This document shows positions 1 through 64,000 of a stretch of DNA of 64,000 bases, piece by piece. The notes under the pieces were generated by a model that saw nothing but the letters and a program-made list of their open reading frames with translations, did not search any database and was not told where the DNA came from. This stretch comes from a virus (taxonomy: Duplodnaviria > Caudoviricetes), in IMG/VR virus record IMGVR_UViG_3300005282_000001, positions 1 to 64,000 of that record; one strand, given 5' to 3'. How positions within the stretch are numbered: position 1 is the first letter of the stretch; each line of letters starts with the position of its first letter. Position numbers and translations under genes: made by a program.

Positions 1-150
1 CATCTCAGCAACACCAGAGTACATTAGAGGCATCTCAGCAACACCAGAGTACATTAGAGGCACCACAGCAACATCAGAGTACATTAGAGGCCCCACAACA
101 ACACCAGAGCACCCCAGAGACCCCGCAGCAACATCAGAGTACGCTAGGTC
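1..150. repeat. 30-bp tandem repeat, about 5 copies, degenerating rightwards
   Basis: CATCTCAGCAACACCAGAGTACATTAGAGG is exact at 1-30 and 31-60; variants at 61-90, 91-120 and 121-150; may continue left of the window. Confidence 0.95.
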
Positions 151-282
151 CTATCATTCCTGCCACGGTAACCCCAGAATCAATCAGCGTATCAACAGCA
201 CCCTTATGTCTCTCATGATTACGCCACAGTCCACCTGTTAGTCAATACGTATACGTATGATACCGTAGTAACTACTGTATCC

Positions 283-426
283 TTATGTGACATTTGCAAC
301 ATATGATACATTACGCTCCACTTGTACCCATATAATACACTAATATAACACTAGTAATCCCCACTTATGCTACTGTATACGCATGTAATTCCCACTGTGT
401 CTCCACTTGTTGCAAATGTCACATAA
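283..426. repeat. Perfect 19-bp inverted repeat
   Basis: TTATGTGACATTTGCAACA (283-301) and its reverse complement TGTTGCAAATGTCACATAA (408-426). Confidence 0.9.
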
Positions 427-436
427 CTGTATACCT

Positions 437-512
437 TATAGTAATACATATGTAACTGCTATGTATTGTATGTATAACAGTAGATAAAACAAAAGAGACT
501 CCGAAGAGTCCC
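437..512. repeat. Direct repeat copy 1 (43 bp exact plus terminator); partner at 1178-1252
   Basis: TATAGTAATACATATGTAACTGCTATGTATTGTATGTATAACA is identical at 437-479 and 1178-1220. Confidence 0.95.
486..510 (-). terminator. Rho-independent terminator of cassette 1
   Basis: Minus strand GACTC-TTCG-GAGTC followed by TCTTTTGTTTT, just after the stop of ORF 524-712. Confidence 0.85.
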
Positions 513-523
513 TTAAGTGATTG

Positions 524-712
524 TTACATATACCTGCGCTTTGTTTGGTATGCCTTTGCATACTTTAGATGTTTAACGTACTTGCGCGCCTCTGTCCTTG
601 TATCGAACGAGCGTCTAAATTTCCAGCTGTCATCCGACTTGTTATATGTTATTACATCCCACATGGACTCAGTGTCACTGATCGGAAACTTAATGATATC
701 ATACTTTTTCAT
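524..712 (-). CDS. Small hypothetical protein (62 aa)
   Basis: Has its own promoter (770-798), GGGGG SD and terminator. Confidence 0.8.
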   Translation of the reverse strand: MKKYDIIKFPISDTESMWDVITYNKSDDSWKFRRSFDTRTEARKYVKHLKYAKAYQTKRRYM

Positions 713-769
713 AATGATCCCCCTGTGAGCCGATAGCTTACCCCATCCGCGCTCCCTTACTACTCTTTA

Positions 770-798
770 AGTATACCATAGCTTACATAACAATGCAA
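770..798 (-). promoter_or_regulatory. Sigma-A/sigma70-type promoter
   Basis: TTGCAT-17 bp-TATACT with an extended -10 TG; near-identical copy at 1471-1499. Confidence 0.8.
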
Positions 799-1129
799 GT
801 GTTTTGCGAAAGAAATTTCATGATGTATCTGATATTAGTATCTGGTGCTAAACAATACATATATAATAACTATGTATACTAATGAATTCAAGTGTTATAC
901 TTTAGTACCTACTACTAATTGTTATGTATCCATAGTTTTCTTATACACTTAGTAGTTACTATTAGTACCTAGTGCTAAACAATTGATACACTAGATTACT
1001 AAACATGAACAACAGTACACTAATATTCACACATGAATAACAACAGAAACTACTACATATTACTAAAGATGAATAATAGTATATACTTGTTCACTTATGA
1101 ATAACAACAGTATACTATTCAATCAATAG

Positions 1130-1170
1130 TTATCCACAACATACATGAGTTATCAACAGAGTTATCCACA
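1130..1170 (+). promoter_or_regulatory. Cluster of DnaA-box-like 9-mers
   Basis: TTATCCACA at 1130-1138 and 1162-1170; TTATCAACA (1 mismatch) at 1150-1158. Confidence 0.65.
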
Positions 1171-1177
1171 TAGTCTC

Positions 1178-1252
1178 TATAGTAATACATATGTAACTGC
1201 TATGTATTGTATGTATAACAATAGACAAAACAAAAGGACTCTTTCGAGTCCC
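1178..1252. repeat. Direct repeat copy 2 (43 bp exact plus terminator)
   Basis: Matches 437-512. Confidence 0.95.
1227..1251 (-). terminator. Rho-independent terminator of cassette 2
   Basis: Minus strand GGACTC-GAAA-GAGTCC followed by TTTTGTTTT. Confidence 0.85.
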
Positions 1253-1257
1253 TGTGT

Positions 1258-1434
1258 TCACTCATATGATAGTTCAAGCGTACTGTTGAGATCATCGAAC
1301 ATATCCTCATAGTATACGCCTGTGTACTCTTGTCCATCCAACTGATAATCCACTAGCAACTCACCATTCATCATGTACTGCGAATGAACTACTAATGTAA
1401 CCGCCAGCATACATTTGATTATAAAGTTTCTCAT
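1258..1434 (-). CDS. Small acidic hypothetical protein (58 aa, absent from the ORF track)
   Basis: Hand-translated MRNFIIKCMLAVTLVVHSQY...LELSYE*; lies between promoter 1471-1499 and terminator 1227-1251; AAGGT SD-like site. Confidence 0.7.
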   Translation of the reverse strand: MRNFIIKCMLAVTLVVHSQYMMNGELLVDYQLDGQEYTGVYYEDMFDDLNSTLELSYE

Positions 1435-1470
1435 AAGTTAATACCTTCGCTTTCTCTTTTGATTGGCTTA

Positions 1471-1499
1471 AGTATACCATACATACCATAACAATGCAA
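1471..1499 (-). promoter_or_regulatory. Sigma-A/sigma70-type promoter
   Basis: TTGCAT-17 bp-TATACT with extended -10. Confidence 0.8.
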
Positions 1500-1588
1500 G
1501 TGTTTTTCTCAACAATTACATCACAATTCCATTCGCTTCCTTATATAATACACAAGAAAATTCACTAGAAAACTTTTGAATCTTTTGC

Positions 1589-1617
1589 TTGACATTGGTA
1601 CCTATATATGCTATTAT
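1589..1617 (+). promoter_or_regulatory. Early promoter P1
   Basis: TTGACA-17 bp-TATTAT with extended -10 TG. Confidence 0.8.
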
Positions 1618-1670
1618 AAGTACATAAGATAAATCAACAGAAAAACCGATGACATCGAAGAAAATAACTG

Positions 1671-1699
1671 TTGACATCTTATGTACCATATGATATAAT
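1671..1699 (+). promoter_or_regulatory. Early promoter P2 (perfect consensus)
   Basis: TTGACA-17 bp-TATAAT with extended -10 TG. Confidence 0.9.
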
Positions 1700-1749
1700 A
1701 AAGACAGTCAAAGAGATACAATAAAAACAAATGAAAGCGAGTGAATTGT

Positions 1750-1989
1750 ATGAAACCAGAAGAAATGACTTACAGACAATTGTATACTAATAGAAAGCGT
1801 AAAGACGTTCAAGAGTATATCGAACGGATTACAGAAAGAAGCACAACAGCAGCAGATGGATCATTAGTTTTTCATATTTTGCTTGATGGTAAAATAATTG
1901 TATCTACTAATCTTCCTAGCAAAGCAGAAAAGGGGTACAATAGTTACGTAAGAGAACAACGAATAAACAAAAGAACCTGTCGAAACTAG
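1750..1989 (+). CDS. Hypothetical early protein
   Basis: First ORF after P1/P2; start uncertain (1741, 1750 or 1765); stop TAG lies in hammerhead stem III. Confidence 0.65.
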   Translation: MKPEEMTYRQLYTNRKRKDVQEYIERITERSTTAADGSLVFHILLDGKIIVSTNLPSKAEKGYNSYVREQRINKRTCRN

Positions 1990-2054
1990 GGCTAATCCCC
2001 TAGTCTACCGTTGAGTGGTCCTCACGGTGCTGATGAGACAAACTGAGGTGGCCA
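1975..2054 (+). ncRNA. Hammerhead ribozyme, type II
   Basis: Stem II TGTC(1978-81)/GACA(2037-40); GAAA 1982-85; stem III CTAGGG/CCCTAG; GUC triplet 2003-05; stem I TACCG/CGGTG plus TGAG/CTCA; core CTGATGA 2030-36; loop I TGGTC can pair with GGCCA (2050-54). Confidence 0.9.
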
Positions 2055-2086
2055 GGGATACGCTGGCACTCACAAGGAGATACATC

Positions 2087-2422
2087 ATAAAACAAAAGTA
2101 TACTTATAAAGCCATTCGCAACATGGGATTACCAGTGCTTGCCATTGGATACTGCGACTTACAAACGTTATTCCCTGAAACAGATGCATTCGGATATTCG
2201 TCAGGAACTAATGGTTGGAACTGTAATTATCATAGGACCTATGGGGGAAGCAGAGCCATTGTAAGCACTGGATATCGTCCAATAGGGACAACGGTTCCCC
2301 GTGATATTGTGAAGAAATACGAAGCAAAAGCAAGGGAACTTCCTACAAGCTTATCTTTTGATCGTATAGAGAAACTTTGTGAGTTACAAAAGGACTTCAT
2401 AGTAGAAGCATTAGCCGTCTGA
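2087..2422 (+). CDS. Conserved-looking phage hypothetical protein (GYCxLQ...GWN...STGYRP motifs), bracketed by ribozymes
   Basis: ORF-track frame 2015-2422; the best SD AAGGAG (2074-79) points to ATA at 2087; stop TGA is part of the second hammerhead core. Confidence 0.75.
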   Translation: MKQKYTYKAIRNMGLPVLAIGYCDLQTLFPETDAFGYSSGTNGWNCNYHRTYGGSRAIVSTGYRPIGTTVPRDIVKKYEAKARELPTSLSFDRIEKLCELQKDFIVEALAV

Positions 2423-2472
2423 AGAGTCGCTGAGAATTGCGACGAAACGCCTTCGGGCGTCACGGCAACTGC
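2408..2472 (+). ncRNA. Hammerhead ribozyme, type I
   Basis: GCCGT-CTGAAGA-GTCGC-TGAGAATT-GCGAC-GAAA-CGCC-TTCG-GGCG-TC-ACGGC: all core nucleotides and three stems present; predicted cleavage after C2461. Confidence 0.93.
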
Positions 2473-2593
2473 ACACGTTTCCTTCGATCCTTGGGTGCAC
2501 CGAGGAGATGACAAGGGGTACAAGCGGAATCCAGCAGAGGAGCCGACGGATAAAAACAGAGGAATTCTGCTGGATAGCCTAAGAATACAATAG

Positions 2594-2632
2594 CGGTTAC
2601 ACAAAATGTAACGGGCGACTGAAGGGAGTAGG
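2594..2632 (+). repeat. Double-hairpin/RBS element, copy 1
   Basis: CG-GTTACAC-AAA-ATGTAAC-GGG-CGACTGAAGGGAG. Confidence 0.8.
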
Positions 2633-2641
2633 AAATTACCT

Positions 2642-2767
2642 ATGATTAACTCAAAATACCTTGTCAAGCTTCAGATTTTACTCAGCACGAAACGCATAAT
2701 CCGCAAGGGAATGCAAGTGGATACGTCAGAATTCAATGAGGTACAGCAGAAATGGCTAAGAAGCTAA
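2642..2767 (+). CDS. Small hypothetical protein (41 aa)
   Basis: Hand-translated MINSKYLVKLQILL...; SD-like site provided by element copy 1. Confidence 0.5.
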   Translation: MINSKYLVKLQILLSTKRIIRKGMQVDTSEFNEVQQKWLRS

Positions 2768-2779
2768 TGATGCTTGCGG

Positions 2780-2788
2780 TGCTATAAT
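2780..2788 (+). promoter_or_regulatory. Possible extended -10 promoter
   Basis: TG-C-TATAAT upstream of ORF 2812; no good -35. Confidence 0.4.
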
Positions 2789-2811
2789 ATATTACGAGGA
2801 GATGTATTGGT

Positions 2812-3642
2812 ATGGTAAAAGGATATAAGGTATTTAACAGTGACTGGACGTGTAGAGATGGTTTTAAGTACAAGGTGGGGGAAACGTATACCCAAGATGG
2901 AAAACTGGAGGTTTGCGGCAATGGATTGCACTTCTGCAAAAAGGCCGTTGATTGCTTTAATTATTATAGTTTTGATTCTTCAAATCATGTTGCTGAAGTG
3001 GTTGCCTATGGGAAAATAGCAGAACAGGGTGATAAATGTTGTACAAATAAACTAAAGGTTGTTGGGGAAATTTCGTGGCAGGAGGTATTAAACTTAGTCA
3101 ACACAGGAGACGACAACACAGGCTACCGCAACACAGGTAGCTTCAACACAGGTAACTTCAACACAGGCTACCGCAACACAGGTAACTTCAACACAGGTGA
3201 CCGCAACACAGGAGACGATAACACAGGTAACTTCAACACAGGTAACCGCAACACAGGCTACTTCAACACAGGTAACCGCAACACAGGTGATTGCAATATT
3301 TCAAACCATGAAACTGGAGTTTTTTGCACAGAAGAACATAAGATTCGTATATTCGATATTGAATCGGATATTACTTTTGAAGAATGGAGAGATTCCAGGG
3401 CATATTGGATATTATCTAAAGTGCTACTAATAGAGTGGGTTGAAGAGTATAGTATGACAGACGGAGAAAAAAGCAAACACCTAGAGTATAAAACTACTGG
3501 AGGGTATTTAAAGAAAGTTGATTTATTTTCTGCTTATGCTGCATGGTGGAAAAATCTTAGCGATGCTGACAAGAGTACCATTAAATCTATCCCAAACTTT
3601 AACTCTAAGAAATTTAAGATAATCACTGGAATCGAAGTATAG
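2812..3642 (+). CDS. Pentapeptide (NTGxx) repeat protein
   Basis: 13 tandem NTGxx units; GAGGAG SD. Confidence 0.85.
   Translation: MVKGYKVFNSDWTCRDGFKYKVGETYTQDGKLEVCGNGLHFCKKAVDCFNYYSFDSSNHVAEVVAYGKIAEQGDKCCTNKLKVVGEISWQEVLNLVNTGDDNTGYRNTGSFNTGNFNTGYRNTGNFNTGDRNTGDDNTGNFNTGNRNTGYFNTGNRNTGDCNISNHETGVFCTEEHKIRIFDIESDITFEEWRDSRAYWILSKVLLIEWVEEYSMTDGEKSKHLEYKTTGGYLKKVDLFSAYAAWWKNLSDADKSTIKSIPNFNSKKFKIITGIEV
3100..3294 (+). repeat. 15-bp coding tandem repeat x13
   Basis: AACACAGGnnnnnnn units encoding NTGxx. Confidence 0.95.
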
Positions 3643-3666
3643 CTATATGATTTAGGAGGAATACTA

Positions 3667-3801
3667 ATGAAACCATCACAAGAGTGCAAGAGTCACAATG
3701 AGTATTGCCAAGGTTGCCCTTATACAACAGAACACGGAGGATGTACCGCTGGGCAACCTTGGAAGCACAAACTTACAGTTGTGGACGGTGGACGCAAATG
3801 A
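3667..3801 (+). CDS. Small Cys-rich hypothetical protein (44 aa)
   Basis: AGGAGG SD; C..CxxCPY..C; ATGA overlap with the next gene. Confidence 0.6.
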   Translation: MKPSQECKSHNEYCQGCPYTTEHGGCTAGQPWKHKLTVVDGGRK

Positions 3802-3962
3802 TATACTTAGTAATTGCAGAGGTAGTACTTGCGTTAGTTGTATGGAAACTCGTAAGAAATTCCCCTTCAGGACTTAGGGCAGCAGATGGAATAATCCTTG
3901 GGTTATTTTTAAGTTCAATCATATGGATCGGAGGTGTTATCTTGTGGAAATTCTTGAATTAA
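3798..3962 (+). CDS. Small membrane protein (2 TM)
   Basis: 3' part of track ORF 3705-3962; two hydrophobic stretches; ATGA overlap. Confidence 0.65.
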   Translation: MIYLVIAEVVLALVVWKLVRNSPSGLRAADGIILGLFLSSIIWIGGVILWKFLN

Positions 3963-4016
3963 TCTTAGGACTCTATTGTTATCCAAAATATTACATCATA
4001 GGAGGTCGTAAGTATT

Positions 4017-4196
4017 ATGCTTGATGATAAACTTAATGAGTTCGAAAGTATCCCATGTTATACAGTAGGTAGGCACTCGTATATCTCAGAGGACTTCCTA
4101 CAATTTCCAGCAGGTACCAAGCGTCACACAGTGATGCAGTGGTTTGCTGATGAGTATCGTAAGAATCTATTGAATAACGGGGGTATATTGTTATGA
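4017..4196 (+). CDS. Hypothetical protein (59 aa)
   Basis: AGGAGG SD; hand-translated MLDDKLNEFESIPC... Confidence 0.6.
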   Translation: MLDDKLNEFESIPCYTVGRHSYISEDFLQFPAGTKRHTVMQWFADEYRKNLLNNGGILL

Positions 4197-4366
4197 TATT
4201 CTATGTTACTGTACATGATCCCGAGGTAAACTTCGTGAACGAATCCGAGTGTGCTCATAAGTTATTCGAGGAGATACGCAAGGTATTACCATACAAATCT
4301 TTTGATATCCGTAGGAAACCAGAGGAAGACCCTGTGTTACAATGGAACGGAGGGAATAACCAATGA
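4193..4366 (+). CDS. Hypothetical protein (57 aa)
   Basis: ATGA overlaps at both ends; hand-translated MIFYVTVHDPEV... Confidence 0.55.
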   Translation: MIFYVTVHDPEVNFVNESECAHKLFEEIRKVLPYKSFDIRRKPEEDPVLQWNGGNNQ

Positions 4367-4414
4367 TTCATATGATTGGTGCGCTGGCTCTTTGGTTACT
4401 CTGTAGAAAATAAT

Positions 4415-4455
4415 CGGTTACGCAAGGCGTAACGGGTGAACAAAGTGAACAGGAG
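4415..4455 (+). repeat. Double-hairpin/RBS element, copy 2
   Basis: CG-GTTACGC-AAG-GCGTAAC-GGG-TGAACAAAGTGAA-CAGGAG. Confidence 0.9.
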
Positions 4456-4665
4456 ATGGTACAAATGTTAACAATAGGAACAAAAGTAAAAATATTAGGA
4501 ACTACAACACCATGGCTTAAGGGCACAATAGGAACAGTAGGTGTTGTATCGAAGATCAGTAGAAAAGACGAAAAAGGCCAGTGGTATCTTGTAGAACTTC
4601 CTTATATTATCATGGGGGACAACAAGTGGTATTATGTTGAGCCAAAACTGGAGGAATACAAATGA
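4456..4665 (+). CDS. Hypothetical protein (KOW/SH3-like)
   Basis: IGTKVKI...GTIGTV pattern; start may be 4465. Confidence 0.65.
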   Translation: MVQMLTIGTKVKILGTTTPWLKGTIGTVGVVSKISRKDEKGQWYLVELPYIIMGDNKWYYVEPKLEEYK

Positions 4666-5051
4666 TTACTAAAGAAATGGAAGAGATTATCGTGGGATAC
4701 AACGGAATACTTAAGAATCTAGAGAATGACATAAGAAGCACCGAGGCTAAACTTAAGCATAACCACTTGAAAACTGTTGACTTGATGCACGAGGCTGACC
4801 CTAGAAATCACATTGAGGGGATGCCTAGGAAACGTAAGGTAGACTCAAGAATCGCCATGTCACTTGGGTTAAAACTCAAGGAACTTGCAATGGAACATAG
4901 GGACCTTAAGGATGAACTAGAGTTGCTCAAGGTAATCCAGCAGCAATTTCCTGAGAACTCCAAAGGTAAGACAGCGGTATCTAATGTATCCTCGTTTGTA
5001 CAGTGCGGGAAAACTAGAAAATACACAAGAAGAGTGGAGGAAAACAAATGA
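4662..5051 (+). CDS. Hypothetical coiled-coil protein
   Basis: GGAGG SD, ATGA overlaps. Confidence 0.7.
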   Translation: MITKEMEEIIVGYNGILKNLENDIRSTEAKLKHNHLKTVDLMHEADPRNHIEGMPRKRKVDSRIAMSLGLKLKELAMEHRDLKDELELLKVIQQQFPENSKGKTAVSNVSSFVQCGKTRKYTRRVEENK

Positions 5052-5482
5052 ACACAACGCTAAGCATCAGAAACCACACGTACACCTGCGACATCTCAGA
5101 ATCCGGCAAGACTACCTTTGAGCACTATGGGGAATTCATGAAGTATATCCATGACATTATCCAAGAATTACAAGAGGATTTTCCAGCGTTATTTCCTGAG
5201 AAACCTCAGCCGAAACTTCCGCTTGCTATTGGAATCCACAAGGAACTTGCAACGTGGGCTCAGGTACTAGGGGTATCCAAAAGGAACTTAGGTATTGCGT
5301 TAGGTAGCTGGACAAAAGGTAAGAGGTACCAGGCGGCCCTCAAGGTAGGCAAGGAGTTAAACATAAGATTTGGCGTTGGGTACCGTAAGAATGTCGTGAG
5401 CGTTCATCCGTATAACAAAAGAGATAAACGGTTGCGTAAGACGCAACGGGCGACCGAAGGGAAGCAGGAGGAAGACAAATGA
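5048..5482 (+). CDS. ProQ/FinO-family RNA-binding domain protein
   Basis: FPALF..PLAIGIHKEL...SKRNLGIALGSWT...RYQAAL..G..R resembles the ProQ/FinO consensus (FP.cF..PLKiGI...lr.AL..yt...rYL). Confidence 0.7.
   Translation: MNTTLSIRNHTYTCDISESGKTTFEHYGEFMKYIHDIIQELQEDFPALFPEKPQPKLPLAIGIHKELATWAQVLGVSKRNLGIALGSWTKGKRYQAALKVGKELNIRFGVGYRKNVVSVHPYNKRDKRLRKTQRATEGKQEEDK
5429..5471 (+). repeat. Double-hairpin/RBS element, copy 3
   Basis: CG-GTTGCGT-AAG-ACGCAAC-GGG-CGACCGAAGGGAAG-CAGGAGG; compensatory changes relative to copy 2. Confidence 0.9.
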
Positions 5483-5691
5483 ATGTCTTAAATAGACTTA
5501 TTTACGACCTTGAGGAACATCACAAGTACACCAAGGTACAGCTCAACTGTATTCTATATGGTTCCAATGAATATCATCACAAAGGCAAGGTAGTACTTGC
5601 GGAAGTCTATGAGATTACCTATAGGAACCATGTGTTAGCCATTGGGGACGAAAGATTTGGCGTGTACGAGGGGTACTATCGAGTCTTATGA
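5479..5691 (+). CDS. Hypothetical protein
   Basis: AGGAGG SD from element copy 3. Confidence 0.7.
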   Translation: MNVLNRLIYDLEEHHKYTKVQLNCILYGSNEYHHKGKVVLAEVYEITYRNHVLAIGDERFGVYEGYYRVL

Positions 5692-5722
5692 GTCCTTAGC
5701 AGCTCTAAAGTAAAATTTAGGG

Positions 5723-5751
5723 TTGCAATAGAATCCATAAGGTAGTACAAT
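5723..5751 (+). promoter_or_regulatory. Putative sigma-A promoter upstream of the recombinase operon
   Basis: TTGCAA-17 bp-TACAAT. Confidence 0.55.
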
Positions 5752-5762
5752 ACGAATAAGGG

Positions 5763-5954
5763 GTGAAACAGATGGATAAGCTTGAAAGAATGCTAGAGAA
5801 ACAAAAGAATAACGCTAGGAATTTCGATAGACAAATTAAGGAAATCATTAGTGGAACTAGAGTAAGTATTGACGATGAACTTTTGGAATCTATAGATAAA
5901 CAATACTTAGCAATAGAACACTATAGAGAAGGAATGAGTCGCTATGGACACTAA
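5763..5954 (+). CDS. Hypothetical protein
   Basis: ORF track; lies in the operon direction. Confidence 0.6.
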   Translation: MKQMDKLERMLEKQKNNARNFDRQIKEIISGTRVSIDDELLESIDKQYLAIEHYREGMSRYGH

Positions 5955-6681
5955 AGAGTTCTTACGTAAGATTCGCATCACACGCACAAGGAATACTTAT
6001 GAGTCCTACAAGGCAGCACTAGAATCAATTGGGCACTATAGAAATCTATTGGAGTTCATTGATAAGTCTAAGTTATCCGATAGTACTATTAAGCATCATA
6101 TGATTATCTATGGAAGATACCTAAGTAGTGCAGGAAAGCTTGATAAGAATACCCAGGAGATCATCTCAGAATACCGTGTGACTACTAAGGAAGAACCTTG
6201 CCCAACTCAAGAGGAATACCAAAGAGTTCGTAAGGAAGTATCCAAAAGATATACTCATGCGTTCCTATTGGCATCCCAGTGCGGCTTGCGAGTTTCTGAG
6301 ATCGCAAAGTTAACCATGGAAGACATAGCAGAAAACTATGTTATACTGAGAAATACTAAGAATCATACTACAGTAAAACAGCCGATCTCCAAAGAAACAT
6401 CAAAAGCTATGCGGGAAATTTCTTGGGTAGACTATGGAACAACAAGAGGAATTCAAGCGTACTTTCAGCGGTTACATGAGAAATGCGGCTGTAGTCAACT
6501 TACGGTTCACTCATGGAGACGCTGGTATATCAATTGCCTCGTAAGGAATGGCGTAGAGATTACATTGGTAAGAGCCGCTGCAAGACATAAAAATTTGGGA
6601 TCAACGCAAAAATATATAAATACGGAATCATCGATGGTAGAAGAAGCAATTAATAAAACTTTTAGTGGAGGCGATAAGTAA
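5944..6681 (+). CDS. Tyrosine recombinase/integrase (short, XerC/D-like size)
   Basis: Catalytic R (CGLRVSE), K (NTKN), HxxR (HSWRR), H (ARHKN), Y (TQKY). Confidence 0.9.
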   Translation: MDTKEFLRKIRITRTRNTYESYKAALESIGHYRNLLEFIDKSKLSDSTIKHHMIIYGRYLSSAGKLDKNTQEIISEYRVTTKEEPCPTQEEYQRVRKEVSKRYTHAFLLASQCGLRVSEIAKLTMEDIAENYVILRNTKNHTTVKQPISKETSKAMREISWVDYGTTRGIQAYFQRLHEKCGCSQLTVHSWRRWYINCLVRNGVEITLVRAAARHKNLGSTQKYINTESSMVEEAINKTFSGGDK

Positions 6682-7470
6682 TTGGCAAAGGCAAAAAATC
6701 TAATGGGACAGAAGTTTGATAGACTAACGGTAATAGGAAAATGTAAAGATGTTCATGGTCATCTAGCTTGGATATGTAAGTGCGATTGCGGTAATGAGGT
6801 AGTTAGTCATTCATATAATTTGCTCAAGAAGTCAATCTATTCATCATGTGGATGCTATAATTCAGATTATCATAAAACACATGGTCTATCAAAGACAAGG
6901 GAATATAAATGTTATAGATCTATGATAAATAGGTGCTGTGTGAGTACATCTCAGGACTATAGTAACTATGGGGGAAGAGGAATAACGGTATGCGATAGAT
7001 GGAAAGAATCATTTATTAACTTTTATAATGATATGGGGAAAAGACCGGGTAGTGGATATTCTATAGACAGGATAGACGTTAATGGAAACTACTGTAAGGA
7101 AAATTGCAGGTGGACAACTATGGAAGTTCAAAATAACAACAGAAGAAGTAATAAACTTGTTGAATATAAAGGAGATATTTATACTGTTAGCGAATTATCT
7201 AAAAAGTTAAAAATGAACTACCAAACACTCAAATCAAGACTAAAAAGAGGTCTATCCGATAATGAACTGTCTGGTTCACTAGACATGTCTAAGAAAAGAG
7301 ATATGAAACATCCTAAAGAATTAACTATTTTTTGCAATACGAAGAAGATAACAGAGTGGGGAAACTCTTTAGTAGTTAAGCAAAGGACATTGTACACATG
7401 GTACGCCAAGTACGGAAGAAACAAAACAGAGTCTATGGTAGAACAAGCGATTGCTGAAGTGTTCTTGTGA
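6682..7470 (+). mobile_element. Free-standing HNH-like homing endonuclease gene
   Basis: CKCDCG..SCGC, YGGRGITVCDRW, SIDRIDVNGNYCKENCRW; paralog of 19451 and 24561. Confidence 0.85.
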
Positions 7471-7631
7471 GTGTGTACAAGAACACTGGAGCGTACTTTA
7501 GGAATAACATAGGTAAGTGTAAGGTGATACCATAGAGAACCTCACCAGCCCGCTCACAGGAAGCGCAGGAAGGCTCTGTAGTAAAAACTTATGGTAACTT
7601 TTCGACAAAACGTCGATAACTATAAAAACAA

Positions 7632-8315
7632 ATGGAGGAACGAAAGATGACAAATGAATTAGTAAAGGTAATCAATGGTAAAACAGTAGTATCCAGTAGA
7701 GATGTTGCGGAGAACTTTGGGAAACAACACAAGGATGTATTGGAAATTATCAGAGGTATTTTGGCGGCGGGAAATTCCGCTGCGAAACTATTTGATTCAA
7801 CAGTGTATCTAAATAGAGGTAAGGAATATCCAGAGTATCTAATGAACCGTGATGGGTTCTCATTATTAGTTATGAGCTTCACAGGTCCAGCGGCACTCGA
7901 ATGGAAATTAAAGTACATTGCAGCGTTCAATAGTATGGAACAACGGTTAACATTCGCAATTCCTCAGACTTACGCAGAAGCTCTACAGTTAGCCGCAGAC
8001 CAAGCCAAGGAGTTACTACTGGCTAAGCCCAAAGTAGACTTCTATGATTCCGTAGCAGACTCTAAGGATGCCATAGGAATGGCTGAGGTAGCAAAGGTAC
8101 TCGGTGGAATCGGCAGGAACAAACTTTTCAAGTTCTTGAGAGACCATAAGGTACTCCAAGCGAATAACCTGCCGTACCAGCGGTATATCGACAGTGGATA
8201 CTTTAGAGTCCTTGAGCAGAAGTTTGGTGAACCTGCGCACATCACTACGAAGACACTAGTGTACCAAAGAGGTGTAGAGTACATTGGTAAACTTATGAAA
8301 GCTGAAGAGGTGTAA
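7632..8315 (+). CDS. Rha-family / KilA-C (ANT) antirepressor
   Basis: VSSRDVAENFGKQHKDVL (Rha) plus PKVDFYD...IGRNKLF..LR (KilA-C). Confidence 0.9.
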   Translation: MEERKMTNELVKVINGKTVVSSRDVAENFGKQHKDVLEIIRGILAAGNSAAKLFDSTVYLNRGKEYPEYLMNRDGFSLLVMSFTGPAALEWKLKYIAAFNSMEQRLTFAIPQTYAEALQLAADQAKELLLAKPKVDFYDSVADSKDAIGMAEVAKVLGGIGRNKLFKFLRDHKVLQANNLPYQRYIDSGYFRVLEQKFGEPAHITTKTLVYQRGVEYIGKLMKAEEV

Positions 8316-8319
8316 AATT

Positions 8320-8511
8320 ATGACATACGAAGAATCCTATAGAAACTGTAAAACTTATGAGGAATTCGAAAGAACTGTAAAGAATGATGCTATGATAGCT
8401 ATGTTTATGGGTAGTGCTGATAGGGTTAAAATTATAGAATCCACGGCAACTTCTATAGCTAAAGAAAAGGGCTGGACATATCTAGTACCCATGCGCAAGA
8501 AGAAGGTTTAA
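8320..8511 (+). CDS. Hypothetical protein
   Basis: ORF track; GAGGT SD. Confidence 0.65.
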   Translation: MTYEESYRNCKTYEEFERTVKNDAMIAMFMGSADRVKIIESTATSIAKEKGWTYLVPMRKKKV

Positions 8512-8514
8512 CAA

Positions 8515-8802
8515 ATGAAACATAAGAGACTTACTGACGATGAACTATGGAAAGTTTTTGAGCTATTGAATTACGAAGAACACCACGGTATCTTCTGTAC
8601 ACAGTTGTTTAACAAGATAAGACCCATGGCAGAAGAACTTAGGGAACGTAGGTATCCAGAGTTAACCTTATGCGATGCTATTGAGAAAGATAAGCATGGG
8701 AAGTGTATGGGACGCCAAGTAGAATTTTGCAATGAATGCCCTAAACTTGTGAAAGTCTCGGGTGAACGAAGTGAACAGGAGGTAACAAATGAAAATCCAT
8801 GA
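8515..8802 (+). CDS. Hypothetical protein
   Basis: ORF track; its 3' end encodes partial element copy 4. Confidence 0.65.
   Translation: MKHKRLTDDELWKVFELLNYEEHHGIFCTQLFNKIRPMAEELRERRYPELTLCDAIEKDKHGKCMGRQVEFCNECPKLVKVSGERSEQEVTNENP
8759..8782 (+). repeat. Double-hairpin/RBS element, copy 4 (3' half only)
   Basis: GGG-TGAACGAAGTGAA-CAGGAGG. Confidence 0.75.
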
Positions 8803-8959
8803 GATCCCATATGTAACAGCAGTAATTCACACGGAAACAAATGGAAGCAGAGGAAATCACAAGAGTTTTGAGGAAGAACTCAAGGAACAACTGGCAAACA
8901 AAACGGTTACACAGGGCGTAACGGGTGAACGTAGTGAACAGGAGGATAACAAATGTTAA
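8789..8959 (+). CDS. Hypothetical protein (56 aa)
   Basis: Hand-translated MKIHEIPYVTAV...; sits between element copies 4 and 5. Confidence 0.6.
   Translation: MKIHEIPYVTAVIHTETNGSRGNHKSFEEELKEQLANKTVTQGVTGERSEQEDNKC
8904..8945 (+). repeat. Double-hairpin/RBS element, copy 5
   Basis: CG-GTTACAC-AGG-GCGTAAC-GGG-TGAACGTAGTGAA-CAGGAGG. Confidence 0.9.
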
Positions 8960-9300
8960 CTGAAACACAGCAGGCGATTGAACTTATCAAAGCCGCAGGA
9001 GATCCATTGTATCAAATGGCGGTGCAAAAGTATTTTTATGAACTCCACAGTACAGAGGTATGTATAGGGATATACTTGGGAATATTGTTGGTCCTGCTAT
9101 GCTCTATGAGGTATTTAAATAAGGTTGATGCAAGGGAAACTGATTATTGGCAAGAAGACATTGATACTGTTGTAATGGCACTTGTGGTGATTGCTATAGG
9201 TGACCTTGGAATACTCCTGTATTATTTAAATAACCTATGTGCATATCTATTTACACCAGAATATTCTACTGTACAATTTATGGTAAATCTATTAAAATAA
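8953..9300 (+). CDS. Membrane protein (2 TM)
   Basis: Two hydrophobic segments; AGGAGG SD. Confidence 0.75.
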   Translation: MLTETQQAIELIKAAGDPLYQMAVQKYFYELHSTEVCIGIYLGILLVLLCSMRYLNKVDARETDYWQEDIDTVVMALVVIAIGDLGILLYYLNNLCAYLFTPEYSTVQFMVNLLK

Positions 9301-9321
9301 CAAGAGGGAGCAGGTGAGCTA

Positions 9322-9492
9322 ATGGAACTTTGGATGATTTGTGCAGTACTCTCAGTAATCCCAGCGTACATTGCGGATTCAAAAGGGTACAATTGGAAAC
9401 TATGGTATCTTGCAGCGTGGTCATTGAATTTCTTCACGCTAATCCCAGTGATAGTTATTGTTTTATGCTTGAGAAAGAAGGGAAACAAATGA
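9322..9492 (+). CDS. Small membrane protein (56 aa)
   Basis: Hand-translated MELWMICAVLSVIPAYIADSKGYNWKLWY...; AGGT SD; ATGA overlap. Confidence 0.65.
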   Translation: MELWMICAVLSVIPAYIADSKGYNWKLWYLAAWSLNFFTLIPVIVIVLCLRKKGNK

Positions 9493-10172
9493 AAACAGTA
9501 GAAGTACCATTTATATTCAATGCAAAACTTAAGAAAGACCTTATGGATAACGAAAGGATTTGTCCAGTATGCCATGGGACTGGCTTGGAAATTGTAGACA
9601 ATGAGTATGGTATCAAAGGAGACAATAGTACCGTAAGATTCCCATACAAACATCAGTCGCTTTCCTCATGTCGCAATTGTTACAATGGAGTTGTAAAAGT
9701 ATGTGAGTTCTGTGGCAAGGAAATCAATAGGTATCATTACGATTGCTCATGTAATGCATACGTAGCCTCTGGCAGAGCTAAGAGGAAACAACAGGAAACC
9801 GAAAGAATACAAAAGTTATTCGAGGATGCCTATCCTTTGTCTCTTGGGAAAGCCGCAAGAGAACTTGAGTATGTTCACGTGGAAGAAACTGAAGAATACA
9901 TTTGTGCTGATGATTCTGATTTGATACGTGAGAAATTAGCAGAAGGGTATCATGTGTTCGCAACAGAACCTGTAGAGATGCAATTGGATGCCTTCAGTAT
10001 CTGTGAAAGTGCCTGCGATGAATTACACGAAGGTGCTATGGATAACTTAGATACCGATAGTTTACAAGAGATACTTGACAAATGGATTCAAGAGGAAGCA
10101 AAGGGGACTCTTACGTTTTACCCAAACTATGACATAGCAATTGTTGAGGAAGGCGGAGATGATAACCAATGA
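9489..10172 (+). CDS. Zinc-finger protein (CxxCxGxG, DnaJ-like Zn ribbon)
   Basis: CPVCHGTG, CRNCYNG, CEFCG; start corrected from track 9330. Confidence 0.7.
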   Translation: MKTVEVPFIFNAKLKKDLMDNERICPVCHGTGLEIVDNEYGIKGDNSTVRFPYKHQSLSSCRNCYNGVVKVCEFCGKEINRYHYDCSCNAYVASGRAKRKQQETERIQKLFEDAYPLSLGKAARELEYVHVEETEEYICADDSDLIREKLAEGYHVFATEPVEMQLDAFSICESACDELHEGAMDNLDTDSLQEILDKWIQEEAKGTLTFYPNYDIAIVEEGGDDNQ

Positions 10173-10621
10173 TTATAACCAAAGAGTTTCTTAAGTCTAT
10201 ATGTCCAGAAGTCAAAGGAGAATCTGATAAATACTCATGGAATCTATACAGATTTCTAAAGAACCACACTGAGGATGACATTAGAGTTTTTAAAAGCGAC
10301 TCTAATGTGACCATTGTCGGACATCAGTATCACGATGGAGTCAGCGGAAAAGAACTCATGTCATTACTAAGAGAAACCAGAAGAGAGCCAGAGTTTTGGG
10401 TTGATGACTATTGGGGACTTAAAGAAGACGAAAGTTTCTTTACTGAATACCAAAGAATCGGTAGATGCCTCATGATCCCCCACGATTACCCATGGTATAT
10501 TGGAGAAGAACATAGGTTTACTCGCATAGGTAACACGAGAAGATGCGATTGGTGCGGCAAGTGGGAACAAATGGCGATCCATAAGAAGACTAAGATAACA
10601 AGGGAGGAAGTATGGGAATGA
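10169..10621 (+). CDS. Hypothetical protein
   Basis: ORF track; ATGA overlap. Confidence 0.7.
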   Translation: MIITKEFLKSICPEVKGESDKYSWNLYRFLKNHTEDDIRVFKSDSNVTIVGHQYHDGVSGKELMSLLRETRREPEFWVDDYWGLKEDESFFTEYQRIGRCLMIPHDYPWYIGEEHRFTRIGNTRRCDWCGKWEQMAIHKKTKITREEVWE

Positions 10622-10872
10622 CACCATATGAGGCTTTTGTACTCGTAGGAGCTTTCAGATATGCCTCTGGCAGACATACGTATGCTATGAGTATCGTTGC
10701 GGAAGCTATAGAATCTAAAGTAGAACAATTGAGCACTGATGATATCCACGGGTTGCTCAAGGAAATCGAAAGAAGATGTAGTGATTCTAAGGTAATCCCA
10801 TGGGATACCATTGGGCATGAAGAGGAAATTGTGATGGAGCTCAAGAGGATACTAGAGGAAGCACTTGAATAA
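10612..10872 (+). CDS. Hypothetical protein
   Basis: ORF track; FRYASGRHTY motif. Confidence 0.65.
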   Translation: MGMTPYEAFVLVGAFRYASGRHTYAMSIVAEAIESKVEQLSTDDIHGLLKEIERRCSDSKVIPWDTIGHEEEIVMELKRILEEALE

Positions 10873-11161
10873 CCAAACAATCCAAGAGAAAGTCAAGCAA
10901 CGTCGCAGGCAACTCATAGTACACTCATATATTTACTATTGCTTAGATGAGAATATCATAAGTGACCGCAAGTGGTCCGAGTGGGCACAAGAGCTTGTCG
11001 AGTTACAACAGAAGTACCCTAAGGAATCCGCTGAGGTAGAGTATTGGAATATCTTTAGGGACTTCGATGGCAGCACAGGTTTCCACTTGACAGTCGATTG
11101 TGATCCATGGGTTGAACCAGTGGCAAAACTTTTGCTTGACAGAAGGAATAACAAGGGGTAA
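10865..11161 (+). CDS. Stand-alone protein resembling the N-terminal (Ia) subdomain of NAD-dependent DNA ligase
   Basis: HSYIYY.LD..IISD..W resembles LigA YY..D.P.ISD.EYD; no adenylation lysine domain. Confidence 0.55.
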   Translation: MNNQTIQEKVKQRRRQLIVHSYIYYCLDENIISDRKWSEWAQELVELQQKYPKESAEVEYWNIFRDFDGSTGFHLTVDCDPWVEPVAKLLLDRRNNKG

Positions 11162-11177
11162 CATAAGGATATCAAAT

Positions 11178-11220
11178 CGGTTATGCAAGGCGTAACGGGT
11201 GAGCAAAAGCGAACAGGAGG
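11178..11220 (+). repeat. Double-hairpin/RBS element, copy 6
   Basis: CG-GTTATGC-AAG-GCGTAAC-GGG-TGAGCAAAAGCGAA-CAGGAGG. Confidence 0.9.
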
Positions 11221-11228
11221 GATAACAA

Positions 11229-11693
11229 ATGACACTCGCAGAAAAACTAGAGAATTTCAAAACAACGCCTGTAGGAATAGCGGTGAGAACAAGAGAAGTA
11301 GCAGTATTACTTGGGGAAGTTATGGAGACTATAGGCATCAAAGGAAACATGGGAGGTCCAATGATGTTTGCTATGGGGATGTGCTGGGAAAAGTATAGGA
11401 AATCTAAAGAAATGTATGTAACTAAGAATCATCCGCAAGGTATCGCTGGTAGATTTGGAGCTGGTGTAATCAGTAGGTCTGGTAGAAATCTTGACGAAAT
11501 CTATGAGGTTACTGTAGAAGAACTCAAGGAATACTTGGATACCATCGGGTATCTTAAGAAACTACAGAAGCCCACTTGCTTCACCTGTAAGTTCTATGAT
11601 AATTACTCTGGAGCCTGTGGAAATGGGCTAAGCGAATACAGAGGTGACTTCACGAACGCTACAGATTCATGTGAACAACACGAGAGAGGATAA
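11229..11693 (+). CDS. Hypothetical protein with C-terminal Cys cluster
   Basis: CFTC...C...C; SD from element copy 6. Confidence 0.7.
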   Translation: MTLAEKLENFKTTPVGIAVRTREVAVLLGEVMETIGIKGNMGGPMMFAMGMCWEKYRKSKEMYVTKNHPQGIAGRFGAGVISRSGRNLDEIYEVTVEELKEYLDTIGYLKKLQKPTCFTCKFYDNYSGACGNGLSEYRGDFTNATDSCEQHERG

Positions 11694-11831
11694 TAGACGT
11701 ACTTGTGGCTTCCTGTGAGCGTCCTGGAGCGTACTTTAGTAATTACCAATATAAGTCATAGGGTGGCATAAGAAACACTCTAGGGACAAACGTGAGGAAG
11801 TCAATAGTTAAACTTAGGAGGAAACAGAAGA

Positions 11832-12566
11832 ATGGCAAAAGATATACAGATGTTTACAAATGAAAACTTTGGGAATGTAAGAGTAATTGAAGAAAATGGT
11901 AAAGTATTATTCGTGGGGTCAGATGTGGCTAAAGCGTTGGGGTACTCCAATAGAACCGATGCTATTGCAAGACATTGTAGGTGTGTCGTGAAACGCGATA
12001 TACCTCATCCACAAAACAATAGTACAACACAAGAGGTCAGTGTTATCACTGAGGGCGACATGTACCGCTTGATTACCCATAGTAAACTACCAGAGGCTCA
12101 AAAGTTTGAATCATGGGTATTTGATGAGGTTCTCCCAAGTATCCGCAAGAGTGGCACGTATTCCCTTGTACCCGACAGTTATACCATTGAAGACCCAATT
12201 GAACGTGCTAAGGCTTGGATAGGGGAACAAGAGAAACATCGTGCGGAAATTGCTGTGTTAGCTCCAAAGGCTGCTTTCTTTGATGATGTAGCGGATTCCA
12301 AGAGTGCCATTAGTATGTCAGAGGTTGCAAAGGTACTTGCGATTCCTAGTGTAGGACGTAACAAACTCTTTGGGTTACTGAGGGAACACAAGGTGCTCAT
12401 GAGTGACAACAGACCATACCAGAGATACATTGATAACGGATGGTTCCGTATGGTTGAACAAAAGTATTCTAAGGAGAATGGGGATACTGTTGTAACCACA
12501 AAGGCTCTTGTGTTCCAAAAGGGAGTCGATGGGATTCGTAAGGTAATTGGAAAGGGGAACATATGA
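11832..12566 (+). CDS. BRO-N / KilA-C antirepressor
   Basis: FGNVRVI...FVGSDVAKALGY, EGDMYRLI..S.LPEAQKFESWVFDEVLPSIRK (BRO-N) plus KilA-C. Confidence 0.92.
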   Translation: MAKDIQMFTNENFGNVRVIEENGKVLFVGSDVAKALGYSNRTDAIARHCRCVVKRDIPHPQNNSTTQEVSVITEGDMYRLITHSKLPEAQKFESWVFDEVLPSIRKSGTYSLVPDSYTIEDPIERAKAWIGEQEKHRAEIAVLAPKAAFFDDVADSKSAISMSEVAKVLAIPSVGRNKLFGLLREHKVLMSDNRPYQRYIDNGWFRMVEQKYSKENGDTVVTTKALVFQKGVDGIRKVIGKGNI

Positions 12567-15500
12567 GTTACTGTAGTCTCCACTGCCATACCGACCAGAG
12601 CCTCCTAGACGGGTACGAAACGATCCAAGAGCTCGTAGGGCGTGCAAAGGAACTTGGGTATCCAGCAGTAGGCTTATCGGACCATGGGACAATGCGAGGG
12701 GTTGTCAAGTTTTACAAGGAGTGCCAAGCAGCCGGAGTGAAACCTATTGTTGGTTGCGAGTTTTACTTTTGCCCCGATGTGACAATCAAGAGTAAGAACT
12801 ATCACTTACTTTTGTTCGCTATGGATAACACAGGATACATGAACTTGAAACTGCTGGATTCCTTTGCATATCGTGAGGAGAACTTCCACAATCGCCCAAG
12901 GATTGACGAGGATATCCTGCGGGAACATAGCGAAGGCATTGTATGCCTAACAGCTTGTATGGCGTCTATTGTGAATACTGAAGTTGGTGAAGAGTGGCTG
13001 CTGAAATTTAAGGATATCTTTGGCGACCGCCTATTCGCTGAGATTCAACCGTTGAACCTTGAGAAACAGCAGGTATACAATGGTAAAGTCGTGGAACTCG
13101 CAAGGAAACATGGGGTTCCATTAGTAGTTACCACAGATGCTCATTACGCTCGCAAGGAAGATGAAAAGTATCACCAGGCGTGGACTATGATTCATGGGTT
13201 CCGCTATGATGACTATGAGAATTACTTATGGAGCGAAGAGGAAATCAGAAGTACCTCATGGATTCCTAAAGACACCATAGAGGAAGCAATAGGAAATACG
13301 CAACGAATCGCTGATATGTGTAATGTTACCATAGAAGTTGAAGGGAATCACTTTCCTAAGTATCCTGTAGAGAATGCGGTGGAAAAAGTTAAGGAAATCT
13401 GTAGAGAAAACTTTAGAGAACTAGTGCCACAAGGGAAATACAAGGAATATGGTGAGAGGTTCCATGATGAACTTAGGGTACTCGAAAAGTTAGACTACTT
13501 GAATTACATGTTAATCGTATGGGACCTTATGGAATGGTGCAAGAACAATAGTATACCCACTGGTTATGGCAGAGGAAGTGCCAGTGGTTCACTTGTTGGA
13601 TATCTTATGAGATTACACAAGATTGACCCTATAAAGTACGGAGTTGAGTTCTTTAGATTTGCTAATGAGTTCAGAAAAACCACGGCCGACATAGATTCAG
13701 ATGTTTCCCGTAGACATCGCGGGGAAATTATAGAGTACGTTAAGAAACGCTATGGAACAGTTACCAAGGTTCAAACTTTAGGGTATACTAAAAATCCCGA
13801 GAAGAATGATGTAGGTAAAGCAGCGGTACTTAAGGCTGTTCAGAGTCTTGGTGAGTTTGAGAAGGAATCCACAGGAGAAAAAGAAGCATTCATATGGACT
13901 CGTAAGAAAGCTATGGTAATTACAAAGAATCTACAAGAATCTCTTGAGGAAATCCTTACGATCCCATCAGAGTTTACGCAAGAGCAACGTGAGGAACTGC
14001 TAGATATCGCAACACATTTCTTAGGGCGTGTGGTTATGACAGGTTGCCATGCAAGTGCTGTAGTTGTTACTCCAGATGCCATAGAAAACTATTGTCCTGT
14101 TGAGGGAGCAAAAGTTCGTGATGCATCTACTGGAGAAACAACTTATACTTCTATGGCTGGCTATGAATACCACACAGTTGAAGAAATGGGACTTATGAAA
14201 CTTGATATACTTGGGTTGAATACTTTGGATATCATTGATGATGCCGTAAAGTACATTAAGGAGTTCCAAGGGATTGATGTGGATATTGACAAGATTATAT
14301 TTGATGATCCAAAGGTGTTCGCAGAGTACGCAGCGGGAGAAACTACAGGGTTCTTCCAGATGGAATCATCAGGTATGCGTAAGTTAGCTAAGGATATGAA
14401 TGTATCAAGCTTTAAGGATACTTCTGCACTCGTGGCGTTGTTCCGTCCAGGCCCACTTGGTTCTGGTATGGCTCAACAGTATGTCGATGGTAAAAATGGG
14501 GTAGAAATAAAGTATCCCAATGAAGCTATGAAGAAACACACGGAAGAAACATTTGGGGTTCTTGTGTATCAAGAGCAGATCATGAAGGTTGCTATGGATA
14601 TGTGCGGATGGGACTTAGGGCAAGCAGATACTCTTAGGAAAATCATAGGACGCAAGGAAGTCACTAAGATAAATGAGATAACAGAACAATTCATTGTGGA
14701 TTCTGTGAAGAATGGCGAAGATGAATCAGTTGCAAAAAAAGTAGCGGAACAAATAAAATCTGCTGGTAACTATGTTTTTAATAGATGTTTAAGCGGCAGA
14801 GAAACTATAAAACGCCAGACAATGAATGGTAGGTTCATGTCAATTGGTGAAATTTATAAAACTATGTATGATAAGCAGTGGGCTAAAGAGAATGGACATG
14901 CTGACTTACATTCCAAATACAAGAGGAACGGTTATGGCGGCGGATTATCAATGATTGATGGGAAGATACTTCCGAATAAAATAGTTGACATAAGGTACAC
15001 AGGAGAAATGGAAGTATACTTAGTGACTACAGAAACTGGTAAGAAACTAAGATGCACTATGAATCATAAGATACCAACGCCAAATGGTATAAAACAACTG
15101 TCAGAAATATCAGTTGGAGAACTTTTGTATGTCGATGGTGGCTATGATGCTTCTAAGAATAACTATAATTTGTATTCTGAGTTAATGCCAGTGAACGCCG
15201 AAGTTGGACATGCCGGATTCACAAATAGACCAAATGGTAACTCAGTTAAGTTTGCAGACGCTAGATATTTTATGAAGAACATGATGGCTCCATGTGAACG
15301 CTGCGGTAAAATCTCTGGTTACAAAGCTGGATTTGAGTTACATCATATTGACAAGGATCGCGAGAATAATTCCAATGAAAACCTCATGTGGTTATGCAAT
15401 GGTTGTCACAAGAAGGAACATTACGCAAACGGTAGAACCAAAAGAGGCGAAAAGGGGCATTTGCTAGCAACAGAATCAATAGTATCTATAGAGTACGAAT

Positions 15501-16426
15501 GTACTGAAGATTGCTATGATGTTGAAATGGAAGCTCCTAATCACAACTTTGTTACAGGCGGAGGAATTATAGTATGTAATTGTCACGCTGTAAGTTACTC
15601 AGCAGTTTCCTACATTACTGCTTATCTCAAGACATATTACCCAAGAGAGTACCTGTGTGCTACCTTGAACTCCAAGGATGACCAAAAGAAAATCATACCA
15701 TACGTCAATGAACTCAAGCGTCTTAAGATTCCCTTGTATCCACCAGACTTATCCATAGGAAACCGCAGATGGACATTAGAATCTGATGGTATCCGCGTGG
15801 GACTTGAGTATATCAGCGGAGTTGGCAAGAATCTCAAGACAGAGCATGTGGATACATTTGAATCCGTAGTGGAATCCAACACGAAAACTTGTGTAATCCC
15901 ATGTATCAAAGCAGGTGCCTTAGATTACCTTGGGTTATCACGTGCGGTTATGCTTGCGAAGTTCGCTGGTACACAAGAGAGTCTCAAGAGGGTACAGCAG
16001 TGCCAAGAGAAGATACAGCAGTACACAGGTGACCCTAAGAAGCTTAAGAACCTTCAGCAGTGGCAAGAGAAACTTAAGGATGCTCAAGAGATTCAGCAGG
16101 TCACTCCTGAGAAATACGATGTGACTGCTGGTGAGTGCGAAGTGTTATCCTTTAGTTTTCATGAGATTCCAAAGGTAAAAACTGGTGTAGTTACAAATGT
16201 GTTCACAAAGAATGATAAGAATTCACGAGAAATGGGATGGATTACCTTCAGTACAAACTATGGGGAATTCAGATGTACTGTATTTGCAGACGGATGGGAG
16301 CGTGTGGGTGCTCATGTAAAGCAAGGGGAATCATATAAGTTTGTCGTGAATGACAAGGGGATTCTTGAGGAATTACAAGTGGATGGTAAGGTAATCAAAG
16401 TAAACGAAAGAAGGTACAAGAGATGA
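12563..16426 (+). CDS. dnaE: DNA polymerase III alpha subunit (family C), intein-containing
   Basis: PHP HCHTDQSLLDG, GRGSASGS, DIDSD, KLDILGL, FNR/CHA split by an intein. Confidence 0.95.
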   Translation: MSYCSLHCHTDQSLLDGYETIQELVGRAKELGYPAVGLSDHGTMRGVVKFYKECQAAGVKPIVGCEFYFCPDVTIKSKNYHLLLFAMDNTGYMNLKLLDSFAYREENFHNRPRIDEDILREHSEGIVCLTACMASIVNTEVGEEWLLKFKDIFGDRLFAEIQPLNLEKQQVYNGKVVELARKHGVPLVVTTDAHYARKEDEKYHQAWTMIHGFRYDDYENYLWSEEEIRSTSWIPKDTIEEAIGNTQRIADMCNVTIEVEGNHFPKYPVENAVEKVKEICRENFRELVPQGKYKEYGERFHDELRVLEKLDYLNYMLIVWDLMEWCKNNSIPTGYGRGSASGSLVGYLMRLHKIDPIKYGVEFFRFANEFRKTTADIDSDVSRRHRGEIIEYVKKRYGTVTKVQTLGYTKNPEKNDVGKAAVLKAVQSLGEFEKESTGEKEAFIWTRKKAMVITKNLQESLEEILTIPSEFTQEQREELLDIATHFLGRVVMTGCHASAVVVTPDAIENYCPVEGAKVRDASTGETTYTSMAGYEYHTVEEMGLMKLDILGLNTLDIIDDAVKYIKEFQGIDVDIDKIIFDDPKVFAEYAAGETTGFFQMESSGMRKLAKDMNVSSFKDTSALVALFRPGPLGSGMAQQYVDGKNGVEIKYPNEAMKKHTEETFGVLVYQEQIMKVAMDMCGWDLGQADTLRKIIGRKEVTKINEITEQFIVDSVKNGEDESVAKKVAEQIKSAGNYVFNRCLSGRETIKRQTMNGRFMSIGEIYKTMYDKQWAKENGHADLHSKYKRNGYGGGLSMIDGKILPNKIVDIRYTGEMEVYLVTTETGKKLRCTMNHKIPTPNGIKQLSEISVGELLYVDGGYDASKNNYNLYSELMPVNAEVGHAGFTNRPNGNSVKFADARYFMKNMMAPCERCGKISGYKAGFELHHIDKDRENNSNENLMWLCNGCHKKEHYANGRTKRGEKGHLLATESIVSIEYECTEDCYDVEMEAPNHNFVTGGGIIVCNCHAVSYSAVSYITAYLKTYYPREYLCATLNSKDDQKKIIPYVNELKRLKIPLYPPDLSIGNRRWTLESDGIRVGLEYISGVGKNLKTEHVDTFESVVESNTKTCVIPCIKAGALDYLGLSRAVMLAKFAGTQESLKRVQQCQEKIQQYTGDPKKLKNLQQWQEKLKDAQEIQQVTPEKYDVTAGECEVLSFSFHEIPKVKTGVVTNVFTKNDKNSREMGWITFSTNYGEFRCTVFADGWERVGAHVKQGESYKFVVNDKGILEELQVDGKVIKVNERRYKR
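14786..15580 (+). mobile_element. Intein (265 aa) with HNH endonuclease in DnaE
   Basis: Starts CLSGRETI after VFNR; block B CTMNHKI; CERC...HHIDKDRENN...LCNGCHKKEH; ends NHNFV...IIVCN before +1 Cys. Confidence 0.92.
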
Positions 16427-17100
16427 AATTTAAGGTTGGCGATGGAATTCGTATGGTAGAAAAGTACTGCGCAGCAGACAAAGGGATGATTGGAGAGATT
16501 AGAGGTGAATATGATGGATACAATGAGTATTGTGTATTCTTTCCACAGATGCTTAAGAAAAGCTATGGACACGATTGCGATGGAGTGACTCCCGAGGGCG
16601 GCGGATACTACATTCCAGAGGATTGCATGGAGTTACTAGAGGAAACGCAAGAACAACCTTTAATACCAGTTGTTTCACTAGTGTCCCAGTTATCCCCTAT
16701 TATACGCTTTGAATCACAGCAGCAACTTGAGGAATCACTTGCGGAATGGCAGAGCAGACTGTTGTTATCTGACTGGCTTATCATGGTAAAACTAGTTAAT
16801 CCAGAGGAACTTGAGAAAGATGGAAAACTTATGGCTGGATTCAACAATTCTGAAGAAGTTCTTATGTCATCTGAGATATCAATTGCGGACGGCGAGTTTC
16901 CCAATAGTGTAACCAAGGCGTGTGCAGAGGAAACTTTGATACATGAGTTGTTACATTTGAAATTACCAATGTTTATCGTTGATGGATCTATTGAATCCTG
17001 CATGTATAATGATGGAGTTCATGCGACCATTGAGCAGCTCGCAAAGAGTCTATTGATGGCTAAGTATAACTTAAGTCTCTCATGGTTCAAAAACTTTTAA
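16423..17100 (+). CDS. Two-domain protein: SH3/KOW-like N-terminus plus HExxH metallopeptidase-like domain
   Basis: N-terminal 70 aa nearly duplicated in ORF 17912; LIHELLH. Confidence 0.7.
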   Translation: MKFKVGDGIRMVEKYCAADKGMIGEIRGEYDGYNEYCVFFPQMLKKSYGHDCDGVTPEGGGYYIPEDCMELLEETQEQPLIPVVSLVSQLSPIIRFESQQQLEESLAEWQSRLLLSDWLIMVKLVNPEELEKDGKLMAGFNNSEEVLMSSEISIADGEFPNSVTKACAEETLIHELLHLKLPMFIVDGSIESCMYNDGVHATIEQLAKSLLMAKYNLSLSWFKNF

Positions 17101-17108
17101 GAAATCGC

Positions 17109-17138
17109 TTGACAGTCGCAAGAAACCTGTGGTACACT
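17109..17138 (+). promoter_or_regulatory. Promoter for the SSB gene
   Basis: TTGACA-18 bp-TACACT with extended -10 TG. Confidence 0.7.
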
Positions 17139-17243
17139 AAGGAAGTCGAAAGGATGTGTTGTGGATGTCACGAGCGAGTCCGTGAGTGTTCATAGGATAA
17201 ACTAAAGAAAACTAAAAAATACAAAAGATGGAGTGATGTATAC

Positions 17244-17816
17244 ATGGCAAATATCAAAGGTGTAGCAAAATGGCCAAAACTTGGAATTCCTAAGGACAAC
17301 TATGATGAGTACAACAACAATGGCAAGAAAAACTATACAGTAGACTTGTATGTTACTGACGATGAACTTACGAAATTCGAGAGTCAGTACCAAGCAGCAT
17401 ACGATACTATTGAAACGAATCCTAAGTATCAAAAGAATGGCAATCCACAAGAGTATCCTAAAGAAATGCTGTACACACCTACAAGAGTTGATAAGGACGG
17501 TAAGAAGTTCATTAAATTCACCACTAAAGCATTCACAGACGATGGCGAACAGAAAACATTTCCATTGTTCGACTCTAAACTCGTGCCACTTGATAAACAA
17601 ATGGCTAACGGGAGTGTCGTACAGGTAAACTATTCGCTCGCTGGTGTCCGTAACAATGTTAAAAATGCTGGGGTATGCGCATATATGAACGCGATTTGCG
17701 TAGACAAACTTGTGGAATTCGGTAGCAAAGGTACACCAGATTCCTTTGGATTCGATGTGGAAGCCCCAGCGGATTCCTATGGATTCAGTGGTACTGAAGA
17801 AGAGAACCCAATCTGA
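17244..17816 (+). CDS. T7 gp2.5-like single-stranded DNA-binding protein
   Basis: KGVAKWPKL, GSVVQVNYSL, AYMNAICVDKLVEFG, acidic C-terminal tail; location in the replication module. Confidence 0.75.
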   Translation: MANIKGVAKWPKLGIPKDNYDEYNNNGKKNYTVDLYVTDDELTKFESQYQAAYDTIETNPKYQKNGNPQEYPKEMLYTPTRVDKDGKKFIKFTTKAFTDDGEQKTFPLFDSKLVPLDKQMANGSVVQVNYSLAGVRNNVKNAGVCAYMNAICVDKLVEFGSKGTPDSFGFDVEAPADSYGFSGTEEENPI

Positions 17817-17819
17817 TAC

Positions 17820-17843
17820 ATGGGAGTACATTTGTATTCCCAT
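17820..17843 (+). terminator. Hairpin right after the SSB stop (terminator or stabiliser)
   Basis: ATGGGAGTAC-ATTT-GTATTCCCAT; short U tail. Confidence 0.45.
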
Positions 17844-17864
17844 TGGGTGACAAAAGAAAACAAG

Positions 17865-17904
17865 CGGTTACGCAAGACGTAACGGACGACTGAAAGGAGT
17901 AGGG
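17865..17904 (+). repeat. Double-hairpin/RBS element, copy 7
   Basis: CG-GTTACGC-AAG-ACGTAAC-GGA-CGACTGAAAGGAG-TAGGG. Confidence 0.85.
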
Positions 17905-17911
17905 TAAACAA

Positions 17912-19000
17912 ATGAAATTCAAGAAAAATGATAATATTTGCATGGTAAAAACATATGATGCAGCAGATGAAGGAATGATAGGAGAAATTAGAGGATACAA
18001 AAACAGTACTAAAGAGTATTGCGTGTTCTTCTCAGAAATGCTTAGGGGTGGCTATGGTCACAGATGTGGCGGGGTGATTCCTGAAGGTGGTGGACATTAC
18101 ATCCCAGAGGATTACATGGAGTTACCCATGACATTCCCACAGAAACTTGAGAAGTTCAAAAGAGAACGTGTGGGATTCCATGTGGATACCAAAGAGATTG
18201 CTGATGAGTTACAAAAGGTATTCGATAAGGGAAAACTTAAGATGCATAAAGATGTAACAAAAAGAGCATGGGAAACATTTGGGAACACAGGGAAACTATA
18301 CGTTTCTTATAACTACTTCAATTATCCTAGGGTTGGCTTTGGATTATGTAATAGGACTGGAGTGAACCTCGACGAAATACTGCCGATTACCCTAGAGGAA
18401 CTCAAGGAATACAATGGCCACCAGCAGACTACCATCACAATTACTTCCGATGGATACCATAGAGTTACCGCAGAATCCAATGGTAAAACAGCAGAAGCCT
18501 TATGTAATCCAACGGATACATTTGATTTGGCTGAAGGAGCTAAGTTGGCAACCCAGCGGTTAACTGAGGAAGAACCTAAGAAAGCAGATAAATTACCTAA
18601 GTTTTCCGTTGGAGACACTGTAGAGGTTATCAATGGTGGGCCAAATAATACTCCCGTGGAATCCAAAGGGATGCGAGGAAAAGTTACTTTGGCAGACAGT
18701 GAATATATCAGAGTTAGATTTGATAAACCAATGAGCAACTCATATGTGACGATAACTGATTTCTCATATTATCCTCAGGACCTCAAGTTAGTTCCCAAGG
18801 ATGAACCTATGTTTCACAAAGGTGATCTTGTGGAAGTCATCGGAGAAAGTTCTCATACGAAGGGTTCAATCGGACTACAAGGGGTTGTTATGGAAGACGA
18901 TGCCTTTCCATTTGTTACATTAGTGACCAAGGTAAACGGGAGTAATTGTTGGTCATATCGTCAGGGAAATCTTAAGCTTATCCGTAGAGCTAACGACTGA
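17912..19000 (+). CDS. Modular protein with repeated SH3/KOW-like domains
   Basis: FSVGDTVEVI and FHKGDLVEVI repeats; shares blocks with ORFs 16423 and 20014. Confidence 0.75.
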   Translation: MKFKKNDNICMVKTYDAADEGMIGEIRGYKNSTKEYCVFFSEMLRGGYGHRCGGVIPEGGGHYIPEDYMELPMTFPQKLEKFKRERVGFHVDTKEIADELQKVFDKGKLKMHKDVTKRAWETFGNTGKLYVSYNYFNYPRVGFGLCNRTGVNLDEILPITLEELKEYNGHQQTTITITSDGYHRVTAESNGKTAEALCNPTDTFDLAEGAKLATQRLTEEEPKKADKLPKFSVGDTVEVINGGPNNTPVESKGMRGKVTLADSEYIRVRFDKPMSNSYVTITDFSYYPQDLKLVPKDEPMFHKGDLVEVIGESSHTKGSIGLQGVVMEDDAFPFVTLVTKVNGSNCWSYRQGNLKLIRRAND

Positions 19001-19038
19001 GGTTCACTGGAAAACTTCTGATATCTTTTCTGCTTCCC

Positions 19039-19449
19039 ATGAGTACTCTGGGGCACACGTATTATGACTTAGGACCAATCATAAGCTACCCTACTGAAAT
19101 ACGCTCAGAGACGCTTGTAGGAACTGTAGAAGAAACTGATGCTGCACAAGATAAGTACCATAAATATAGAGAAGTAGCTATGGAGGTTTCTTATTATACA
19201 AATAACGATGAAGGAATGGATGGACGTGGGATAACAGCGATGGGAACAATGACAACTCAGGGACGAACTATAGCTATGTCTACTCAGTATGAACTAGGGA
19301 CACGAATAATTATTGATGGACACGAATATGTTAATGAAGATACAGGCTCCTATATTGTAGGCAACAGAGTAGATATATATGTGGAAGATAAAGAGACCGC
19401 TTATAGACTTGGGAGAGTTACAAAAATAGTTAAAGTGGAGAGCGATTAA
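19039..19449 (+). CDS. 3D-domain (cell-wall-associated) protein
   Basis: MEVSYYT...ITAMG...RTIAM...LGTRIII.G..Y..EDTG..I.GNRVDIY; start may be CTG 18997. Confidence 0.8.
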   Translation: MSTLGHTYYDLGPIISYPTEIRSETLVGTVEETDAAQDKYHKYREVAMEVSYYTNNDEGMDGRGITAMGTMTTQGRTIAMSTQYELGTRIIIDGHEYVNEDTGSYIVGNRVDIYVEDKETAYRLGRVTKIVKVESD

Positions 19450-19450
19450 C

Positions 19451-19942
19451 ATGGGAAAGTTAAAAGATTTAACTGGAATCAAGATTAACAGACTAACAGT
19501 ATTAAAAAGAGTGGAAAACGATATAAATAATAATACAAGATGGCTATGTAAATGTGACTGTGGAAATGAAGTAGTTGTAATCGGCGATAACCTTAGAAGG
19601 GGTACTACAAAGTCGTGCGGATGTTACAATAGAGAAGTTGTGTCAAAAGCTAGGTATAAACATGGGCACAGTGACCCTAGTAATAAAACATATAATAGCT
19701 GGAGAGCAATGATCCAAAGGTGTGACAATCCGAAGAACAATAGGTTTTTTGCATATGGCGGAAGAGGAATAAGAGTTTGCCAAGAATGGTATGAGTTTGA
19801 GAACTTCTTGGCAGATATGGGAGAAAGGTCTGACGGTAAGTCTATTGATCGTATTAATGTTGATTTGAATTATTGCAAAAGCAACTGTAAATGGTCAACT
19901 CCTAAGGAACAAGCTAATAATAGAAGAAATTCAAAAAGATAA
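19451..19942 (+). mobile_element. Free-standing HNH-like homing endonuclease gene
   Basis: LCKCDCG..SCGC, YGGRGIRVC, SIDRINVDLNYCKSNCKW. Confidence 0.85.
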
Positions 19943-20024
19943 TCGCATAGATATTTATATGGAAAACAAAAGAGATGCTGATGAATTCGGCAGAAAATAT
20001 ATGGAGGTGTCTTATGACATTCGC
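19941..20024 (+). pseudogene. Orphan duplicate of the 3D-domain C-terminus
   Basis: Reads NRIDIYMENKRDADEFGRKYMEV versus NRVDIYVEDKETAYRLGRVTKIV at the end of ORF 19039. Confidence 0.7.
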
Positions 20025-20940
20025 TGATAAACTAAAGAAATTCAAAAGTGAACGTGTGGGGTTCAAGGTAGAAACTGAGGAAATCGCTAAGGGGTTGGCT
20101 GAGGTATTTCAGATGGAGGGATTATTATCATCCATCGGTCTTTCTCCAGTCGAACTAATGAATGTTGCGTGGGAAGAATACAGTAATGATGACCTATGGG
20201 TAGCTGCTAATTATCCTGGAGATACTGTGGAATTGTCTTATGGTACCTGTAAAAAATCTGGAAAGTATCTCGACAGTATCCTATCTGTTACTTCTCAAGA
20301 ACTCCAGCGATATCTTAAGATTCGCAAGGGAATCCAAGAGAATCCAGAAGTATACTTCCCAACGCCCACAAAAGAAATTTATGATGAGCTAATGAATACG
20401 CTGGATAGCCTGGGGTGCCTGTGGATGTGCGGAGAAAAACCTATGGAGTACAATGGGTTCACTAGTGATCATAAGATTTGCGTAAGGTACTCAACAGATA
20501 TCATGATAGATGGTTATGATGCTGGCAAAGACAATATCATCAGTCTTACCTCAGAACCCCCTACGCCATCCCAAACGATTACAATTGTATCTGATGGATA
20601 TCACAAGGTAACAGCAGAATCCAATGGAATTACCGCAGAAGCTACATGCTGCCCAACAGATACGTTTAGTATCACTAAGGGAACTCATATGGCATTGCAG
20701 AGATTACTTGAGAAACAGAAGAAAGCTGAAGAGAAGCCTAAGTTTAACAGAGGGGATATTGTAGAGGTAATCGTTGGGGGATTAGATGGGACTCCTAGTG
20801 CTACCACAGGGTTACAGGGGAAAGTTATGCAGACATCTATATTTCCAGAAGTGTTGTTCCCGATTACCATTGGAGCTAGAAACTTCTGGGCTTTCCGTCA
20901 AGATGTTCTCAAGCTTATCCGTAGAAAACCATGCAAGTAA
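20014..20940 (+). CDS. Modular protein, paralog of ORF 17912
   Basis: GGAGGT SD at the corrected start; shared blocks KFK.ERVGF, TITI.SDGYH.VTAESNG, PKF..GD.VEVI. Confidence 0.75.
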   Translation: MTFADKLKKFKSERVGFKVETEEIAKGLAEVFQMEGLLSSIGLSPVELMNVAWEEYSNDDLWVAANYPGDTVELSYGTCKKSGKYLDSILSVTSQELQRYLKIRKGIQENPEVYFPTPTKEIYDELMNTLDSLGCLWMCGEKPMEYNGFTSDHKICVRYSTDIMIDGYDAGKDNIISLTSEPPTPSQTITIVSDGYHKVTAESNGITAEATCCPTDTFSITKGTHMALQRLLEKQKKAEEKPKFNRGDIVEVIVGGLDGTPSATTGLQGKVMQTSIFPEVLFPITIGARNFWAFRQDVLKLIRRKPCK

Positions 20941-21269
20941 CCCCAGAATCCTTAAGAACTCTAAAGCAATCACAGCAGGTGCAAAAGACTACATTGTTAT
21001 TCTTTGAGAAAGCAGCGGAAAAACCAGCGTTTATACATGGGAAACCTACGAGCGGATTCTTTGCAGTTCGCTCGTTTTTCTCAAAGCAAACACTGGAATC
21101 TCTGCACCTTATCTTTGATTATCTATGGGAACTTAAGGAAAAACAAACGATGACCATGAGTGATTGCTTTGAGAACGCAAGGAAATACCAAGAGGAACTA
21201 CGGTGGGATAACAAGAGTGGAATAACAGTAGCTTATGAAGACTATAGAAAATTACTGGAGGATATGTGA
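20931..21269 (+). CDS. Hypothetical protein
   Basis: ORF track; lies in the operon direction. Confidence 0.6.
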   Translation: MQVTPESLRTLKQSQQVQKTTLLFFEKAAEKPAFIHGKPTSGFFAVRSFFSKQTLESLHLIFDYLWELKEKQTMTMSDCFENARKYQEELRWDNKSGITVAYEDYRKLLEDM

Positions 21270-22135
21270 TGGAATTTGAAAAGTATATGCATGTGGAACG
21301 CTTAGGGAAAGAAGATGTCGAAGGGATTACCAGTGGAACATGTTATGTATTTCCTAAGATTGACGGGACTAATGGGCAGATTTACATGGATAACGGTGAG
21401 TTACACTTTGGATCACGCAAGAGAGAATTAAGTATTACAAGTGATAACGCTGGATTCATGAATACTCTTAAGGATGACAGCAGATATGTAGAGTATTTTA
21501 ATAAGTATCCAGAGAGACGCTTGTATGGCGAGTGGTTAGTACCACATACTATCAAAGGTTATTCCGATAATGCATGGAGAAAATTCTATGTATTCGATGT
21601 GGAATCAGAAGGGAAACTATTGGCATACAATGAGTATGTAGAGTCACTTAAGGAACTTGAGATAGACTATGTTCCTGTGCAGGTCATCCTAGAAAACCCT
21701 ACAGATGAACAATTGAAAAAGCAAATGGAATCTAATGAGTTCCTTATGGACACTGGAATTGGCGAAGGAATTGTTGTGAAAAATTATGAATTCCATAACA
21801 AGTATGGGAATCAAGTATGGGGCAAAATGATTTCTGCTGAATTTAAGGTTAAACATAAGTTACCAAGCAATTCTGAGGTAGTACCTATTGAATTTACATT
21901 TGTTGAACAGCTGTGTACTGAAGCGTTTGTTCAAAAGGAATTCGCTAAGGTTTGCATTGATGAACCATGGGAACAGAAGAAAATCCCTATGTTAATTTCT
22001 AAGGTATTTCATGAGTTAATCAATGAGGAACTATGGGATTTCTTAAAGAAGCATAAGAATCCAACGATTAACTTTAGAGTTCTGCAAGGTGCTGTGGTCG
22101 ATAAGATTAAACTTAGTTTACCACAAGTATTCTAA
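21266..22135 (+). CDS. ATP-dependent RNA ligase (Rnl2-like nucleotidyltransferase)
   Basis: Motif I PKIDGTN, III LYGEW, IIIa FYVFDV, IV EGIVVK, V GKMIS. Confidence 0.75.
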   Translation: MMEFEKYMHVERLGKEDVEGITSGTCYVFPKIDGTNGQIYMDNGELHFGSRKRELSITSDNAGFMNTLKDDSRYVEYFNKYPERRLYGEWLVPHTIKGYSDNAWRKFYVFDVESEGKLLAYNEYVESLKELEIDYVPVQVILENPTDEQLKKQMESNEFLMDTGIGEGIVVKNYEFHNKYGNQVWGKMISAEFKVKHKLPSNSEVVPIEFTFVEQLCTEAFVQKEFAKVCIDEPWEQKKIPMLISKVFHELINEELWDFLKKHKNPTINFRVLQGAVVDKIKLSLPQVF

Positions 22136-22148
22136 GGGAGGTGATTAG

Positions 22149-24161
22149 GTGTCAGTAGTAAGTACATTGAAATCCCGTGATTTATATGAATTCATCCAAG
22201 GGAAATATCCACAGGATGAATTCGTGAGATTCTCAGATGGAACATATAGATCCTCATGTGCAATCCACGGGGGAACCAATGAGAGTTCATTTGCAATATT
22301 CCCAGATAACTCATGGTATTGCTTTAGTTGTAACGCTGGTGGAAACATCATAGATTACCTTATGGAACGTGAGAATCTATCATATTCTGGTGCAATACAG
22401 CAGTTGTGCCAAGAGTATTCCATTGATTTATCACAAGATTCAACATTTGCACAACAACAGAGCATCGCACAGAAGTACGAAGGATGGTGCAGGACCTATG
22501 AGAAGGATGTAGCGAAATGCGAAGAATATCTCATGAAGAAACGTGGGTTAACTAAAGAGACAATTCAGCAGTTTCGCCTAGGTTGGTCCGATAGAAGTCA
22601 TGCGATAACCATACCAATGTTCGATGTAAATTCAAGAGAAATCTGTGCATATGGCTATAGATTCTTTGAGGGCAAAGCGAAATACAAGAATACTAATAAT
22701 ATTCCTGGTGTATTTACCAAAGGTGAATATCTGTATAACCTTGATAAATGCTTAGGACTTATGAGGAAACAAAAGAAGCTCTATGTATGCGAAGGACACT
22801 TTGATTCAATCGCAGGAATACAGATGGGATATCCAACGGTTGCATACTGCGGTATTTCCTTAAGTAAGAATCATATAGAGTCCATAAGAATGCATACGAA
22901 CAGAGTTGATGGATTCCAAGTGATTATCATACCAGATAACGATGGGAAAGCCTCAAAATTTGTCACAAGAGCTCGTGAGTTATTTCAGAAGCATTATCCA
23001 CAGGCATCTGTAAAGGTGCTTGAGATTAACGACGGTGAACTGAAGGATACTAATGATATTCTATTGGCTGGCAAGACATTCGCTGATTTCCCTGTATATG
23101 ACATTGACATCTATTGTGCTCGTGAGATTATCAAGGATCATCCAGATGATATCCAAGCGCAACAAAAGAAAATCGAAAGTTATGCCAAGACAATTACCAA
23201 TCCACTTACTAAGGCTGACCTTGCGGAATTACTTTCGGAAACATGGGGAAAATCAGCAGATGTCGTCAAGGAGTTTTTAAGAGTTTCTGATGTGAATACC
23301 GAAGATGAACTCATGAGCGACTTGAGTGATATTAATGAGTGCTTCAGGGCTTTTGATGAATCATTAGATGAAGAAGAGATTACCTTTGGATATCCTACGC
23401 TTGACGCTAATGTTACCATGAGGAGATCATGGGTTACTGTGCTGGGAGCCTATAGCTTCTCAGGAAAAAGTCATATGTTAGTCGATTGGGTGCTCCATTG
23501 GACTATCCGGTTACACAAGAGGGTTCTGCTGTTTTCTCTTGAGATGACCAAAAGTGATATCCTTGAGGTTATCATAGCGAAAGTTATGAAGATTCCTCAG
23601 TATACCGTGAAGGACTTCTGTAAGACTAAGGATGGCTCTAAGGTATTTTCTGATGTATCCGATAAGATTGGCAAGTACCTCTATGTAGTCGATAAGAACT
23701 CCTTAAGTATCACAGATATCGACAAGTATGTACAGATATTCAACTTGAGGAATCCAGATGAACCTCTTGACATTGTTGCGGTGGATTACTTTGGATACCT
23801 AGCGCACTGTGATACTTTTGAGGAACAGTCGAGTACCGCAAGGAAAATGAAGGAGATTGCTAAGAAGAACAACATTGCATTTGTCATGTTATCGCAGTTC
23901 AACAAGGAGTCTCAAAAGGGTAACATGGAACCTACACAGAATGCACTCAAGGGCGCAGGTGACATTGGGGCATCTGCGGATATCATAATACTCATATGGA
24001 GACCTGTGATATCCAATCCACCCGAAAGTGAAATCGATAGAGAAGCCATAAAGTATCTTACGAAACTAAAGGTTGTTAAGGCTCGCAAGGGACTCAAGAA
24101 TAACCAAGATAGACTAGAGTTGACATATGATCCACAAACGAGTAGACTAGAGGAGAGATAG
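22149..24161 (+). CDS. Bifunctional primase-helicase
   Basis: Zn finger C.IHGG...CFSC; TOPRIM CEGHFD and PDND; DnaB-like GKS, SLEMT, VDYFG, LSQFN, ADII. Confidence 0.92.
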   Translation: MSVVSTLKSRDLYEFIQGKYPQDEFVRFSDGTYRSSCAIHGGTNESSFAIFPDNSWYCFSCNAGGNIIDYLMERENLSYSGAIQQLCQEYSIDLSQDSTFAQQQSIAQKYEGWCRTYEKDVAKCEEYLMKKRGLTKETIQQFRLGWSDRSHAITIPMFDVNSREICAYGYRFFEGKAKYKNTNNIPGVFTKGEYLYNLDKCLGLMRKQKKLYVCEGHFDSIAGIQMGYPTVAYCGISLSKNHIESIRMHTNRVDGFQVIIIPDNDGKASKFVTRARELFQKHYPQASVKVLEINDGELKDTNDILLAGKTFADFPVYDIDIYCAREIIKDHPDDIQAQQKKIESYAKTITNPLTKADLAELLSETWGKSADVVKEFLRVSDVNTEDELMSDLSDINECFRAFDESLDEEEITFGYPTLDANVTMRRSWVTVLGAYSFSGKSHMLVDWVLHWTIRLHKRVLLFSLEMTKSDILEVIIAKVMKIPQYTVKDFCKTKDGSKVFSDVSDKIGKYLYVVDKNSLSITDIDKYVQIFNLRNPDEPLDIVAVDYFGYLAHCDTFEEQSSTARKMKEIAKKNNIAFVMLSQFNKESQKGNMEPTQNALKGAGDIGASADIIILIWRPVISNPPESEIDREAIKYLTKLKVVKARKGLKNNQDRLELTYDPQTSRLEER

Positions 24162-24163
24162 AG

Positions 24164-24349
24164 ATGAGTTATTTTATATCATTTAGATATGACAAAGGTA
24201 AAGCAGATGGATTCGGTAGGGTTATTTTAGATAACTGCACTGACCCCAATGAAAACACTAGTAAATTCTTAGGTGAGGCAGAAAGATATATCGAAGATAC
24301 CGGTGGATATACAAATGTAATCATTATCAACTACAAAAGAGCATACTAA
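24164..24349 (+). CDS. Hypothetical protein
   Basis: ORF track; GAGGAG SD. Confidence 0.6.
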   Translation: MSYFISFRYDKGKADGFGRVILDNCTDPNENTSKFLGEAERYIEDTGGYTNVIIINYKRAY

Positions 24350-24369
24350 AGAATACTGGAGGTTATATA

Positions 24370-24561
24370 ATGGGACATAAGGAAATCTTAGAAACACTCA
24401 AGTTAATCCAGCAGGGTTCAACGGTATTCACAAGAAATCAAAATAAAGCCATAGAAGCCATGTGGCGCAGAGGGTTACTATGGAAAGATGTGGGTACTGG
24501 GGAGTTACATGTGAGTGACAAAGGGAAAGAAGTTATGAGAGAACTGGAGGGAATGATGTAA
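24370..24561 (+). CDS. Hypothetical protein
   Basis: ORF track; GGAGG SD. Confidence 0.65.
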   Translation: MGHKEILETLKLIQQGSTVFTRNQNKAIEAMWRRGLLWKDVGTGELHVSDKGKEVMRELEGMM

Positions 24562-25226
24562 TGGAAGAACAGGATATAACTGGTCAGAGATTTGGTAGAT
24601 GGCTGGTAATCAAAAATGATATTTCTAAAAGACTGTATTGGATTTGTAGGTGTGATTGTGGAACTGTAAAGTCAGTATATGGAGGAAATCTAAGATTAGG
24701 TAAGACAAATTCATGTGGGTGTTTATTCAAAGAAATTAACAGTATGGTCCATAAAACTCATGGGAAACGGCACGATCCTATATATAGCGTATGGGCTGGT
24801 ATTCTTAGAAGATGTAGAAATAAAAACGATAGTCATTATAGTTTCTATGGAGGAAGAGGAATAAAAGTATGCGATAGATGGAATGACTTTATCAACTTCT
24901 ATGAAGATATGAATAATGGATACAAGAAAGGTTTGCAAATAGATAGGATAAATACAAATGGCGATTATACACCATGTAATTGCAGATGGGTAACCCCTAA
25001 GCAAAACTCGCAAAATAGGAATAGTAATGTTTTTATTACAATGAATGGTAAAAGAATGGTCCAAATAGAATGGGCTCGACATTTAAAAGAACACCAGTCA
25101 ACAATTAGTTTATTCTGTAAAAAACACAGAGAAGATAGTGACATTTTAATAGAAGGGGGCTCATTTGATAATACAGACACACATAAAGAGCTAATAAAAG
25201 AAATAGCGAGGGTTACAAATGGTTGA
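24561..25226 (+). mobile_element. Free-standing HNH-like homing endonuclease gene
   Basis: WICRCDCG..SCGC, YGGRGIKVCDRW, QIDRINTNGDYTPCNCRW. Confidence 0.85.
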
Positions 25227-26058
25227 CATTATTTGTGACGCTGACACCGTGATCTACAGAGCAGCGTCCTCATGTGAACACAAGGTAGAATGGGGAGGTT
25301 TCTACACAATCTACAGTGACCACAAGGAATGTCAGCAGAGATTCATAGCAATCTTTGAGGAAATCATAAGCAACCTTAGGAAACACAAGAAACTCACGAC
25401 CTACAGCGTTATCATGTGTGTGTCTGATAAGAAAAACTTTAGAAAACTATTGCTCCCCACGTACAAGGCTAACAGAAATCCCAAGGACGAACAACTGGAA
25501 GCAATAGAGACCGACAGTATTTCTTATGTATCCTACAATAATCCACTAGCAAAGCTAAGAAAACCATCGGGGTACACAAGACTACTCCAATGGGTACGCG
25601 AGAATTATCATGTGGTCTGCTATCCGTATCTTGAGGCTGATGACACCTGTTCGCTCCTCAGTAGCCCCACAAGTATTCTTGTGAGCATTGATAAGGACTT
25701 CTGTACGATACCGAACACATGGTTCTATGACTACCACAAGGACACCTTGAGTTTTAACAATGAGAAATCAGCGGATTACTTTTGGTTAACCCAGTGTCTC
25801 AAGGGTGATCCTGTCGATGGGTATTACGGAATCGCGAGGTGTGGACAAAAGACTGCTGAAAAACTCTTGGATACCAACGGTGCTACATGGGAAACTGTAC
25901 TGGCTGCATATGAGTCCAAAGGTTACACTAAAGAAAACGCTCTTGTGCAATCTCAAGTAGCTCGTATACTTCGCAAGGGTGAATATAAGGATGGCAAAGT
26001 TTTTCTGTGGAATTCAAAAGAAACTATTGACAGCAATGGAGTACGTGAGGTATACTAA
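25219..26058 (+). CDS. 5'-3' exonuclease (T7 gp6-like)
   Basis: DAD.VIY, YKANR, LEADD, SIDKD, GDPVDGYYGI..CG.KTA. Confidence 0.88.
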   Translation: MVDIICDADTVIYRAASSCEHKVEWGGFYTIYSDHKECQQRFIAIFEEIISNLRKHKKLTTYSVIMCVSDKKNFRKLLLPTYKANRNPKDEQLEAIETDSISYVSYNNPLAKLRKPSGYTRLLQWVRENYHVVCYPYLEADDTCSLLSSPTSILVSIDKDFCTIPNTWFYDYHKDTLSFNNEKSADYFWLTQCLKGDPVDGYYGIARCGQKTAEKLLDTNGATWETVLAAYESKGYTKENALVQSQVARILRKGEYKDGKVFLWNSKETIDSNGVREVY

Positions 26059-26098
26059 AGGAGTCGAAAAGATAACAAGTAAAACTGGAGGAATTCAA

Positions 26099-26317
26099 AT
26101 GATTAACAAAACAAAACTTATGAATCTTAAGAATCGCTTGGAAGGACACAACGCAGCATGTGAATCCGTAGGAACGCCTTATGTAACCGCAAAGGGTTCA
26201 TTAGCACTCGCTAAGAAAGCTAGAGAAGACTGGGCGGTTGCTACAGAACAATCATGGACGAAAACACGGTTGCACAAGGGGCAACGGGCGAACGAAGAGA
26301 GTAGGGAGCGTAAGTGA
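26099..26317 (+). CDS. Hypothetical protein
   Basis: GGAGG SD at the corrected start; 3' end encodes element copy 8. Confidence 0.6.
   Translation: MINKTKLMNLKNRLEGHNAACESVGTPYVTAKGSLALAKKAREDWAVATEQSWTKTRLHKGQRANEESRERK
26267..26308 (+). repeat. Double-hairpin/RBS element, copy 8
   Basis: CG-GTTGCAC-AAG-GGGCAAC-GGG-CGAACGAAGAGAG-TAGGGAG. Confidence 0.8.
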
Positions 26318-26820
26318 TTACCTTATGTATCTCTGGTAAGGCTACCAGCGGTAAATCTACAGCTGCTCAAGTAATCCTTGAGAATTTCACATCAAATTCC
26401 TTTGCGTTTGGCGATGATGTCAAGAGGATTGCCTATGAATACAGATGGGATGGCAAGAAAGACGCAAGAGGTCGCAGGTTACTACAGAGAGTCAGTGATA
26501 TCGGAAGGGAATACGATAGTAACTTATGGGTCGATATAGCCATCAAGAGTGCCAAAGACTTCGCACCATACCCAAGAGATGCCATATGTATCTTTAGTGA
26601 CTGTAGATATCCTAATGAGCTTGACAGAGTAAAACAAGAGATGTACAACGTAATTACCATGAGAATCGAAAGAGATGGCGTGGAGAAACTTGAGCACTCA
26701 AGTGAGACTGCATTGGATTCATACGGTTCATGGGATATTGTGATAGAAAACAATGGAACTCTTGAGGAGTTCAAAAGTAAAATTATGGAGGCGGTCAAAT
26801 GTTATCTAAAGAGTTGCTAG
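26314..26820 (+). CDS. Deoxynucleoside monophosphate kinase-like P-loop kinase
   Basis: SGKATSGKST, FAFGDDVK, RLLQ...GR, DCRYPNE, EHSSETAL. Confidence 0.75.
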   Translation: MITLCISGKATSGKSTAAQVILENFTSNSFAFGDDVKRIAYEYRWDGKKDARGRRLLQRVSDIGREYDSNLWVDIAIKSAKDFAPYPRDAICIFSDCRYPNELDRVKQEMYNVITMRIERDGVEKLEHSSETALDSYGSWDIVIENNGTLEEFKSKIMEAVKCYLKSC

Positions 26821-27254
26821 AGAGATTCAAAAGAGGTGAGGTGGTATTCCATACGCCTACACAGGAGATCTTTGATAGAGCTGTGGAGGCTGTACAGTCT
26901 ATTGGACTACCTACTGTTCCCAAATGGATATACGGTAGGAGTGGTGAGCAAACTGGCATAGATTTCACAACAGGTGAATGCATTGGATATGCATTTGTAG
27001 ATTATTATAGGGACAATTTTACAGAACTTGAGATTATCACATTGAAGCTTAGCGACTTCAATAGTGAAACAAAAGAAGTTACACAAGTTATTCCATTGGA
27101 TATCCAGGAGAAACTTATGAGAATTACGTATTCTATTGCTTACTGCACAAAACTTGAGAGAACTTACGGAATTGATTTGGACTTCGGAGGACTGTATGAT
27201 AAACGCAATGATATTCTAAAGGAACTAGAGGACTCACTTGAAATACACATTTGA
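26799..27254 (+). CDS. Hypothetical protein
   Basis: EVVFHTPTQEIFD block shared with ORF 20014 (EVYFPTPTKEIYD). Confidence 0.65.
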   Translation: MLSKELLERFKRGEVVFHTPTQEIFDRAVEAVQSIGLPTVPKWIYGRSGEQTGIDFTTGECIGYAFVDYYRDNFTELEIITLKLSDFNSETKEVTQVIPLDIQEKLMRITYSIAYCTKLERTYGIDLDFGGLYDKRNDILKELEDSLEIHI

Positions 27255-27699
27255 TATAACTCCAGTACCTCAAGGGCGCCCAAGGTTTGTCAAGAGAGGT
27301 AGCTTTGTACAGGCGTATGACCCTAAGACATCTAAGGAGTTCAAAGAGAAACTTAAGAAACTAGCGTTACAGCAGTCTCCTACGCTGTCTGAGAGAGCCT
27401 TAGAGGTATCTATTGTGTTCTACATGGGTATTCCTAAGAGTAAGCCTAAGAAGTGGCGTGAGGATGCTGCCGGAGGAGAAGAAAAATGTACAGTGCATAA
27501 AGACCTGGATAATCTAGGGAAATCAACAATGGATGCCCTAACGGGGATTTTATGGAAGGATGATAGTCAAATTATAATGCTTAAGATGCATAAGGTGTAC
27601 TCAGATAATCCTAGGATAGAAATGGTAGTTGAGGAGGTAAATGGCAAAATTATGGATAATGATAGATGGGACATAGGTAGCTTAGAGTGGAAACAGTAA
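27238..27699 (+). CDS. rusA: RusA-family Holliday junction resolvase
   Basis: PVPQGRPRF, DLDNLGKSTMDALTGILWKDDSQI, KVYS.NPRIE. Confidence 0.9.
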   Translation: MKYTFDITPVPQGRPRFVKRGSFVQAYDPKTSKEFKEKLKKLALQQSPTLSERALEVSIVFYMGIPKSKPKKWREDAAGGEEKCTVHKDLDNLGKSTMDALTGILWKDDSQIIMLKMHKVYSDNPRIEMVVEEVNGKIMDNDRWDIGSLEWKQ

Positions 27700-28403
27700 A
27701 TTCCCCTAGACTTTGTTCAGTATGTGGCGATAAATTCTCTTGCTCTTTTAAAGGTATCGATTACTGTAATAAGCATTACTTAAGAATGTATTTTAAAGGA
27801 ACAACAGAGTTAAACCAATATAAAACAAAGAATTCTTATGACATAGATGGTGACGTAGCGTACGGTAAAACAACTAAGGGAATACCATTTATAATTGACA
27901 TTGAAGATCTTGAACGATGTAAAGAGCACACATGGTGTAGGGACCCTAGGGGATATTTTGTAGCTAATATAAATAAAAAGGTAGTAACTATTCATAGGTA
28001 TATACTTAAAATAGATACATGCGGATTTTCTAATGTGCACGTAGACCATATCAACGGAGACCGTAGTGACAATAGAAGAGTTAATTTAAGAAAATGCTCT
28101 CCTGTTGAAAACTCAAGAAACATTAGGGTAAAGTCAAATAATACATCTGGTTATCCTGGTGTAAAAATTACACCAAACGGAAGGTTTGTAGCTAAAATAA
28201 TGGTTAATCGCAAGGAAGTACATGTAGGGACATATAACACTATAGAAGAAGCTATAGATGCTAGAGTATTAGCTGAAAAAGAGTATTTCGGTGAGTTTTC
28301 TCCAACGGTCAGTAGAAATAGAAAATATAACGCTAGTATCCATAAGGAATACTCAGATAACCCAAGAATTGAAATGGAGGTACATGAGGTTGACCTCTTA
28401 TGA
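27687..28403 (+). mobile_element. Free-standing HNH endonuclease with AP2-like DNA-binding domain
   Basis: HVDHINGDRSDNRRVNLR (HNH); NTSGYPGV...FVAKI.VNRK..HVGTY.T.EEA..AR (AP2). Confidence 0.9.
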
Positions 28404-28596
28404 TACCGAGAATATCCAATTAATTACTAGCGAGGGACATAAGTTATATACCCATGGAAACTCGCTAGAATCTTGGGTAGGACAGAAGTTGTACATGGGA
28501 GACAATTGGTATACTGAGGAAGTTATAGAGGCTCATTGGGTAAACGATAGAATACGAAAGGAGCGTGCATATGATAGAGCTAGAGAAACCATGTGA
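28384..28596 (+). CDS. Hypothetical protein
   Basis: GGAGG SD at corrected start ATG 28384. Confidence 0.6.
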   Translation: MRLTSYDTENIQLITSEGHKLYTHGNSLESWVGQKLYMGDNWYTEEVIEAHWVNDRIRKERAYDRARETM

Positions 28597-28861
28597 CTCC
28601 ATAGATATTCTCAAGGGGTATCTTATGAGAGCTGAAGGGAAACAATGGACACTATACAAGAGAATCTTGGTGACCCCAAAGGACCCTAAGGAACAGCAGT
28701 ATTACGAATGGAAGCCTATTGGGTTCTACAGTTTTCTCTCACAGTTGTTCACAAGGGTTACTGATGAAGAACTCAAGAACTGCAAGAGTATGGAAGAGAT
28801 ACTAGGGAGACTAAAGGAATTACAAAAGTATTTCGAAAAGAAGCTGGAGGTTGACTTATGA
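28571..28861 (+). CDS. Hypothetical protein
   Basis: AAGGAG SD; ORF track 28565-28861. Confidence 0.65.
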   Translation: MIELEKPCDSIDILKGYLMRAEGKQWTLYKRILVTPKDPKEQQYYEWKPIGFYSFLSQLFTRVTDEELKNCKSMEEILGRLKELQKYFEKKLEVDL

Positions 28862-28925
28862 AAGAACAATTGAAGAAACTATGGGATTGGCTATGGGGAA
28901 ACAAAAGTGAACCATGCGGTAACAT

Positions 28926-31900
28926 ATGAAATCGGGAGGGAACGTATTGGAATCTAATACAAACTTAGGTGGCAAATGGTATGACAAGGAAATTGGCAAG
29001 GGTATCTTTAGTAAGAAGTACATGCATGAGGATGACAAGGGAGTCGCGGATGTATTCAAAAGGGTTGCTAAGACATCCCAAGTAGAAGCAATGGAAGAGC
29101 ATATGGAGCGTGGGGATATCCTACCAGCAGGACGCTCGATATACGGTGCGGAATCCAAGGGGAAGTTTAAGGTAACTTTGTCAAACTGTTACATTCTTAG
29201 GAGTCCTACTGACACCATTGAGGATATATATGACACCAATAAGGAAATGGCTAGGGTATTCTCATATGGAGGAGGATGCGGAATCTCCATCAGTAACCTG
29301 CGACCTAAGGGGGCTAAGGTTAACAACAGTGCCAAGACATCATCAGGAGCCGTAAGTTTCCTTGAGTTATTCAACAGTACAGGTGATGTCATCGGGCAGA
29401 ATGGTAGACGTGCAGCAATCATGGTAATGCTTGATTGTTCTCATCCGGATCTCTATGAGTTCCTCAAGATTAAACAGACGAATCACAAGTTGGAATCCAT
29501 GAATATTTCCATTAAATTTACAGATGAGTTCATGGTTGCTGTTAGGGATAACACAGAGTATACCTTACGATTTGATGTAGAGTCCACAGGGGAACATATA
29601 GAACGAACTATTGATGCTCGTAAGTTCTTTGAGGAGTTCTGTGAGACGAACTGGGATTTTGGAGACCCTGGAGCTTGTTATATAACCCCTGTGAGAGACT
29701 ATAACTTGCTAAGTAGATATCCGGAGTACCAAATAGACTGTAGTAACCCATGCGTAACTGGTGATACTATTGTAATGACAAGAAATGGTTATGAACCAAT
29801 AGTAAAACTAATTGATAAACCTTGTGACATTTGGAATGGATATGAGTGGAGCACTGTTATCCCTAAGGTAACTGGTCGCAATCAAAAAATGCTGAAGGTA
29901 TCGCTGTCAAATGGGATGTCATTGGATTGCACAAGATATCATAAGTTTATTCTTAAGGATGACAGCAGGGTAAAAGCAGAAGAACTAACTGTTGGCGATA
30001 AGTTGTCCAAGTGGGATTACCCAGTAATCACCGGTGATAATAGTAGCTTGTATGAGGGTAAAGTAAATCCCTACATGAACGGATTTTATAGCGGCGACGG
30101 AACAAAAAATAGAAGCGAAATAGTGGTTTACGCTGACAAGAGAAAACTAATAGATAAACTTGAACCATTAAGAGTTCTACCGTATGATGGGTTTTCTAAA
30201 GTTATTCTATCGGAAGTGCCGATTGGAAAATCATTCGTACCTACTGTTTCTGAATCCATCTCTTTTAGATTGAAATGGCTAGCTGGGCTTATCGACTCAG
30301 ACGGATGTAAAAATGATGAGACTGGCAGCATAGCTATATCAAGTATAGATAGAGAATTTATTGGAAATGTTCAGCTAATGTTGTCTACAATGGGTTGCCA
30401 TTCATCTATAGCAAAAATGAGAGCTGCTGGAAAAAAACTTCTGCCTAAGAATGATGGATCTGGTGAATACGGAGAATACTATTGTCAAGATTGCTATAGG
30501 ATAGTTATAAGTTGCTTTTATGTTAAGAAATTATTAGACATTGGTTTAGAATTGTTTAGAGTAGAGGTTAATCCTCATCCAAACAGAGACGCTGGCAGAT
30601 TTGTTTATGTAACAAAAATAGAGAAGATTGAAGATGAATCAATTGTCTATTGTTTTGACGAACCAATCAATCACTCAGGTATATTTAATGGAATTATGAC
30701 AGCACAGTGCTCAGAATTTTTTGGAAATGCTGGCAACAGCTGTAACTTGACAAGTATCAACTTGTACAACATTGTATCACATCCGTTTACTAAGGAAGCT
30801 AAAGTAGACTATGGGAAACTTAAACAACTCGTAACAACTTCAGTTGTAGCTCTTAACAATATCTTAGATTACGGATATGAACTACAGCCACTTGAGATTA
30901 ACCGTGAGTGTATCAAGGATTGGCGTTCAATTGGCTTGGGAGTTATGGGTATCTCAGATATGTATGTGGCTCTTGGGTTGCGCTACGGTTCAGAAGAAGC
31001 TAATGGGTTGACAGAGGATGTATTCCATGTTATACTCAAGGAGTCGATAAGAGCTTCTGCAATGCTCGCGAGTAAACATGGGACATTCGGGAAGTACAAC
31101 TGGAAGAAAACTAAAGAGTCTCCAATGATGAAACTACTGGAAGGAACTGAAGAATACCGACTGGTACAGAAGTATGGCTTACGTAACGGTACATTGCTTT
31201 CCATTGCACCAACAGGCTCCATTGCAACAGCCATTGGAGTATCAACAGGCATCGAGCCATTCTTTAGAGTATCTTATGAACGTACAACACATTCCATGGA
31301 GGGTGAAGGGAAAACTTTTGTGGTCCACTCGAAATCTGTAGAAGACCTATTGAGATTCCATGGATTGCCACAAGATATGCCAGTGGAATCCATTAAGGAA
31401 CGCTTCCCGTTTGTTGTGGATACTGATGATATCGCACCATCGGACCGTGTGAGGACTCAATCGGTAATCCAACAGTACGTTGACAATGCCATCAGTTCTA
31501 CAGTGAACCTTAAGGAATCTGCGACACCTCAAGATATCTTTGAGATTTACATGGCAGCATGGAAGGGTAAACTCAAGGGTATTACAGTGTTTCGCGATGG
31601 ATGTGCCAGAGGTAATATCTTGGGAGTCAAGAAGGATAAACCGAAGTTACGCCGCAGAGATATCCATAAGATTAACGGTAGCACATTCAAGAAGAGTTCC
31701 TCATGTGCTCAATCGATGTACGTAACAGTCAACAGCATTGACCAAGGGACTCCATTTGAAATCTTCACAAACTCCTCTGGTGGTTGTGCAAGTAACATTG
31801 GTACCATAACGAGACTTACGTCACTTGCGTTACGCCATGGGGTATCAGCAGAGTCAGTCATAAGGGAACTCAAGGAAAACAAATGTCCTGCATGTCAACT

Positions 31901-32120
31901 CTTGAGACGCCAAGGTAATGCAGATGTATCCTTATCATGCGGCAGTGCAATCGCAGAAGCTCTTGAGGAAAGCTGCGGAAGTACGCAAGGGGTAACTAAG
32001 GGAATCACAAAAGAATTACAAGAGACTAAACTGGAGTGTCCAGAATGTCATGAGAAAACACTGGTATCCACTGGTAAATGTTTCTCATGTTCAAACTGCG
32101 GATATTCCAAATGTGACTGA
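28926..32120 (+). CDS. nrdJ: Class II (adenosylcobalamin-dependent) ribonucleotide reductase, intein-containing
   Basis: PAGR, SNCY, GGCG...LRP.G, RRAA.M, SNP/CSE, CNL.SINL, SIAPTGS, QQYVDNAISST.N, KGIT.FRDG, C-terminal TSCPD-like and Zn ribbon; no small-subunit gene nearby. Confidence 0.9.
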   Translation: MKSGGNVLESNTNLGGKWYDKEIGKGIFSKKYMHEDDKGVADVFKRVAKTSQVEAMEEHMERGDILPAGRSIYGAESKGKFKVTLSNCYILRSPTDTIEDIYDTNKEMARVFSYGGGCGISISNLRPKGAKVNNSAKTSSGAVSFLELFNSTGDVIGQNGRRAAIMVMLDCSHPDLYEFLKIKQTNHKLESMNISIKFTDEFMVAVRDNTEYTLRFDVESTGEHIERTIDARKFFEEFCETNWDFGDPGACYITPVRDYNLLSRYPEYQIDCSNPCVTGDTIVMTRNGYEPIVKLIDKPCDIWNGYEWSTVIPKVTGRNQKMLKVSLSNGMSLDCTRYHKFILKDDSRVKAEELTVGDKLSKWDYPVITGDNSSLYEGKVNPYMNGFYSGDGTKNRSEIVVYADKRKLIDKLEPLRVLPYDGFSKVILSEVPIGKSFVPTVSESISFRLKWLAGLIDSDGCKNDETGSIAISSIDREFIGNVQLMLSTMGCHSSIAKMRAAGKKLLPKNDGSGEYGEYYCQDCYRIVISCFYVKKLLDIGLELFRVEVNPHPNRDAGRFVYVTKIEKIEDESIVYCFDEPINHSGIFNGIMTAQCSEFFGNAGNSCNLTSINLYNIVSHPFTKEAKVDYGKLKQLVTTSVVALNNILDYGYELQPLEINRECIKDWRSIGLGVMGISDMYVALGLRYGSEEANGLTEDVFHVILKESIRASAMLASKHGTFGKYNWKKTKESPMMKLLEGTEEYRLVQKYGLRNGTLLSIAPTGSIATAIGVSTGIEPFFRVSYERTTHSMEGEGKTFVVHSKSVEDLLRFHGLPQDMPVESIKERFPFVVDTDDIAPSDRVRTQSVIQQYVDNAISSTVNLKESATPQDIFEIYMAAWKGKLKGITVFRDGCARGNILGVKKDKPKLRRRDIHKINGSTFKKSSSCAQSMYVTVNSIDQGTPFEIFTNSSGGCASNIGTITRLTSLALRHGVSAESVIRELKENKCPACQLLRRQGNADVSLSCGSAIAEALEESCGSTQGVTKGITKELQETKLECPECHEKTLVSTGKCFSCSNCGYSKCD
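29751..30707 (+). mobile_element. Intein (319 aa) with LAGLIDADG endonuclease in NrdJ
   Basis: Starts CVTGDT after SNP; block B CTRYHKF; NGFYSGDG and LAGLIDSDG; ends GIMTAQ before +1 Cys. Confidence 0.93.
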
Positions 32121-32137
32121 CGGGGGGGTGATAACAT

Positions 32138-32323
32138 ATGAAATCAATGACAACCTTACGATACCAAGTAGATATCTCAGCTACCTTTGAGACACCTGCT
32201 GATTACACACTTGATGGTGCAAGGGAAATTCTTGAGGATGCTTTTAGTGAGCTTCTCAAGGCTATCCCAGGATTCCAAGTGAGTGTCAAGACAATACGAG
32301 AGGAAACGGTGGTGTACAAATGA
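32138..32323 (+). CDS. Hypothetical protein
   Basis: ORF track; GGGGGTG SD. Confidence 0.6.
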   Translation: MKSMTTLRYQVDISATFETPADYTLDGAREILEDAFSELLKAIPGFQVSVKTIREETVVYK

Positions 32324-32655
32324 GTTGGTTTTGGAAAGCAAAAGAGGAACCATGCGGTAGCATAGCAAATGCATTAGGTAACTTTAAGAAACAACAGGAT
32401 ATCGATGGATTACAAAAGGAACTCGATAGTATCAAAGGAGAACAAAAGAGACTTCATGAAAAAGTTTATGGTGACCGTAAGTTTTTAATCCATGGAACGG
32501 TATGGAGTGGGTTAGGCGCCTATCATGCAACTGAAGAGTTTGCCAGATACGACGGTGAATACAATGGTATAACAATTGATAATCGGCAGTTGTCCAATGA
32601 AGATGCCATAAGGCTTGCTGAGTTTATCTTAGATAATCTTAAGGAGGACAAATGA
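32320..32655 (+). CDS. Hypothetical protein
   Basis: ORF track; ATGA overlaps. Confidence 0.65.
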   Translation: MSWFWKAKEEPCGSIANALGNFKKQQDIDGLQKELDSIKGEQKRLHEKVYGDRKFLIHGTVWSGLGAYHATEEFARYDGEYNGITIDNRQLSNEDAIRLAEFILDNLKEDK

Positions 32656-33269
32656 ACAACTATCAGTTACTACAGAACTTACATGAGAGAAACATAAGAG
32701 TTACCAACGCTTACTGCTACGATCTTGCGAATTCCCTTGTCAGCAGCGGCTACCCTATGTTAACCAAAGTAGTTCCACGGGATGCCAATGAATCCGATGT
32801 GAAACGTGCGGTTAAACTTGCGAATACACCAGTAGGCAGTGGACACAACAATTTCCTCTGTGGGATTCGCGTGAGCTTTGACTTGACGGTTCCACGGTAC
32901 ATCTGGCAGGAAGCACAACGGTACCATTGGTTTGACATTGTGAGTTCCCAAAGCACCATGCATAAGATAACTGAGATGGACTTGTGGGCTGATGATTTTA
33001 CTGATGATACTCCATCTGCTTCTGTAGATATCCTCAAGAAGAAACAAAAGGAATATGTTAAAGATAATACAGAAAGAAACTTTAGAAAGCTCAAGAGTTC
33101 AATCCCAGAGGGACTTCTGTTGACCGCAAGGATTTCCACGAACTATCAGCAGTTACGCACTATTTTTACCCAGAGAGTAGTTTGTAAGCATAGACTTAAA
33201 GAATGGGAATATTTTGGAGAATGGATAAGGGGGCTGCCTATGTCTAGGGAGTTAATCACTAATGAATGA
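32652..33269 (+). CDS. ThyX-like flavin-dependent thymidylate synthase
   Basis: FDLTVPRYIWQEAQRYH..IVSSQST, IPEG....ISTNY..LR.IF.QR...HRL.EW; degenerate RHRxxSxxxxSxR signature; nucleotide-metabolism context. Confidence 0.55.
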   Translation: MNNYQLLQNLHERNIRVTNAYCYDLANSLVSSGYPMLTKVVPRDANESDVKRAVKLANTPVGSGHNNFLCGIRVSFDLTVPRYIWQEAQRYHWFDIVSSQSTMHKITEMDLWADDFTDDTPSASVDILKKKQKEYVKDNTERNFRKLKSSIPEGLLLTARISTNYQQLRTIFTQRVVCKHRLKEWEYFGEWIRGLPMSRELITNE

Positions 33270-33372
33270 TCCAAGCGGCATTGTAGGTAATAAGTATAGG
33301 AAATGGAGTATTGAAGATGCTATCAATATCCCTATTGGCAAAGTACGTCACTACCATATGGAAAGGAATTGA
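33262..33372 (+). CDS. Short ORF (36 aa), possible endonuclease remnant
   Basis: KWSIEDAINIP resembles the GWSIExALxxP tail typical of the HNH-like family seen at 6682. Confidence 0.3.
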   Translation: MNDPSGIVGNKYRKWSIEDAINIPIGKVRHYHMERN

Positions 33373-33378
33373 TAACTG

Positions 33379-33555
33379 GTGAAACCGTATGTAGCAAAAG
33401 TCACATTTGACGTAAGTTTCCATAGCAATTCAGATGATCCACTAGCGGACTTTATGGAACACAATAGTGAACTAGCGGAAATGGTATATGAACACTTCGG
33501 TAACATAGAAATTCAAGAGGATGACATGGAGGTAGACGAATGTACCCACAAGTGA
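33379..33555 (+). CDS. Small acidic hypothetical protein (58 aa)
   Basis: AAGGA SD, GTG start; hand-translated. Confidence 0.55.
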   Translation: MKPYVAKVTFDVSFHSNSDDPLADFMEHNSELAEMVYEHFGNIEIQEDDMEVDECTHK

Positions 33556-33606
33556 ATTACTTATGAAGATTCACGTGAGAATCAATCAAATTTAGGAGGA
33601 ATATAG

Positions 33607-33879
33607 ATGAAGTTTGAAAAAAATACATTAGTCTCATTGCTAGACAGCGGCAAAGCAGCAGTTTTAGAAGAGAAACTTATAGATTCCGACAGATGGTCTC
33701 TATACTATTCTTTAGTTTTCGCATATGACGGCAAGACATATCAAACAAAATATTCTAAAGGAGCAACCGAATACCAGATGGAAGAACTGTGGGAATACGA
33801 GGACGAGGTAGAATGTACACTAGTAGAACAAAAGGAAGTGTTGGTAAAACAATGGGTTCCTGTGGAGGTAGACGAATGA
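33607..33879 (+). CDS. Hypothetical protein
   Basis: AGGAGG SD. Confidence 0.75.
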   Translation: MKFEKNTLVSLLDSGKAAVLEEKLIDSDRWSLYYSLVFAYDGKTYQTKYSKGATEYQMEELWEYEDEVECTLVEQKEVLVKQWVPVEVDE

Positions 33880-34154
33880 AAACAACAGTAGACGCATTTG
33901 GTACAGAGGTAGTCATAGATGATATTGTGGTATTTAAGGGACAGCATAAGTATCTTGAGAAAGGCTTAGTTATCAAGTGTACTCCTCATGGTGCTACAGT
34001 GATTTGCGGCATCCATAAGGCAAATGTGAGAAGCGAAAGAATCTACAAGGTATTCAGCGACCAGCAACGGTTAAACCTAGAGGCATCTCTTGAGTACTCT
34101 AAAGAATATATAGATGTACTTCGGGTAGATGACGGACAGCAGGTGATCCAATGA
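33876..34154 (+). CDS. Hypothetical protein (KOW-like)
   Basis: GGAGG SD at the corrected start; DAFG.EV.IDD.V.F pattern. Confidence 0.7.
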   Translation: MKTTVDAFGTEVVIDDIVVFKGQHKYLEKGLVIKCTPHGATVICGIHKANVRSERIYKVFSDQQRLNLEASLEYSKEYIDVLRVDDGQQVIQ

Positions 34155-34561
34155 GATACTTTAGTAAACTAAACGATTCAGTAGAACTACCAGCGAGAGC
34201 CACAAAAGGCTCCGCTGGTTATGACATAAGAGTTACAGAGGGTGGCATAGTACCTCCTGGTAAAACTGTAGTATTCAGCACGGGACTTACGGTAACTATG
34301 GAACCAGATGAAGTACTGCTGATTTACCCTAGGAGTTCCATTGGCATCAAGAGACACCTTATGTTATCCAACACAACTGGTGTGATTGACTCAGATTATA
34401 CAGAAGAAATCCATATGGCTCTTACAAACTTCGGGGAAAGAACACAGATAATCAATAGTAGTGAAAGGGTAGCACAGGGAATCTTCACAAAGTATCTAGT
34501 GGCTACAGATGATAACACAACAGATGAACGCACGGGCGGCATCGGAAGTACAGGGAGATGA
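34151..34561 (+). CDS. dut: Trimeric dUTPase
   Basis: Five motifs: AGYDI, RSS, GVIDSDY, AQG, RTGGIGSTG. Confidence 0.95.
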   Translation: MRYFSKLNDSVELPARATKGSAGYDIRVTEGGIVPPGKTVVFSTGLTVTMEPDEVLLIYPRSSIGIKRHLMLSNTTGVIDSDYTEEIHMALTNFGERTQIINSSERVAQGIFTKYLVATDDNTTDERTGGIGSTGR

Positions 34562-34565
34562 ACAT

Positions 34566-34730
34566 ATGATTACTGATGAGAAAGCAATGAAATATGTAAG
34601 GAAACTTAACAAGTTCTGTGGGGAACGCAGTTGTAGCAAATGTATCTTTCAGTATATTGATACGCATACCGCTTGTCCCATAGCTGTTCTAACGTCTAAC
34701 TTTGAAGTTTGCATTGGTAAACCATTATGA
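34566..34730 (+). CDS. Small Cys-rich protein (ITDE.A..Y...L..C..CxxC family)
   Basis: Paralog of 35034, 36185 and the C-terminus of 35835. Confidence 0.65.
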   Translation: MITDEKAMKYVRKLNKFCGERSCSKCIFQYIDTHTACPIAVLTSNFEVCIGKPL

Positions 34731-35056
34731 TCCATCAGATTCTTATAGACTACAGAGACTCTGGAGATTACTTCAGATTCTCTATTGACTCCACAGAAAG
34801 ACTAGAAGACATCCTTACGTATTTCCAACAGTATTCCAAAGACGTACGCTACTGGCGTTCACAAGAAGAGCCTAGGAGAAACGAGAAGGGAACTAGGGTT
34901 ACACCAGTAGGCACATTGATATCATGCGGATACTTTGGTACTAAGATAGGGTATCAAATGAGATTCGAAAAGAGTGACTATAGACTTAAAGGAGTACTCG
35001 ATAGTATACCTGATGAAAGGCATGTGATTGCATATGACTACACAACTGATTACTGA
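34727..35056 (+). CDS. Hypothetical protein
   Basis: ORF track; ATGA overlap. Confidence 0.65.
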   Translation: MIHQILIDYRDSGDYFRFSIDSTERLEDILTYFQQYSKDVRYWRSQEEPRRNEKGTRVTPVGTLISCGYFGTKIGYQMRFEKSDYRLKGVLDSIPDERHVIAYDYTTDY

Positions 35057-35231
35057 TGAACAAGCAATAGAATACGCAAGAGAACTAGAGAAATACTGTA
35101 ATAATAGAAGAAACTGTTCTGAATGCCCATTTGAAACAGACAAATCTCTTGACGCATGGGGAGAAACTACCGACTGCATAGGAAATTCTCTAAAGGATCT
35201 TAAGAAACCATTAGGTGATGCCATTGGATAA
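35034..35231 (+). CDS. Small Cys-rich protein (same family)
   Basis: ITDEQAIEYARELEKYC...CSECPF. Confidence 0.65.
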   Translation: MTTQLITDEQAIEYARELEKYCNNRRNCSECPFETDKSLDAWGETTDCIGNSLKDLKKPLGDAIG

Positions 35232-35838
35232 ACTAGAGCAACTACTGGTAGACAATAGTCCTCAAGTGTTACTCCGCAAGCTCGAAGGAGATACCATAAG
35301 AGAGGACAGAAGGTACTATAGGGATACCGAAAGAATCCGTGGGAAACTTACAGATTATATAAAAGTCCCACGGGACCCCTTGGATTACCTTGTGGAACAA
35401 GAGGAGAAGCAAGAGATTCTCGCAGTAGTACAAAAGATATACCGTGAGTTACCACAAGAGCTATCTGAGGTATTCCAACTGATGGTAATCAAGGGATATA
35501 CCAAGCAAGCCGCCTCAGACTTCCTAGGAGTGTCTCTAGCGACAGTTTACCGTAGACTCGATAGATTACAAGAGGAACTCAAGAAGTACCGCTCAGAACT
35601 CACCATAGAGACTCATGAAAGTACATTAGAAGCAAAAGCACCACGGGATTTCATTAGATACGCTTGTGAGTTCTATAAGGATTACTATGAAGGTAAAGTG
35701 AATCGCCAAGGGAACTACATTACACACTGTAGAATCCAAAGGTACTTCGATGAATCCTTTGGTGACGACAAGACTACCTGCGGAATGTGTGATAAGTGTT
35801 CAAATGGATTCATGAGGAAACGGAGGGATTGCAAATGA
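35215..35838 (+). CDS. Sigma-70 region 4-like HTH transcription regulator (possible late or middle activator)
   Basis: DPLDYLVEQEE...ELPQELSEVFQL..IKGYT...A..LGVSLATVYRRL. Confidence 0.75.
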   Translation: MMPLDKLEQLLVDNSPQVLLRKLEGDTIREDRRYYRDTERIRGKLTDYIKVPRDPLDYLVEQEEKQEILAVVQKIYRELPQELSEVFQLMVIKGYTKQAASDFLGVSLATVYRRLDRLQEELKKYRSELTIETHESTLEAKAPRDFIRYACEFYKDYYEGKVNRQGNYITHCRIQRYFDESFGDDKTTCGMCDKCSNGFMRKRRDCK

Positions 35839-36188
35839 TAGCAAAGGTAAGGGTAGGAACCTATAAACATGACGATGGAGAACAAGAGTATACAATGGGA
35901 TGCTACGCGGTAATCAATGGAATCTTATGTGATAATGTAACAAAAATTGAGACATCATCTGAACATGCTAAGTTAACATCAGCAACGATAACGTTCACAA
36001 GCGATGTTGGGTTTACAAATGAACCAAAGGATACTACTGTTATTACTGATAATCCAATGGAACTTGCTAAGAAATTACAGCAGTATTGCAAGGGAAGAGA
36101 ATGTATCGGATGTGTACTTTCTAATGGATCATGTAAATTATCAACACCATATAATCCAACCCAATGGGAACTAGGTGATGACAAATGA
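35835..36188 (+). CDS. Hypothetical protein with Cys-rich C-terminal module
   Basis: GGAGG SD at the corrected start. Confidence 0.65.
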   Translation: MIAKVRVGTYKHDDGEQEYTMGCYAVINGILCDNVTKIETSSEHAKLTSATITFTSDVGFTNEPKDTTVITDNPMELAKKLQQYCKGRECIGCVLSNGSCKLSTPYNPTQWELGDDK

Positions 36189-36346
36189 TTACTGAAGAGC
36201 AAGCAATAGAATATGCAAAGAAACTTAAGGAATTCTGTAGTGAACAAGATAGTCATTGCAAAGGGTGCCCATTTAAACTCAGTAGTAATTGTTCTGTAGG
36301 AAGTCTAGGTTACGTATCGCCTTGCGATTGGGTACTAGATGACTGA
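36185..36346 (+). CDS. Small Cys-rich protein (53 aa, absent from the track)
   Basis: MITEEQAIEYAKKLKEFC...CKGCPF. Confidence 0.7.
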   Translation: MITEEQAIEYAKKLKEFCSEQDSHCKGCPFKLSSNCSVGSLGYVSPCDWVLDD

Positions 36347-36647
36347 TATACGGACGCAACTTATAACTCCACTGACTCCACGGGATGAACGTCCGTTGCC
36401 ATCGCCTCCTATAAATCCAAAAGAAACTCATATAAGTACTAATGTAATCTCAGAAGTCCTCAGAGTAAAACAGCAGTATCCCAATATGAGCTTCTATAGA
36501 TTCATATGTTTCGCTGCGGGTCGTGTGGGGCACTGTGAGGATGACCATCAGTTACTCTTGGGATTACAGATGTTAGACAAGCAAGGTAACCGTGCGGATG
36601 TACAGGGTACATCGGGTGAACGCAGTGAACAGGAGGTGAATAGGTGA
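36339..36647 (+). CDS. Hypothetical protein
   Basis: ORF track; 3' end encodes element copy 9. Confidence 0.6.
   Translation: MTDIRTQLITPLTPRDERPLPSPPINPKETHISTNVISEVLRVKQQYPNMSFYRFICFAAGRVGHCEDDHQLLLGLQMLDKQGNRADVQGTSGERSEQEVNR
36595..36636 (+). repeat. Double-hairpin/RBS element, copy 9
   Basis: CG-GATGTAC-AGG-GTACATC-GGG-TGAACGCAGTGAA-CAGGAGG; perfect 7-bp stem with a different sequence. Confidence 0.9.
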
Positions 36648-36754
36648 ATACAAAAGAAACGATAGGGAATATCCTTGGCACACTCACTGGTAAATTCATA
36701 AAATCCTTTGTGTATACTGCTGGAATCATTGCAGCCATTAAACTACTAGTGTAA
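36644..36754 (+). CDS. Small membrane peptide (36 aa)
   Basis: AGGAGGTG SD, GTG start, hydrophobic C-terminus. Confidence 0.55.
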   Translation: MNTKETIGNILGTLTGKFIKSFVYTAGIIAAIKLLV

Positions 36755-36765
36755 TAGGAGGAAAA

Positions 36766-37113
36766 ATGATAGAGATATTCATTAGTTCGCTCATGTCAAT
36801 AATCCTGGGATATATTCTTGGAGTATGTGTAGCGTATAACATAAGGAAGACAGGAGGAACACAAATGAAAATACTATTGAGTACATGTAGGGGAAGGGGT
36901 ATCCAGAAGTTATATCCTATTGTTTGTCACAAGTGGCATGTGTCAGATGAGTCAATTGTAACGATAGCATCTATAGAATGCCTACAGAAGTTCTTAGATG
37001 ACTTAAGAGAAGAAGCCAATGTATCTGTAGATGGGTTGGTAATCTGGAGCAACACTAGTTCTTCTGCTGAATACCAAATGAGAATAACAATTTACGATGG
37101 ATATCTTGAGTAA
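36766..37113 (+). CDS. Hypothetical protein with N-terminal TM segment
   Basis: AGGAGG SD; a second strong SD plus ATG at 36865. Confidence 0.65.
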   Translation: MIEIFISSLMSIILGYILGVCVAYNIRKTGGTQMKILLSTCRGRGIQKLYPIVCHKWHVSDESIVTIASIECLQKFLDDLREEANVSVDGLVIWSNTSSSAEYQMRITIYDGYLE

Positions 37114-37138
37114 ATACCAATAAAATACCTTAAACTCT

Positions 37139-37175
37139 ACCACAGTGCGTACAACAGCGTTCTGTGGTTTTTCTT
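37139..37175 (+). terminator. Terminator ending the plus-strand arm
   Basis: ACCACAG...CTGTGGT stem followed by TTTTCTT. Confidence 0.7.
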
Positions 37176-37249
37176 ATGTAGTTATATAGGTAGTACTCTA
37201 AAAACCTCTCAGAAGTCCTCACAGGAAGTCACTTTTGTAACTGGGCAAT

Positions 37250-37289
37250 AAAAAATGGGGATACACAAGATTTCTCCCATGTATCCCCA
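37250..37289 (-). terminator. Terminator ending the minus-strand late arm
   Basis: TGGGGATAC/GTATCCCCA 9-bp stem, then TTTTTT on the minus strand. Confidence 0.8.
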
Positions 37290-37295
37290 AGATTG

Positions 37296-37910
37296 TTAAG
37301 ATATTTTCAGTTGACTCTTAAGTTTCGCTTGTAGTGTTGAGATTCTGCTGGATAGCCAAAGTTGAAATGCAGTAATCCCTATGATTTTCGCATCAATCAA
37401 AAGGCACCCAAAGAAATCTGTAGTATGTCTGCTGATCATAAGTTTACCTTTGTAATCCTCTACAGACTTCACAGCGTTTTGGATGACTGTAGTAACCTGC
37501 GAGTATACAGAAGTAAGTACTGTGGTATCCGTAAGGTCGCTAGTGGTTACTGTAGAACTCAATTGTGCTACTGCTGCTTCTGCTGCGGACTTCACAGTCT
37601 TCCAGTCAACTGTAGTAGCACTTATAAGCACAGTATTCGCTGCGGTCTCTGCGGCTGCTGTAGCACTCACTGGTAATTTAATGGTTACTGCTGTATCTTC
37701 TGTTCCTACTGTTACAGTGGTAGTCTGTGCAGTATACCCTTGGATACTACCAGTTACTGTATAGTCACCAGCAGATAAACCAGAGACACTTGCGACCCCA
37801 TTAGAATCCGTAGTGGTTGTCCCGTTGATTTCACCATATGCATATGTTACGTTTGCAGAAGTTAAAAGTGCTCCTGCTGTACTTTCAATAGTTACTGTTA
37901 ATTTTGCCAT
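37296..37910 (-). CDS. Ig-like (carboxypeptidase regulatory-like) domain protein
   Basis: ANVT....GTTTTDSNG.ASVSGL.AGDYTVT.S..GY pattern. Confidence 0.7.
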   Translation of the reverse strand: MAKLTVTIESTAGALLTSANVTYAYGEINGTTTTDSNGVASVSGLSAGDYTVTGSIQGYTAQTTTVTVGTEDTAVTIKLPVSATAAAETAANTVLISATTVDWKTVKSAAEAAVAQLSSTVTTSDLTDTTVLTSVYSQVTTVIQNAVKSVEDYKGKLMISRHTTDFFGCLLIDAKIIGITAFQLWLSSRISTLQAKLKSQLKIS

Positions 37911-38020
37911 TGTATCACTCTCATTTCTTTAGTTTATCATAAGTATCTTTGGCTGCACTTGTAATTGCTACGGAGTACAATGCGTCTCTAAACTTACATC
38001 ACGCAGCCTTAAGGAATCCC

Positions 38021-38557
38021 TTAGTTTTCTCCGACACTCGCAAGTACCTCCTCAAAAGCTACTTCTTGGGCAAACTTAGCAACGATACCAATGAGTATAT
38101 TAGGAGTTATACTTGAGGATTCTACGGTACCATCGATAGGAAAACCATAGGCTCTCAAGATATCTGTAACGTCCTCTGAGCAATCCCCTTCGTTCTCTGG
38201 GTTATCCAATACAACCCCAAAGAGACTGTAGGCGGCACCACAGAGTAACGCACGAGGACTGTAGTCACGCCCAAGGATACTTGTGAACGCTTGGTCTCCT
38301 GCGGATACAAGAGATTCATCGGATACCTCAAGTTTGTACACACGTACATTCTCAGGTTGATATCGTGATAACTTTTGTCCCACAAAGCCACTTGCCAGAG
38401 CCTCTTGGAATTTCCCTTGTTCCGCAAGTCCCGTGTGAGTTGGCAGGAATTCCACTCCATTGTCCCCTTGGATAAACTCTCCAGCTTCTTCAAAGACTTC
38501 TATAGCTTTACTAAAGAGACTTGTGCCATGCGTAAATATTACATATAGTGTTCTCAT
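38021..38557 (-). CDS. Permuted papain-like (YiiX/NlpC-P60 superfamily) amidase-like protein
   Basis: N-terminal THTG (His) and C-terminal DCSE (Cys), with GRDY between. Confidence 0.6.
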   Translation of the reverse strand: MRTLYVIFTHGTSLFSKAIEVFEEAGEFIQGDNGVEFLPTHTGLAEQGKFQEALASGFVGQKLSRYQPENVRVYKLEVSDESLVSAGDQAFTSILGRDYSPRALLCGAAYSLFGVVLDNPENEGDCSEDVTDILRAYGFPIDGTVESSSITPNILIGIVAKFAQEVAFEEVLASVGEN

Positions 38558-39144
38558 GATTTCATCAGCTCCTCAATGTACCAATTGCCTTTCCCACGTA
38601 ACACATCACCACCACGAGAACCATCAGTTGCGTATGGATTCCATGATGGACTCTCAGATGTCCCAAGGAACTCTAGGTCCCAACGCTCTACTGTACTCTT
38701 GGGACCATATGGATCGTGAAGGTTTGTTATGCCATCTTCATTATCCGCTGCTTCCCCATGAGTAAGTACATGAGTTTTATCACATGGAATACCAAGTGCT
38801 ATACATAGGGTTGCTATAAGTTTACTCATGAACTCTATCTGAGCTTCTGTGGGAGCTTCTGAGCCTAGGTTGTTACTCGTGGCTCCTGCACAACATGCAA
38901 GAGAAATTCCTATGGCTCCAGAGTTCCTGTGGTACGTGTGTGAGATTACTTCTGATAAATCATTTGTAGTCACATGGTAACTGCCGTTACTGTCGATATT
39001 CACATGATAATCATCAAAGAATTGCCCATAGTGTCCAGCGGACCAGTGTAGATAAATCTTAACATCTCTACCGTAATTACTTGCGAGTTGCTCAAGTGAT
39101 TCTTTTGAGTTCTCTGCGATACTTTTGATTTCCTCTAGTGTCAT
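38554..39144 (-). CDS. Endolysin, N-acetylmuramoyl-L-alanine amidase (Amidase_2-like)
   Basis: IYLHWSAG, YH..ID..G, HTYHRNSGAIGISL, THGE...D Zn-ligand pattern. Confidence 0.85.
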   Translation of the reverse strand: MTLEEIKSIAENSKESLEQLASNYGRDVKIYLHWSAGHYGQFFDDYHVNIDSNGSYHVTTNDLSEVISHTYHRNSGAIGISLACCAGATSNNLGSEAPTEAQIEFMSKLIATLCIALGIPCDKTHVLTHGEAADNEDGITNLHDPYGPKSTVERWDLEFLGTSESPSWNPYATDGSRGGDVLRGKGNWYIEELMKS

Positions 39145-39347
39145 TTGTTATCACCTGCTTTGTATGGTTGTCCTATTGGACTGTTGAATTTACTGTTGAA
39201 ATAGTGTTGAAATACCTCAATTACTGCTGCGGAACCAATGGAGAATATTGTGAAGATATCATAGAGTTCCCACACTTGGTTCCTATAGACTAGCCAGGCG
39301 GTCACAAGTATCCATGTGATCCACCCTAGTCTTGCATTAGTGTTCAT
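39141..39347 (-). CDS. Holin-like membrane protein
   Basis: Two TM segments, ends with SKFNS; directly upstream of the endolysin. Confidence 0.6.
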   Translation of the reverse strand: MNTNARLGWITWILVTAWLVYRNQVWELYDIFTIFSIGSAAVIEVFQHYFNSKFNSPIGQPYKAGDNK

Positions 39348-39555
39348 CTTTGATACTCCTATACATATCCTCAAGTTGTTCATTGGTAATGTCTACATGC
39401 GCCTTGTGGAGAGCCCTCTCGATACTTTTGTGGTCACTAGTATACACGCGGTTATACACAGGTCTCTTCTGGCTTCCTATGGTATATCCAACGCAATACG
39501 CAAGTATTAACAGAAGGATTCCCACAAGAGCAAACATGCCATACCTATAGTTCAT
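39337..39555 (-). CDS. Membrane-anchored protein (lysis cassette)
   Basis: One N-terminal TM segment. Confidence 0.6.
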   Translation of the reverse strand: MNYRYGMFALVGILLLILAYCVGYTIGSQKRPVYNRVYTSDHKSIERALHKAHVDITNEQLEDMYRSIKDEH

Positions 39556-39564
39556 CTAATCACC

Positions 39565-39858
39565 TCAGTGTTTCATTAGTGTAATCACAGCACATACAGC
39601 AGCAATTACAGCAGGAAGAAACGCAAGGACTGCCCAGAGAACTGATATTTTATCTCGTGATTTCTTCAGTTCCTCTAGAACCTCATGGTCACGCTCTTGA
39701 GCAATCTTAAGTTGCTGTAAGGCTTTCTCTTGGGATTCCTTACGTTCCTCCTGTTGTACCTTTAGTACCGCTACGTCCTGTTGGGTCTTATGGACAGCTT
39801 CGGACATATCTGAAACCATCGCTAGTAATCTTGCGGTTAATTCGTCACTCATCAGCAT
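39565..39858 (-). CDS. Coiled-coil plus C-terminal TM protein (XhlA/holin-like)
   Basis: Coiled coil followed by a hydrophobic tail; lysis-cassette position. Confidence 0.6.
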   Translation of the reverse strand: MLMSDELTARLLAMVSDMSEAVHKTQQDVAVLKVQQEERKESQEKALQQLKIAQERDHEVLEELKKSRDKISVLWAVLAFLPAVIAAVCAVITLMKH

Positions 39859-39894
39859 CCTCTCGTTTCTTGTGGAATCCTATTGGCTCAAATT

Positions 39895-40230
39895 TTAAGA
39901 CAATTGACCCGACTCTAACACATTAGATGCACTACTAAAGTCAGATAATGTTTTTAAATACTCATAGCCTTGTTTTATAAAATTGGTTGCAGAATCCGTC
40001 ACCGTAGGCACAAACGAATAATTTTTTGTCTCCAAAACCGTCTGTGTAGTATAACTTTTGTATAAGGTAACTACCATGTTTATTGCATTTTTATCACCGC
40101 TGATGTAGGTTATTTTTGCATAACAACCACTAATAGTGACGTTTTGGTCAATCGTAGAACTTTGACCAAAGGTCGTTGCATCAATACAAGTATATTCCAA
40201 GGTTTTTGCGTAGCTTAATTGTAATCCCAT
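39895..40230 (-). CDS. Tail-fibre-associated hypothetical protein
   Basis: Follows the tail protein; AGGGGG SD. Confidence 0.65.
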   Translation of the reverse strand: MGLQLSYAKTLEYTCIDATTFGQSSTIDQNVTISGCYAKITYISGDKNAINMVVTLYKSYTTQTVLETKNYSFVPTVTDSATNFIKQGYEYLKTLSDFSSASNVLESGQLS

Positions 40231-40245
40231 ATATAATCCCCCTTT

Positions 40246-42477
40246 TTAAATTAAAGTATAAACAGTTCCCAGCGATGCTAAACTACTAACCACCGTTCCC
40301 GGTGTAGCTGGTTGAATGTACGCTACATTACCCATCTGGTGTGCAGACATAAAGCATATAGACAAACCTTGTGACGCGTAATCAATGTTTGTATAAATTC
40401 CATAAACGCCGCTGCCTTTATTGACCATAAATATGTTCCTTGTCGTAGCTAGTAGGTTGTTTATCAGTTTGGCACTGTAGGAATACAGTGTTGACGTAAC
40501 CCTTACTTTCGCTTCATACACAGCATCATAACCGTCATTTAAAGGGTCTATCAGGTGGAAGATAGTAGATACCGTTTTGTATGATCCCGTGATAACAATA
40601 TCAAAAAGCCATGCATAACCAGTGCTCATGTTGTCGTTTCCTAATAAAAGATTCTCACGCATTATATTATTATTTGTAGGGAAAAGCGCGCCATCGTCTC
40701 TTCCTTCAAACACATAAACTTTGTTCCGAATCGGTGTAGCTATAAAGTTAATTGCATTTCCTCCGCTTGCAACTATTTTTAAGTATTTAGAGTAATCATT
40801 GGTAAATCGGAAGGCCGTTTTTTTTACCCCATAGGTATTTACAATATTATCTATTTCTAATCCTGCTGTTTCTGATACTAAAAACTGTGAATTGGGTTCA
40901 ACATTCAAAACTTCCAATACGTTACCAGTTGACCCAACTGTTGGAGTTACAGAGTTAGCAAAAGGTAAATAGTTATAGGTTCCACCAGCATCGCGTGGCG
41001 CCCCTTCTTGGTACGTTATGGCAAAATCACTTACTTTTGATATAGTGTTTTTCATTTTATCGTCATCGCACCATAATATCGTTCCATGGCGTATTTGTCC
41101 GAAATTTGTTACATTGTCGTGCTTTAACATTTTATAATTTGTAAAGGTTATCAAATCATTTGACTCACAATATGCGTAGTTACCTCTTCCATAATTAGAG
41201 GCACTTGCGTATCTATCTGCCCATAACTTCCATCGCCCGTTTACGTACTCAATGCAAGGTCCTTCTGCGTGATCATTAAATACTGTAGACGTTATTTTTT
41301 TCCAACCCGATAATATGTTTGTAGATGTGAATATTTCAATAGTCATCGCTGGTTCATTTTTTACAGCCATATAATACGTATTATCAACCTTACGAATTGT
41401 GGCATCGATATGGCTTCTATTTGTGCTTAAATTAGTTGTATCTGTTCCATCCCATAGTGTTAACTTTGTTGGTTCGCCGAAAGTCAATGTATTTAAATCA
41501 GTGCATTTGCATAAGTAAATATCAAATGCACCTAAAGCATCACTGTCAGCAGCGATAACACAATATAAGGTTCCATCATCGTCAAAAAATAAATCTGGTG
41601 CCCATCTGTTGCAATAACCCCAGGTAGTAGAAGTATACACCCCTAGCGACGGATAATAGTCAACCCAATTAATTAAATCGTCAGATATAAACATACGACA
41701 GTCATACGCCGAACTATCTTGGTTTGACGTAGCAAGGTAAAATTTACCATTGTAGTAAGCTATTGATGGGTCTCCAACATTATAATTATCCCCTATTTTT
41801 ACAGACTTATTGAACTGCGTAAAATTAATCCCATCCCGACTTAAATAGAATTTCACTATCCTTGTTGATGTATTATCTCCCGAGGTCAAGTTATCGAAGA
41901 ATACAGATAGATAAAAACTGTCAACATATTTATTTGCTGACTTAGATTCCTTTTTATCTACTATGGATATTTCTGAACTATTTACTGGAACTTTTATATA
42001 ATAAAGGTGAATACCATTTGTAGTCACGGGAGGAATAGGATGATTTGCGGCAACCCCAGCTACATAAGTAACTACCCCAGCGTTCGAAAGATACACCACA
42101 TCAATCCTTGGGTTTGTTGCATCTGCTTGATCTATAGTTACTAAAGTTTCCCCAACATTATATCTGACCCCATTAGGCATATGTGCGATTCCAGCAGCAA
42201 CCGTAAAGTTATACCCAATATTACTTGCGTTAAATCCGCTGATTACCCCGTACCCTGTAGATTCCTCTAGAGATAACTGTGCAATGTCTGTAGTATACGT
42301 TTTGTCACTTTGGAGAATCTCTTGTACCCCTGCGGCACTTGTAGCTGCATTAGTTGCACTTGTAGCTGCGCTCGCGGCACTTGTAGCTGCATTAGTTGCA
42401 CTTGTAACTGCCGCTGCCGCTGATGCTTCTGCTGATGCCTGTGCATCTCCATCTACAATTATATCGAAATCTGCCAT
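40246..42477 (-). CDS. Tail or receptor-binding protein with GH43-like five-bladed beta-propeller
   Basis: GDPSI, WAPDL, IDATI, EGP motifs; Ala/Ser/Thr-rich N-terminal repeat; start corrected from 42522 by AGGAG SD. Confidence 0.75.
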   Translation of the reverse strand: MADFDIIVDGDAQASAEASAAAAVTSATNAATSAASAATSATNAATSAAGVQEILQSDKTYTTDIAQLSLEESTGYGVISGFNASNIGYNFTVAAGIAHMPNGVRYNVGETLVTIDQADATNPRIDVVYLSNAGVVTYVAGVAANHPIPPVTTNGIHLYYIKVPVNSSEISIVDKKESKSANKYVDSFYLSVFFDNLTSGDNTSTRIVKFYLSRDGINFTQFNKSVKIGDNYNVGDPSIAYYNGKFYLATSNQDSSAYDCRMFISDDLINWVDYYPSLGVYTSTTWGYCNRWAPDLFFDDDGTLYCVIAADSDALGAFDIYLCKCTDLNTLTFGEPTKLTLWDGTDTTNLSTNRSHIDATIRKVDNTYYMAVKNEPAMTIEIFTSTNILSGWKKITSTVFNDHAEGPCIEYVNGRWKLWADRYASASNYGRGNYAYCESNDLITFTNYKMLKHDNVTNFGQIRHGTILWCDDDKMKNTISKVSDFAITYQEGAPRDAGGTYNYLPFANSVTPTVGSTGNVLEVLNVEPNSQFLVSETAGLEIDNIVNTYGVKKTAFRFTNDYSKYLKIVASGGNAINFIATPIRNKVYVFEGRDDGALFPTNNNIMRENLLLGNDNMSTGYAWLFDIVITGSYKTVSTIFHLIDPLNDGYDAVYEAKVRVTSTLYSYSAKLINNLLATTRNIFMVNKGSGVYGIYTNIDYASQGLSICFMSAHQMGNVAYIQPATPGTVVSSLASLGTVYTLI
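42335..42411 (-). repeat. 21-bp coding tandem repeat (AATSATN-type)
   Basis: GCACTTGTAGCTGC-started units about 3.7 times. Confidence 0.85.
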
Positions 42478-42490
42478 GTAATCACTCCTT

Positions 42491-42865
42491 CTATTTTGTG
42501 GTCGCCGGTGATACAAAAGCATACCCTTGTAACACGCGATACCTTACTCCACTTGTGTCTATCATAAGCAAATCATATGGGTACTGTGATTTATCTCCCC
42601 AAGAACTACCTGTGATTATTAGTGATGCTGTTAAGCTGTACCCTATGGATAACTTAAATATCCCATTGATAGCATCTGTAATCGTAACGGTAACTGGAAT
42701 AGTTACTGTTGAACTTGTGGGCTTCTCACGAATCTGACAGGTCGCTGTGTATCCTGTTAAATCTCTAGTTGCACCAGTATCCGTGTATTTCCATTGGAAA
42801 CTTTTAGAATAGTCAGCTCCCTGTTGAATCTGTAGATCGTACCCTTGTAGCCTTTTGATTTTCAT
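42491..42865 (-). CDS. Tail-associated Ig-like protein (baseplate upper protein N-terminal-like)
   Basis: DLTGYTATCQIR...G.F.L....T......YDL.......YRVLQG pattern. Confidence 0.65.
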   Translation of the reverse strand: MKIKRLQGYDLQIQQGADYSKSFQWKYTDTGATRDLTGYTATCQIREKPTSSTVTIPVTVTITDAINGIFKLSIGYSLTASLIITGSSWGDKSQYPYDLLMIDTSGVRYRVLQGYAFVSPATTK

Positions 42866-42877
42866 AAGATTCCTCCT

Positions 42878-45136
42878 TTACGCTAGAACTGTCACAGAGA
42901 ATTCATTGGCAACCGTAGGGGCTTCTGTGAATGTTATAGATATACTATTGGTATCAATAATAGATACCGTGGGGTACACTACGTCATATGGTGTGGTAGC
43001 TCTGCGGACACTATTGATTATGTTAGTTGTCCCTAGGTTATGCGTTACAGTATATGTCAAGTCTGTAGTATTACCGATGGTTGTTGTGTACTTTCTAGTG
43101 GTCGCCGCGATTCCATTAACATACACGGATTCTACACTAGATGCATCTGAATAAACTCCTGCGGTATTTTCTGCAATTACCTTGTATTCATAAGTTTTAT
43201 TACTAAGAACCCCTCTGTGAACAAAAGTATTCGTTACAGAATACCCTGCGATTTGCCATGTAACTCCACTGTCAATACTGTAGTATACGATGTACTGTTT
43301 GAGGAAATAACTATTGAGATTATCCCAAGAAGTTGTTATACTATACACATATGATCCATCGGTTTGCTGATAGTAGCTATCGTCTCCTGTGACGTTCTGC
43401 ACTTGTCCCATAGAACTCGTGAGGGCACTCCCAGTTGCTATATAGTTACCTATGGATATCTGTGCTCCAAAAGCATCATCATAGATACTCGAGTTATACT
43501 GCTGAGCCTGTAGTTTCCACTTGCCATTCTCTTCAGATGTACTTAAGATTCTAAAAGGCATTCCAGATAGAGCTCTGTAGTTAATCGTAACAATGTCACC
43601 AGGTTGCAAGTGCATAGCAAATGTCCCTGTAGTAAATCCTAAGATAGCTCCATTGAGTCTATTGATTGCCTTGTAAATTCTGCCGAGCCTTAGAGCTTGC
43701 CCTTGGTTCGTACAGCCTTGTAAGGGTACTTCTTTGGGTATTATAGCTCCTCTAGACTCTTGGTCAGCATTATCATTCACTTGTACAGATATCTGTGCCC
43801 AGTTCTGAGCAGGATCATAGTATTTTATAGAGTACTGGTTAGGACAATTTGTGAGCCCATCATAGTCAAACTTAACTTCTGACATGTTATTCTCATTGAA
43901 TACATATGAAGATGTCTCTTGTTTTTCCATGCGACAGTATATCTTATCACCTGAGATACTTAAGAACCCACCGAATATCGCAAGGATATCTTGGATATTC
44001 TCTATGTGTTTTCTCTTTTGAGCCAATATGAGGTTCAATGTATACCTTGGTTCTGACACAGTAATTCCATAGGCATCCGTGTATGTTATGGTAGCATCAC
44101 AGTAATCCGCACATTCCTCAAATGAATCCGTATCGAGATTACTTGAGTCCAACCAGCGACCCATGCCATACCTTTTGTTCAGCAGATAGTCTCTTAAGCA
44201 CATCGCAGGATTCTCTGAGTAAGCCGTTGTGGAAGTTCTAGTGTCATACACAAGTTTCCCTTTGATTATACATGCGATGTTAGGATTACTATAGGACAAT
44301 GTTGATGTAGCCACTAGGTTCGCACGAATCCATGAGGTATTCTTATAGGACCCTGTGGTTGTGTAGTTACTCGGAGGAGTCTGTGAAGAATTCCCTGTGT
44401 ACACCGTATAGGTCGATGAGGTTTCCTGTGTCCCCTTGATAGCTGTAGGGTTCTTATAGCAATTCGTTGTGGTAATACTAGAGATATTCTCAGGAGCTAT
44501 TGAACTCCCGCAGTAGTTTAAGACTCTCCAACCATTCCCAAGTTTCTCTATGTGTTGCACAAATAGTCCTATGTTACAACAGAAGTCATTCGAGGAGTCA
44601 CTTGCGATATCTACAGCACCCTGCATGTTAATCGTGGTGGTAGCTCCATTAGCAACCAATGTCATTCTCTTGTCATTGCCTGTTGGACTATTGGTCTGAT
44701 GAATTTCTACAGTAGCATCAGAGTACGCTATGTTTTCTATCTCGAATACCGTTTGATTTCCTCCGATGAGCAAGCAGTTCGCAGTGACCCCTTGGACACC
44801 TTTGATTTCTCCTTCGGCTATCACAACATCTTTCTTCATGGTACTTGCGGATGAACCAGAGGCTTGCCATGTAATCAATGGTCCATTGTACTGTCTTGTT
44901 CCGTATACTATTGGAATCATCTGGTCATTTGCTATGGAGTTCGTTGAGGTACTAAAGGAATACGATTGACTAGCTCCAGTATGCGTAGCAGTCCATATGG
45001 AACTCATAAGAGATGCTCCGTATAACCCTGCGCCAAAAGAGTTCCCGACCATCCCAAACACCTTTTGCCCCCATCCGCCAGCTCCTATGAAAAAGCCACC
45101 GATGGTGAATAGCGTCTTTCCTGTAGATTTTCCCAT
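42878..45136 (-). CDS. Central tail / host-specificity protein (lambda gpJ-like) with FN3 domain
   Basis: IPIVYG, IAEGEI.G, NPA..LRDYL...RYGMG, LQPGDIV; FN3-like C-terminus. Confidence 0.8.
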   Translation of the reverse strand: MGKSTGKTLFTIGGFFIGAGGWGQKVFGMVGNSFGAGLYGASLMSSIWTATHTGASQSYSFSTSTNSIANDQMIPIVYGTRQYNGPLITWQASGSSASTMKKDVVIAEGEIKGVQGVTANCLLIGGNQTVFEIENIAYSDATVEIHQTNSPTGNDKRMTLVANGATTTINMQGAVDIASDSSNDFCCNIGLFVQHIEKLGNGWRVLNYCGSSIAPENISSITTTNCYKNPTAIKGTQETSSTYTVYTGNSSQTPPSNYTTTGSYKNTSWIRANLVATSTLSYSNPNIACIIKGKLVYDTRTSTTAYSENPAMCLRDYLLNKRYGMGRWLDSSNLDTDSFEECADYCDATITYTDAYGITVSEPRYTLNLILAQKRKHIENIQDILAIFGGFLSISGDKIYCRMEKQETSSYVFNENNMSEVKFDYDGLTNCPNQYSIKYYDPAQNWAQISVQVNDNADQESRGAIIPKEVPLQGCTNQGQALRLGRIYKAINRLNGAILGFTTGTFAMHLQPGDIVTINYRALSGMPFRILSTSEENGKWKLQAQQYNSSIYDDAFGAQISIGNYIATGSALTSSMGQVQNVTGDDSYYQQTDGSYVYSITTSWDNLNSYFLKQYIVYYSIDSGVTWQIAGYSVTNTFVHRGVLSNKTYEYKVIAENTAGVYSDASSVESVYVNGIAATTRKYTTTIGNTTDLTYTVTHNLGTTNIINSVRRATTPYDVVYPTVSIIDTNSISITFTEAPTVANEFSVTVLA

Positions 45137-45155
45137 ATATTACCATCCTCCTTTC

Positions 45156-45986
45156 TTAAGTTTTAATCATGTAATCCAAAGCAACCGCTGGGAATCCCCC
45201 AAAGTTACTTGTGTTATTGTGTCGAGTACAATCGGTGTACGTGTGGTCACATCCAGTGCTCATGGTATAAGAGGTTCCTACAGTTGGCGTGGAGTAAAAT
45301 GGGAACTCTACAGTAACACTTCCAACAGCTGAACTAAGGATTTTCTTAGTCTCATAGGAAATTGTTATAGTCCCATTCTTCCAGTACCCAGCAGTTTCCG
45401 TTATGGAATTATCATAGATAACATATTGGGTACTAGAGGATTTCACAGTACTCGTTTTGATTCCCTTGGTAGCCCCACATTCATCAGAATCACCAAACCA
45501 TGCATTACAGTTCACTCCAACTATCCTACCAGCTTCTGTGTTAACCATACGTTGCGTAAGAGTTGTTGAGAATGTTGCCTTGTCCATATCAAGCGATGGA
45601 GCATCAATGTAGCCACTGAAGACATACTTATAGGCATCTTTGTTACTTAAGGAATCCGGATAGGCAATCTGATAGATATCCACTTGTGAGCCACGGAAAT
45701 CAAATGACTGCAATAGAGCGTTCATGAAGGCGTTGGATGCATCGGATATCGTAAGTGTTAAGTTGTCTATCTTGTTATCTAGAGTCTGCTTAAGTGATCC
45801 CCTTTGGATTGGTATGGGCTCATATGTCATTGGAGTGGAAGTCCCAGGTACATACCATTCCACTGGAACATCCAAATTAGTGTAATGAAGTACTCCAGTT
45901 GCCAATGTAATTACATACACATCAACAAAGAATACCTCATATTTGTCCTTCATGTTCGCTAGAGTTACTGGAAGAACCACACTCAT
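45156..45986 (-). CDS. Tail tip protein (gpL-like)
   Basis: C.A.FGD..CG, GCD.T...C..H.N..NFGGFP Cys cluster. Confidence 0.75.
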   Translation of the reverse strand: MSVVLPVTLANMKDKYEVFFVDVYVITLATGVLHYTNLDVPVEWYVPGTSTPMTYEPIPIQRGSLKQTLDNKIDNLTLTISDASNAFMNALLQSFDFRGSQVDIYQIAYPDSLSNKDAYKYVFSGYIDAPSLDMDKATFSTTLTQRMVNTEAGRIVGVNCNAWFGDSDECGATKGIKTSTVKSSSTQYVIYDNSITETAGYWKNGTITISYETKKILSSAVGSVTVEFPFYSTPTVGTSYTMSTGCDHTYTDCTRHNNTSNFGGFPAVALDYMIKT

Positions 45987-46363
45987 GTATCATAGCATAT
46001 CTTTAGTTTTACCTTGAGTGTGAACCCAACGATACCAAAGACATCTCCTGTTTCGTTAAGGGAATAATAGGTAACTGGTGAGCAACCGTCTTCAGAGAAT
46101 CTACAGGTATACTGAGTTGTGTTTGGGTATGGAGGAGTGTAATAGAACTGTATTCCACCAGGAGCATGAGATTCCCAGAAACTCATTACAGCCGTGTAGA
46201 TATCTGCTGTTCCTCCTACAGTAAACTCATAAACCTTCTCAGTGTTCACAGATTTCCTTTGGACTTGCTCATAGGCTGAATCAAATTTAATCCTTACGTT
46301 CTGTGCAGTAAACGTAGGATTGAACCCTTGGCTTGCTATTGGTTTCCAAGTAAACGTATCCAT
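45983..46363 (-). CDS. Distal tail protein (gpM-like)
   Basis: Size, position and ...FD..YEQ...F...H..G...F.YTPP pattern. Confidence 0.65.
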   Translation of the reverse strand: MDTFTWKPIASQGFNPTFTAQNVRIKFDSAYEQVQRKSVNTEKVYEFTVGGTADIYTAVMSFWESHAPGGIQFYYTPPYPNTTQYTCRFSEDGCSPVTYYSLNETGDVFGIVGFTLKVKLKICYDT

Positions 46364-46369
46364 ATGCTA

Positions 46370-46795
46370 TCACCTCCTTCTGAATCCTATTTTGAACCCA
46401 TGTCCCCAGAAGTCTCTATGGGACACAAAAGAACTTGAGGGATACTCCGATGTATCCCATTGTTCTCCATTTGGAAATGTCATGAGAACCTTACCATACT
46501 CTAGGTATATCCCGCAGTGCCCTTCGCCATTCAAGTGAAAGTACACTACGTCACCATAGGTGAGATTATGAACATCCTTAACTTTTCTCATGTTCCTCAT
46601 AAACCATTTGACCATCCTTAGGGGTTCCTTCTTGTACCAGTCATGTTCAAATGATCCATCGTATATCTCGGGTTTCCATTTGTTATCACTGTAGAATAAC
46701 CTTACGAGTCCAATGCAATCTGCACCGTTCTTTGTGTGACCAGCGAACTCATAAGGTATCCCAATGTAATCACTTAGAGCTAAAGTCGTATCCAT
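46370..46795 (-). CDS. NlpC/P60-family tail protein
   Basis: YIGIPY..AG....GADCIGL, GDVV.F.....HCGIY. Confidence 0.85.
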   Translation of the reverse strand: MDTTLALSDYIGIPYEFAGHTKNGADCIGLVRLFYSDNKWKPEIYDGSFEHDWYKKEPLRMVKWFMRNMRKVKDVHNLTYGDVVYFHLNGEGHCGIYLEYGKVLMTFPNGEQWDTSEYPSSSFVSHRDFWGHGFKIGFRRR

Positions 46796-49700
46796 GTGCT
46801 GTCATCCTTTGTATCTGAGAATATAGAGAGTCATCAGTCTGCTGGTTATTCAATATAACTGCTTGTGGACTCTGCTGTTGTCCCTGTGTATTACCCATGT
46901 TCCCTAGCATCGTGAAGAGTATCTTGTTCTGTGCCCCTAGGAGCCCGTTAGTTTCCTTCATGGATAAGGTAGACTGCTGAGCTACCGATGTAGCCTGTTG
47001 AGCAATATTCTTGTTACTAAAGTTCGCCGTTAGCTCTCCCGATGTTACCCCAAGTTTACCAGCGGCGTAGTTCAATAGGTTCCTTGAGTTACCTAAGTTT
47101 TTCTCGACAGGAATGATAACTTCCTTGCCATCCTCACCAGCGATACTTGGGGAATCTACAACACCACCATTGGCATGGAAGAGTCCCGATAAGGAACCTA
47201 GGATTCCACTCCAGTTTGTCCCACTAGATTTCTGCTGGGTTACAGGGGTTGTGCTCTTGTTATTATTCGCAAGGACATCAAGTAAATTCTTAGAGGTAAA
47301 ATCGAAACCTGAGGAGCTCTTGGATTTATCTAAGTTTCCTAGCTTGCCTACAGCTGTCCCTAAGAGGTCTATACCAGTACTCACTAGAGTTGTATTGGAA
47401 CTCTTTTTGCTACCCTGTAAGCCTCCTATAGCTTGTGCTAGGATACCTGGTGAATCATTCTTGACACCCATGAGAGCCTTGAGAGCATCATTAGCTAATT
47501 GTTTCCACAAGTTACCCCAGATATCTTGGATTTTCTTACCCTGCAAAAGTAACTCATTAGTTACATCATATACCCCTTGTTTCATCTTGGTACTGTAGGT
47601 GTCTGCAAGTTCCTTAGCGTTCTTAGTAGCTTCTTGGAGTTCCAAGTTATACTTTTTGAACTCTTCAGTTTGACTAGCGAATGACGATGCTTTTGTCATG
47701 TCATCCAATAGTTGCTTGAGAGCCTTAACTTTCTCTTGTGCGGCTTCAAGGTTTGTCGTAGATATCAATTGAGCGTTGTAAGGGCTTGTAGTGTTCCCTT
47801 GGACACCATATTGTGACATCTTTTGGTTATACTCAACTTCACTCATGCGTTGCTTGTAGCGAGCCTCAGGAGTTGCAAATGTATTCATCTGCTGTACCTG
47901 CTGTTGTAACTCAAGGTTCTTCACGCGCTCCTCTGACATCGTAGGGTCCGTGAAGACATCCACACCTTTACTCTTGGCATACGCTAGGGCTGCATTAGAT
48001 GCCGCAAGCTTCTGCTGAGTTAACTGCTGAGCGTTTACAGCTTTGTCAGAGTCTGTTGCGTAATACCCAAGGGATGCAAGAGATGTTCTGCTGGATAACT
48101 CAGCACGTTTCACTTGGTAACTTTCGATATCTTGGATACCTTTAATGAGCGTCTCATATTCCTTCTTGCGTTCCTCAGTAATTTGCTTTTGATACTCAGC
48201 AATTTTCTTCTGTTCCCCAGCGACTTGCTCGAGATACCCAATGAGCAACTGAGAATCCTTAATTTGTTCCTTATTGGCACTTATGAATTGCTTCTTGGAT
48301 TCTGCTGACATCTTAGCCCATGCATCAGTAGATACACCAGCAGAATCAAGCACTTCTTGCGGGATACTTACGGATATCTGCTGTGTTGACATATCAGGTT
48401 GGCTATTGTATTCCTCCATAACCTTTCTGACATAGTCTTGAGTTTCAGCGTAAGGAGGAATCCCGCCGTACTTCTTTACAGCTCCACCACCTGCGTTATA
48501 CCCAGCAACTGCTTTCTCAATGTCTCCGTTAAAGTCCTGTAGCAACTGAGCGATATAACTTACGCCACCCTCGATATTACCAGATAGATCATATGGATTA
48601 ACCCCAAGTCCTTTAGCTGTATCTGGCATCAGTTGCATAACACCAATAGCACCTGCGCTGCTTACAGCTTCTTGGTTCTTACCAGACTCAACCTGCGCAA
48701 TCGCTTGGGCTAACTTAGGGTCTACACCGTATTTTGCTGCCATATCATTTATAATCTGCTCAGTTTCTGTACTAGCAGATGGACCTGACATACTGATGGT
48801 TGCTCCAGTGCTACTTGCGAACTCATTAACTTTCTGTAGGTCACTCGTAAGTTGGTCGTTAAGAGCTGCTGTGGTAGTCTGTAGTTCAGTCACGCGTTTA
48901 TTCATAGTGTCTGTGGTATCATTAAGGAACGCATATGATTTACCATAGCGATCCGTAGCCGCTGTAATGGAATCCAAACGAGCCTTGTAGTTATTCTGAG
49001 CGATTGCCGCTTGGTCTTCTATGGATTTCACATTGTAATTGTCAAGTTTCTTTTGTATTTCATCTGATTTATCCTGAGGAGCATTCTTGGGACCTTGGTT
49101 CTTCGGAGGCTTATTTTCAGCTATCTTGAGTCCACTAGGAACCTCTGAGAGCTTAAGTGATTGTCCTTTCAAATCTATGAGTTGCTTATCGAGTTCTGAT
49201 TTCTTGTCTTGTAAATCTGCGGTTTCACCAGCGATATCCTTTTGGTAAGCCTCCTGTTGTGACTTAAGGCTCGCTTGTTCTTGCTCAAGTTGTCCCTGTA
49301 GTATTTCTCTACGGCGGCTAAGGATATCTGTGCTACCACCTTCGGACATCTGTTGGTCAATCTCATTGATTTGCTTCTGAAGGTCACTCACACCAGACTC
49401 AGCGTTTCCTATTTTCCACTCAGAATATTCCATTTGAATAGCTTTCCACCATCCAAGGTATTTCGCTTTGAGTTCAATAGAATTCTTGAAGTTATCCGCA
49501 TCTTTCCAATAGTTCTCAATAGAAGTTGCAATAACATCTCTTTCAGATTCCAGTTCAGTTATCCTAGCGTCTACCATTTGTTGCAACGCTTTTTTCTTAG
49601 CAGCAACTCCATCTTCAAATGCTTGTTTTTCTGTGTTATACGCATCAATTGACCAATTGGCATCCTTAATACGTTCTACAGCATCTTCCCCAAGAATTCT

Positions 49701-52475
49701 TGTGAGTTGCTTTTCAGTTTCCTGTTGATTCTCTACAGCTTTATTGTATTTTTCAGTTCCCTCAGCAGATCCACTAATTTGCTCTTGTAATTTCTGATGA
49801 GCACCCATGAGAGCATCTGTAAATTCCGATTGCTTCTCAAGTTGCTGCTGTTGTTGCTGAGCTACCGCTATAGCATCTGTAGCTTGTCTATTGGCTTCCC
49901 TTTGAGCATTCGCATGAGAACCAATAGCTTCCGTAGCAATAATCGTAACAGCCGCTAGAGCAGTTAATGTAGCTCCTAGTGGAGTTGCACGGGATGCCAA
50001 AGAAGCAATATTGGTAGCTGTGATGGCGTTCTTGAGTACTATGAATCCCTTTGCAGCAATAGCAAGCCCACCAGCGGCTTCTACAGACCACGCTGGTATT
50101 TCCTTGAGTCCTGTTACGAAATTGTCGACACCACTTATGGTATCCTTTAGGACACCTGTGATACCTGCATTACCTCCAGCAACACTCAAGGACAACATAT
50201 CAGTCTTAAGAGTTTGCAAGCGGCGACTGATGGTATCCAGTTGCATCCCCACCTGTTTATCTGTGAAACCTATGGAGTTCACTGCTTCTCCCCACGTTCT
50301 GATGAATTCCTTATAGTCACCCAAGGTTGCCCCAGCTTTAGACCACTGGAGCTTACCTCCTGCGAGTTGCTTATAGGTTTCCTCAAGTGATTGATTAGTC
50401 CCTTGCGTGGCTACTGCTAAATCCAACATTACATCTTGAGCCTTACGGAATTGTTTGGAGCCATCCTCGCCAATTTTGTAGACGGATACCCCAAGTTTGT
50501 CAAGTTCCGCAATGGCTTTATCGCTATGGAATGAACCATAGAGTGTTTTGAGCATATTCATATTGTTACTCCTCATGTTTCCATGAGTGGCACAGTCATT
50601 TCTGCTGTACTCTTGCGCTTCTCTTAAGTTATACGCAAGATCGGACTGTATATTTATCCCGTAGGGATAAGGGGTTTCAGTCTCTCGGAGGTACTATAGT
50701 TTCCCATAGTATTTCTCACGGTCTTGCCCACTGCTGGCTTTTAACCGTTATCGTCCCTAGTTTCATAACACATTGCTGTGCTAAGCGGCAAGTTTAAGTC
50801 TACCGATTTCTGCCCCCGAGCGGCCTGTAGCACGTACACCAGTAGCCACCTGAGCACTTAAGAACTCAAAGTCTGTACCAGTCTGATGCGCTGCGGACCC
50901 TGCTCGTTCAACACCTTGTGATAAATCTTGTGCTGATGCACCACCGTTATGCGCTAGTTTTGTCCACACGTCTATGATAGTTCCCGAGTATGCTAATGCT
51001 TCCGTTACGTTTTTCGCAGTCATTCCAAACTGGAACATTGCGGATTCTGCGGCTTTGTTCGCATCGACCATACTAAAGTTATCCGCAACAGCTAACTTAG
51101 CGGATTGTGCAGTTAGTGCATTGACAATATTGATATCCTTGTAAGTTCTCAAAATTGTTACTCTCATATTTCTATGGGAGGTACAGTCATTTCTGCTGTA
51201 CTCTACCGCTTAACTAGAGGGAACATACGGTAGTTCGGACTGTATATTCTTCCCATAAGGAAGGACCTATGTCAGTCTCTCGGGGTTCTATAGGATACTA
51301 TAGATTTCCCACGGTCTTGGCGATCCCCATCGCTTTTAACCGTTATAAAGGTCTTTTTATGCCACAAGTTTCCATGTGGAGGGGCAGTTTTGTTTACCCC
51401 ATAACTTACCAGATTCAATAATGTTATCAATAGATTCTCCGTACTGCGCAGATATCGTTAAGAATTTCTGTGATTCCGCATTGAGCATGTTCTGCTGTTC
51501 CGCCTGTTCACTTATACCTTTACTTGCGGCATTTGCAGCGGTATTCGTATGGTCCATCACCTGGTTCACGCCAGCCATTGCAGTATCCATTCTCTTGAGG
51601 TCATCGAAGACTTTCACAGGTAAAGCAAAAGCTGCACCAAGTAATCCACCTGCTACTATCCATGAAGCATGTGAAGCCACGCGAGCTCTCATGTTATCCC
51701 ATGCACTTGTATAGGTCCCTATAGATTTACTAAAGGACTCTTGTTCAGCCTTAGCAACTGACATACCCTTAGTGTACTTATCGAGTGCTGTGGCGTACTC
51801 TGTAGAACCAATAGCACCTCTTTGGAATGCTCTATATTGTTCCTCAATATTACTCGACAGTGTACTCATTTGTTTCGCATAAGTTGCTTGAGAACCAACT
51901 GTACCAATAGAGCTTGCTATAGCTTGCTTGGCAGCTTGAGATTCTTGTTCCTTAGCTAACTTCTGTCTTACTGTAGATTCAAAGTCTAGTACCTTCTGTC
52001 TCGCAAGCATCTCTTGCTCAGCATTAGTATTTATCCGAGAAACTTGAGAAGTGTTCATCTGTGCTTCTCTAGAAGCTGCTTGCGTCATCGCACGCTCTCT
52101 ACCGGAAGCCATTTGTTCTATGAGTTTCTGCTGGTCCGCAAGTTCCTTCGCTTGTGTTGCTGATGTCTGACTAGACATTTTCTGACGTATCTTTAGTTCT
52201 TCGTTAAGTGCTTTCTCACGGGTTCCGTAGTCACCTTGAGATATTTCAGTATTCATCTTGCGGATTTGCAACTGAATATCATTGACTAGACGCTTGAGAT
52301 CATCAGCACTCTTTATGTCACCCTGGAACATTCCACGTTGGTCTGTAGAACGCCTAGCCTGTTCATATGCTGTCTTAGTTTCGCTCAGCAGTTGCTTAAG
52401 AGATTGTACTTGAACTTTCGCTTCGTCTATCCCTTGGACAACTATTCGGTTTACTATTTGAGATTCTTCAGCCAT
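46770..52475 (-). CDS. Tape measure protein with SLT lytic transglycosylase domain; three exons (52475-51396, 51149-50802, 50558-46770), 1738 aa spliced
   Basis: Splicing restores one frame and the motifs KLWG|RTYKD and SGAEIG|NMLKT; VESG...AGAIG.MQLMP.T...YNAG (SLT). Confidence 0.92.
50559..50801 (-). mobile_element. Group I intron 2 (243 nt, no ORF) in the tape measure gene
   Basis: Exon ends CGGU pairing with IGS GCCG; P4 ACGGU/ACCGU; P7 GACUG/CAGUC with CCGAGAGACUG and AUAUACAGUCC; ends in G. Confidence 0.93.
51150..51395 (-). mobile_element. Group I intron 1 (246 nt, no ORF) in the tape measure gene
   Basis: Exon ends GGGGU pairing with IGS GCCCC; P3 GACCU/AGGUC; P4 ACGGU/ACCGU; P7 GACUG/CAGUC; ends in G. 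Confidence 0.93.
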
Positions 52476-52476
52476 T

Positions 52477-53072
52477 TTACACCTTCCCTTGATTACTCAA
52501 CAGATATCTTAGAGCATCCTCGTCTTCCAAGTGTTCTCCATTGTTACTACCGCCGTCATCCTTATGGTTCGCGTTGATGGCATCTAAGAGTCCTTCTAGC
52601 TGTCCGATAGTATATCTTCCGATGGATTCTCTTGTTTCGCTAGTGTTTTCTGTGACAGCTGCGATAACATTGTTGAGGTTTCCATCAGACTCTGTTGAGC
52701 TATCTTTTTTTTTACATCTGAGATACCTCGGTATAAATCAAGTATTTCTATGATATTACTTATGTTAACCCACTGGTTAAACTCTTGTTCTTCCTCATGA
52801 GTTGCCATGGACACCAATTGCATCATCGCATTGTATGCTGTGGAGTCCAATATAGGTTCTTGAGTTTTTCTATCGATCTTCATTTGTCCCTTTTGCTTCC
52901 CTCTGTCGTGATATGTAGGGCTCGGTAGATTTAACCCAGCGTACATATCAGAGTTTAACTTAGTAAACAAGCGGGACGCTTTGGGGATATCATTGATAAT
53001 CATAGGGAATATTTGATGTTCATTCCCATCGGTATCAATGAAGTACGTAGGATTTTCTACGATATCTGCCAT
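52477..53072 (-). CDS. Tail assembly chaperone G-T fusion made by -1 frameshift
   Basis: A AAA AAG slippery site in a 9-A run at 52713-52704; the -1 frame stays open to TAA 52479-52477, right before the TMP ATG. Confidence 0.8.
52596..53072 (-). CDS. Tail assembly chaperone (gpG-like)
   Basis: Between the major tail and tape measure genes. Confidence 0.8.
   Translation of the reverse strand: MADIVENPTYFIDTDGNEHQIFPMIINDIPKASRLFTKLNSDMYAGLNLPSPTYHDRGKQKGQMKIDRKTQEPILDSTAYNAMMQLVSMATHEEEQEFNQWVNISNIIEILDLYRGISDVKKKIAQQSLMETSTMLSQLSQKTLAKQENPSEDILSDS
52704..52713 (-). other. Programmed -1 ribosomal frameshift site
   Basis: GTA AAA AAA AAG; canonical A AAA AAG heptamer at 52710-52704. Confidence 0.8.
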
Positions 53073-53132
53073 TGTATCACCTCATAATTTATGTTATAAC
53101 CTTTGTTATGTTAAAGTTGAATTTTCAAAGTT

Positions 53133-53154
53133 AAAAGGGGAACCGAAGTCCCCC
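53133..53154 (-). terminator. Terminator after the major tail gene
   Basis: GGGGAC-TTCG-GTTCCCC-TTTT. Confidence 0.85.
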
Positions 53155-53159
53155 AATAG

Positions 53160-53918
53160 TTAACCTACTTTGGACACTACAATTTTCATGAAATCGTCAG
53201 TACCATCACCAGGATCAAGGATATTTAAGACTAACTGCGGAACACTTGCGGTAGCTTTTGCTACATCAATTTTAAAGGAACCATCTGCACGTACACGAGG
53301 AGCATAGATATCCACTTGGTACGTATCGCCATCCAATTCAGCACCTTCGATTTTCCATGCGAAAGAACTAACTTCTGGCATTGCATTTTTGAGCATACCC
53401 ATTTCTACGGATTCCGATGGAGCTGTAGATTTGAACCAGAAGGTATATTCACCTGCTGTAATCCCAGTACCCCATAAGATAGCCCCTGTTGCACTCACGT
53501 CAATCTGACTAGCGGCAGCGGCTGTTCCAGTTTGCGTAACAGTTACTGTAGCCCCATTAGGATCAATAGCAATTACGTCTGTGATACCAGTGTATGTTCC
53601 CAAAGACGTAGCCGTAGAAGCCACAAGAGCTCTATTGAGTTTCAACACAGATGTCGTAGTGATACTTGTCATGTTTACTGCTGAAGCTTGGCTAAGGCTA
53701 AATGTAGCGGAATCAATAGTAACCTTACCCTCTTTCTTGCTGATAAATGTGTATATTGGGAATAACGAATCCCCACCTTCGACATCCACTAGGGTTGCTG
53801 TGATATCAAAAGCCGCCTTCTGTCCATAAGTAATTTCATTGAACATCCCAGATTTTGTCATGAGATACCCATTGCCAACCTTATGGAGGACTAAGTTTTT
53901 GCTTAAATCGAATGCCAT
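53160..53918 (-). CDS. Major tail tube protein
   Basis: Size, position before terminator and chaperone; no sheath gene present. Confidence 0.75.
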   Translation of the reverse strand: MAFDLSKNLVLHKVGNGYLMTKSGMFNEITYGQKAAFDITATLVDVEGGDSLFPIYTFISKKEGKVTIDSATFSLSQASAVNMTSITTTSVLKLNRALVASTATSLGTYTGITDVIAIDPNGATVTVTQTGTAAAASQIDVSATGAILWGTGITAGEYTFWFKSTAPSESVEMGMLKNAMPEVSSFAWKIEGAELDGDTYQVDIYAPRVRADGSFKIDVAKATASVPQLVLNILDPGDGTDDFMKIVVSKVG

Positions 53919-53936
53919 TTATACATTCCCCATTTC

Positions 53937-54359
53937 TTATGATTTTGTTAGTTGGTGCACACGGAATACATATCGCATTGCACCAGTTATACCAGAGGAA
54001 CCTTGCCCACTGTAGTAAATCTGAGCGTCCTCATAGGTATTCTGTAGTATGTCATGAAGCACCTTATAGATTGAACTAATGGAACTCCATGTGGATGAAT
54101 ATATGTTGAACTCAAGGGTACTTTTTGATACTAAAAAGTTATTCACTTGACCTCTCATGGGTACAAATGTATAATCAAAGAATGGCATGGTGCTCACGTC
54201 ATCCTGTGTCATAACTGTAGTATCTGCCATTACCCTACGAATCTTATTGTTCAATATGTCCTCATCAGTCTCACCAGGTATCTCGAGAGCCTCTAGTAAT
54301 TCACTAGAAACACTGAAGATATCATATAGTTCTACTTGGATATCGAACTGGTCTTTCAT
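53937..54359 (-). CDS. Tail terminator-like protein
   Basis: Position and size; LEFNIYS pattern. Confidence 0.6.
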   Translation of the reverse strand: MKDQFDIQVELYDIFSVSSELLEALEIPGETDEDILNNKIRRVMADTTVMTQDDVSTMPFFDYTFVPMRGQVNNFLVSKSTLEFNIYSSTWSSISSIYKVLHDILQNTYEDAQIYYSGQGSSGITGAMRYVFRVHQLTKS

Positions 54360-54898
54360 ATTACCACATCCAGTGTTATAGATAGTTCTCTTGCGATTAG
54401 TTCAGTAGTTAACTCAGCAATCCTTGAGCGTAGCGTTGGGATTTCTGCCTCGATATACTCATGAACTATGTGCAGTGGTACTTTTGATTCATATGGTTCC
54501 TTATTTCCCATCTGATGTTCCAATCGCATTCCCTCAGCTCTACCAGTGGATTCATAAGTAGTACCATCTGGAACATATACGGTTTCACCAGCGGTTCTAC
54601 CGATGAACTCATTGCCATCACTTGCTCTTGCTGGGTTCCACCTGTCGGTACTCTTGTAATCCTCAAGATATGGATTGGATTCATCAAGTGTATGCCCACT
54701 ACCATACTCAAGTATCCACGCCTTATCTCCCCAAGCTCTAATGTATTCCACAACGTTACCAGAGGATATATATGGAACATCCACTGAACACTCTGCGAGT
54801 CCATCGACTCCTTGGGAACCTTCCCATTTGTTCTGTATGGTCCACGATACCTCTGTAGCCCACTGATGAACCAAAGCGGATAACTCTAGGTCAAACAC
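54356..54898 (-). CDS. Neck / tail completion protein
   Basis: AWILEYGSG (HK97 gp10-like ..lEyGT); position. Confidence 0.6.
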   Translation of the reverse strand: MFDLELSALVHQWATEVSWTIQNKWEGSQGVDGLAECSVDVPYISSGNVVEYIRAWGDKAWILEYGSGHTLDESNPYLEDYKSTDRWNPARASDGNEFIGRTAGETVYVPDGTTYESTGRAEGMRLEHQMGNKEPYESKVPLHIVHEYIEAEIPTLRSRIAELTTELIARELSITLDVVI

Positions 54899-55421
54899 TT
54901 TCGATCCATCCCATCTTCACGTTAATTGTGTTGGAAGCAGTAGATCCATTAGTGAACCTTAAGATATACTGTATGTTTGGTTTGAGAACCATTTTATACC
55001 CACCGCTTGCTATGCCACCCTGTCGAGTCTGAGGATTACCAGAGACCCCACCAATGTAGCTCTTTGACACAAGTGTCCCCACTGTAGTTACTGTGGTAGC
55101 TGTCTTCAGTATCGTATCAGAAGTAAAGGAAGAGTTCCTTTGATGGTTATAGGATGTTAAAGTGGTACCAGATGTAATAACTGAAGACTCATATAGTCCA
55201 ATAGTAACACTATCGGCAGATGTAACAATTGCTGCTGGGATATATATCATTGTACTATCACCTGTTAGTATTCCTAGGTCATAGTTGGCACCAGAGGCAA
55301 TTGCAGCGGTTGTAAAGAACGCTTCAAAGAGCCTACCTTCGTATACTGCGACATCCTCAACGGTATGCTTACAACCCATGAACCTTGCTTTGGTTCTCAC
55401 GGGATCATCAGTATAACTCAT
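54891..55421 (-). CDS. Virion structural hypothetical protein
   Basis: In the head-tail module; PN..Y.LRFTN pattern. Confidence 0.6.
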   Translation of the reverse strand: MSYTDDPVRTKARFMGCKHTVEDVAVYEGRLFEAFFTTAAIASGANYDLGILTGDSTMIYIPAAIVTSADSVTIGLYESSVITSGTTLTSYNHQRNSSFTSDTILKTATTVTTVGTLVSKSYIGGVSGNPQTRQGGIASGGYKMVLKPNIQYILRFTNGSTASNTINVKMGWIESV

Positions 55422-55984
55422 GTAATCACCACTTTTCTCTTGTCATCCGCAACTTGGACATCAATCAATCCAATGTATTTCCCATCGTCTATCGCAGATA
55501 CCGTATAGAATTTACCATCGAATACTATGCGGTCATTCAAGGAAACCTTTATGGTATTCTGTAGCATAAACTTGCGAACTGTAGTATCCAATAGTCCTGC
55601 ATCATACTGCCTCATGTTACTTGTGACAATTCTTTGGAAGCTATCATAGGCATTCACCAGTGTTCCCTTGTAACCTAGTGTAGCATTCCCTGAGACACTG
55701 TAGAGACTTATGGATGCGTTGACTTTCTTAAGTTGCCCTATCGTTGCTTCTACAGAGCTCTCTTGAGACACAATGAAGAATTTCTCTAGCGTACTCAAGT
55801 TAGTTACAAGATCTCCTTCGGAAAACTTGGTGTTATCTTGGAATGTTGCAGCTTTATCATAGGACTGAACCGATGAGCTTTCAGATTTTCCCCTGCGTGT
55901 CACAAGAATGCTTTCGTTATCCTTGCCAACACAAGAGAACTCTTTGACTTGCTCTCGGAAATATTTAAATACACTGGGCATCAC
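55418..55984 (-). CDS. Head closure-like protein
   Basis: V..NDRIVFDG..Y.V pattern; position. Confidence 0.6.
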   Translation of the reverse strand: MMPSVFKYFREQVKEFSCVGKDNESILVTRRGKSESSSVQSYDKAATFQDNTKFSEGDLVTNLSTLEKFFIVSQESSVEATIGQLKKVNASISLYSVSGNATLGYKGTLVNAYDSFQRIVTSNMRQYDAGLLDTTVRKFMLQNTIKVSLNDRIVFDGKFYTVSAIDDGKYIGLIDVQVADDKRKVVIT

Positions 55985-56583
55985 TTGAGCCTCAGAGTAT
56001 CAAGTATCTTACAGATTCCTTGCGACATTATTGGGTCATCCTTATCGGAAAGTACAACAGTAATATCAAAGTTTGTCTTGGACTTCCATGTGGTTATTCC
56101 ACCGTTTGTTGCAATAGCATCCGCAACCATCCCTGTAGCAATCTTAAGCTCCTCTGGAATAACTTCGTATCCACTGGTATATTTAACAATAATACTTGAG
56201 GGACTAGGAGAATGCCAAAGTTCATATGGAGCTGTCATAGCAAACGCTGGAGTTATTGCGGATTCTTGTGGAACAAATGTAAAGTATTCGAACTCTTCAT
56301 CATCAAAGTAAATACTTGACGGATCATAGGATACTAAGGTAACTCCTGTAGGCTTTAGCACTCTTGCGGTAACTTCTTCAACTGTTACTCTTGGGTAATG
56401 CCTAAGTTTACCTTTAGCAAATCCCTTGCGTTTTGTTAGTGATACCTGTTCAGTGTACGTAAGGACACCATAAGAACGTCCTGCGTATGAATCTATGGTA
56501 GCTGATGCGTCCCTTATGTCCTTTGCTGTAAGTCCGCTAGTTGAACAATAGGTTGCTATTTCAGCATCTGTTAAGTAGTTCAT
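55981..56583 (-). CDS. Head-tail adaptor protein
   Basis: YLT..E...Y...AS..IDSY.GR and VKYTSGY..IPEELK.A pattern. Confidence 0.7.
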   Translation of the reverse strand: MNYLTDAEIATYCSTSGLTAKDIRDASATIDSYAGRSYGVLTYTEQVSLTKRKGFAKGKLRHYPRVTVEEVTARVLKPTGVTLVSYDPSSIYFDDEEFEYFTFVPQESAITPAFAMTAPYELWHSPSPSSIIVKYTSGYEVIPEELKIATGMVADAIATNGGITTWKSKTNFDITVVLSDKDDPIMSQGICKILDTLRLK

Positions 56584-56780
56584 TTGACAAACCCCTGTTC
56601 CTTAAGTTTCTGTGCAGTCTCTTGTGATACTTTAGCTTTACCATTGGTGAAATTAACCATCTGATGTTTCATCATGATTGCTGAAGAATTACTATAGTTG
56701 TCCGTAAGTTCTACCTCGATATACTTAGGAGTTTCTACTGGTTCTTCTACTGGAACTTCTTTAGCTTTTCCTCTTGCCAT
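56580..56780 (-). CDS. Small structural protein
   Basis: ORF track; AAGGTGG SD. Confidence 0.65.
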   Translation of the reverse strand: MARGKAKEVPVEEPVETPKYIEVELTDNYSNSSAIMMKHQMVNFTNGKAKVSQETAQKLKEQGFVK

Positions 56781-56784
56781 CTTT

Positions 56785-57660
56785 TCACCACCTTAATTTC
56801 AATAGATTACTTATGATACTTTCTAAGTTATTCTTTTGAGTATACTTAATTGCTACTAAAGGAATACCATGAGATTTACAGTAAAGCCTCTTAAGTCTGT
56901 CTAGTCTTTTACAGTTTTTTAAACTTTCTTTTGACCATTCTTCACCTTTACCTGCAAAATCTGCTGGTCTATAATGTTGTTCCCCTTGGTATTCTAATAG
57001 TAATTTTATAGTTTTACCATCATCATTAAAAATACAGAAGTCAAATCTTAGTAAGCGCGTAGTTTTTAAATCTGGAAAACTATATTGAGTTGCGTATATT
57101 ACATTATTTTTCTTAAGAATATCATCAATTAGTGCTTCAGATTTAGATGATCTACACTTACTACACCTGCATCCATGAGTTATCGATCTAAATGTAATAA
57201 CTTGTTCCCCATGAACTGGACAAATATATCTGAGTTTTTGATTACAATTATTGTATTCTTTTGTCAGTAATATATACCCTAGTTTATCAAACTCAGATTT
57301 AACATATTCATACGAATTCCTATGTTTTTCCAAACAATTCTTTCTATTATTACCAATAGACAAGATATCTGTTGTCCCGTAGTTCTTCATTAAAGTTTTA
57401 TTGCCTTTTATTCGCTTACAATGCTTACAATAGTCTTTACCATCAACATATCTTTTGTTATTATAGTAACCATAACATGTATCTACTATTTCTCCACAAA
57501 TATCACAAGAAACCTTAATTCTAGCGAGACTAGTTGGCTTTAAATCCTTAGTTTTTACAGTAACTGGGGTACCAATACCAGTGAATATATACCCCTTACT
57601 AAGAAACAATTTTTTAGTTGATGGGTTCCACTTAGTTTCAACAGTTTCAGTTAATAGCAA
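56785..57660 (-). mobile_element. Free-standing endonuclease with Zn ribbons and Vsr/PD-(D/E)xK-like domain
   Basis: CDIC, CKHC, CPVHG, CSKC; LRFDF.I...LLEYQGEQHY...D..K..YC...I.L; inserted after the capsid gene. Confidence 0.75.
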
Positions 57661-57677
57661 TTAATTTCCCCCAATAC

Positions 57678-57700
57678 AAAGTAGAGGGGTTTCCCCCTCC
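57678..57700 (-). terminator. Terminator after the major capsid gene
   Basis: GAGGGG-GAAA-CCCCTC then TACTTTG. Confidence 0.7.
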
Positions 57701-57703
57701 TAT

Positions 57704-58774
57704 TTATGCAGTAATTGCTTTTGTAAGACGAAAGTGCATACCAGTGTACGGGAATCTCAACACATAACTCATGTATTCAAGCATTTGTTTATCCGTGAGT
57801 AGTCTCTGGTTAGCAAGTGGCTGACTAGCGTTCGCAAATTCGAAGAACTGCGGACCATTGTTAATCCACCACACCTTATCAATATACTTACGATTCAAGG
57901 CTACAATAGTATGTGTAGTGGTACCGCCGGATACCGTAGGTTTAATAAATGGTGTAATCATGATTGGTAATGTACCAGCATAAGTATTAATTGCTCTAAC
58001 ATTCCAGCCTGGTACGATATCAGCAGTAATTTCTTGCATGTAGTTCGCACGACCTCTTTCTTCTTGAACCATAGCATCATACGTTGCAGCATTCATGCAG
58101 ATAACATCAGGCATACCTGTGTAATCTAAACGAGCCTGCAAAGAAGCAATTTTGGTATTGATGGCATCCGCAATATAAACACCATCAGCGATTGGAGTGC
58201 TATCCGTAATCTGCGAAAGAATACCAGTCGTTTCGAACTTGTACGTACTAGCGACATCATCAAGAGCAGTCGAACGACCATTGAAGAAATCATTAGCTTT
58301 CGTTTTGTTAAACGCAACAATCATATCGTTGTAATCTTTGACTGTCAAGTCTTCAAACGATCCATAACGTTGTTCCATTTTCATCGTAAAGTAATCATAC
58401 TGAATACGACCGCCATACAAACGAGCTACAACATTCTGGAAGTTGTTACGACCATAATCCGTATCGGAAACTGTGCTACCGAAGTCAGCAGTAGTTGTAC
58501 CTACACCAAGTTTCGGATCCATTGCCATTGTATTGTTAGGCATTTTCTTTTGTTCGTTGAATACATGAACTGTACCAGACGATTCGATAGTGTTAAACCC
58601 AACTTCAATTGGGAAGTCTCTCAAAAGAGAATCATAGAGTTTTTCCTCATATCCAGCAACTTCTAACGAGTGATTTTCATTGATTGTTACGCCAGGGTAT
58701 GCAGCGAAAACTTTAGCACCTTTTACGTTATCTACTGCACCCATGACTAATTGACGATTATAATCCATATTCAC
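57704..58774 (-). CDS. Major capsid protein
   Basis: 356 aa, after the protease/scaffold gene, followed by a terminator; FFNG...GILSQI, PD.I.MN pattern. Confidence 0.8.
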   Translation of the reverse strand: MNMDYNRQLVMGAVDNVKGAKVFAAYPGVTINENHSLEVAGYEEKLYDSLLRDFPIEVGFNTIESSGTVHVFNEQKKMPNNTMAMDPKLGVGTTTADFGSTVSDTDYGRNNFQNVVARLYGGRIQYDYFTMKMEQRYGSFEDLTVKDYNDMIVAFNKTKANDFFNGRSTALDDVASTYKFETTGILSQITDSTPIADGVYIADAINTKIASLQARLDYTGMPDVICMNAATYDAMVQEERGRANYMQEITADIVPGWNVRAINTYAGTLPIMITPFIKPTVSGGTTTHTIVALNRKYIDKVWWINNGPQFFEFANASQPLANQRLLTDKQMLEYMSYVLRFPYTGMHFRLTKAITA

Positions 58775-58783
58775 ATCTCTCCC

Positions 58784-59800
58784 TTATTCTGCAATTCCAG
58801 CGTTAATTTTTACAACTTTGTGCATGTATTCATCCATGTTAATCTTACCAGCTCTTAAGTCTTCCTTGGCAGCCTTAACTAACTCAGGTTTCCCTTTGAC
58901 TGGTTTACTAGCTTCATCAGCTACTACCTGCTGTCCTGCTGCAAGTACTGTAGGAACTGGAATGTCTCCTGCGGCTTTCACAGGTTCAACAACTGGTTCT
59001 ACCGCAGGAACAACTGTGGATGCTTCAATTTTTTCTTTAGCTTCTGCAAGGTTAACCGCAAGAGCTTCCATGTCTTCTTTAGATTTCAATGCACTTGCTT
59101 TGATTTCCTCAACATCTTTGGAAACACCTTCGATACCCTCTTTGATTTTCTGGTCAATGCTTGCGGAAATCTTTTCAAACTTCGCATCGAATCCTGCATT
59201 GATACCATCGATAATACCTTTGATTTCTTCTGCTGTCATTTTATCATTCTCCTTCGCTTGTGCGGCAATCAATTGAGTTTCATCTCCATAGGCTGCCTTT
59301 GTTTTGTATAGTATTGTACCGCCGATGAACGTGAAATCGTCGATTAACATTTCATCACCATTGGTTCTATATGATTTCGCAAGAATTTCATAAGAGAATC
59401 CTAAGTCGTTTTTCTCTTGTTTGATACTTGCGCAAATCTTCGGGAACGTTTCATTGAATAGATACCCAGAAACCCATAGGTCTCCATCTTGTACCCATCC
59501 TTTACTAAAGATACCTACGACTGTCTTATCATGTCCTGAGAATTTACCATCAGGATTATTCCATGCGACATTCACTGGTTGCCCTATGATACTTGGGATA
59601 GCTTTCTCTGCGGCCGCTTGTGTTATCACAGCTTTCTTTCCAACATTACTCATTGGAGCTTTTACAGATGCTTCATCAAGGTTGCATAGGATACCAGTGA
59701 ATGGCTGGCGGTTCTCAAGTGGCTCAGATACTGATAGAGCACCGCAGGATATCTTGAGTTTATCGAATGGCAATCCCAAAGCCCCCAGCGAGCTGTGCAT
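58784..59800 (-). CDS. Prohead protease / scaffold protein
   Basis: H...VGI....W.....L.VSGYL.....P, GFSYE; long charged C-terminal tail; likely start TTG 59773. Confidence 0.7.
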   Translation of the reverse strand: MHSSLGALGLPFDKLKISCGALSVSEPLENRQPFTGILCNLDEASVKAPMSNVGKKAVITQAAAEKAIPSIIGQPVNVAWNNPDGKFSGHDKTVVGIFSKGWVQDGDLWVSGYLFNETFPKICASIKQEKNDLGFSYEILAKSYRTNGDEMLIDDFTFIGGTILYKTKAAYGDETQLIAAQAKENDKMTAEEIKGIIDGINAGFDAKFEKISASIDQKIKEGIEGVSKDVEEIKASALKSKEDMEALAVNLAEAKEKIEASTVVPAVEPVVEPVKAAGDIPVPTVLAAGQQVVADEASKPVKGKPELVKAAKEDLRAGKINMDEYMHKVVKINAGIAE

Positions 59801-60341
59801 TACCTGTGATTACAACTTTGAACACAAGTGATGTTCCCGTAGGTTTCGCACCAATGAATACTCCAGAACCACCATAGATTTGCGTGAACGTTGTGCCAGC
59901 ATCGCGAGAAACGAAGTAGGAAATTGTTCCAGTTCCAAGAGTTTCTGTGCCTAACTTAAGTACCGCATAGTTATCCGTAGAACTCACAGTGTAAGCATTG
60001 GATACTACAGTGGCTGTAGCAGTCGTTAAGGTAGCCTTGAGAATCTTACCCGTAGTATCAAGTGTATAATTTGTGGAACTTCCTGCGTTTACAAATGTAT
60101 TCGCATCGAAGGCCTCTACGATTTTCGTAGTGGTTGCTGCGGTAGTCCCAAGGGTAATCGCTGCGAGTGCTGTGTTATCTAATGATTTCTGCATTGGTTT
60201 ATCACCAAATACATAAGCTCCAGCAGTTAACACATTGTCACCTAAGTATTTAAAAGCTTTCTTAAGAGAACCCTTCTCGCCTACTTTAGTACACTTATGG
60301 TACCCTAAAGTTACCACATTAGTTAATCCAGTTTCATACAA
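59760..60341 (-). CDS. Virion-associated hypothetical protein
   Basis: Thr-rich beta-type sequence in the head module. Confidence 0.6.
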   Translation of the reverse strand: MYETGLTNVVTLGYHKCTKVGEKGSLKKAFKYLGDNVLTAGAYVFGDKPMQKSLDNTALAAITLGTTAATTTKIVEAFDANTFVNAGSSTNYTLDTTGKILKATLTTATATVVSNAYTVSSTDNYAVLKLGTETLGTGTISYFVSRDAGTTFTQIYGGSGVFIGAKPTGTSLVFKVVITGNAQLAGGFGIAIR

Positions 60342-60347
60342 TAGTTA

Positions 60348-60641
60348 TCACTTCTTTCCTTTACATGCTGCCTTCATAGGACTACTAGCGGATGCTTTAG
60401 TTTTACATGCGCATTTTACTTTAGTATCCGCTGCACACATCTTTGATTTATCCATTGAACCCTTAACATTCTTAAGTTTTGGATTGGCTTTCTTCGCGGC
60501 TGGTGAAGCATTTCTTGCGACTTTTGCAGCAGTTGCATCACCAATCTCTTGAGCTTTCTTAGGACTCATGCCTTTATCAATGTACCCCTGTGCAATACTG
60601 TTGGATACCTTATCAAACCCCAGATGTTTCTTTGTTGCCAA
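60348..60641 (-). CDS. Small basic hypothetical protein
   Basis: GGAGGGG SD; Lys/Ala-rich. Confidence 0.65.
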   Translation of the reverse strand: MATKKHLGFDKVSNSIAQGYIDKGMSPKKAQEIGDATAAKVARNASPAAKKANPKLKNVKGSMDKSKMCAADTKVKCACKTKASASSPMKAACKGKK

Positions 60642-61983
60642 TCATATCCCCTCCTTCATTAGGTTTCTTACCAACTCCATTGAATCCACCAGTATCTTTT
60701 GCTTTACCAGATTCCTTAAGTATCTTCAGTTGATTATCTGTGTTGATAGCTCCTGAGGCTTCCTGTGAGGTCATCTGAGCATAGTTTGTGTCCTGTATAG
60801 GATAACCTAAGGCTTCTCTTCCATCGTTCCTTGTGATAAGTCCTGTGGTGTACTGAGCACATACGCGAGAATTCAATGAATTCAATTGAGCGTCCGTTAG
60901 TTCATACTTGAATTTAAACTTAAGTATACCTTCATAACCCAACTGAGCAATCACATGTTGATTCCACATGTCCTCTATAACATTTGCCCATGGTTTTATA
61001 ACGTTTTCCAAGATGTAGTTGTCAAGGTCAGCTTCAGTAGATCTATCGGTACTTGTCATAACACCCATGCGTCTCGGTGGCATCTTGAAAGCCATCCCCA
61101 CGATTACCCTTAGGAACTCTTGGTATTCCGTCATGAGTGCATCTTTAGATATTGCCTTGATTTGCTTGGACTCAAATGCGTCCCCACCAGATATCACAGG
61201 AATCTTACCAGTACCTTCAATTTCCTCTGCCATATACTTACGGAATTCGTTAAGGGTTGTTTCGCCCATTCCTTTGAAATACAATAGGAATTCTGAAGTT
61301 GAGTTTGCAGCTACCTCATCAGCTCTCTCGCCAGCCGTAAGCATTGCCCTAACGTATTGATAGGCTGTCATAAGGGGGCTTACAGGATACGGTTCATGCG
61401 TAAAGTATTCCTTCTGGATATACGCAAGTTGTTGTGCAGAGAAATATTTAGTTCCCTCTGGTTGCTGTTGTGCATATCTTGCGGCATCCTCATGTTGATA
61501 ATCATAAGGGACCACATGTTGTATTGTGGTTGCATCAGTTGGGTAAAGATACAATGGATGACTAGTGTCACCACACGGAACCTTTTCAAATGCACCAGCA
61601 CCCCTAGCAACCAACATATCCTCAAGGATTAGCTTGGTAAATGCTACTCTTGAGTTCACCAAATTAGGACATTCGATAATATTAGTAATCTGCTTGCGTT
61701 GCTTAGAATACTTACGAGTATCATTAGGATCAACATTTTCGATTACATATGGAAGTCTACTTATGGTATCCTCAATTTGTGTTACAGGAATTCTACAGAT
61801 TGCATTGCGACCAAAGTTCCTCAGTTCAACATGTGATGGATTCTTAGGAAGCATAGTGTGTTGCCCTGGAGTTTTCGCAGAAACCCAATTGTAAAACATG
61901 TTAGGCAACACAGCGAATGCTGGAGGTGATATTTTGGTTGCTGCGAGTACCCTAAGTTTTTCTATGATATTGATGTAAATCAC
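60613..61983 (-). CDS. Portal protein
   Basis: 456 aa after terminase; LYLYP.DA.TI, FK.PP..MG, ITRND.RE.LGYP. Confidence 0.85.
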   Translation of the reverse strand: MIYINIIEKLRVLAATKISPPAFAVLPNMFYNWVSAKTPGQHTMLPKNPSHVELRNFGRNAICRIPVTQIEDTISRLPYVIENVDPNDTRKYSKQRKQITNIIECPNLVNSRVAFTKLILEDMLVARGAGAFEKVPCGDTSHPLYLYPTDATTIQHVVPYDYQHEDAARYAQQQPEGTKYFSAQQLAYIQKEYFTHEPYPVSPLMTAYQYVRAMLTAGERADEVAANSTSEFLLYFKGMGETTLNEFRKYMAEEIEGTGKIPVISGGDAFESKQIKAISKDALMTEYQEFLRVIVGMAFKMPPRRMGVMTSTDRSTEADLDNYILENVIKPWANVIEDMWNQHVIAQLGYEGILKFKFKYELTDAQLNSLNSRVCAQYTTGLITRNDGREALGYPIQDTNYAQMTSQEASGAINTDNQLKILKESGKAKDTGGFNGVGKKPNEGGDMIGNKETSGV

Positions 61984-62006
61984 CTCCTCTCTCCTTTAGA
62001 TATTTG

Positions 62007-62252
62007 TTATTTTACAGTAAAGTTTTCCCATTTCTTATAAACGTCAACATATGTTTCATTCTTGTCACCATTATGTGTAATCTCATAGTACATACCATCA
62101 GATACATTGGTACTCGCTAGTACTTTCCAATTCTGTAGAGTCTTTGCAAACCAGACGATATAAATGTCATCGATTGCAACCTGTTTTCTATCTGTTTTAT
62201 CCACACGACTATTAAAGTATTCCATAACAATTTTCTTTGCTTTTTCTTGCAT
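62007..62252 (-). CDS. Conserved phage hypothetical protein
   Basis: YIVWFAKTLQNWK.L.ST...DGMYYE.T.NGDK.E.Y.D.YKK.EN motif. Confidence 0.75.
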   Translation of the reverse strand: MQEKAKKIVMEYFNSRVDKTDRKQVAIDDIYIVWFAKTLQNWKVLASTNVSDGMYYEITHNGDKNETYVDVYKKWENFTVK

Positions 62253-62268
62253 TTACTATCGCTCTCCT

Positions 62269-63939
62269 TTAGATTCCGAATTGTTTGTACGCTTGTTTAG
62301 CTTTAGTTATCCATGATGCTTCAGTCTTCTTTGAGCCATTGGTATCAATAGAAGCAAATGAGAATTTCTTGAGTGCTGTGTCGGAAACCCCTTGCATAGC
62401 CATCCATAAGCTATCGAATAGATTATCAGATGCAGCCTTAGGGAACCTTCGCATTTCGTTCATGAGTTTCTTTTGTTCTGGCTCATTGAATTTTATCCAG
62501 CCATTCCTTATGGGAATTATGAGTGACCTAAGTTTCATGGATTTATCGCGGTTAGTCGGTGGCTTAATTCCATTGGTCGGGATGATTATTCCTGCTGATT
62601 TCGCACGGTTATCTATGAGGTCCTTAAGCAACACTTGGAATACTGTTGTTTCTACATTGACTGACCTAAGAATATCAAAGTATTGTGAGGCGAATAGGAA
62701 TATCTGGTCAATCACCTGGTCTATAGGTTTTTTACCAGACCACGTCTCTAGTACATAGTATTGGTTATTGCTATCTTTCCCTACAACTGTTATAGCTGAA
62801 TCATCAGATTTCCTCTTGGCAGTTGCAGCAGCATCTATCCCGATGTACGCATCAACAATCTCAGGTAATTCCGCAGGATTGTATTGTGCTCTCTCAAGCC
62901 ATTCCTCTTTGATCTCACGGTTTTCCTCAAGGACTCCATCGTTCTGATACTCAGTAGCAAATGCATCCTCACCAATTCCTATACGTTCCTTAATTAGTTC
63001 ATAATAGGCATCATCAGAACGGTTCCAAAGTACTTCTGTACCCTTTAGCATTTCTTCCCTATGTTCATGATAAAACTTATCAGAGTTATCTATTCTATTA
63101 GGGTCCTCAAGATTAACTCTAACATCAAACCATTCATCCCACAACGGCGATTCAGAAAAACTTATGACTGCTTGATATTTTCTAGTGAAGAATGCTGAAT
63201 ACTGTGGATCTGTCAGCATTCTAAAGAGCAAACATGCGTCATTCAATATAGTACCCACAACAAATATGTTGCAGTTTTTCTCACCAGCTGGCATAACTAC
63301 TTTATTAACCCAGTCCTCAATTTTATGCCTTTGTTCAGACGTACTTGAGTTAGCTTCTGAAAGTATTTCATCACAAATTATCATAGTAGGTCTATAACCA
63401 TCCATTTTGGTTCCACGTACGTCCATTCCAGAACCTTTGACGCTCATTGTTATCCCGTTATAACATTTTATTTGACTTGAATTCCATGGCTTTTCACCTA
63501 CAAGATTTCCAAAATCGGCAATAAATTTATCATCTGTTTCTATAAATGCTATAATATCTCTCAAGAAAGCCTTTCCAAGGGGACCCGTGGATGTTACCAA
63601 TAGGATATTTTTGGTATGCTTGTACGCTATACACCACAAAGGGAAAGCATATGATGCCCAAAAGGACTTAGCGGAACCACGGTTACTCACGTAGCATGTG
63701 TGAGTCTTCTCTTCTTTATGCTCAAGAACTAACGATTGTAGTCTGTTGGCAATATTATAGTGAAACTCTGAGAGTCTATCCCATTCCTCTTGCGCTTCAT
63801 TCCAGAGGTACGTGTGAACGAACAGCATGAAATCATAGCGACACTTATCTTTGTCACTTTGGGATACTGGAGTTTTACTTTTGGCTTCTTCAGCGTGTTC
63901 CGCAAATAACTCATCAAGAACATTAGCCACTGATAACAC
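62269..63939 (-). CDS. terL: Terminase large subunit
   Basis: Walker A-like NRGSAKS, Walker B IICDE, VVGT coupling motif, nuclease IGIDAA...DDSA...DNLFDS. Confidence 0.9.
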   Translation of the reverse strand: MLSVANVLDELFAEHAEEAKSKTPVSQSDKDKCRYDFMLFVHTYLWNEAQEEWDRLSEFHYNIANRLQSLVLEHKEEKTHTCYVSNRGSAKSFWASYAFPLWCIAYKHTKNILLVTSTGPLGKAFLRDIIAFIETDDKFIADFGNLVGEKPWNSSQIKCYNGITMSVKGSGMDVRGTKMDGYRPTMIICDEILSEANSSTSEQRHKIEDWVNKVVMPAGEKNCNIFVVGTILNDACLLFRMLTDPQYSAFFTRKYQAVISFSESPLWDEWFDVRVNLEDPNRIDNSDKFYHEHREEMLKGTEVLWNRSDDAYYELIKERIGIGEDAFATEYQNDGVLEENREIKEEWLERAQYNPAELPEIVDAYIGIDAAATAKRKSDDSAITVVGKDSNNQYYVLETWSGKKPIDQVIDQIFLFASQYFDILRSVNVETTVFQVLLKDLIDNRAKSAGIIIPTNGIKPPTNRDKSMKLRSLIIPIRNGWIKFNEPEQKKLMNEMRRFPKAASDNLFDSLWMAMQGVSDTALKKFSFASIDTNGSKKTEASWITKAKQAYKQFGI

Positions 63940-63952
63940 CTTCCTTAGTATT

Positions 63953-64000
63953 CAACAGATATCTGCTTTGATGTTGCTGTATTCTCCAGTACCTTTTATC
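63953..64000 (-). CDS. 3' end of an upstream gene (truncated by the window)
   Basis: Open minus-strand frame IKGTGEYSNIKADIC* ending just before the terL SD. Confidence 0.35.

Follow-up and report, generated by a model that had tools for sequence, protein, structure and literature searches.

The boundary between the first two early genes of this phage genome carries what we take, with a probability of about 0.8, to be a genuine and probably active type II hammerhead ribozyme, predicted to act as punctuation in an early operon. The element overlaps the stop codon of the upstream gene, retains an intact catalytic core and stands on the same strand as a type I hammerhead 370 nt downstream, with a single small gene between the two. 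The class to which it belongs is well established and abundant in phages: Perreault et al. 2011 (PMC3088659) had already described type II hammerheads, the pseudoknot that they contain and the placement of hammerheads around prophage genes. This copy alone does not change existing knowledge. What it offers is a clean additional example of two hammerheads of different permutation that are predicted to excise one early phage gene, in a cassette that is kept in one relative.

The window, as we call the whole stretch of DNA analyzed, covers the initial 64 kb of an IMG/VR virus record of 76,575 bp, rated complete by CheckV. The genome encodes a DNA polymerase, a primase/helicase, a ribonucleotide reductase, a portal protein and a terminase. 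The type II hammerhead lies at the start of a plus-strand gene block, just 3' of two near-consensus promoters, in the following arrangement:

1589 to 1617, plus strand: sigma-70-like promoter (TTGACA-17-TATTAT, 11/12, TG extension)
1671 to 1699, plus strand: sigma-70-like promoter (TTGACA-17-TATAAT, 12/12, TG extension), with an expected transcript start near 1706
1750 to 1989, plus strand: first early ORF (gene 1), 79 aa from ATG 1750 or 82 aa from GTG 1741
1978 to 2047, plus strand: predicted type II hammerhead ribozyme, with complete core and stems I to III, matched by RF02276
2074 to 2079, plus strand: Shine-Dalgarno sequence AAGGAG, 7 nt before the codon at 2087
2087 to 2422, plus strand: second early gene (gene 2), 111 codons, a phage-only family of unknown function
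2414 to 2466, plus strand: type I hammerhead, stem I GCCGU/ACGGC, predicted cleavage C2461/A2462

No plus-strand terminator was predicted from the promoters to 2812, the start of the next larger gene. The final four codons of gene 1 and its TAG stop (1987-89) are inside the ribozyme, the stop falling within the 5' strand of stem III. A homologue of gene 1 in L228, a related phage sequence (P0017, 70% identity), ends earlier and is followed by a promoter, not by a ribozyme; a marginal match between gene 1 and the ORF upstream of the homologous ribozyme in contig L124 (E 0.35) was set aside. Scans of IMG/VR for 8-mer peptides, with either flanking protein as query, returned zero relatives. A search of sequencing runs listed no RNA run with the window sequence, all matching runs containing at most 8% of the sampled words.

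The hammerhead core is complete. GAAA (1982-85), GUC (2003-05) and CUGAUGA (2030-36) keep the invariant positions throughout, namely C3 U4 G5 A6 N7 G8 A9, G12 A13 A14, the A15.1:U16.1 pair (A1985:U2004) and an H17 that is not G (C2005), and cleavage is predicted after this C17, between C2005 and U2006. Stem III (1985-2004) has 7 bp, from A1985:U2004 to G1991:C1998, and is closed by the loop 1992-97; stem I (2006-2029) consists of 6 bp, a bulged U2012 and 3 bp below the loop UGGUC; stem II pairs GUC 1979-81 with GAC 2037-39, with U1978:A2040 in addition. In the cmscan alignment (model positions 1-66) the junction has the type II order, stems III and I being loop-closed and stem II open, and the minimum free energy (MFE) fold of the region contains stems I and III. 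The first-pass annotation, which had proposed a type II hammerhead overlapping the gene 1 stop, gave correct coordinates throughout, and its identification is upheld by the intact core, the type II order and a full-length match to RF02276 (1-66). This match scores 31.1 bits; the gathering score is 37. At gathering thresholds Rfam accordingly reports nothing in the window, and the match is seen only with E-value thresholds; with E<=1 it is the sole Rfam match in the window (E = 0.025 for the whole window against all 4227 families, E = 7e-6 for the single family against the genome). Our own descriptor, which covers all three hammerhead permutations, was run on the 76.5-kb genome and on 30 shuffled genomes. 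It found exactly two elements in the genome, the type II at 1978-2047 (stems I/II/III of 6/4/7 contiguous bp) and the type I at 2414-2466, and no hammerhead in the shuffled genomes.

Homologues of the gene 2 protein are found in short metagenomic contigs (ENA/Logan assemblies), and the ribozyme accompanies several of them. In L124 a homologous type II hammerhead (39.1 bits) precedes the gene 2 homologue, and L126 has an incomplete type II copy in the same position, at the contig edge. The 1.2-kb contig L127 contains three near-identical type II copies flanking small genes, one per gene boundary (233-300, 483-550 and 994-1061; scores of 43.2, 40.8 and 38.7 bits), where the window has one type II and one type I element. 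The L124 and L127 copies all exceed the gathering score (38.7-43.2 bits), and the window copy lies 8-12 bits under these homologues. Together with the window, L124, L126 and L127 form a sub-family that shares the stem III sequence CUAGGG...CCCUAG, a GACAAAC tail and a stem I of 6 bp, a 1-nt bulge, 3 bp and a 5-nt loop. L124 and L126 resemble the window in having the hammerhead upstream of the homologous gene, and L124 also has a type I hammerhead behind that gene, i.e. the same cassette. The window differs from the sub-family in its loop I (UGGUC vs UUGUU), in eleven stem I substitutions, all of them compensated, and in its upstream gene. A further homologous type II copy, in L128 (about 397-460), has the core mutation CCGAUGA.

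Stem I is the most diverged part of the element, with 13 of 24 bases identical to L124 by our own count. In an alignment of six sequences, five of them mutually close, all nine of its pairs are kept and four of the nine carry changes on both sides (double compensatory); stems II and III are invariant in the alignment and thus uninformative for covariation. The whole structure is 98.4% paired in the same alignment, versus 41-50% when partners are slid by 1-3 columns. Judged from the aligned sequences, the stem I pattern is the signature of a fold under selection, and the fact that some 11 substitutions separate this stem from that of L124 without the loss of a single pair speaks for selection still acting on that fold.

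The element is patchily distributed. Neither the closest complete relative by terminase (G001, also L122; 58% identity) nor L123, also close by terminase, has a hammerhead match, and L228 has a promoter in place of the ribozyme, which indicates that the element is dispensable in the lineage. A degenerate hammerhead upstream of the shared UTR module in L228 was considered and rejected, since its core fails (GAGAA for GAAA, unpaired spacer). When viral, metagenome and genome collections were searched with the sub-family stem III pattern, they yielded other hammerheads, with no further member bearing the GACAAAC tail and no clue to the host; the single match in the genome collection was a Nitriliruptoria MAG. 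Up- and downstream genes are swapped among the window, L124 and L228 at the ribozyme boundaries. The repeated ribozyme/UTR modules may also act as recombination points for gene cassettes, as this arrangement suggests.

Perreault et al. 2011 (PMC3088659) describe type II hammerheads, with their pseudoknot, as common in bacteria and prophages, report several hammerheads around single prophage genes, and show that the examples tested cleave both in vitro and in E. coli. In D. vulgaris, Olzog et al. 2021 (PMC8782182) demonstrated in vivo cleavage for three type II hammerheads that neighbor phage genes. When IMG/VR was scanned with one restrictive pattern (GUCGAAAC...GUC...CUGAUGAGAC), type II hammerheads were located on at least 120 stretches of DNA, with up to seven copies on some, and ribozyme punctuation is common in phage contigs (at least 120 type II and at least 81 type I stretches of DNA). 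The matches listed share a layout of stop codon, ribozyme, pseudoknot, Shine-Dalgarno sequence and start codon. Among them, the upstream stop is 2-6 nt before the ribozyme in 108 of 143 type II hammerheads (in 50 of those 108 it includes the first G of GUC), a loop I/tail pseudoknot of at least 4 bp begins 0-2 nt after GAC in 125 of 145, and the next start codon follows stem II at a median distance of 28 nt (143-145 type II examples). The window element shares with the RF02276 class an identical catalytic core, capped stems I and III, an open stem II of 3-4 bp, complementarity between loop I and the 3' tail, an intergenic location in a phage operon, at a stop codon and shortly before the next Shine-Dalgarno sequence, and a second hammerhead, so that one gene is bracketed. 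It differs in its score, under the gathering threshold, and in its canonical pseudoknot, which is down to 4 bp, two of them G-U. Stem III contains the stop codon (+8), an internal position found in 5 of 143 phage examples among the matches listed, and the start codon is 47 nt after stem II, farther than the median among the matches listed, owing to the conserved UTR stem-loop that stands in between.

The second boundary of the cassette is occupied by the type I element, a different permutation of the hammerhead. Its core CUGAAGA (2419-25) includes the TGA stop of gene 2 (2420-22), followed by stem II (2426-43; stem-loop II is GUCGC-UGAGAAUU-GCGAC), GAAA (2444-47) and stem III (2447-60) with a UUCG loop; its MFE fold is exactly the three-way junction. 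The Rfam type I model, which is eukaryote-based, scores it at 17.6 bits. The stem II/core signature (stem-loop II GUCGC-UGA(A/G)AAUU-GCGAC) occurs at no fewer than 81 IMG/VR loci, stem I has at least 4 bp in 76 of 82 type I copies among the matches listed, and L179 has a type I hammerhead whose stems II and III are identical in sequence to those of the window copy. The L124 type I copy is homologous and carries a compensatory change in stem II. Thus ORF 2087-2422 is bracketed by a type II (1978-2047) and a type I (2414-2466) hammerhead on one strand, with no terminator predicted between them, and L124 has the same two-hammerhead arrangement around the homologous gene. A weaker "Hammerhead_1" match at 2529-2575 (14.3 bits) was rejected, as it is a long hairpin without a core.

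By analogy with characterized members of the family, cleavage of the transcript, its site and timing and its effect on expression can be envisaged as follows. Transcription from the promoters at 1589-1699 would pass through gene 1 (1750-1989), and once RNA polymerase had moved beyond about 2045 the RNA could fold into the three-way junction of stem III hairpin, stem I hairpin and short open stem II and cut itself, co-transcriptionally, between C2005 and U2006. The upstream product would terminate with the stem III hairpin and bear a 2',3'-cyclic phosphate; the downstream product would begin with a 5'-OH directly at the stem I hairpin and carry the UTR stem-loop, the Shine-Dalgarno sequence and gene 2. 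A second cut, by the type I hammerhead at 2461/2462, would release gene 2 as a 456-nt monocistronic RNA (2006-2461). In this way a polycistronic early transcript would be converted into separate RNAs whose ends and UTRs set individual stability and translation rate, and it is likely that the stability and translation of neighboring early genes would be uncoupled. What bacteria and phages gain from their hammerheads has yet to be settled (PMC6765202), and in a cultivable phage with this cassette one could ask if cleavage governs how stable, or how well translated, the early genes are relative to one another.

The gene that these cuts would release has an unusual codon at its start. This is ATA, 7 nt after the strong AAGGAG, where all 14 homologues have ATG (MKQKYTYK...); the ATA may be a genuine but rare non-canonical start, the result of a down-mutation or an error of assembly. 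In the automatic annotation the gene (P0001) starts instead at the AUG within the ribozyme core (2033). Compared with L124, gene 2 has a dN/dS of 0.20, which indicates purifying selection. Its protein is modeled with confidence (pLDDT 89); comparison of the model with the PDB gave nothing at E<=0.001, its only matches are uncharacterized phage proteins, and searches of Pfam, PHROGs and PADLOC returned nothing.

Type II hammerheads typically have a pseudoknot between loop I and the 3' tail, and in the window loop I has two candidate partners, one of which overlaps the UTR stem-loop:

2016 to 2020, plus strand: loop I (UGGUC), loop-side pseudoknot partner
2041 to 2045, plus strand: canonical-position pseudoknot strand (AACUG), homologous to AACAA/AACAG in relatives
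2044 to 2072, plus strand: two-part 5'-UTR stem-loop, lower stem UGAG/CUCA, upper stem GCCAG 2051-55 / CUGGC 2063-67
2050 to 2054, plus strand: candidate distal pseudoknot strand (GGCCA), 5 bp with loop I, non-canonical position, not conserved

The sub-family's own pseudoknot is at the canonical site, where UUGUU pairs with AACAA or AACAG. In the window this site forms 4 bp with loop I (U-G, G-U, G-C, U-A) and a C/A mismatch, at about -0.7 kcal/mol, compared with -7 to -11 kcal/mol for the canonical pseudoknot of typical members; one of the pairs is a double change, from U-A to G-U. The first-pass annotation had instead paired loop I with GGCCA, said to lie just 3' of stem II. The complementarity holds, with four Watson-Crick pairs and one G-U (-4.8 kcal/mol), and GGCCA is the strongest partner of loop I in the window, but the strand starts 10 nt after GAC, beyond the 0-2 nt seen in most of the phage examples listed. 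As a functional pseudoknot the pairing is not supported. Shuffled tails give an equally good match in 16% of cases, and the tail AGCCA is shared by L124 and L126, whose loop UUGUU pairs poorly with it. Paired cells amount to 76.7% at the distal position and 93.3% at the canonical one. On grounds of homology and geometry we provisionally favor the canonical site, so that the tertiary contact accelerating cleavage would most probably correspond to the canonical pseudoknot of the family (2016-19 / 2042-45). Because the canonical pairing is weak in the window copy, cleavage may be slower than in typical members; given that cutting the pseudoknot from 6 to 4 bp slowed cleavage roughly 20-fold (Perreault et al., PMC3088659), the activity of an element with a weak 4-bp pseudoknot could be poor.

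A hairpin formed by GCCAG and CUGGC had also been put forward, as a competitor that sequesters GGCCA and tunes the ribozyme. The hairpin itself is well founded: it is present in the MFE fold and, at -9.1 kcal/mol, is more stable than the distal pseudoknot, its 3' strand being transcribed 13 nt after GGCCA. It is the upper part of a stem-loop that stands just ahead of the Shine-Dalgarno sequence, and it covaries (GCCAG/CUGGC, GCUAG/CUAGU, GUUGG/CCAAC, AUGG/CCAU and GACGA/UCGUC) in five contexts, those of the window, L228, L125, L128 and L127b, with covariation in the lower stem as well. Since the hairpin covaries and is present in L228, which has no hammerhead there, it looks, as far as comparison of these sequences goes, like a feature of the UTR and not a regulator of the ribozyme, and neither its role as a switch nor the wider idea of conformational tuning is sustained. 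A related UTR module stands ahead of an unrelated gene in L228. The 50 nt from the core to the start codon of gene 2 (2037-2086) are 96% identical to L124, compared with 75% in the coding sequence (dS about 0.94), reflecting either strong constraint beyond the hairpin or recent recombination. The translational tuning that the same annotation had read into the overlap with the stop codon likewise finds no backing in the layout, because a stop abutting the ribozyme is ordinary (the 108 of 143 listed examples at 2-6 nt). What the position of the stop codon inside the stem III/GAAA region does imply is that translation of gene 1 must transiently unfold them, and such unfolding of stem III and the GAAA core could delay cleavage.

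An alternative that we consider unlikely is that the hammerhead is active and its contact has moved to GGCCA 2050-54, with stem II extended by ACCU 1975-78/AGGU 2046-49 over a 6-nt bulge and the UTR hairpin competing, so that the rate depends on the fold. The distal duplex has 5 bp and is stronger than the proximal one; the differences from L124 in loop I (two) and in the tail (one, A to G at 2050) all raise the distal complementarity; and ACCU/AGGU would set the distal strand directly atop the extended stem II. The extension is, however, absent in L124 and so unsupported, and the distal pairing is not kept in either L124 or L126, which share the tail. The frequency of equally good matches in shuffled tails and the offset of 0-2 used by 125 of 145 listed phage type II hammerheads also tell against a distal contact, as does the observation by Perreault et al. 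(PMC3088659) that activity drops by orders of magnitude when nucleotides are inserted around the pseudoknot. As for the competition, the UTR hairpin is the stabler structure, its 3' strand is made 13 nt later, and it occurs without any hammerhead in L228. It is thus quite improbable that a distal contact on a bulged, extended stem II shares its strand with the UTR stem-loop and sets a cleavage fold against a UTR fold; were this true, the element would be a natural hammerhead switch through which the processing of the operon is tied to the condition of the translation-initiation region downstream.

The low score and the weakened canonical pseudoknot are also what would be expected of a decaying relic, with an intact core and no useful cleavage, which survives only because stems I and III still serve the mRNA as plain hairpins or because decay has not had time to set in. 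The ATA that replaces the family's ATG in the following gene, the related phages without the element and the L128 copy with its mutated core fit such a history. Every invariant core base is nonetheless retained in the window, the substitutions in stem I have cost no pair, the downstream gene is under purifying selection and the accompanying type I hammerhead is intact and differs little from many phage copies, and we therefore regard a relic as very unlikely. Chance resemblance to the hammerhead motif, without function at the RNA level, is the least credible reading of all, its probability being close to nil. It could appeal to the score below the Rfam gathering threshold and to a control search in which 11 of 14 control genomes had matches to RF02276 below threshold; against it stand the E-value of 7e-6 for the genome, zero descriptor matches in the 30 shuffles, above-threshold homologues at the same gene junction, the compensatory changes in stem I and the second hammerhead downstream on the same strand. 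The reading that we prefer remains that of a genuine and probably active type II hammerhead with a weakened canonical pseudoknot.

Several features of the region beyond the cassette may also be recorded. Right after the type I cleavage site, a conserved non-coding stretch (2470-2640) is common to the window, L125 and L126. Two hairpins are predicted in it, one of them the long stem 2529-2575, and show some compensatory changes; Rfam gives no match to the stretch. This stretch is followed by a 41-codon ORF (2642-2767) with its own Shine-Dalgarno sequence. The gene at 2812-3642 encodes a DUF7666 domain together with pentapeptide repeats (NTG(N/D/Y)xNTG...) and matches phrog_14105.

Follow-up and report, generated by a model that had tools for sequence, protein, structure and literature searches.

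The first early transcript of this phage raises the question of why two different self-cleaving ribozymes should stand on either side of a single small gene. The window analysed here covers the first 64 kb (64,000 nucleotides) of a virus record of 76,575 bp, rated 100% complete by CheckV. The closest matches among cultured phages reach 22–28% identity, and scans of genome contigs found no prophage relatives. The rightward operon of the window opens with two near-consensus sigma-70-type promoters, both read as promoter-like sites on the + strand. The first (1589–1617) agrees with the consensus at 11 of 12 positions and carries a TG before its −10 element; the second (1671–1699) has the arrangement TTGACA-17-TATAAT, matching at 12 of 12 positions, together with an extended −10 TG. 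The first ORF of the operon (ORF1; 1750–1989, + strand) encodes 79 aa from ATG 1750, or 82 aa if translation starts at GTG 1741, and matches no Pfam or PHROG family.

The original prediction held that a type II and a type I hammerhead flank exactly one ORF behind these two strong promoters, and that each ribozyme overlaps a stop codon. Both statements were borne out: the ORF1 stop codon (TAG 1987–1989) sits within stem III of the type II hammerhead, and the stop codon of the flanked ORF (TGA 2420–2422) lies in the CUGAAGA core element of the type I hammerhead.

Two hammerheads around one early gene

The type II hammerhead (1978–2045, + strand) has its predicted cleavage site between C2005 and U2006. 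Its stem II is left open and is formed by pairing of UGUC 1978–1981 with GACA 2037–2040, while stem III (1986–2002) and stem I (2006–2029) are closed hairpins. The core CUGANGA…GAAA…UH cleavage site is complete, with GAAA at 1982–1985, GUC at 2003–2005 and CUGAUGA at 2030–2036, and every core nucleotide is canonical. The type II topology, with stems I and III looped and stem II open, was recovered in the computed fold. The Rfam model RF02276 aligned to this element over its full length with 31.1 bits (E-value 7e-6 in the genome search, 0.025 in an all-family scan of the window). The element shares with RF02276 the same core, an open stem II of 3–5 bp (GUC/GAC) and the same stems I and III; it differs in that its score lies below the gathering score of 37 bits and in its pseudoknot. 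In the family, loop I and the 3′ tail form a pseudoknot helix that is 77% paired, with covariation at four of its five pairs. In the window, loop I UGGU (2016–2019) can pair with ACUG (2042–2045), such that four of the five pairs are formed, two of them G-U, and the helix is weaker than in most family members. Type II copies at the same junction in the relatives L006 and L008–L013 score 39.1–41.3 bits, above the RF02276 cut-off.

The pairing of the type II element is also reflected in its variation. When 35 subfamily members from viral contigs were aligned, covariation was seen at 14 of the 17 predicted pairs, and the number rises to 18 of 22 when the loop I/tail pseudoknot is added. The subfamily carries the signature GUCGAAAC ... 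CUGAUGAGACAAAC, which is common to dozens of viral-contig copies.

The type I hammerhead (2414–2466, + strand) has its predicted cleavage site between C2461 and A2462. Here stem I is open and comprises 5 bp, GCCGU 2414–2418 pairing with ACGGC 2462–2466. The core elements are CUGAAGA (2419–2425), GAAA (2444–2447) and GUC (2459–2461); the stem II hairpin spans 2426–2443, and the stem III hairpin (2448–2459) is followed by UC 2460–2461. The minimum-free-energy fold has the hammerhead shape. In an alignment of five related copies, 100% of the stem cells are paired, and double-sided changes are found at all five stem I pairs and at one stem II pair; slid or shifted controls of the same alignment gave zero double changes.

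Rfam recognized this second ribozyme poorly. RF00163 scored it at 17.6 bits with stem III misplaced, short of the gathering cut-off of 34, and at E ≤ 1 gave no match to the canonical type I copies in L002, L008–L010 and L136, while the copy in L006 was scored only as RF00008 (type III), at 23.5 bits. Because RF00163 misaligned the type I element of the window and missed canonical type I relatives, we wrote our own strict descriptor that required the core, three stems and a UH cleavage site. With this descriptor the whole 76.6-kb genome contained exactly two hammerheads, both at this locus, against an expectation of 0.03 hits per genome from 30 shuffled sequences. A loose type III-like match at 32942–33082 failed the stricter stem limits used for the shuffles and was taken as chance, and a weak RF00163 match at 2529–2575 was rejected, its core being absent. 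Rfam at gathering thresholds found nothing in the window, and permissive scans (positions 1500–3000, the whole window, and positions 380–670 of L007) detected no twister, pistol, hatchet, twister-sister or HDV-like ribozyme and no other family for the two further RNA elements described below. The type I element has in common with other phage type I hammerheads (RF00163) the canonical core, a 5-bp open stem I and a position between a stop codon and the next leader; it differs in belonging to a subfamily with an invariant loop II (UGAGAAU), to which the model aligns poorly. Judged from sequence, fold and covariation, both elements are hammerheads with intact cores, and the assignment is confirmed at this level.

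The original prediction had proposed a search of homologous genes for conserved flanking ribozymes, and the relatives of the flanked protein, which were found in metagenomes, do keep ribozymes at the same junctions. In L006, whose homologue shares 76% amino acid identity with the flanked protein, a type II hammerhead (39.1 bits) lies upstream of the gene and a type I hammerhead downstream. In L008–L013 (54% identity) the homologue stands within a longer array, which reads type II / 99-aa gene / type II / homologue / type II / 140-aa gene / type I. Of these contigs, at least L010 and L011 come from wastewater metagenomes. In the marine-type relatives L140 and L166 (~40% identity), a type I hammerhead begins at the stop codon of the homologue and a second one follows the next gene; the type I hammerheads of the marine relatives resemble the RAGATH-1-hammerhead (RF03152). 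Since relatives retain ribozymes at the same junctions, it is not the case that homologous genes lack them. Among more distant homologues, a hammerhead was found within 2 kb at 11 of 47 loci and was absent from the other 36, which indicates that the flanked gene does not need the ribozymes.

The locus had been put forward as a candidate new system, and in this respect the claim did not stand. Hammerhead-flanked phage genes, their processing into single-gene mRNAs and the idea of a circular product were published in 2011: Perreault et al (2011, PLoS Comput Biol; PMC3088659) describe multiple hammerheads flanking individual prophage genes, propose processing into single-gene mRNAs, and report that triple hammerhead arrangements cleave in vitro and in E. 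coli. The arrangement seen here is real and conserved in relatives, and it is a new example of the kind described for phages at that time. As in the account of 2011, hammerheads of mixed type lie on the same strand at phage gene junctions and bracket single genes of changing identity; in the present phage record, a single ORF separates two cut sites that lie at a distance of 456 nt. The present locus differs in being a minimal array of two ribozymes and one gene, located directly after the first early promoters in a complete phage genome of 76.6 kb, and in the overlap of both ribozymes with stop codons. Its cassette boundaries and its connection with one protein family are described here and apparently not in the 2011 paper. 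Type II hammerheads near phage-like genes have been found to cleave in Desulfovibrio cells (PMC8782182). A 2019 review noted proposals that such processing confers different stabilities or translation efficiencies, and described the biology of bacterial and phage hammerheads as “largely elusive” (PMC6765202). The locus leaves this overall picture unchanged, and offers a compact test case in which two topologies surround one small gene with promoters ~300 nt upstream.

Predicted products of double cleavage

Cleavage by both ribozymes is predicted to free an RNA of 456 nt (2006–2461) that contains a single ORF and a Shine–Dalgarno (SD) sequence, AAGGAG, at 2074–2079. This agrees with the earlier proposal that the excised RNA carries the SD sequence and the whole ORF, with the start of the ORF now corrected to 2087. 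The flanked ORF (2087–2422, + strand) encodes 111 aa with the motifs GYCDLQ, GWNC and STGYRPIG and ends at the UGA codon 2420–2422. Its start was placed by alignment of homologues, seven bases after AAGGAG, at a codon that is AUA in the window and AUG in relatives. An in-frame AUG at 2033, inside CUGAUGA, was rejected as the start, since in L007 a 1-nt insertion between that codon and the ORF breaks the frame. The AUA codon suggests that the flanked ORF may be poorly translated or decaying, which fits badly with a device for boosting expression.

The flanked protein is a member of a large family that comprises 1,685 clusters at E ≤ 0.001 and consists almost entirely of stand-alone proteins of ~110 aa. 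No Pfam or PHROG model matches the flanked ORF or 42 of its relatives. An AlphaFold model of the protein reached a pLDDT of 87; a Foldseek search with this model returned no PDB match, the best VIA-align Z being 3.5, and atlas feature matches for the ORF all lay below 0.9 and were mutually inconsistent.

Between the type II ribozyme and the SD sequence, the leader contains a 5-bp hairpin, GCCAG/CUGGC (2051–2067, + strand). A hairpin of other sequence occupies the same place in the leaders of L014 (GUUGG/CCAAC) and L008 (GACGG/CCGUC), and a small hairpin before the SD sequence recurs after the type I ribozyme of L006. In computed folds of the processed RNA, the 5′ end is paired from nucleotide 1 (leader fold) or nucleotide 2 (full-length fold), the SD sequence is unpaired and the 3′ end is structured.

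From the motifs, their covariation, their positions at the gene junctions and the boundaries of the cassette, we infer cleavage in vivo, protection of the resulting ends and the purpose that these would serve. According to this model, both hammerheads probably cleave the first early transcript into three RNAs, and the likely reason is gene insulation. The transcript from the promoters at 1589–1699 would be cut while being made, at 2005/2006 and at 2461/2462. The first product would be the ORF1 mRNA, its 3′ end folded into type II stem III as a hairpin and bearing a 2′,3′-cyclic phosphate. The second would be the 456-nt monocistronic mRNA, with a 5′-OH placed directly on the stem I hairpin, followed by the small leader hairpin and the exposed SD sequence, and with a 3′ end made up of two hairpins, stems II and III of the type I ribozyme, again with a cyclic phosphate. 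The third would be the downstream RNA, starting with a 5′-OH ~13 nt before the structured RNA discussed in the next section. Each gene would thereby possess its own defined, hairpin-protected ends and its own leader, making stability and translation independent of its neighbours, and a host nuclease would be dispensable for the processing. The protection assumed here for a 5′-OH and for terminal hairpins follows general knowledge on RNase E/J and on 3′ exonucleases.

Two known devices resemble the proposed arrangement. In synthetic insulators of the RiboJ type, reportedly introduced by Lou et al in 2012, a hammerhead and a hairpin are said to be placed before the ribosome-binding site. By analogy, the order of ribozyme, small hairpin and exposed SD sequence in the phage leader may provide a defined 5′ end that is independent of the upstream sequence; the phage element differs in being natural and of type II topology, and its insulating role is only putative. 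In phage T7, RNase III cuts the early polycistronic transcript into single-gene mRNAs and leaves 5′-phosphate and 3′-OH ends. There too an early transcript is cut at structured intercistronic sites so that hairpins are left at the ends; however, the cut in T7 is made by a host protein enzyme, whereas here the RNA is predicted to cut itself, giving 5′-OH and 2′,3′-cyclic phosphate ends.

A structured RNA downstream of the type I ribozyme

A conserved structured RNA of ~115 nt (~2475–2590, + strand), which we refer to as X, begins ~13 nt beyond the type I cut site. It consists of a nested hairpin with a conserved GAUGACA and of a 10-bp hairpin with a conserved 27-nt loop. X recurs in the corresponding place in L007, L014 and the L009 group; an alignment of four sequences revealed compensatory changes at nine of its 30 pairs and almost no variation in the loops. 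The conservation of X exceeds that of the proteins encoded next to it. No Rfam family corresponds to X, and pattern scans of viral and genome contigs, nhmmer and a covariance model run over 874 kb of phage DNA found no further copies beyond the four lineages. An X-like match at 49743–49860 (E 0.058) was taken as chance. A coding region was rejected, since indels of 1–2 nt break every frame, as was a tRNA, of which ARAGORN finds none. Directly before the next ORF (2642–2767, 41 aa) lies another hairpin element with an SD sequence (2594–2641, + strand), which is present with compensatory changes in L007.

The proximity of X to the cut site suggested a different account of the type I hammerhead, namely that it mainly frees a precise 5′ end for X, acting as a leader or small RNA, and that ending the mRNA of the flanked ORF is secondary. 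X likewise follows a type I hammerhead in the L009 group, although the gene upstream of the ribozyme differs there, and the conservation and compensatory changes of X also speak for this account. Moreover, pairing would be possible between GGC in the stem I strand set free by cleavage and an invariant GCC on the 3′ side of X, a contact that appears in the fold and has no covariation. However, members of the same type I subfamily in L006, L134 and L135 are followed by a short leader and a gene, with no X, and conversely L007 and L014 carry X without a hammerhead. The type I hammerhead and X are thus separable, each occurring without the other in relatives. We regard it as possible, though on the unlikely side, that service to X is the main task of the ribozyme; lying immediately upstream, the type I hammerhead may nevertheless determine the 5′ end of X as well.

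In L007 and L014 the place of the type I hammerhead is taken, base for base between the end of the ORF and X, by an element of ~75 nt with two hairpins. To judge from these two sequences, this element may be a nuclease site and is less likely to be an unrecognised ribozyme. Ribozyme classes are known to replace one another at such sites (PMC6765202), and it is by this logic that the two-hairpin element could be read as self-cleaving. Taken one step further, X would represent a functional structured RNA of a new class that needs a freed 5′ end, and the two-hairpin element of L007 and L014 an unrecognised self-cleaving motif; we give this combined proposal little credence.

Cassette boundaries and the fate of the released RNA

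Comparison with L006, the closest relative, located the limits of the conserved segment. Between the window and L006, nucleotide identity is 74% in the type II ribozyme, 96% in the 47-nt leader, 78% in the ORF and 91% in the type I ribozyme. Outside the two ribozymes it falls to 51% upstream and 44% downstream, compared with 52% for shuffled sequence, and ORF1 has no homology to the gene upstream of the type II ribozyme in L006. Homology with L006 thus starts and stops at the two ribozymes, indicating that they bound the cassette. That the homology stops exactly at the ribozymes, and that the leader is better conserved than the gene, provides checkable support for the idea that ribozymes serve as natural insulators of portable phage genes. 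Two further comparisons concern the same units: in L008, the two type II copies around the homologue are identical over ~66 nt, and, relative to the L009 group, the window is missing one whole unit of type II ribozyme plus 140-aa gene. On this comparison of sequences, the succession of ribozyme, leader, gene and ribozyme looks like a unit of mosaic exchange between phages.

It could be argued from these boundaries that the ribozymes are chiefly boundary modules of mobile cassettes, with their near-identical copies acting as DNA recombination sites through which single genes are shuffled, deleted or duplicated; RNA cleavage would then merely make each cassette self-sufficient wherever it has landed. 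The exact coincidence of homology and ribozymes in L006 beside unrelated upstream genes, the ~66-nt identity in L008 and the unit missing from the window relative to the L009 group all speak for such mobility, as does the remark in the 2011 paper that the flanked genes are not constant (PMC3088659). On the other hand, the stems covary strongly around an invariant catalytic core, which points to selection on RNA catalysis and not merely on DNA identity, and recombination is deduced from the comparisons, no event having been directly observed. We therefore think it improbable that mobility is the chief role of the ribozymes. Mobile cassettes would in any case complement the explanation by transcript processing and not exclude it.

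A much more sceptical account is that one or both motifs are inactive relics and that the junctions are cut, if at all, by host nucleases. Both ribozymes score under their Rfam cut-offs, the type II pseudoknot of the window is weak, the AUA start hints that the cassette may be decaying, and L007 and L014 have the non-hammerhead two-hairpin element at the type I position. Against this, all core nucleotides are canonical, the stems are intact and the substitutions relative to homologues are compensatory, so that inactivity of either ribozyme appears very unlikely.

Cutting into single-gene RNAs leaves the question of what becomes of the 456-nt product. Hammerhead cleavage yields 5′-OH and 2′,3′-cyclic phosphate ends, which are joined by RtcB. 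The phage itself encodes an RNA ligase (ORF 21266–22135, PF09414 match), and ATP-dependent ligases of the PF09414 family join a 3′-OH to a 5′-phosphate and not a 2′,3′-cyclic phosphate to a 5′-OH; without end-healing the ligase therefore could not seal hammerhead ends. Neither RtcB nor a kinase of the AAA_33 type (PF13671) was found in the phage genome. The original prediction had tentatively connected the ribozymes with this ligase and with a ProQ/FinO-like protein: both are encoded, the latter by the ORF at 5048–5482 (ProQ/FinO match), while the link of the ligase to the ribozymes, given its end chemistry, has no support.

Circular RNAs of viroids and retrozymes do arise from hammerhead ends. 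In viroids, satellites and retrozymes, a double hammerhead cut frees a unit-length RNA with ligatable ends (PMC6765202, PMC7229834), and the joining of such ends by RtcB is documented (PMC8782182, citing Tanaka and Shuman 2011). Those RNAs contain repeats of one ribozyme, so that the two ends refold into one structure; in contrast, different ribozymes supply the two ends of the 456-nt RNA, each end is locked in a hairpin of its own, and the phage encodes no ligase of the right chemistry. Self-ligation is likewise not expected, because the ribozymes differ and the 5′ UACCGU is not complementary to the GCCGU of type I stem I. Given that no advantage of a circle is evident from the sequence, and that Perreault et al searched in vain for products of clustered prophage hammerheads that had been circularized or spliced (PMC3088659), it is highly improbable that an RtcB-type ligase of the host closes the 456-nt RNA into a circle serving as mRNA or as regulatory RNA, even though its ends would be of the kind that RtcB joins. 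Of the two outcomes first proposed for this locus, cutting into single-gene units thus proved the best-supported reading, and the circular mRNA, with its unmatched ends, gained no support.

The relatives supply natural variants with which processing into single-gene RNAs could be studied: AUG in place of AUA at the start codon, hairpins standing where a ribozyme is found in the window, and the presence or absence of neighbours beside the cassette. At a length below 1 kb, the whole unit could be transferred to a laboratory host. Hammerheads separating single genes also occur in a longer series, in contig L113, where a stretch of 2.8 kb holds seven type II hammerheads and, in the intervals between them, six single ORFs that each have an SD sequence of their own.

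Ribozyme-bounded gene cassettes

Alignment of window 1980-2466 with positions 232-717 of L006, the closest relative, showed that the two hammerhead ribozymes mark both ends of the homology, and identity in the flanks outside them is at the random level. Between the ribozymes, the 47-nt leader is more strongly conserved (96%) than the open reading frame itself (78%). The 36-kb IMG/VR contig L113 carries an array of seven type II hammerheads within 2.8 kb (2927-5792); each is followed after ~55 nt by a Shine-Dalgarno sequence and one open reading frame, such that the array consists of six single-gene cassettes in succession. In a further related contig, L008, type II hammerheads lie on either side of the homologue (599-664 and 1055-1120) and are identical over ~66 nt; they constitute direct repeats. 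Recombination between these repeats could either delete or duplicate the homologous gene.

The 3′ junction and the adjacent structured RNA

Loop II of the type I hammerhead (window 2431-2438) reads UGAGAAU, and the same loop was observed in L006, L008, L134 and L135. Because this loop is invariant throughout this type I subfamily whereas stem I covaries completely, sequence comparison suggests that it is a candidate tertiary contact. At exactly the same junction, two close relatives carry a two-hairpin element of ~75 nt instead of the type I hammerhead (L007 411-485; L014 388-462). The element consists of two stable hairpins of 13 bp and 8 bp, the longer of which contains a C-A mismatch; it matched nothing in Rfam, and it could be either a site at which a nuclease processes the transcript or a ribozyme that has so far escaped recognition.

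Directly 3′ of the type I cut site lies RNA X (window 2475-2590, plus strand), a conserved and hitherto undescribed structured RNA with two domains that is also present in L007 (473-596), L014 (447-570) and L009 (1210-1334). Compensatory changes were detected in nine of its 30 base pairs, its loops are nearly invariant, and no Rfam family matched it. Only four lineages are known to carry RNA X.

The flanked protein, its start codon and a downstream promoter-like sequence

The flanked protein (window 2087-2422; relatives P0013-P0161) is a member of a large phage family of ~110 aa proteins (1,685 clusters at 50% identity), in which GW is invariant and YC...D...TGY near-invariant, and which has neither a Pfam or PHROG model nor a known fold. 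Its start codon (window 2087-2089) is AUA here, in contrast to AUG in three relatives, and is preceded at seven bases by a perfect AAGGAG. The AUA could mean that initiation is weak or that the gene has recently begun to decay, or it could stem from an error in the assembly. Further downstream, just upstream of the DUF7666/pentapeptide-repeat gene at window 2812, the extended -10-like sequence TGCTATAAT (window 2780-2788), which was absent from the output of the promoter consensus scan, may be an internal promoter.

Follow-up and report, generated by a model that had tools for sequence, protein, structure and literature searches.

In coliphage T7, RNase III sites between the early genes cut the polycistronic transcript into single-gene mRNAs with structured 3' ends. 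Hammerhead ribozymes form clusters that flank single prophage genes, and such clusters cleave both in vitro and in E. coli (PMC3088659). In the triple cluster at ardA in Agrobacterium tumefaciens, ribozymes on the same strand lie around one small phage gene, and the role proposed for clusters of this type is that long transcripts are cut into single-gene mRNAs (PMC3088659). Processing of long phage transcripts is the role proposed for phage hammerheads in general (PMC3088659; PMC6765202), and the biological role of the thousands of phage and bacterial hammerheads is still open (PMC6765202). [quoted passage not shown] Stop codons are not mentioned in the description of the hammerhead clusters (0 occurrences in PMC3088659).

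Here we analyze a hammerhead in an uncultivated phage. The window, by which we mean the whole stretch of DNA that was analyzed, is the first 64 kb of an IMG/VR virus record of 76,575 bp and encodes an integrase, an antirepressor, a ProQ/FinO-like protein and a DnaE-type polymerase. The gene for the ProQ/FinO-family RNA-binding protein lies at 5048-5482, and the DnaE-type polymerase gene (12563-16426) contains an intein that carries an HNH nuclease. An earlier note on this DNA had described a type I hammerhead at 2408-2472 whose core supplies the stop codon of the upstream ORF, and had proposed that cleavage after C2461 may be coupled to translation of that ORF. We find that the type I hammerhead, at 2414-2466, is an ordinary phage hammerhead in a known gene-flanking arrangement. 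The locus has the following features:

1589-1617, plus strand: sigma-70-like promoter, 11 of 12 consensus matches, extended -10 TG
1671-1699, plus strand: sigma-70-like promoter, 12 of 12 consensus matches, extended -10 TG
1750-1989, plus strand: first early ORF, 79 codons, with its stop codon UAG (1987-1989) in stem III of the type II hammerhead
1978-2047, plus strand: type II hammerhead preceding the 111-codon gene, supported by RF02276 and by stem conservation
2050-2054, plus strand: GGCCA, candidate for a pseudoknot with UGGUC (2016-2020), which is loop I of the type II hammerhead
2087-2422, plus strand: flanked gene, 111 codons, with SD AAGGAG at 2074-2079 and stop codon TGA at 2420-2422
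2414-2466, plus strand: type I hammerhead, predicted cleavage between C2461 and A2462
2479-2575, plus strand: structured non-coding leader, 17 nt 3' of the predicted cleavage site
2642-2767, plus strand: small ORF after the leader, 41 codons, product 72% identical in the relative L094

Results

Anatomy and fold of the type I hammerhead

The type I hammerhead consists of these elements, all on the plus strand:

2414-2418 and 2462-2466: stem I, GCCGU with ACGGC
2419-2425: core CUGAAGA, completed by GAAA at 2444-2447
2420-2422: UGA, at once hammerhead core U4 G5 A6 and the stop codon of the gene
2426-2430 and 2439-2443: stem II, GUCGC with GCGAC, closed by loop UGAGAAUU at 2431-2438
2448-2451 and 2456-2459: stem III, CGCC with GGCG and a UUCG loop, extended by the pair A2447-U2460
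2460-2461: U2460 and C2461, which precede the scissile bond, with C2461 directly before it

Each element of the hammerhead described in the earlier note was found in its place. The MFE fold also contains the extension of stem I that had been proposed, in which GCA (2408-2410) pairs with UGC (2470-2472), but the relatives L092 and L095 do not keep this extension, and we rejected it. The three-way junction is both the MFE and the centroid structure of 2400-2480, and the MFE fold of the longer segment 2360-2500 is the identical three-way junction. The topology is that of type I, in which loops close stems II and III and stem I stays open, both in the folds and in the alignment to our covariance model R1 (see below), which spans the full model. 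The type I core is defined by C3-U4-G5-A6-N7-G8-A9, G12-A13-A14, the pair A15.1-U16.1 and H17 before the scissile bond; at these places the window has CUGAAGA, GAAA, A2447-U2460 and C2461, the last being an H17 that is not G. Phage type I hammerheads (RF00163, clan CL00010; PMC3088659) have the same CUGANGA, GAAA, GUC triplet, three-way junction and open stem I. There is no structural difference between them and the copy described here, which misses only the Rfam gathering score. Overall, 2414-2466 is by its sequence a complete type I hammerhead of the active type, for which self-cleavage would be expected.

Fast hammerhead cleavage at physiological Mg2+ needs a tertiary contact, or a pseudoknot, between stem I and loop II. 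The window hammerhead shares with more than 50 IMG/VR phage hammerheads a common stem II and loop II, GUCGC-UGARAAUU-GCGAC. The conservation of loop II across phage type I hammerheads suggests that it is a candidate for the tertiary contact; we identified no partner for this strongly conserved loop in stem I of the window hammerhead. More than 50 type I hammerheads from phages (L009-L091, IMG/VR) that are not related in other respects have a nearly identical stem II and loop II (GUCGC-UGAAAAUU-GCGAC), and stems I and III of these hammerheads vary freely. Some of the contigs (L054, L091) carry arrays of 9-11 type I hammerheads. We also considered a helix between 2389-2395 and 2420-2428 that would mask the core. 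It was rejected, being absent from the MFE fold of 2360-2500 and not kept in L092.

Statistical and comparative support for the type I hammerhead

An Rfam scan at gathering thresholds gave no match anywhere in the 64-kb window. In a search with an E-value cut-off, RF00163 (Hammerhead_1) scored the type I hammerhead with 17.6 bits, under its gathering score of 34, which is an operational threshold and not a defining feature of the hammerhead class. The RF00163 alignment puts the cleavage site of the model on the UC of the UUCG loop and not on U2460-C2461, and thereby misplaces stem III together with the 3' strand of stem I. Hence, the score is sub-threshold because the short model mis-registers stem III.

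We gathered type I hammerheads from IMG/VR by a pattern of core and stem II, which returned 83 contigs, and a descriptor parse gave 113 matches. The covariance model R1 was built from 52 aligned non-redundant phage hammerheads, leaving out the window and its relatives. R1 scored the type I hammerhead with 64.6 bits (E 1.8e-17), its sole match in the 64-kb window, and scored the copies of the relatives with 58.5 bits (L092) and 64.0 bits (L095-97). A loose descriptor, with minimum stems of at least 4, 3 and 3 pairs, had 5 matches in 300 second-order Markov resamples, which corresponds to 0.017 per 64-kb window compared with 1 observed. In an alignment of 13 neighbourhood hits (12 distinct sequences), which was fitted to the model and is therefore biased towards it, 100% of the cells were paired and 9 of the 12 pairs were changed on both sides; slid controls paired in 27-39%. 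Compared to the window, L092 has a compensatory change from C-G to U-A in stem II (GUCGU/ACGAC), and L095 one from G-C to A-U in stem I (GCCAU/AUGGC). The earlier note had named common core mutations in close relatives as evidence that would speak against the ribozyme, and we found every core base intact in the window, L092 and L095. The motif at 2414-2466 is thus more than a chance match.

The stop codon in the core belongs to a conserved gene

As the earlier note had claimed, the UGA of CUGA is the stop codon of the upstream ORF: TGA 2420-2422 terminates an ORF that is open from 2015. Homologues of the encoded protein (n = 12, E down to 1e-63) are mostly about 113 amino acids long, end at the same position and have invariant Cys, Trp and GYRPIG positions. 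Judged by this conservation, the ORF upstream of the type I hammerhead is a real gene. The start of the family aligns to 2087, 7 nt past the strong SD. The start codon is ATG in all homologues, including the one in L092, and ATA in the window, so good translation of the window copy is uncertain. The gene with ATA at 2087-2089 may be weakly translated, may start elsewhere or be decaying, or the codon may be an assembly variant. The in-frame extension upstream of 2087, with GTG 2015 and ATG 2033, is ribozyme sequence and not a conserved N-terminus. The CUGAUGA core of the type II hammerhead contains an AUG (2033-2035) that shares the reading frame of the gene behind it, and this AUG evidently served as a gene caller's start (129-aa entry P0002).

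The AF2 model of the flanked protein is confident, with a mean pLDDT of 87. The protein has no match in Pfam, PHROGs or PADLOC; a PDB sequence search gave chance-level rows only (E 0.57 or worse), Foldseek against PDB gave nothing at E <= 0.001, and all matches by ESM Atlas features were below 0.9. The first early ORF (1750-1989) likewise has no family match in Pfam, PHROGs and PADLOC. As predicted from their sequences, the two promoters upstream of this ORF would drive an operon that holds both ribozymes.

A type II hammerhead on the 5' side of the gene

The second ribozyme, the type II hammerhead at 1978-2047, has these elements on the plus strand:

1979-1981 and 2037-2039: stem II, with GAAA at 1982-1985
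1985-1991 and 1998-2004: stem III, with predicted cleavage after C2005
2006-2015 and 2021-2029: stem I, followed by the core CUGAUGA at 2030-2036

It has the core and the open stem II of the type II class. RF02276 scored it with 31.1 bits (E 0.0023 over 6 kb, 7e-6 per genome; gathering score 37), and the copies in L092 and L095 reached 39.1, 41.3 and 39.7 bits, all above the gathering score. In an alignment of 4 sequences, all three stems pair in 100% and 6 pairs are changed on both sides. A pseudoknot between loop I (2016-2020) and 2050-2054 is plausible from the sequence comparison, which comprises only 4 sequences, with 75% of the cells paired and 2 of the 5 pairs changed on both sides.

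The type I and type II hammerheads lie on one strand and bracket the 111-codon gene, which makes them a cluster in the sense of Perreault 2011. Beyond these two, no further hammerhead was found in the genome with the Rfam models RF00163 and RF02276 and with R1 in the window. Double cleavage at the predicted sites would release a 456-nt single-gene RNA, 2006-2461.

A stop codon in the core is a common layout

We took 80 non-redundant type I hammerheads of phages that have an ORF of at least 40 codons upstream of them and asked how often the stop codon of this ORF lies in the core. The upstream stop codon was:

the UGA of CUGA in 21 of 80
up to 10 nt before stem I in 35 of 80
in the 5' strand of stem I in 8 of 80
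more than 10 nt before stem I in 5 of 80
later in the hammerhead or beyond it in 11 of 80

Hence, 64 of the 80 hammerheads are placed flush with the upstream gene, with its stop codon as the core UGA, within 10 nt before stem I or inside stem I. The 21 core-UGA stops are spread over 15 contigs. ORFs that read into the ribozyme use the UGA frame in 21 of 33 cases compared with 11 expected (p about 4e-4, calculated on sequences that are not independent). Selection against ribozyme-encoded C-terminal tails would explain this excess: the core UGA is the earliest stop codon that any frame meets, so the trimming of tails would yield an excess of the UGA frame. Selection for the overlap would also explain it, but a coupling function is not required. 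The overlap with the stop codon is a common layout among phage hammerheads and not a special device.

Natural variants of the ribozyme slots

The relative L092 (76% protein identity) retains both ribozymes and the layout with the stop codon in the core. By blastn, window positions 1979-2465 correspond to L092 232-716 with 80% identity; the homology is bounded by the outer edges of the ribozymes, and none was found outside. As this homology extends exactly from ribozyme to ribozyme, the cassette is a mosaic unit. Such ribozyme-bounded genes may be exchanged as cassettes, for which the conserved ribozymes could serve as recombination joints.

In L094 the type II ribozyme is present, though truncated where the contig ends, and the type I hammerhead is missing; L093 has neither ribozyme. 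The last codons of the gene in L093 and L094 are still GCC GUC or GCU AUC, followed by a stop codon of their own. In both, the hammerhead slot is filled by two stable hairpins of ∼75 nt (z about -3), at 388-465 in L093 and 411-488 in L094. The two-hairpin element matched no Rfam family, even in a 126-nt search, and no other copy of either hairpin was found in IMG/VR. The element may act as an RNase III-type site or simply stabilise the 3' end, or it may be a ribozyme that has not yet been described.

In L095-97 (54% identity), the array is composed of a gene, a type II ribozyme, the homologue, another type II ribozyme, a 140-codon gene, 75 nt and a type I hammerhead. This type I hammerhead is of the same lineage as that of the window (83% identical) and is followed by the same leader, and no stop codon of any gene overlaps its core. 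Distant homologues of the flanked gene (∼42% identity) lie 2 nt from their neighbours and without flanking ribozymes, and their operons still hold type I hammerheads. A single-protein search of IMG/VR found no related loci, and profile searches of IMG/VR and metagenomes found only distant relatives (28-45% identical). On the gene strand of 47 more distant loci there are 16 more type I matches, typically with a stop codon directly 5' and the next SD directly 3'.

Ribozyme classes are also exchanged. Among the distant relatives of the locus, L102 has a pistol ribozyme at 3152-3218 (64.8 bits) in the syntenic slot of the type I hammerheads of L098-L101 (for example, L098 1510-1565 and L101 2059-2114), and this slot precedes the same 61-codon gene. 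The replacement of a hammerhead by a pistol ribozyme at one syntenic slot points to cleavage itself as the selected property. At equivalent slots we thus see an exchange of hammerhead types, the pistol ribozyme and possibly plain hairpins, which suggests that a cut or a structured end is selected and not a hammerhead-specific sequence such as the UGA. L102 also has a match to an HDV-like ribozyme (F. prausnitzii type) at 1691-1761, with 39.8 bits under a gathering score of 44.

A structured leader lies downstream of the type I hammerhead

The leader at 2479-2575 contains the helices 2479-2483/2514-2518, 2488-2494/2500-2506 and 2529-2538/2566-2575, the last of which has 10 bp and encloses a highly conserved loop. 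The leader is conserved in L093, L094 and L096, and 10 of its 29 predicted pairs are changed on both sides in 4 sequences. An indel in L096 moves the conserved block to another frame; therefore, the leader is not coding. We considered and rejected a 24-codon ORF starting from an ATG within 2507-2511, which is shifted in frame by the L096 indel and truncated in L094. The leader matched no Rfam family at E <= 5, and no further copy of its motif was found in IMG/VR or the 64-kb window.

Discussion

Our analysis suggests that the early operon of this uncultivated phage contains a cassette made up of the type II hammerhead, the 111-codon gene and the type I hammerhead, the last of which bounds the cassette on its 3' side. 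We think it probable that this ribozyme-bounded single-gene cassette serves in cutting the early transcript, and that the overlap with the stop codon is a consequence of packing. Transcription would begin at the promoters at ∼1600-1700 and, during or after it, the RNA would be cut after C2005 by the type II and after C2461 by the type I ribozyme. The two cuts would separate the polycistronic RNA into distinct fragments whose termini are 5'-OH and 2',3'-cyclic phosphate. The middle fragment, an mRNA of 456 nt, would have the hairpin of type II stem I at its 5' end and type I stems II and III at its 3' end, and the downstream piece would start 17 nt before the structured leader. These ends follow from the topologies: a type II hammerhead cuts 5' of its own stem I, so the excised mRNA would begin with a hairpin and a 5'-OH; with type I topology the predicted cut is 39 nt 3' of the stop codon, so the upstream mRNA would keep its stop codon and end in two stable hairpins. 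The stop codon presumably lies in the CUGA core because the ribozymes directly abut the gene before them and no stop codon in that frame comes earlier than the core UGA. The overlap would then be a consequence of packing and not a demonstrated control device. Both co-transcription of the cassette and a role of its cleavage in RNA processing or stability are proposed here from the arrangement of the locus.

The arrangement resembles the ardA-type clusters in that ribozymes on the same strand surround one small phage gene, with the same likely role. In contrast to those clusters, the pair in the window is mixed, type II followed by type I; its two upstream ORFs stop in conserved ribozyme sequence, with UAG in stem III and UGA in the core; and the block of homology with a relative stops exactly at the outer ribozyme edges. 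Unlike at the RNase III sites of T7, the RNA in the window would be cut by itself without a host nuclease, and it would be left with 5'-OH and 2',3'-cyclic phosphate ends, where RNase III leaves 5'-phosphate and 3'-OH. As in the interchangeable ribozyme classes, the pistol ribozyme of L102 and the type I hammerheads of L098-L101 share one slot with the same downstream gene, whereas the corresponding slot in L093 and L094 holds an element that matches no Rfam family.

We weighed translation-coupled cleavage, as the earlier note had proposed, in which ribosomes terminating on UGA 2420-2422 would unfold the 5' half of the ribozyme, and translation would set the rate or extent of the cut at C2461. 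A ribosome with this UGA in its A site would cover and unwind about 2405-2432. By this geometry, termination requires that the 5' strands of stems I and II and the core between them be unwound, leaving the ribozyme unfolded meanwhile. The part of the proposal by which the terminating ribosome covers the core is therefore true, as the stop codon is in the core, but such unfolding is a physical consequence for every flush hammerhead, and regulatory coupling has no support beyond this geometry. Coupling would be in line with the retention of the overlap in L092, with the ∼80% of phage type I hammerheads that overlap the upstream stop codon or sit within 10 nt of it, and with the enrichment of the core-UGA frame among ORFs that enter the ribozyme. 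The same layout is generic, however, and the flush packing is also seen on the 3' side against the next SD, as simple compaction predicts. A translation-gated ribozyme would have the overlap wherever its lineage occurs; it is kept in L092, but the same lineage in L095-97 lies 75 nt after a different gene without any overlap. Furthermore, L093 and L094 do without a hammerhead at this site, equivalent slots are taken by a pistol ribozyme and by elements that are not hammerheads, the core is masked by no alternative pairing that is conserved, and the ATA start makes translation of the window copy uncertain. The predicted cut, 39 nt 3' of the stop codon, would not remove the stop codon and lies outside the footprint of the terminating ribosome. 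We therefore regard coupling at this locus as unlikely. A broader version, in which flush placement is a designed coupling across phages and each cistron boundary is cleaved only in the gaps between ribosomes or under poor translation of the gene before it, appears quite unlikely to us.

The type I hammerhead could instead mainly give the leader and the small ORF behind it a defined 5'-OH end, with the overlap with the gene being incidental. The leader is conserved, structured and non-coding, and hammerhead and leader occur together behind a different gene in L096 (2413-2587 = L096 1156-1337). However, L092 has the hammerhead with another downstream sequence, and L093 and L094 have the leader without the hammerhead, which leaves this reading very unlikely as the main function; it is compatible with the processing of the cassette, the explanation we prefer. 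A circular 456-nt coding RNA would arise if both cuts were made and the ends were then joined, for instance by an RtcB-type ligase of the host. Hammerhead product ends suit RtcB, an enzyme cited in PMC8782182, and the excised unit holds the SD and the whole ORF. Yet circular or spliced products were sought from hammerhead clusters and none were found (PMC3088659), nothing in the sequence brings the two ends together, and there is no ligase gene among the ORFs scanned; we judge a circular product highly improbable. A chance match or an inactive relic is an extremely unlikely explanation of the motif. The sub-threshold RF00163 score and the missing partner for a tertiary contact would fit it, but the R1 score (64.6 bits), the resampling rate (0.017), the covariation in 9 of 12 pairs, the intact core positions in the window, L092 and L095 and the compensatory changes in the stems argue against it.

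The processing of a ribozyme-bounded cassette thus remains our preferred explanation. The locus goes slightly beyond the literature consulted in its quantified stop codon statistics, its ribozyme-bounded block of homology and the natural variants of the slot. If coupling were true at this locus, what becomes of the downstream RNA would be tied to translation upstream, and if it were true across phages, ribozyme cleavage would be a read-out of translation in phage early operons. With two ribozymes, one gene and strong predicted promoters, the locus is a compact test case, and its natural variants have a ribozyme with the stop codon overlap, a ribozyme without it, or another element in its place. 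The mutation G2421A would keep a stop codon (UAA) and destroy the invariant core G5, so that termination and catalysis would be separable.

Follow-up and report, generated by a model that had tools for sequence, protein, structure and literature searches.

The genome of an uncultured 76.6-kb phage carries a small two-hairpin RNA element immediately 5' of the ribosome-binding sites that serve early genes. Eight copies are full and one is a half copy, and all lie on the plus strand between positions 2594 and 36643 of the window (the 64,000-nt stretch of DNA that was analysed; Table 1). It is a real mRNA leader module that is mobile in evolution, has not been catalogued and is restricted to the clade of this phage. 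A role at the RNA level, in translation or in the fate of the mRNA, is the best reading. Judged from sequence, the element may tentatively be regarded as a portable cis-acting mRNA leader that unites a 5' structure with a ribosome site. The main rival to this reading is an operator for a regulatory protein.

Distribution of the element

The sequence given in the preliminary description was present at all nine places in the window, and every copy ends in AGG or AGGAGG with a start codon 10-14 nt beyond. A structure-aware scan of both strands returned the eight full copies on the plus strand and one unrelated chance match on the minus strand. With covariance model R1, the full copies scored 58.6-66.9 bits (E-values of 1e-19 to 1e-22). 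The sole other R1 match in the 76.6-kb genome reached 14.5 bits and had no hairpin 1 when inspected; a broader model, R2, gave no additional copy in either the window or the final 12.6 kb of the genome. The late, minus-strand arm contained no copy on either strand in the R1 and R2 scans, as had been described, and the element is restricted to the early arm. The proposed check against already described families returned none: the element matched no Rfam family, and no real copy was found in 185,579 prokaryote genomes. Minor departures from the common form were one additional base in hairpin 2 (copy 5429), a 4-nt loop (copy 11178) and one A.A mismatch (copy 26267).

Table 1. Copies of the two-hairpin element and associated features in the window
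Feature	Position	Strand	Score	Start codon and downstream ORF	Remarks
Copy 1	2594..2641	+	R1 58.6 bits	ATG 2642, 41-aa ORF	helix 1, helix 2, weak SD
Copy 2	4415..4464	+	R1 66.9 bits	ATG 4465, 66-aa ORF	
ProQ/FinO-domain protein gene	5048..5482	+	Pfam PF04352, E 8.4e-16, 58 bits (cut-off 27)		
Copy 3	5429..5478	+	R1 61.6 bits	ATG 5479, 70-aa ORF	within last ~18 codons of ProQ/FinO-domain ORF
Half copy	8759..8788	+	R1 28.5 bits, R2 44.7 bits	ATG 8789, 56-aa ORF	helix 2 and SD alone
Copy 4	8904..8952	+	R1 66.4 bits	ATG 8953, 115-aa ORF	within end of ORF 8789-8959
sigma-70-type promoter-like site	11136..11164	+			TTGACA, 17 nt, TAACAT; predicted start ~6 nt before copy 5
Copy 5	11178..11228	+	R1 64.4 bits	ATG 11229, 154-aa ORF	intergenic
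Copy 6	17865..17911	+	R1 63.0 bits	ATG 17912, 362-aa ORF	intergenic, after Gp2.5-like SSB gene (annotation)
Copy 7	26267..26313	+	R1 61.8 bits	GTG 26314, dNMP kinase (annotation)	within end of ORF 25979-26317
Copy 8	36595..36643	+	R1 60.1 bits	GTG 36644, 36-aa hydrophobic ORF	within end of ORF 36339-36647

Secondary structure and covariation

Helix 1 and helix 2 abut with no linker between them. In helix 1, seven pairs are variable, and an invariant C-G pair together with a G.G pair (G.U in some copies) closes them. Helix 2 has six 'pairs'; a tandem G.A forms its centre, and its loop is short and in most cases GAA. The closing C-G pair, the G.G mismatch and the tandem G.A form a sequence-conserved core at the helix junction, amid freely covarying stems; the loop of hairpin 1 varies freely. 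The 5' flank, A-rich ahead of the closing C in most copies, and the Shine-Dalgarno (SD) sequence exit the structure at one point. Half copies retain helix 2 and the SD, which marks these two parts as the core module. The identical fold, including the C-G closing pair, was recovered with RNAalifold. In ViennaRNA, accessibility of the SD was not raised relative to shuffled cores.

Among the window copies and one outside copy, 9 of the 11 Watson-Crick pairs showed double changes, with pairing in 92.9% of cells versus 17-39% with the partners slid. A wider alignment comprised 23 copies from nine contigs (the window copies and 14 from eight related metagenomic contigs). Here, compensatory double changes occurred in 10 of 13 proposed pairs, 90.6% of cells pair versus 27-48% in slid controls, and compensated cells numbered 70 versus 25 +/- 4.4 in shuffles. 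The covariation described earlier was reproduced and held in the larger alignment; the stem variants quoted and the tandem GA, mostly GNA loop and T-A or C-G closing pair of hairpin 2 were as stated.

Copies 5429, 8759, 8904, 26267 and 36595 overlap the ends of upstream ORFs and are read in frames 0, 0, 1, 0 and 1, respectively. Since the frames differ, no shared peptide is conserved, and the earlier proposal that selection acts on nucleic-acid structure and not on a peptide is supported.

Helix 2 is folded by the plus strand alone; on the other strand, the tandem G.A and the G.G would be pyrimidine mismatches. In another reading, antisense transcription would be stopped by hairpin 1 and the T-rich complement of the 5' flank behind it. 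Within the first 19 kb, hairpin 1 on the minus strand accounts for 4 of 12 terminator-like sites. A function as antisense terminator is nevertheless highly improbable: the T runs are short and interrupted, with CG between them and the stem, the minus-strand flank is not T-rich in copies 2594 and 36595, and in copy 11178 a T.G wobble turns into a C.A mismatch on that strand with loss of the fold. It would also leave helix 2 and the tandem G.A without a role.

Register to ribosome-binding sites and promoters

Among the 23 copies, AGG follows helix 2 immediately in 22, a start codon lies 10-14 nt past AGG in at least 20, and all are in sense orientation to genes, in keeping with the strand specificity and the tie to ribosome-binding sites noted before. 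A DNA signal needs neither zero-distance fusion to the SD nor a start codon at this distance nor a constant sense direction. In DNA, C-G-closed GNA loops and tandem sheared G.A pairs are very stable, and the preliminary description had suggested a single-stranded signal (primase, recombination or hairpin-promoter site). The single-stranded plus strand would then form mini-hairpins that serve in priming, in recombination (attC-like) or as a hairpin promoter. Hairpin 1 does fold under DNA parameters as well, a small tyrosine recombinase gene is present at 5944-6681 with homologues in contigs L082 and L085 directly preceded by the element, and joints between relatives touch the element. However, the other arm is free of copies on either strand, attC boxes and geometry are missing, replacements of the element alone are not cassette events, and no Y1/HUH transposase is encoded. 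The hairpin 1 loop, which would face the polymerase at a hairpin promoter, is variable, and the annotated ORFs included no phage RNA polymerase. A DNA-level function, the hairpin-promoter variant included, is considered very unlikely.

Seven of the 23 copies (4 of ~16 independent loci) are preceded by a promoter match of at least 9/12 with the -10 ending 5-13 nt before the closing C, against a background rate of 2.9% at this distance. These copies sit 2-6 nt downstream of the predicted sigma-70-type transcription start. The arrangement at copy 5 is conserved at L078:9182.

About 16 of the 23 copies are without a promoter, and the leader reading would there require a putative cut. Cutting might itself be the function: the polycistronic early transcript would be processed by a host endonuclease in the A-rich flank beside the structure or, less likely, would cut itself, with the element as an undescribed small self-cleaver. 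Two true hammerhead ribozymes surround the first gene on the same early transcript, 130-600 nt upstream of copy 1 (sub-threshold Rfam matches at 1978-2047 and 2413-2460). Read from the alignment, the conserved junction nucleotides and GA-stem-GA order of the element resemble hammerhead domain 2 (Rfam clan CL00010): hairpin, purine-rich junction, GA, short stem-loop and GA(A) would correspond to stem I, core and stem II of type III. However, U4 and A6 or A14 of the hammerhead core are replaced, stem III and the cleavage triplet (NUH site) are missing, and no Rfam ribozyme model matched any copy at E-values up to 10. For a classical RNase III site, the two helices are too short even when combined, no RNase III gene is present in the phage, and the copies starting just behind a promoter require no cut. 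Processing is an improbable function.

Presence and absence in related phages

The element is nomadic: its place in the window is taken by a plain ribosome site in relatives, and vice versa, and its positions are non-syntenic. At any single gene it is dispensable in relatives. Among the recombination joints listed, 8 of ~24 touch a copy. A syntenic half copy stands ahead of the small ORF homologous to that behind copy 1 in L078, and half copies like 8759 also occur at L078:5310 and L085:5628. The second copy and its 66-aa gene are missing in relatives (joint 4414>4662), and a different element variant occupies the site in L070 and L084. The junction of copy 3 is found without the element in L082, L083 and L085, and the copy is deleted in one metagenomic relative (joint 5418>5460). 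Copy 4 has an intact orthologue in L076 and a decayed remnant in L075, and its downstream gene is swapped in relatives (joints 8944/8945>9322). In one relative, a 17-nt plain SD stretch replaces copy 5 (joint 11177>11227), and the homologous gene in L074, L075 and L076 is not preceded by the element. At copy 6, joint 17854>18128 has a plain SD between its two sides. Of the recombination handle proposed earlier, the occurrence of the element at sites of cassette difference stands, but ordinary gene starts, with their common ACAAATG context, are also places where joints cluster.

Such clean presence or absence at identical junctions, the decayed remnant and the shifting positions would also suit a selfish nomadic repeat comparable to Rickettsia palindromic elements, MITEs or REPs, which would spread and be lost by recombination with no benefit to the phage and be tolerated because its fold keeps it out of the way and it supplies a ribosome site of its own. 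Five window copies lengthen upstream ORFs by arbitrary tails, e.g. that of the ProQ-like protein, and copies within one genome are more alike than orthologous copies across genomes, which suggests gene conversion. However, structure and core are kept in lineages with proteins only ~45-63% identical, orientation and start-codon register are strict in at least 20 of 23 copies, no transposase or Y1/HUH enzyme is encoded, and the empty sites show no target-site duplication. A selfish repeat is regarded as rather improbable.

The ProQ/FinO-domain gene and possible translational control

The preliminary description had linked the element to a ProQ-like protein. The gene is real, and its 3' end is formed by copy 5429. 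However, its homologues (124-142 aa), where compared, have neither the element-encoded tail nor an element at their own 3' end. The link is weakened further by a 64-kb relative with at least four well-formed copies (50-58 bits) and no FinO/ProQ homologue across its complete early arm, although ProQ of the host or a late-arm gene might serve there. ORF 5048-5482 is only a candidate partner of the element. In total, the interpretation in the preliminary description is partly supported.

A translational operator is unlikely, though it accounts for several features. A trans-acting RNA-binding protein (candidates are the phage FinO/ProQ-domain protein, host ProQ or a small early protein) would bind the junction core and coordinate scattered early genes; as helix 2 touches the SD, the bound protein would block or aid 30S binding. 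The conserved non-Watson-Crick core amid covarying stems, the abutment of hairpin 2 on the SD, the limitation to the early arm and the FinO/ProQ-domain gene in the same region agree with this function. All five contigs retrieved through ProQ homologues carry at least one element, and the similarity of copies within a genome is expected if they track one reader. On the other side stand the 64-kb relative, the 3' ends of the ProQ homologues and the positions, which vary among relatives, as would be unusual in an essential circuit. The hairpins bound by FinO domains mostly end in a free 3' tail (PMC9977716), a feature that the internal element does not have.

Comparison with known systems

The promoter-early stem-loops (PeSLs) of T4-type phages act at the level of transcription; each is a terminator stem-loop with a strong sigma-70 promoter behind it (Arbiol et al. 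2010, PMC2839356; Comeau et al. 2014, PMC4122927). Like the element, they are short cassettes with a regulatory role that recur on one strand among small early genes, join a stem-loop to an expression signal and lie at the borders where close relatives differ by insertion, deletion or replacement. Unlike PeSLs, the element has two hairpins, no U tract and a fused ribosome site, and the promoter, if any, is upstream of the hairpins. With the FinP/traJ leader and FinO, and with FopA and Inc RNA (PMC9977716), it has in common that a two-stem-loop RNA adjoins a ribosome site and that the mobile genome also carries a FinO-domain gene; those systems, however, use an antisense RNA with terminator and free 3' tail, whereas for the element neither antisense RNA nor 3' tail is evident, and one relative keeps the element without a FinO-domain gene.

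Translational operators at the SD include the T4 gp43 hairpin, the T4 RegA sites and the E. coli thrS operator. There, too, a hairpin lies immediately 5' of the SD so that bound protein would compete with the 30S subunit, and RegA likewise covers many early genes. For the element, by contrast, a repressor is only postulated, individual genes do not keep their sites, and neither sequence nor fold is related to those operators.

The 5' stabiliser leaders of ompA, Bacillus and phage SP82 (PMC3997798) resemble the element in having a hairpin near the 5' end followed by a strong ribosome site, a likeness that extends to the seven copies directly behind a predicted start. These leaders are single-copy and need no particular sequence, whereas the element is repeated, mostly operon-internal and invariant in its G.G and tandem G.A core.

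Proposed function as mRNA leader

Protection in the ompA leader comes from two parts, the 5'-terminal stem-loops and the ribosome site, and 5' stabilisers have been described in leaders of Bacillus phages (review PMC3997798). For the element, we infer an effect on stabilisation and translation. The sense transcript folds into the two abutting hairpins, and the structured 5' terminus would impede 5'-end-dependent decay, with a strong ribosome site directly behind. This terminus would be primary where a promoter adjoins upstream and, in operon-internal copies, the product of a putative cut in the A-rich flank. Stabilisation covers only part of the conservation, since stability needs no invariant tandem G.A, G.G mismatch or zero-nt spacing to the SD; the conservation of sequence in the non-Watson-Crick core implies a reader of the fold, with the ribosome platform, a nuclease or a protein as candidates. 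Structure and ribosome site travel as one unit, accompanied in a quarter of the loci by a predicted sigma-70-type promoter, and the module would supply the downstream gene with a defined, context-independent 5' end.

Detection of the element

Both strands were scanned with a pattern of a 7-bp stem and a 3-nt loop followed by GGR-Y-GA. Eight full copies were recovered on the plus strand and one unrelated match on the minus strand, and the half copy was picked up with a pattern for the second hairpin. A covariance model (R1) built from the eight window copies and one outside copy gave 58.6-66.9 bits for the full copies and 28.5 bits for the half copy. Its sole other match in the genome was rejected on inspection (see table), and a broader second model (R2) gave no additional copies. 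By the scans and both models, the preliminary description was correct in counting eight full copies and one half copy, on a single strand and in the rightward arm only, and the sequence it described was present at every coordinate.

Positions of the element and of other features discussed in the text
Feature	Position (nt)	Strand	Remarks
Tandem repeat, ~5 copies of a ~30-nt unit	1-150	+	catctcagcaacaccagagtacattagagg and variants; left end of record; possibly a terminal or packaging repeat
Direct repeat, ~80 nt	430-520; 1170-1260		each copy behind a small leftward ORF
Strong terminator-like hairpins	514-493; 1253-1234	-	at the ends of the two direct repeats
Consensus sigma-70-type promoters	1589; 1671	+	start of the rightward genes
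Hammerheads, type II and type I	1978-2047; 2413-2460	+	31.1 and 17.6 bits, both below Rfam gathering scores
First early ORF	2033-2422		bracketed by the hammerheads
Element, full copies	2594; 4415; 5429; 8904; 11178; 17865; 26267; 36595	+
Element, half copy	8759	+	helix 2 and SD
Element-led gene	4465-4665	+
ORF used as ESM Atlas query	4662-5051
ProQ-like gene	5048-5482		copy 5429 overlaps its 3' end
ANT/KilAC paralogues	7647-8315; 11832-12566	+
Element-led gene, ESM Atlas query	11229-11693	+
DNA polymerase III alpha	12563-16426	+	intein with HNH nuclease
Element-led gene, 362-aa product	17912-19000	+
Ribonucleotide reductase	28926-32120	+	intein with LAGLIDADG nuclease
36-codon ORF, small hydrophobic peptide	36644-36754	+	led by the last element copy; end of rightward arm
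Rejected R1 match	75200-75247	-	14.5 bits; without hairpin 1

Fold and covariation

In 5' to 3' order, the element is composed of an A-rich flank, a C and a G, the 7-bp stem with a loop of 3-5 nt, a G (or U) and a G, a second stem, and at once an AGG. The second stem is formed by R-Y, Y-R, a tandem G.A/A.G and two Watson-Crick pairs, with a loop of 3-4 nt whose last base is always A.

Covariation of the stems, as claimed earlier, was confirmed in the window set: both sides had changed in 9 of 11 Watson-Crick pairs, and 92.9% of the cells paired as compared with 17-39% after the 3' partners had been slid. The same held for a larger alignment of 23 copies, 14 of them from relatives, with double changes in 10 of 13 pairs, 70 compensated cells versus 25 +/- 4.4 in shuffles, and 90.6% pairing cells versus 27-48% with slid partners, figures biased towards structure by the fitting of this alignment to the model. 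RNAalifold, applied unaided to the same alignment, returned the identical two helices including the outer C-G pair. Only nine contigs are represented. Many copies are related by descent or conversion, so that cell counts overstate the independent events; the eight distinct stem-1 sequences are the safer figure.

The flanking C-G pair and stem-1 pairs 1 and 3 (G-C, U-A) were invariant. The pair after the flanking C-G was G.G in 17 copies and G.U in three, and the tandem G.A was retained in 20 of 22 copies. Loop 1 was unconstrained (AAG, AGG, AAA, GCAA, TTTA, TAAA, ACAG), and loop 2 was mostly GAA. Joined without a linker, the two helices can stack as one rod with a loop at either end; the conserved, partly non-canonical core is located at mid-rod, where both flanks exit.

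Action as RNA or DNA

All 23 copies were sense to the surrounding genes. In 22 of them AGG came directly after helix 2 with no base between, and in at least 20 a start codon opening an ORF was located 10-14 nt past the AGG. A signal read in single-stranded DNA, as considered in the preliminary description, has no reason to keep such a register with SD and start codon, and on the strength of these sequence features we take the element to act as RNA. Folding by energy models, DNA parameters included, did not separate the two options; the sense-only orientation and the fixed register favour RNA, and a DNA signal is considered very improbable. The wobble count (7 G.U versus 4 A.C cells) agreed with the plus strand but is too weak a test alone. 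Read from the minus strand, both the tandem G.A and the G.G turn into pyrimidine mismatches, and helix 2 was predicted on the plus strand only; that the element serves as a terminator of antisense transcription is thought extremely unlikely.

Five window copies overlap ORF ends and are read in frames 0, 0, 1, 0 and 1, in agreement with the earlier statement that the frames differ; the element is thus not conserved as a peptide. At the ProQ-like ORF, copy 5429 accounts for an extension of about 18 codons relative to the aligned relatives L082, L083 and L085 (alignment A4).

Distribution and comparison with known families

A search of the 64 kb against Rfam 15 at gathering scores gave no match. 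At E values up to 10, region 1900-12000 yielded only two hammerheads and one chance lncRNA match, none of them on an element. A pattern of the invariant positions was run against genomes of 185,579 prokaryote species (one per species), where all 13 matches were due to chance (at most 19 bits), against 2.9 million viral contigs, where one true further copy was found (contig L034), and against 241 million metagenome records, where again one true copy was found (L070). An earlier pattern had given 44 stretches in the viral contigs, 43 of them by chance. The sole gain of a looser pattern, contig L088, reached 19-23 bits and was set aside as doubtful. Homologues of two window proteins led to eight related phage fragments and a 64-kb relative; copies on these relatives scored 20-66 bits, always in sense orientation and always with a start codon next. 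As judged from these searches, the element family is real and is confined to this clade. The clade was common in wastewater and aquatic samples by read recruitment. No RNA run was listed among those carrying the phage, and two wastewater runs labelled 'RNA?' are probably DNA.

Several known structures were compared and rejected. In a kink-turn the tandem G.A lies beside a 3-nt bulge, and in a K-loop it closes the loop directly; the tandem G.A of the element has Watson-Crick pairs on either side, no bulge, and a distance of two pairs from the loop. Integron attC sites have R''/R' boxes (RYYYAAC ... GTTRRRY) whose inner end carries AAC/GTT; they contain extrahelical bases and are served by an IntI-type integrase. 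The outer end of stem 1 is a variable G-N-T (GTT, GAT, GGT), replacements of the element alone occur, and the nearby recombinase (245 aa) gave a generic Phage_integrase match only. Repeats of the REP/RAYT or IS200/IS605 type were dismissed after a search for PF01797 (Y1/HUH transposase), which was absent from the 76.6-kb genome and positive in control genomes. The guanidine-II (mini-ykkC) riboswitch also places two small hairpins before an SD, each with a conserved ACGR loop; loop 1 of the element is variable, loop 2 is mostly GAA, and Rfam gave no such match (1900-12000, E up to 10). The hammerhead has a CUGANGA ... GAAA core, three stems and an NUH cleavage site. The element has the junction CGGGYGA or CGGAYGA, with GAR after helix 2, and its flanks are unable to form stem III (alignment A3).

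Closest in behaviour are the PeSL cassettes of T4-type phages, which are repeated in the early region at indel borders and consist of a terminator followed by a promoter (PMC2839356, PMC4122927). Like them, the element borders indels and replacements that distinguish close relatives. In contrast to PeSL, it lacks a terminator and is fused to a ribosome site; no intrinsic terminator was predicted on the plus strand of any copy, where GGG and helix 2 come after hairpin 1 and AGG comes after helix 2. Every PeSL cassette has a strong sigma-70-type promoter, as opposed to 7 of 23 element copies, where it lies upstream of the hairpins. We file the element in kind as a mobile regulatory cassette or structured mRNA leader, and as an RNA motif as new.

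Gene content of the early arm

The IMG/VR record, of which the window is the first 64 kb, has 76,575 bp and is rated complete. Rightward genes extend to about 37.2 kb, with leftward genes beyond. Early and replication genes occupy the rightward arm: a DUF7666/pentapeptide protein, a small tyrosine recombinase, two ANT/KilAC proteins, DNA polymerase III alpha with an HNH intein, a Gp2.5-like SSB, an RNA-ligase-family protein, a primase-helicase, a 5'-3' exonuclease, a dNMP kinase, RusA, a class II ribonucleotide reductase with a LAGLIDADG intein, and a sigma-like protein. The 64-kb relative has its intein in the primase-helicase instead, and its reductase is of the anaerobic NrdD type. Nucleotide searches (10 kb and 7.4 kb) and protein searches (primase-helicase and ProQ-like protein) against isolated phages gave no or remote matches (22-28% identity); by this measure the phage is without a close isolated or cultured relative at the DNA or protein level.

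Seven of the nine element-led gene products were searched in PHROGs and Pfam, and a named function was obtained for the dNMP kinase only; the product of the 66-aa ORF had one weak match to an unnamed family. Queries of the ESM Atlas with two ORFs gave unnamed clusters only, all below 0.9. Three element-led genes (4465-4665, 11229-11693, 17912-19000) are mutually related, as seen indirectly from tblastn matches that they have in common in relatives. Within the 362-aa protein, residues 73-169 are similar to the 154-aa protein family and the C-terminal ~65 residues to the 66-aa protein. A protein from the early region of relative L085 (L085:4258-4437) has a precomputed Pfam match to the anti-CRISPR AcrIC5, a hint that the hosts may carry type I-C CRISPR systems.

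Promoters beside copies

Beside 7 of the 23 copies, equal to four of about 16 independent loci, 9-11 of 12 positions agreed with a sigma-70-type promoter. In these, the -10 hexamer ended 5-13 nt before the closing C, an arrangement seen at 2.9% of random arm positions, and the predicted start lay 2-6 nt before helix 1, in one case just inside it. At such copies the element would, on these predicted starts, be the very 5' end of the primary transcript. The remaining copies had no such promoter and lie within operons.

Gain, loss and recombination joints

From comparison with relatives, the element is judged to be nomadic. The gene behind copy 11178 has homologues without an element in L074, L075 and L076, and in one metagenomic relative the copy is replaced exactly by a 17-nt plain SD stretch (joint 11177>11227 between window and relative). 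Copy 5429 is missing at the same junction in L082, L083 and L085 (alignment A4) and has been lost by deletion from another relative (5418>5460). One relative lacks both copy 4415 and its gene (4414>4662), and in L070 and L084 a different element variant occupies the site of this copy. Joints 8944/5>9322 and 17854>18128 are also at element borders. Elements occur in relatives where the window has none; in L082 and L085, for instance, one precedes the recombinase gene. A decayed remnant at L075:1691-1722 has the first half of hairpin 1 joined straight to AAC-AGGAGG, as if by deletion between short repeats, which shows that loss of copies occurs in addition to gain. Only two positions appear conserved over distance, one before a 41-aa ORF (2594; half copy in L078) and one after Nlig-Ia (11178; L078:9182).

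Stem-1 sequences were more alike among copies of one genome than among orthologous copies, which suggests gene conversion or recent spread. Such spread would also suit a selfish repeat, propagated for its own sake; beside the coupling of nearly all copies to ribosome site and start codon, this explanation is held to be unlikely.

Eight of about 24 listed joints between window and relatives were within 12 nt of an element, and elements make up less than 3% of that stretch. The suggested role as a recombination handle therefore stands in part: the element is one kind of joint, and ordinary gene starts are joint sites too. The latter share an ACAAATG context throughout the arm; this is the general start context of plus-arm genes and was not counted as part of the element. 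Relatives with joints between the ANT/KilAC paralogues (12155>7958, 12161>7965) point to recombination between the two, deleting or duplicating about 4 kb.

Relation to the ProQ-like protein

The product of the ProQ-like ORF, encoded on the plus strand, is a true FinO/ProQ-domain protein, and the genome has no other. Homologues were found only in related metagenomic contigs and not in isolated phages, and are mostly shorter (124-142 versus 144 aa). The element was present on all five contigs found through these homologues, never at the homologue's 3' end. In the 64-kb relative, homologues of the genes flanking the ProQ-like ORF adjoin each other, and no FinO domain was detected on its whole early arm, either by tblastn or with an HMM built from seven homologues. 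This relative retains four copies (50-58 bits) and a half copy, so the element can be maintained without a phage ProQ-like protein; a host ProQ or a gene on the relative's late arm might act in its place. The hairpins bound by FinO domains mostly have a free 3' tail (PMC9977716), and neither hairpin of the element is followed by a U tail on the sense strand. A FinP-like ligand would be expected to have such a tail or a terminator, and an antisense partner. The proposed link to the ProQ-like protein is weakened on these grounds. An operator bound by some protein would suit the conserved core; it is the main rival to the reading favoured below, and is regarded as rather unlikely.

Proposed function

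Taken together, the sequence data fix a sense-strand RNA structure that is locked to the ribosome site, portable, and placed at transcript starts and between cistrons. The simplest function that would fit is a self-contained leader, which by analogy is put forward tentatively, at slightly less than an even chance. A structured 5' end would hinder 5'-end-dependent decay, and a strong ribosome site would stand directly behind it; these are the two protective parts of the ompA leader and of 5' stabilisers (PMC3997798). For internal copies, a cut in the A-rich flank would be needed. A processing or self-cleaving site as the function proper would likewise place a new 5' end at internal copies; given the failed hammerhead comparison, it is considered improbable. 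The leader reading is not rated higher because it leaves the invariant G.G, the tandem G.A and the zero spacing unexplained, and because folding of the element against shuffled cores with ViennaRNA predicted no gain in SD exposure.

From its conservation, the core must be read by something. The G.G and tandem G.A junction could dock a dedicated reader, either a phage or host chaperone of the FinO/ProQ type or the ribosome platform, stacking on the SD:anti-SD helix; this proposal is speculative and on the unlikely side. A still bolder variant is a new small self-cleaving motif, alongside the hammerheads on the same transcript. If docking were true, the element would represent a new class of portable translational control module, fused to the ribosome-binding site and shuffled between genes by phages, and the genes so marked would come under one post-transcriptional programme.

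With about 36 nt, unusually clean covariation and a sharp non-canonical core, the motif is directly testable. Should there be no reader, it would offer synthetic biology a possibly useful insulated ribosome-binding-site part of natural origin; should a reader of the core be found, a new phage post-transcriptional regulon would be defined. T4-type phages have repeated cassettes that control early genes and serve as gene-shuffling joints at the level of transcription. The element would play the corresponding part for mRNA leaders and ribosome sites, in an uncultured clade unrelated to those phages.
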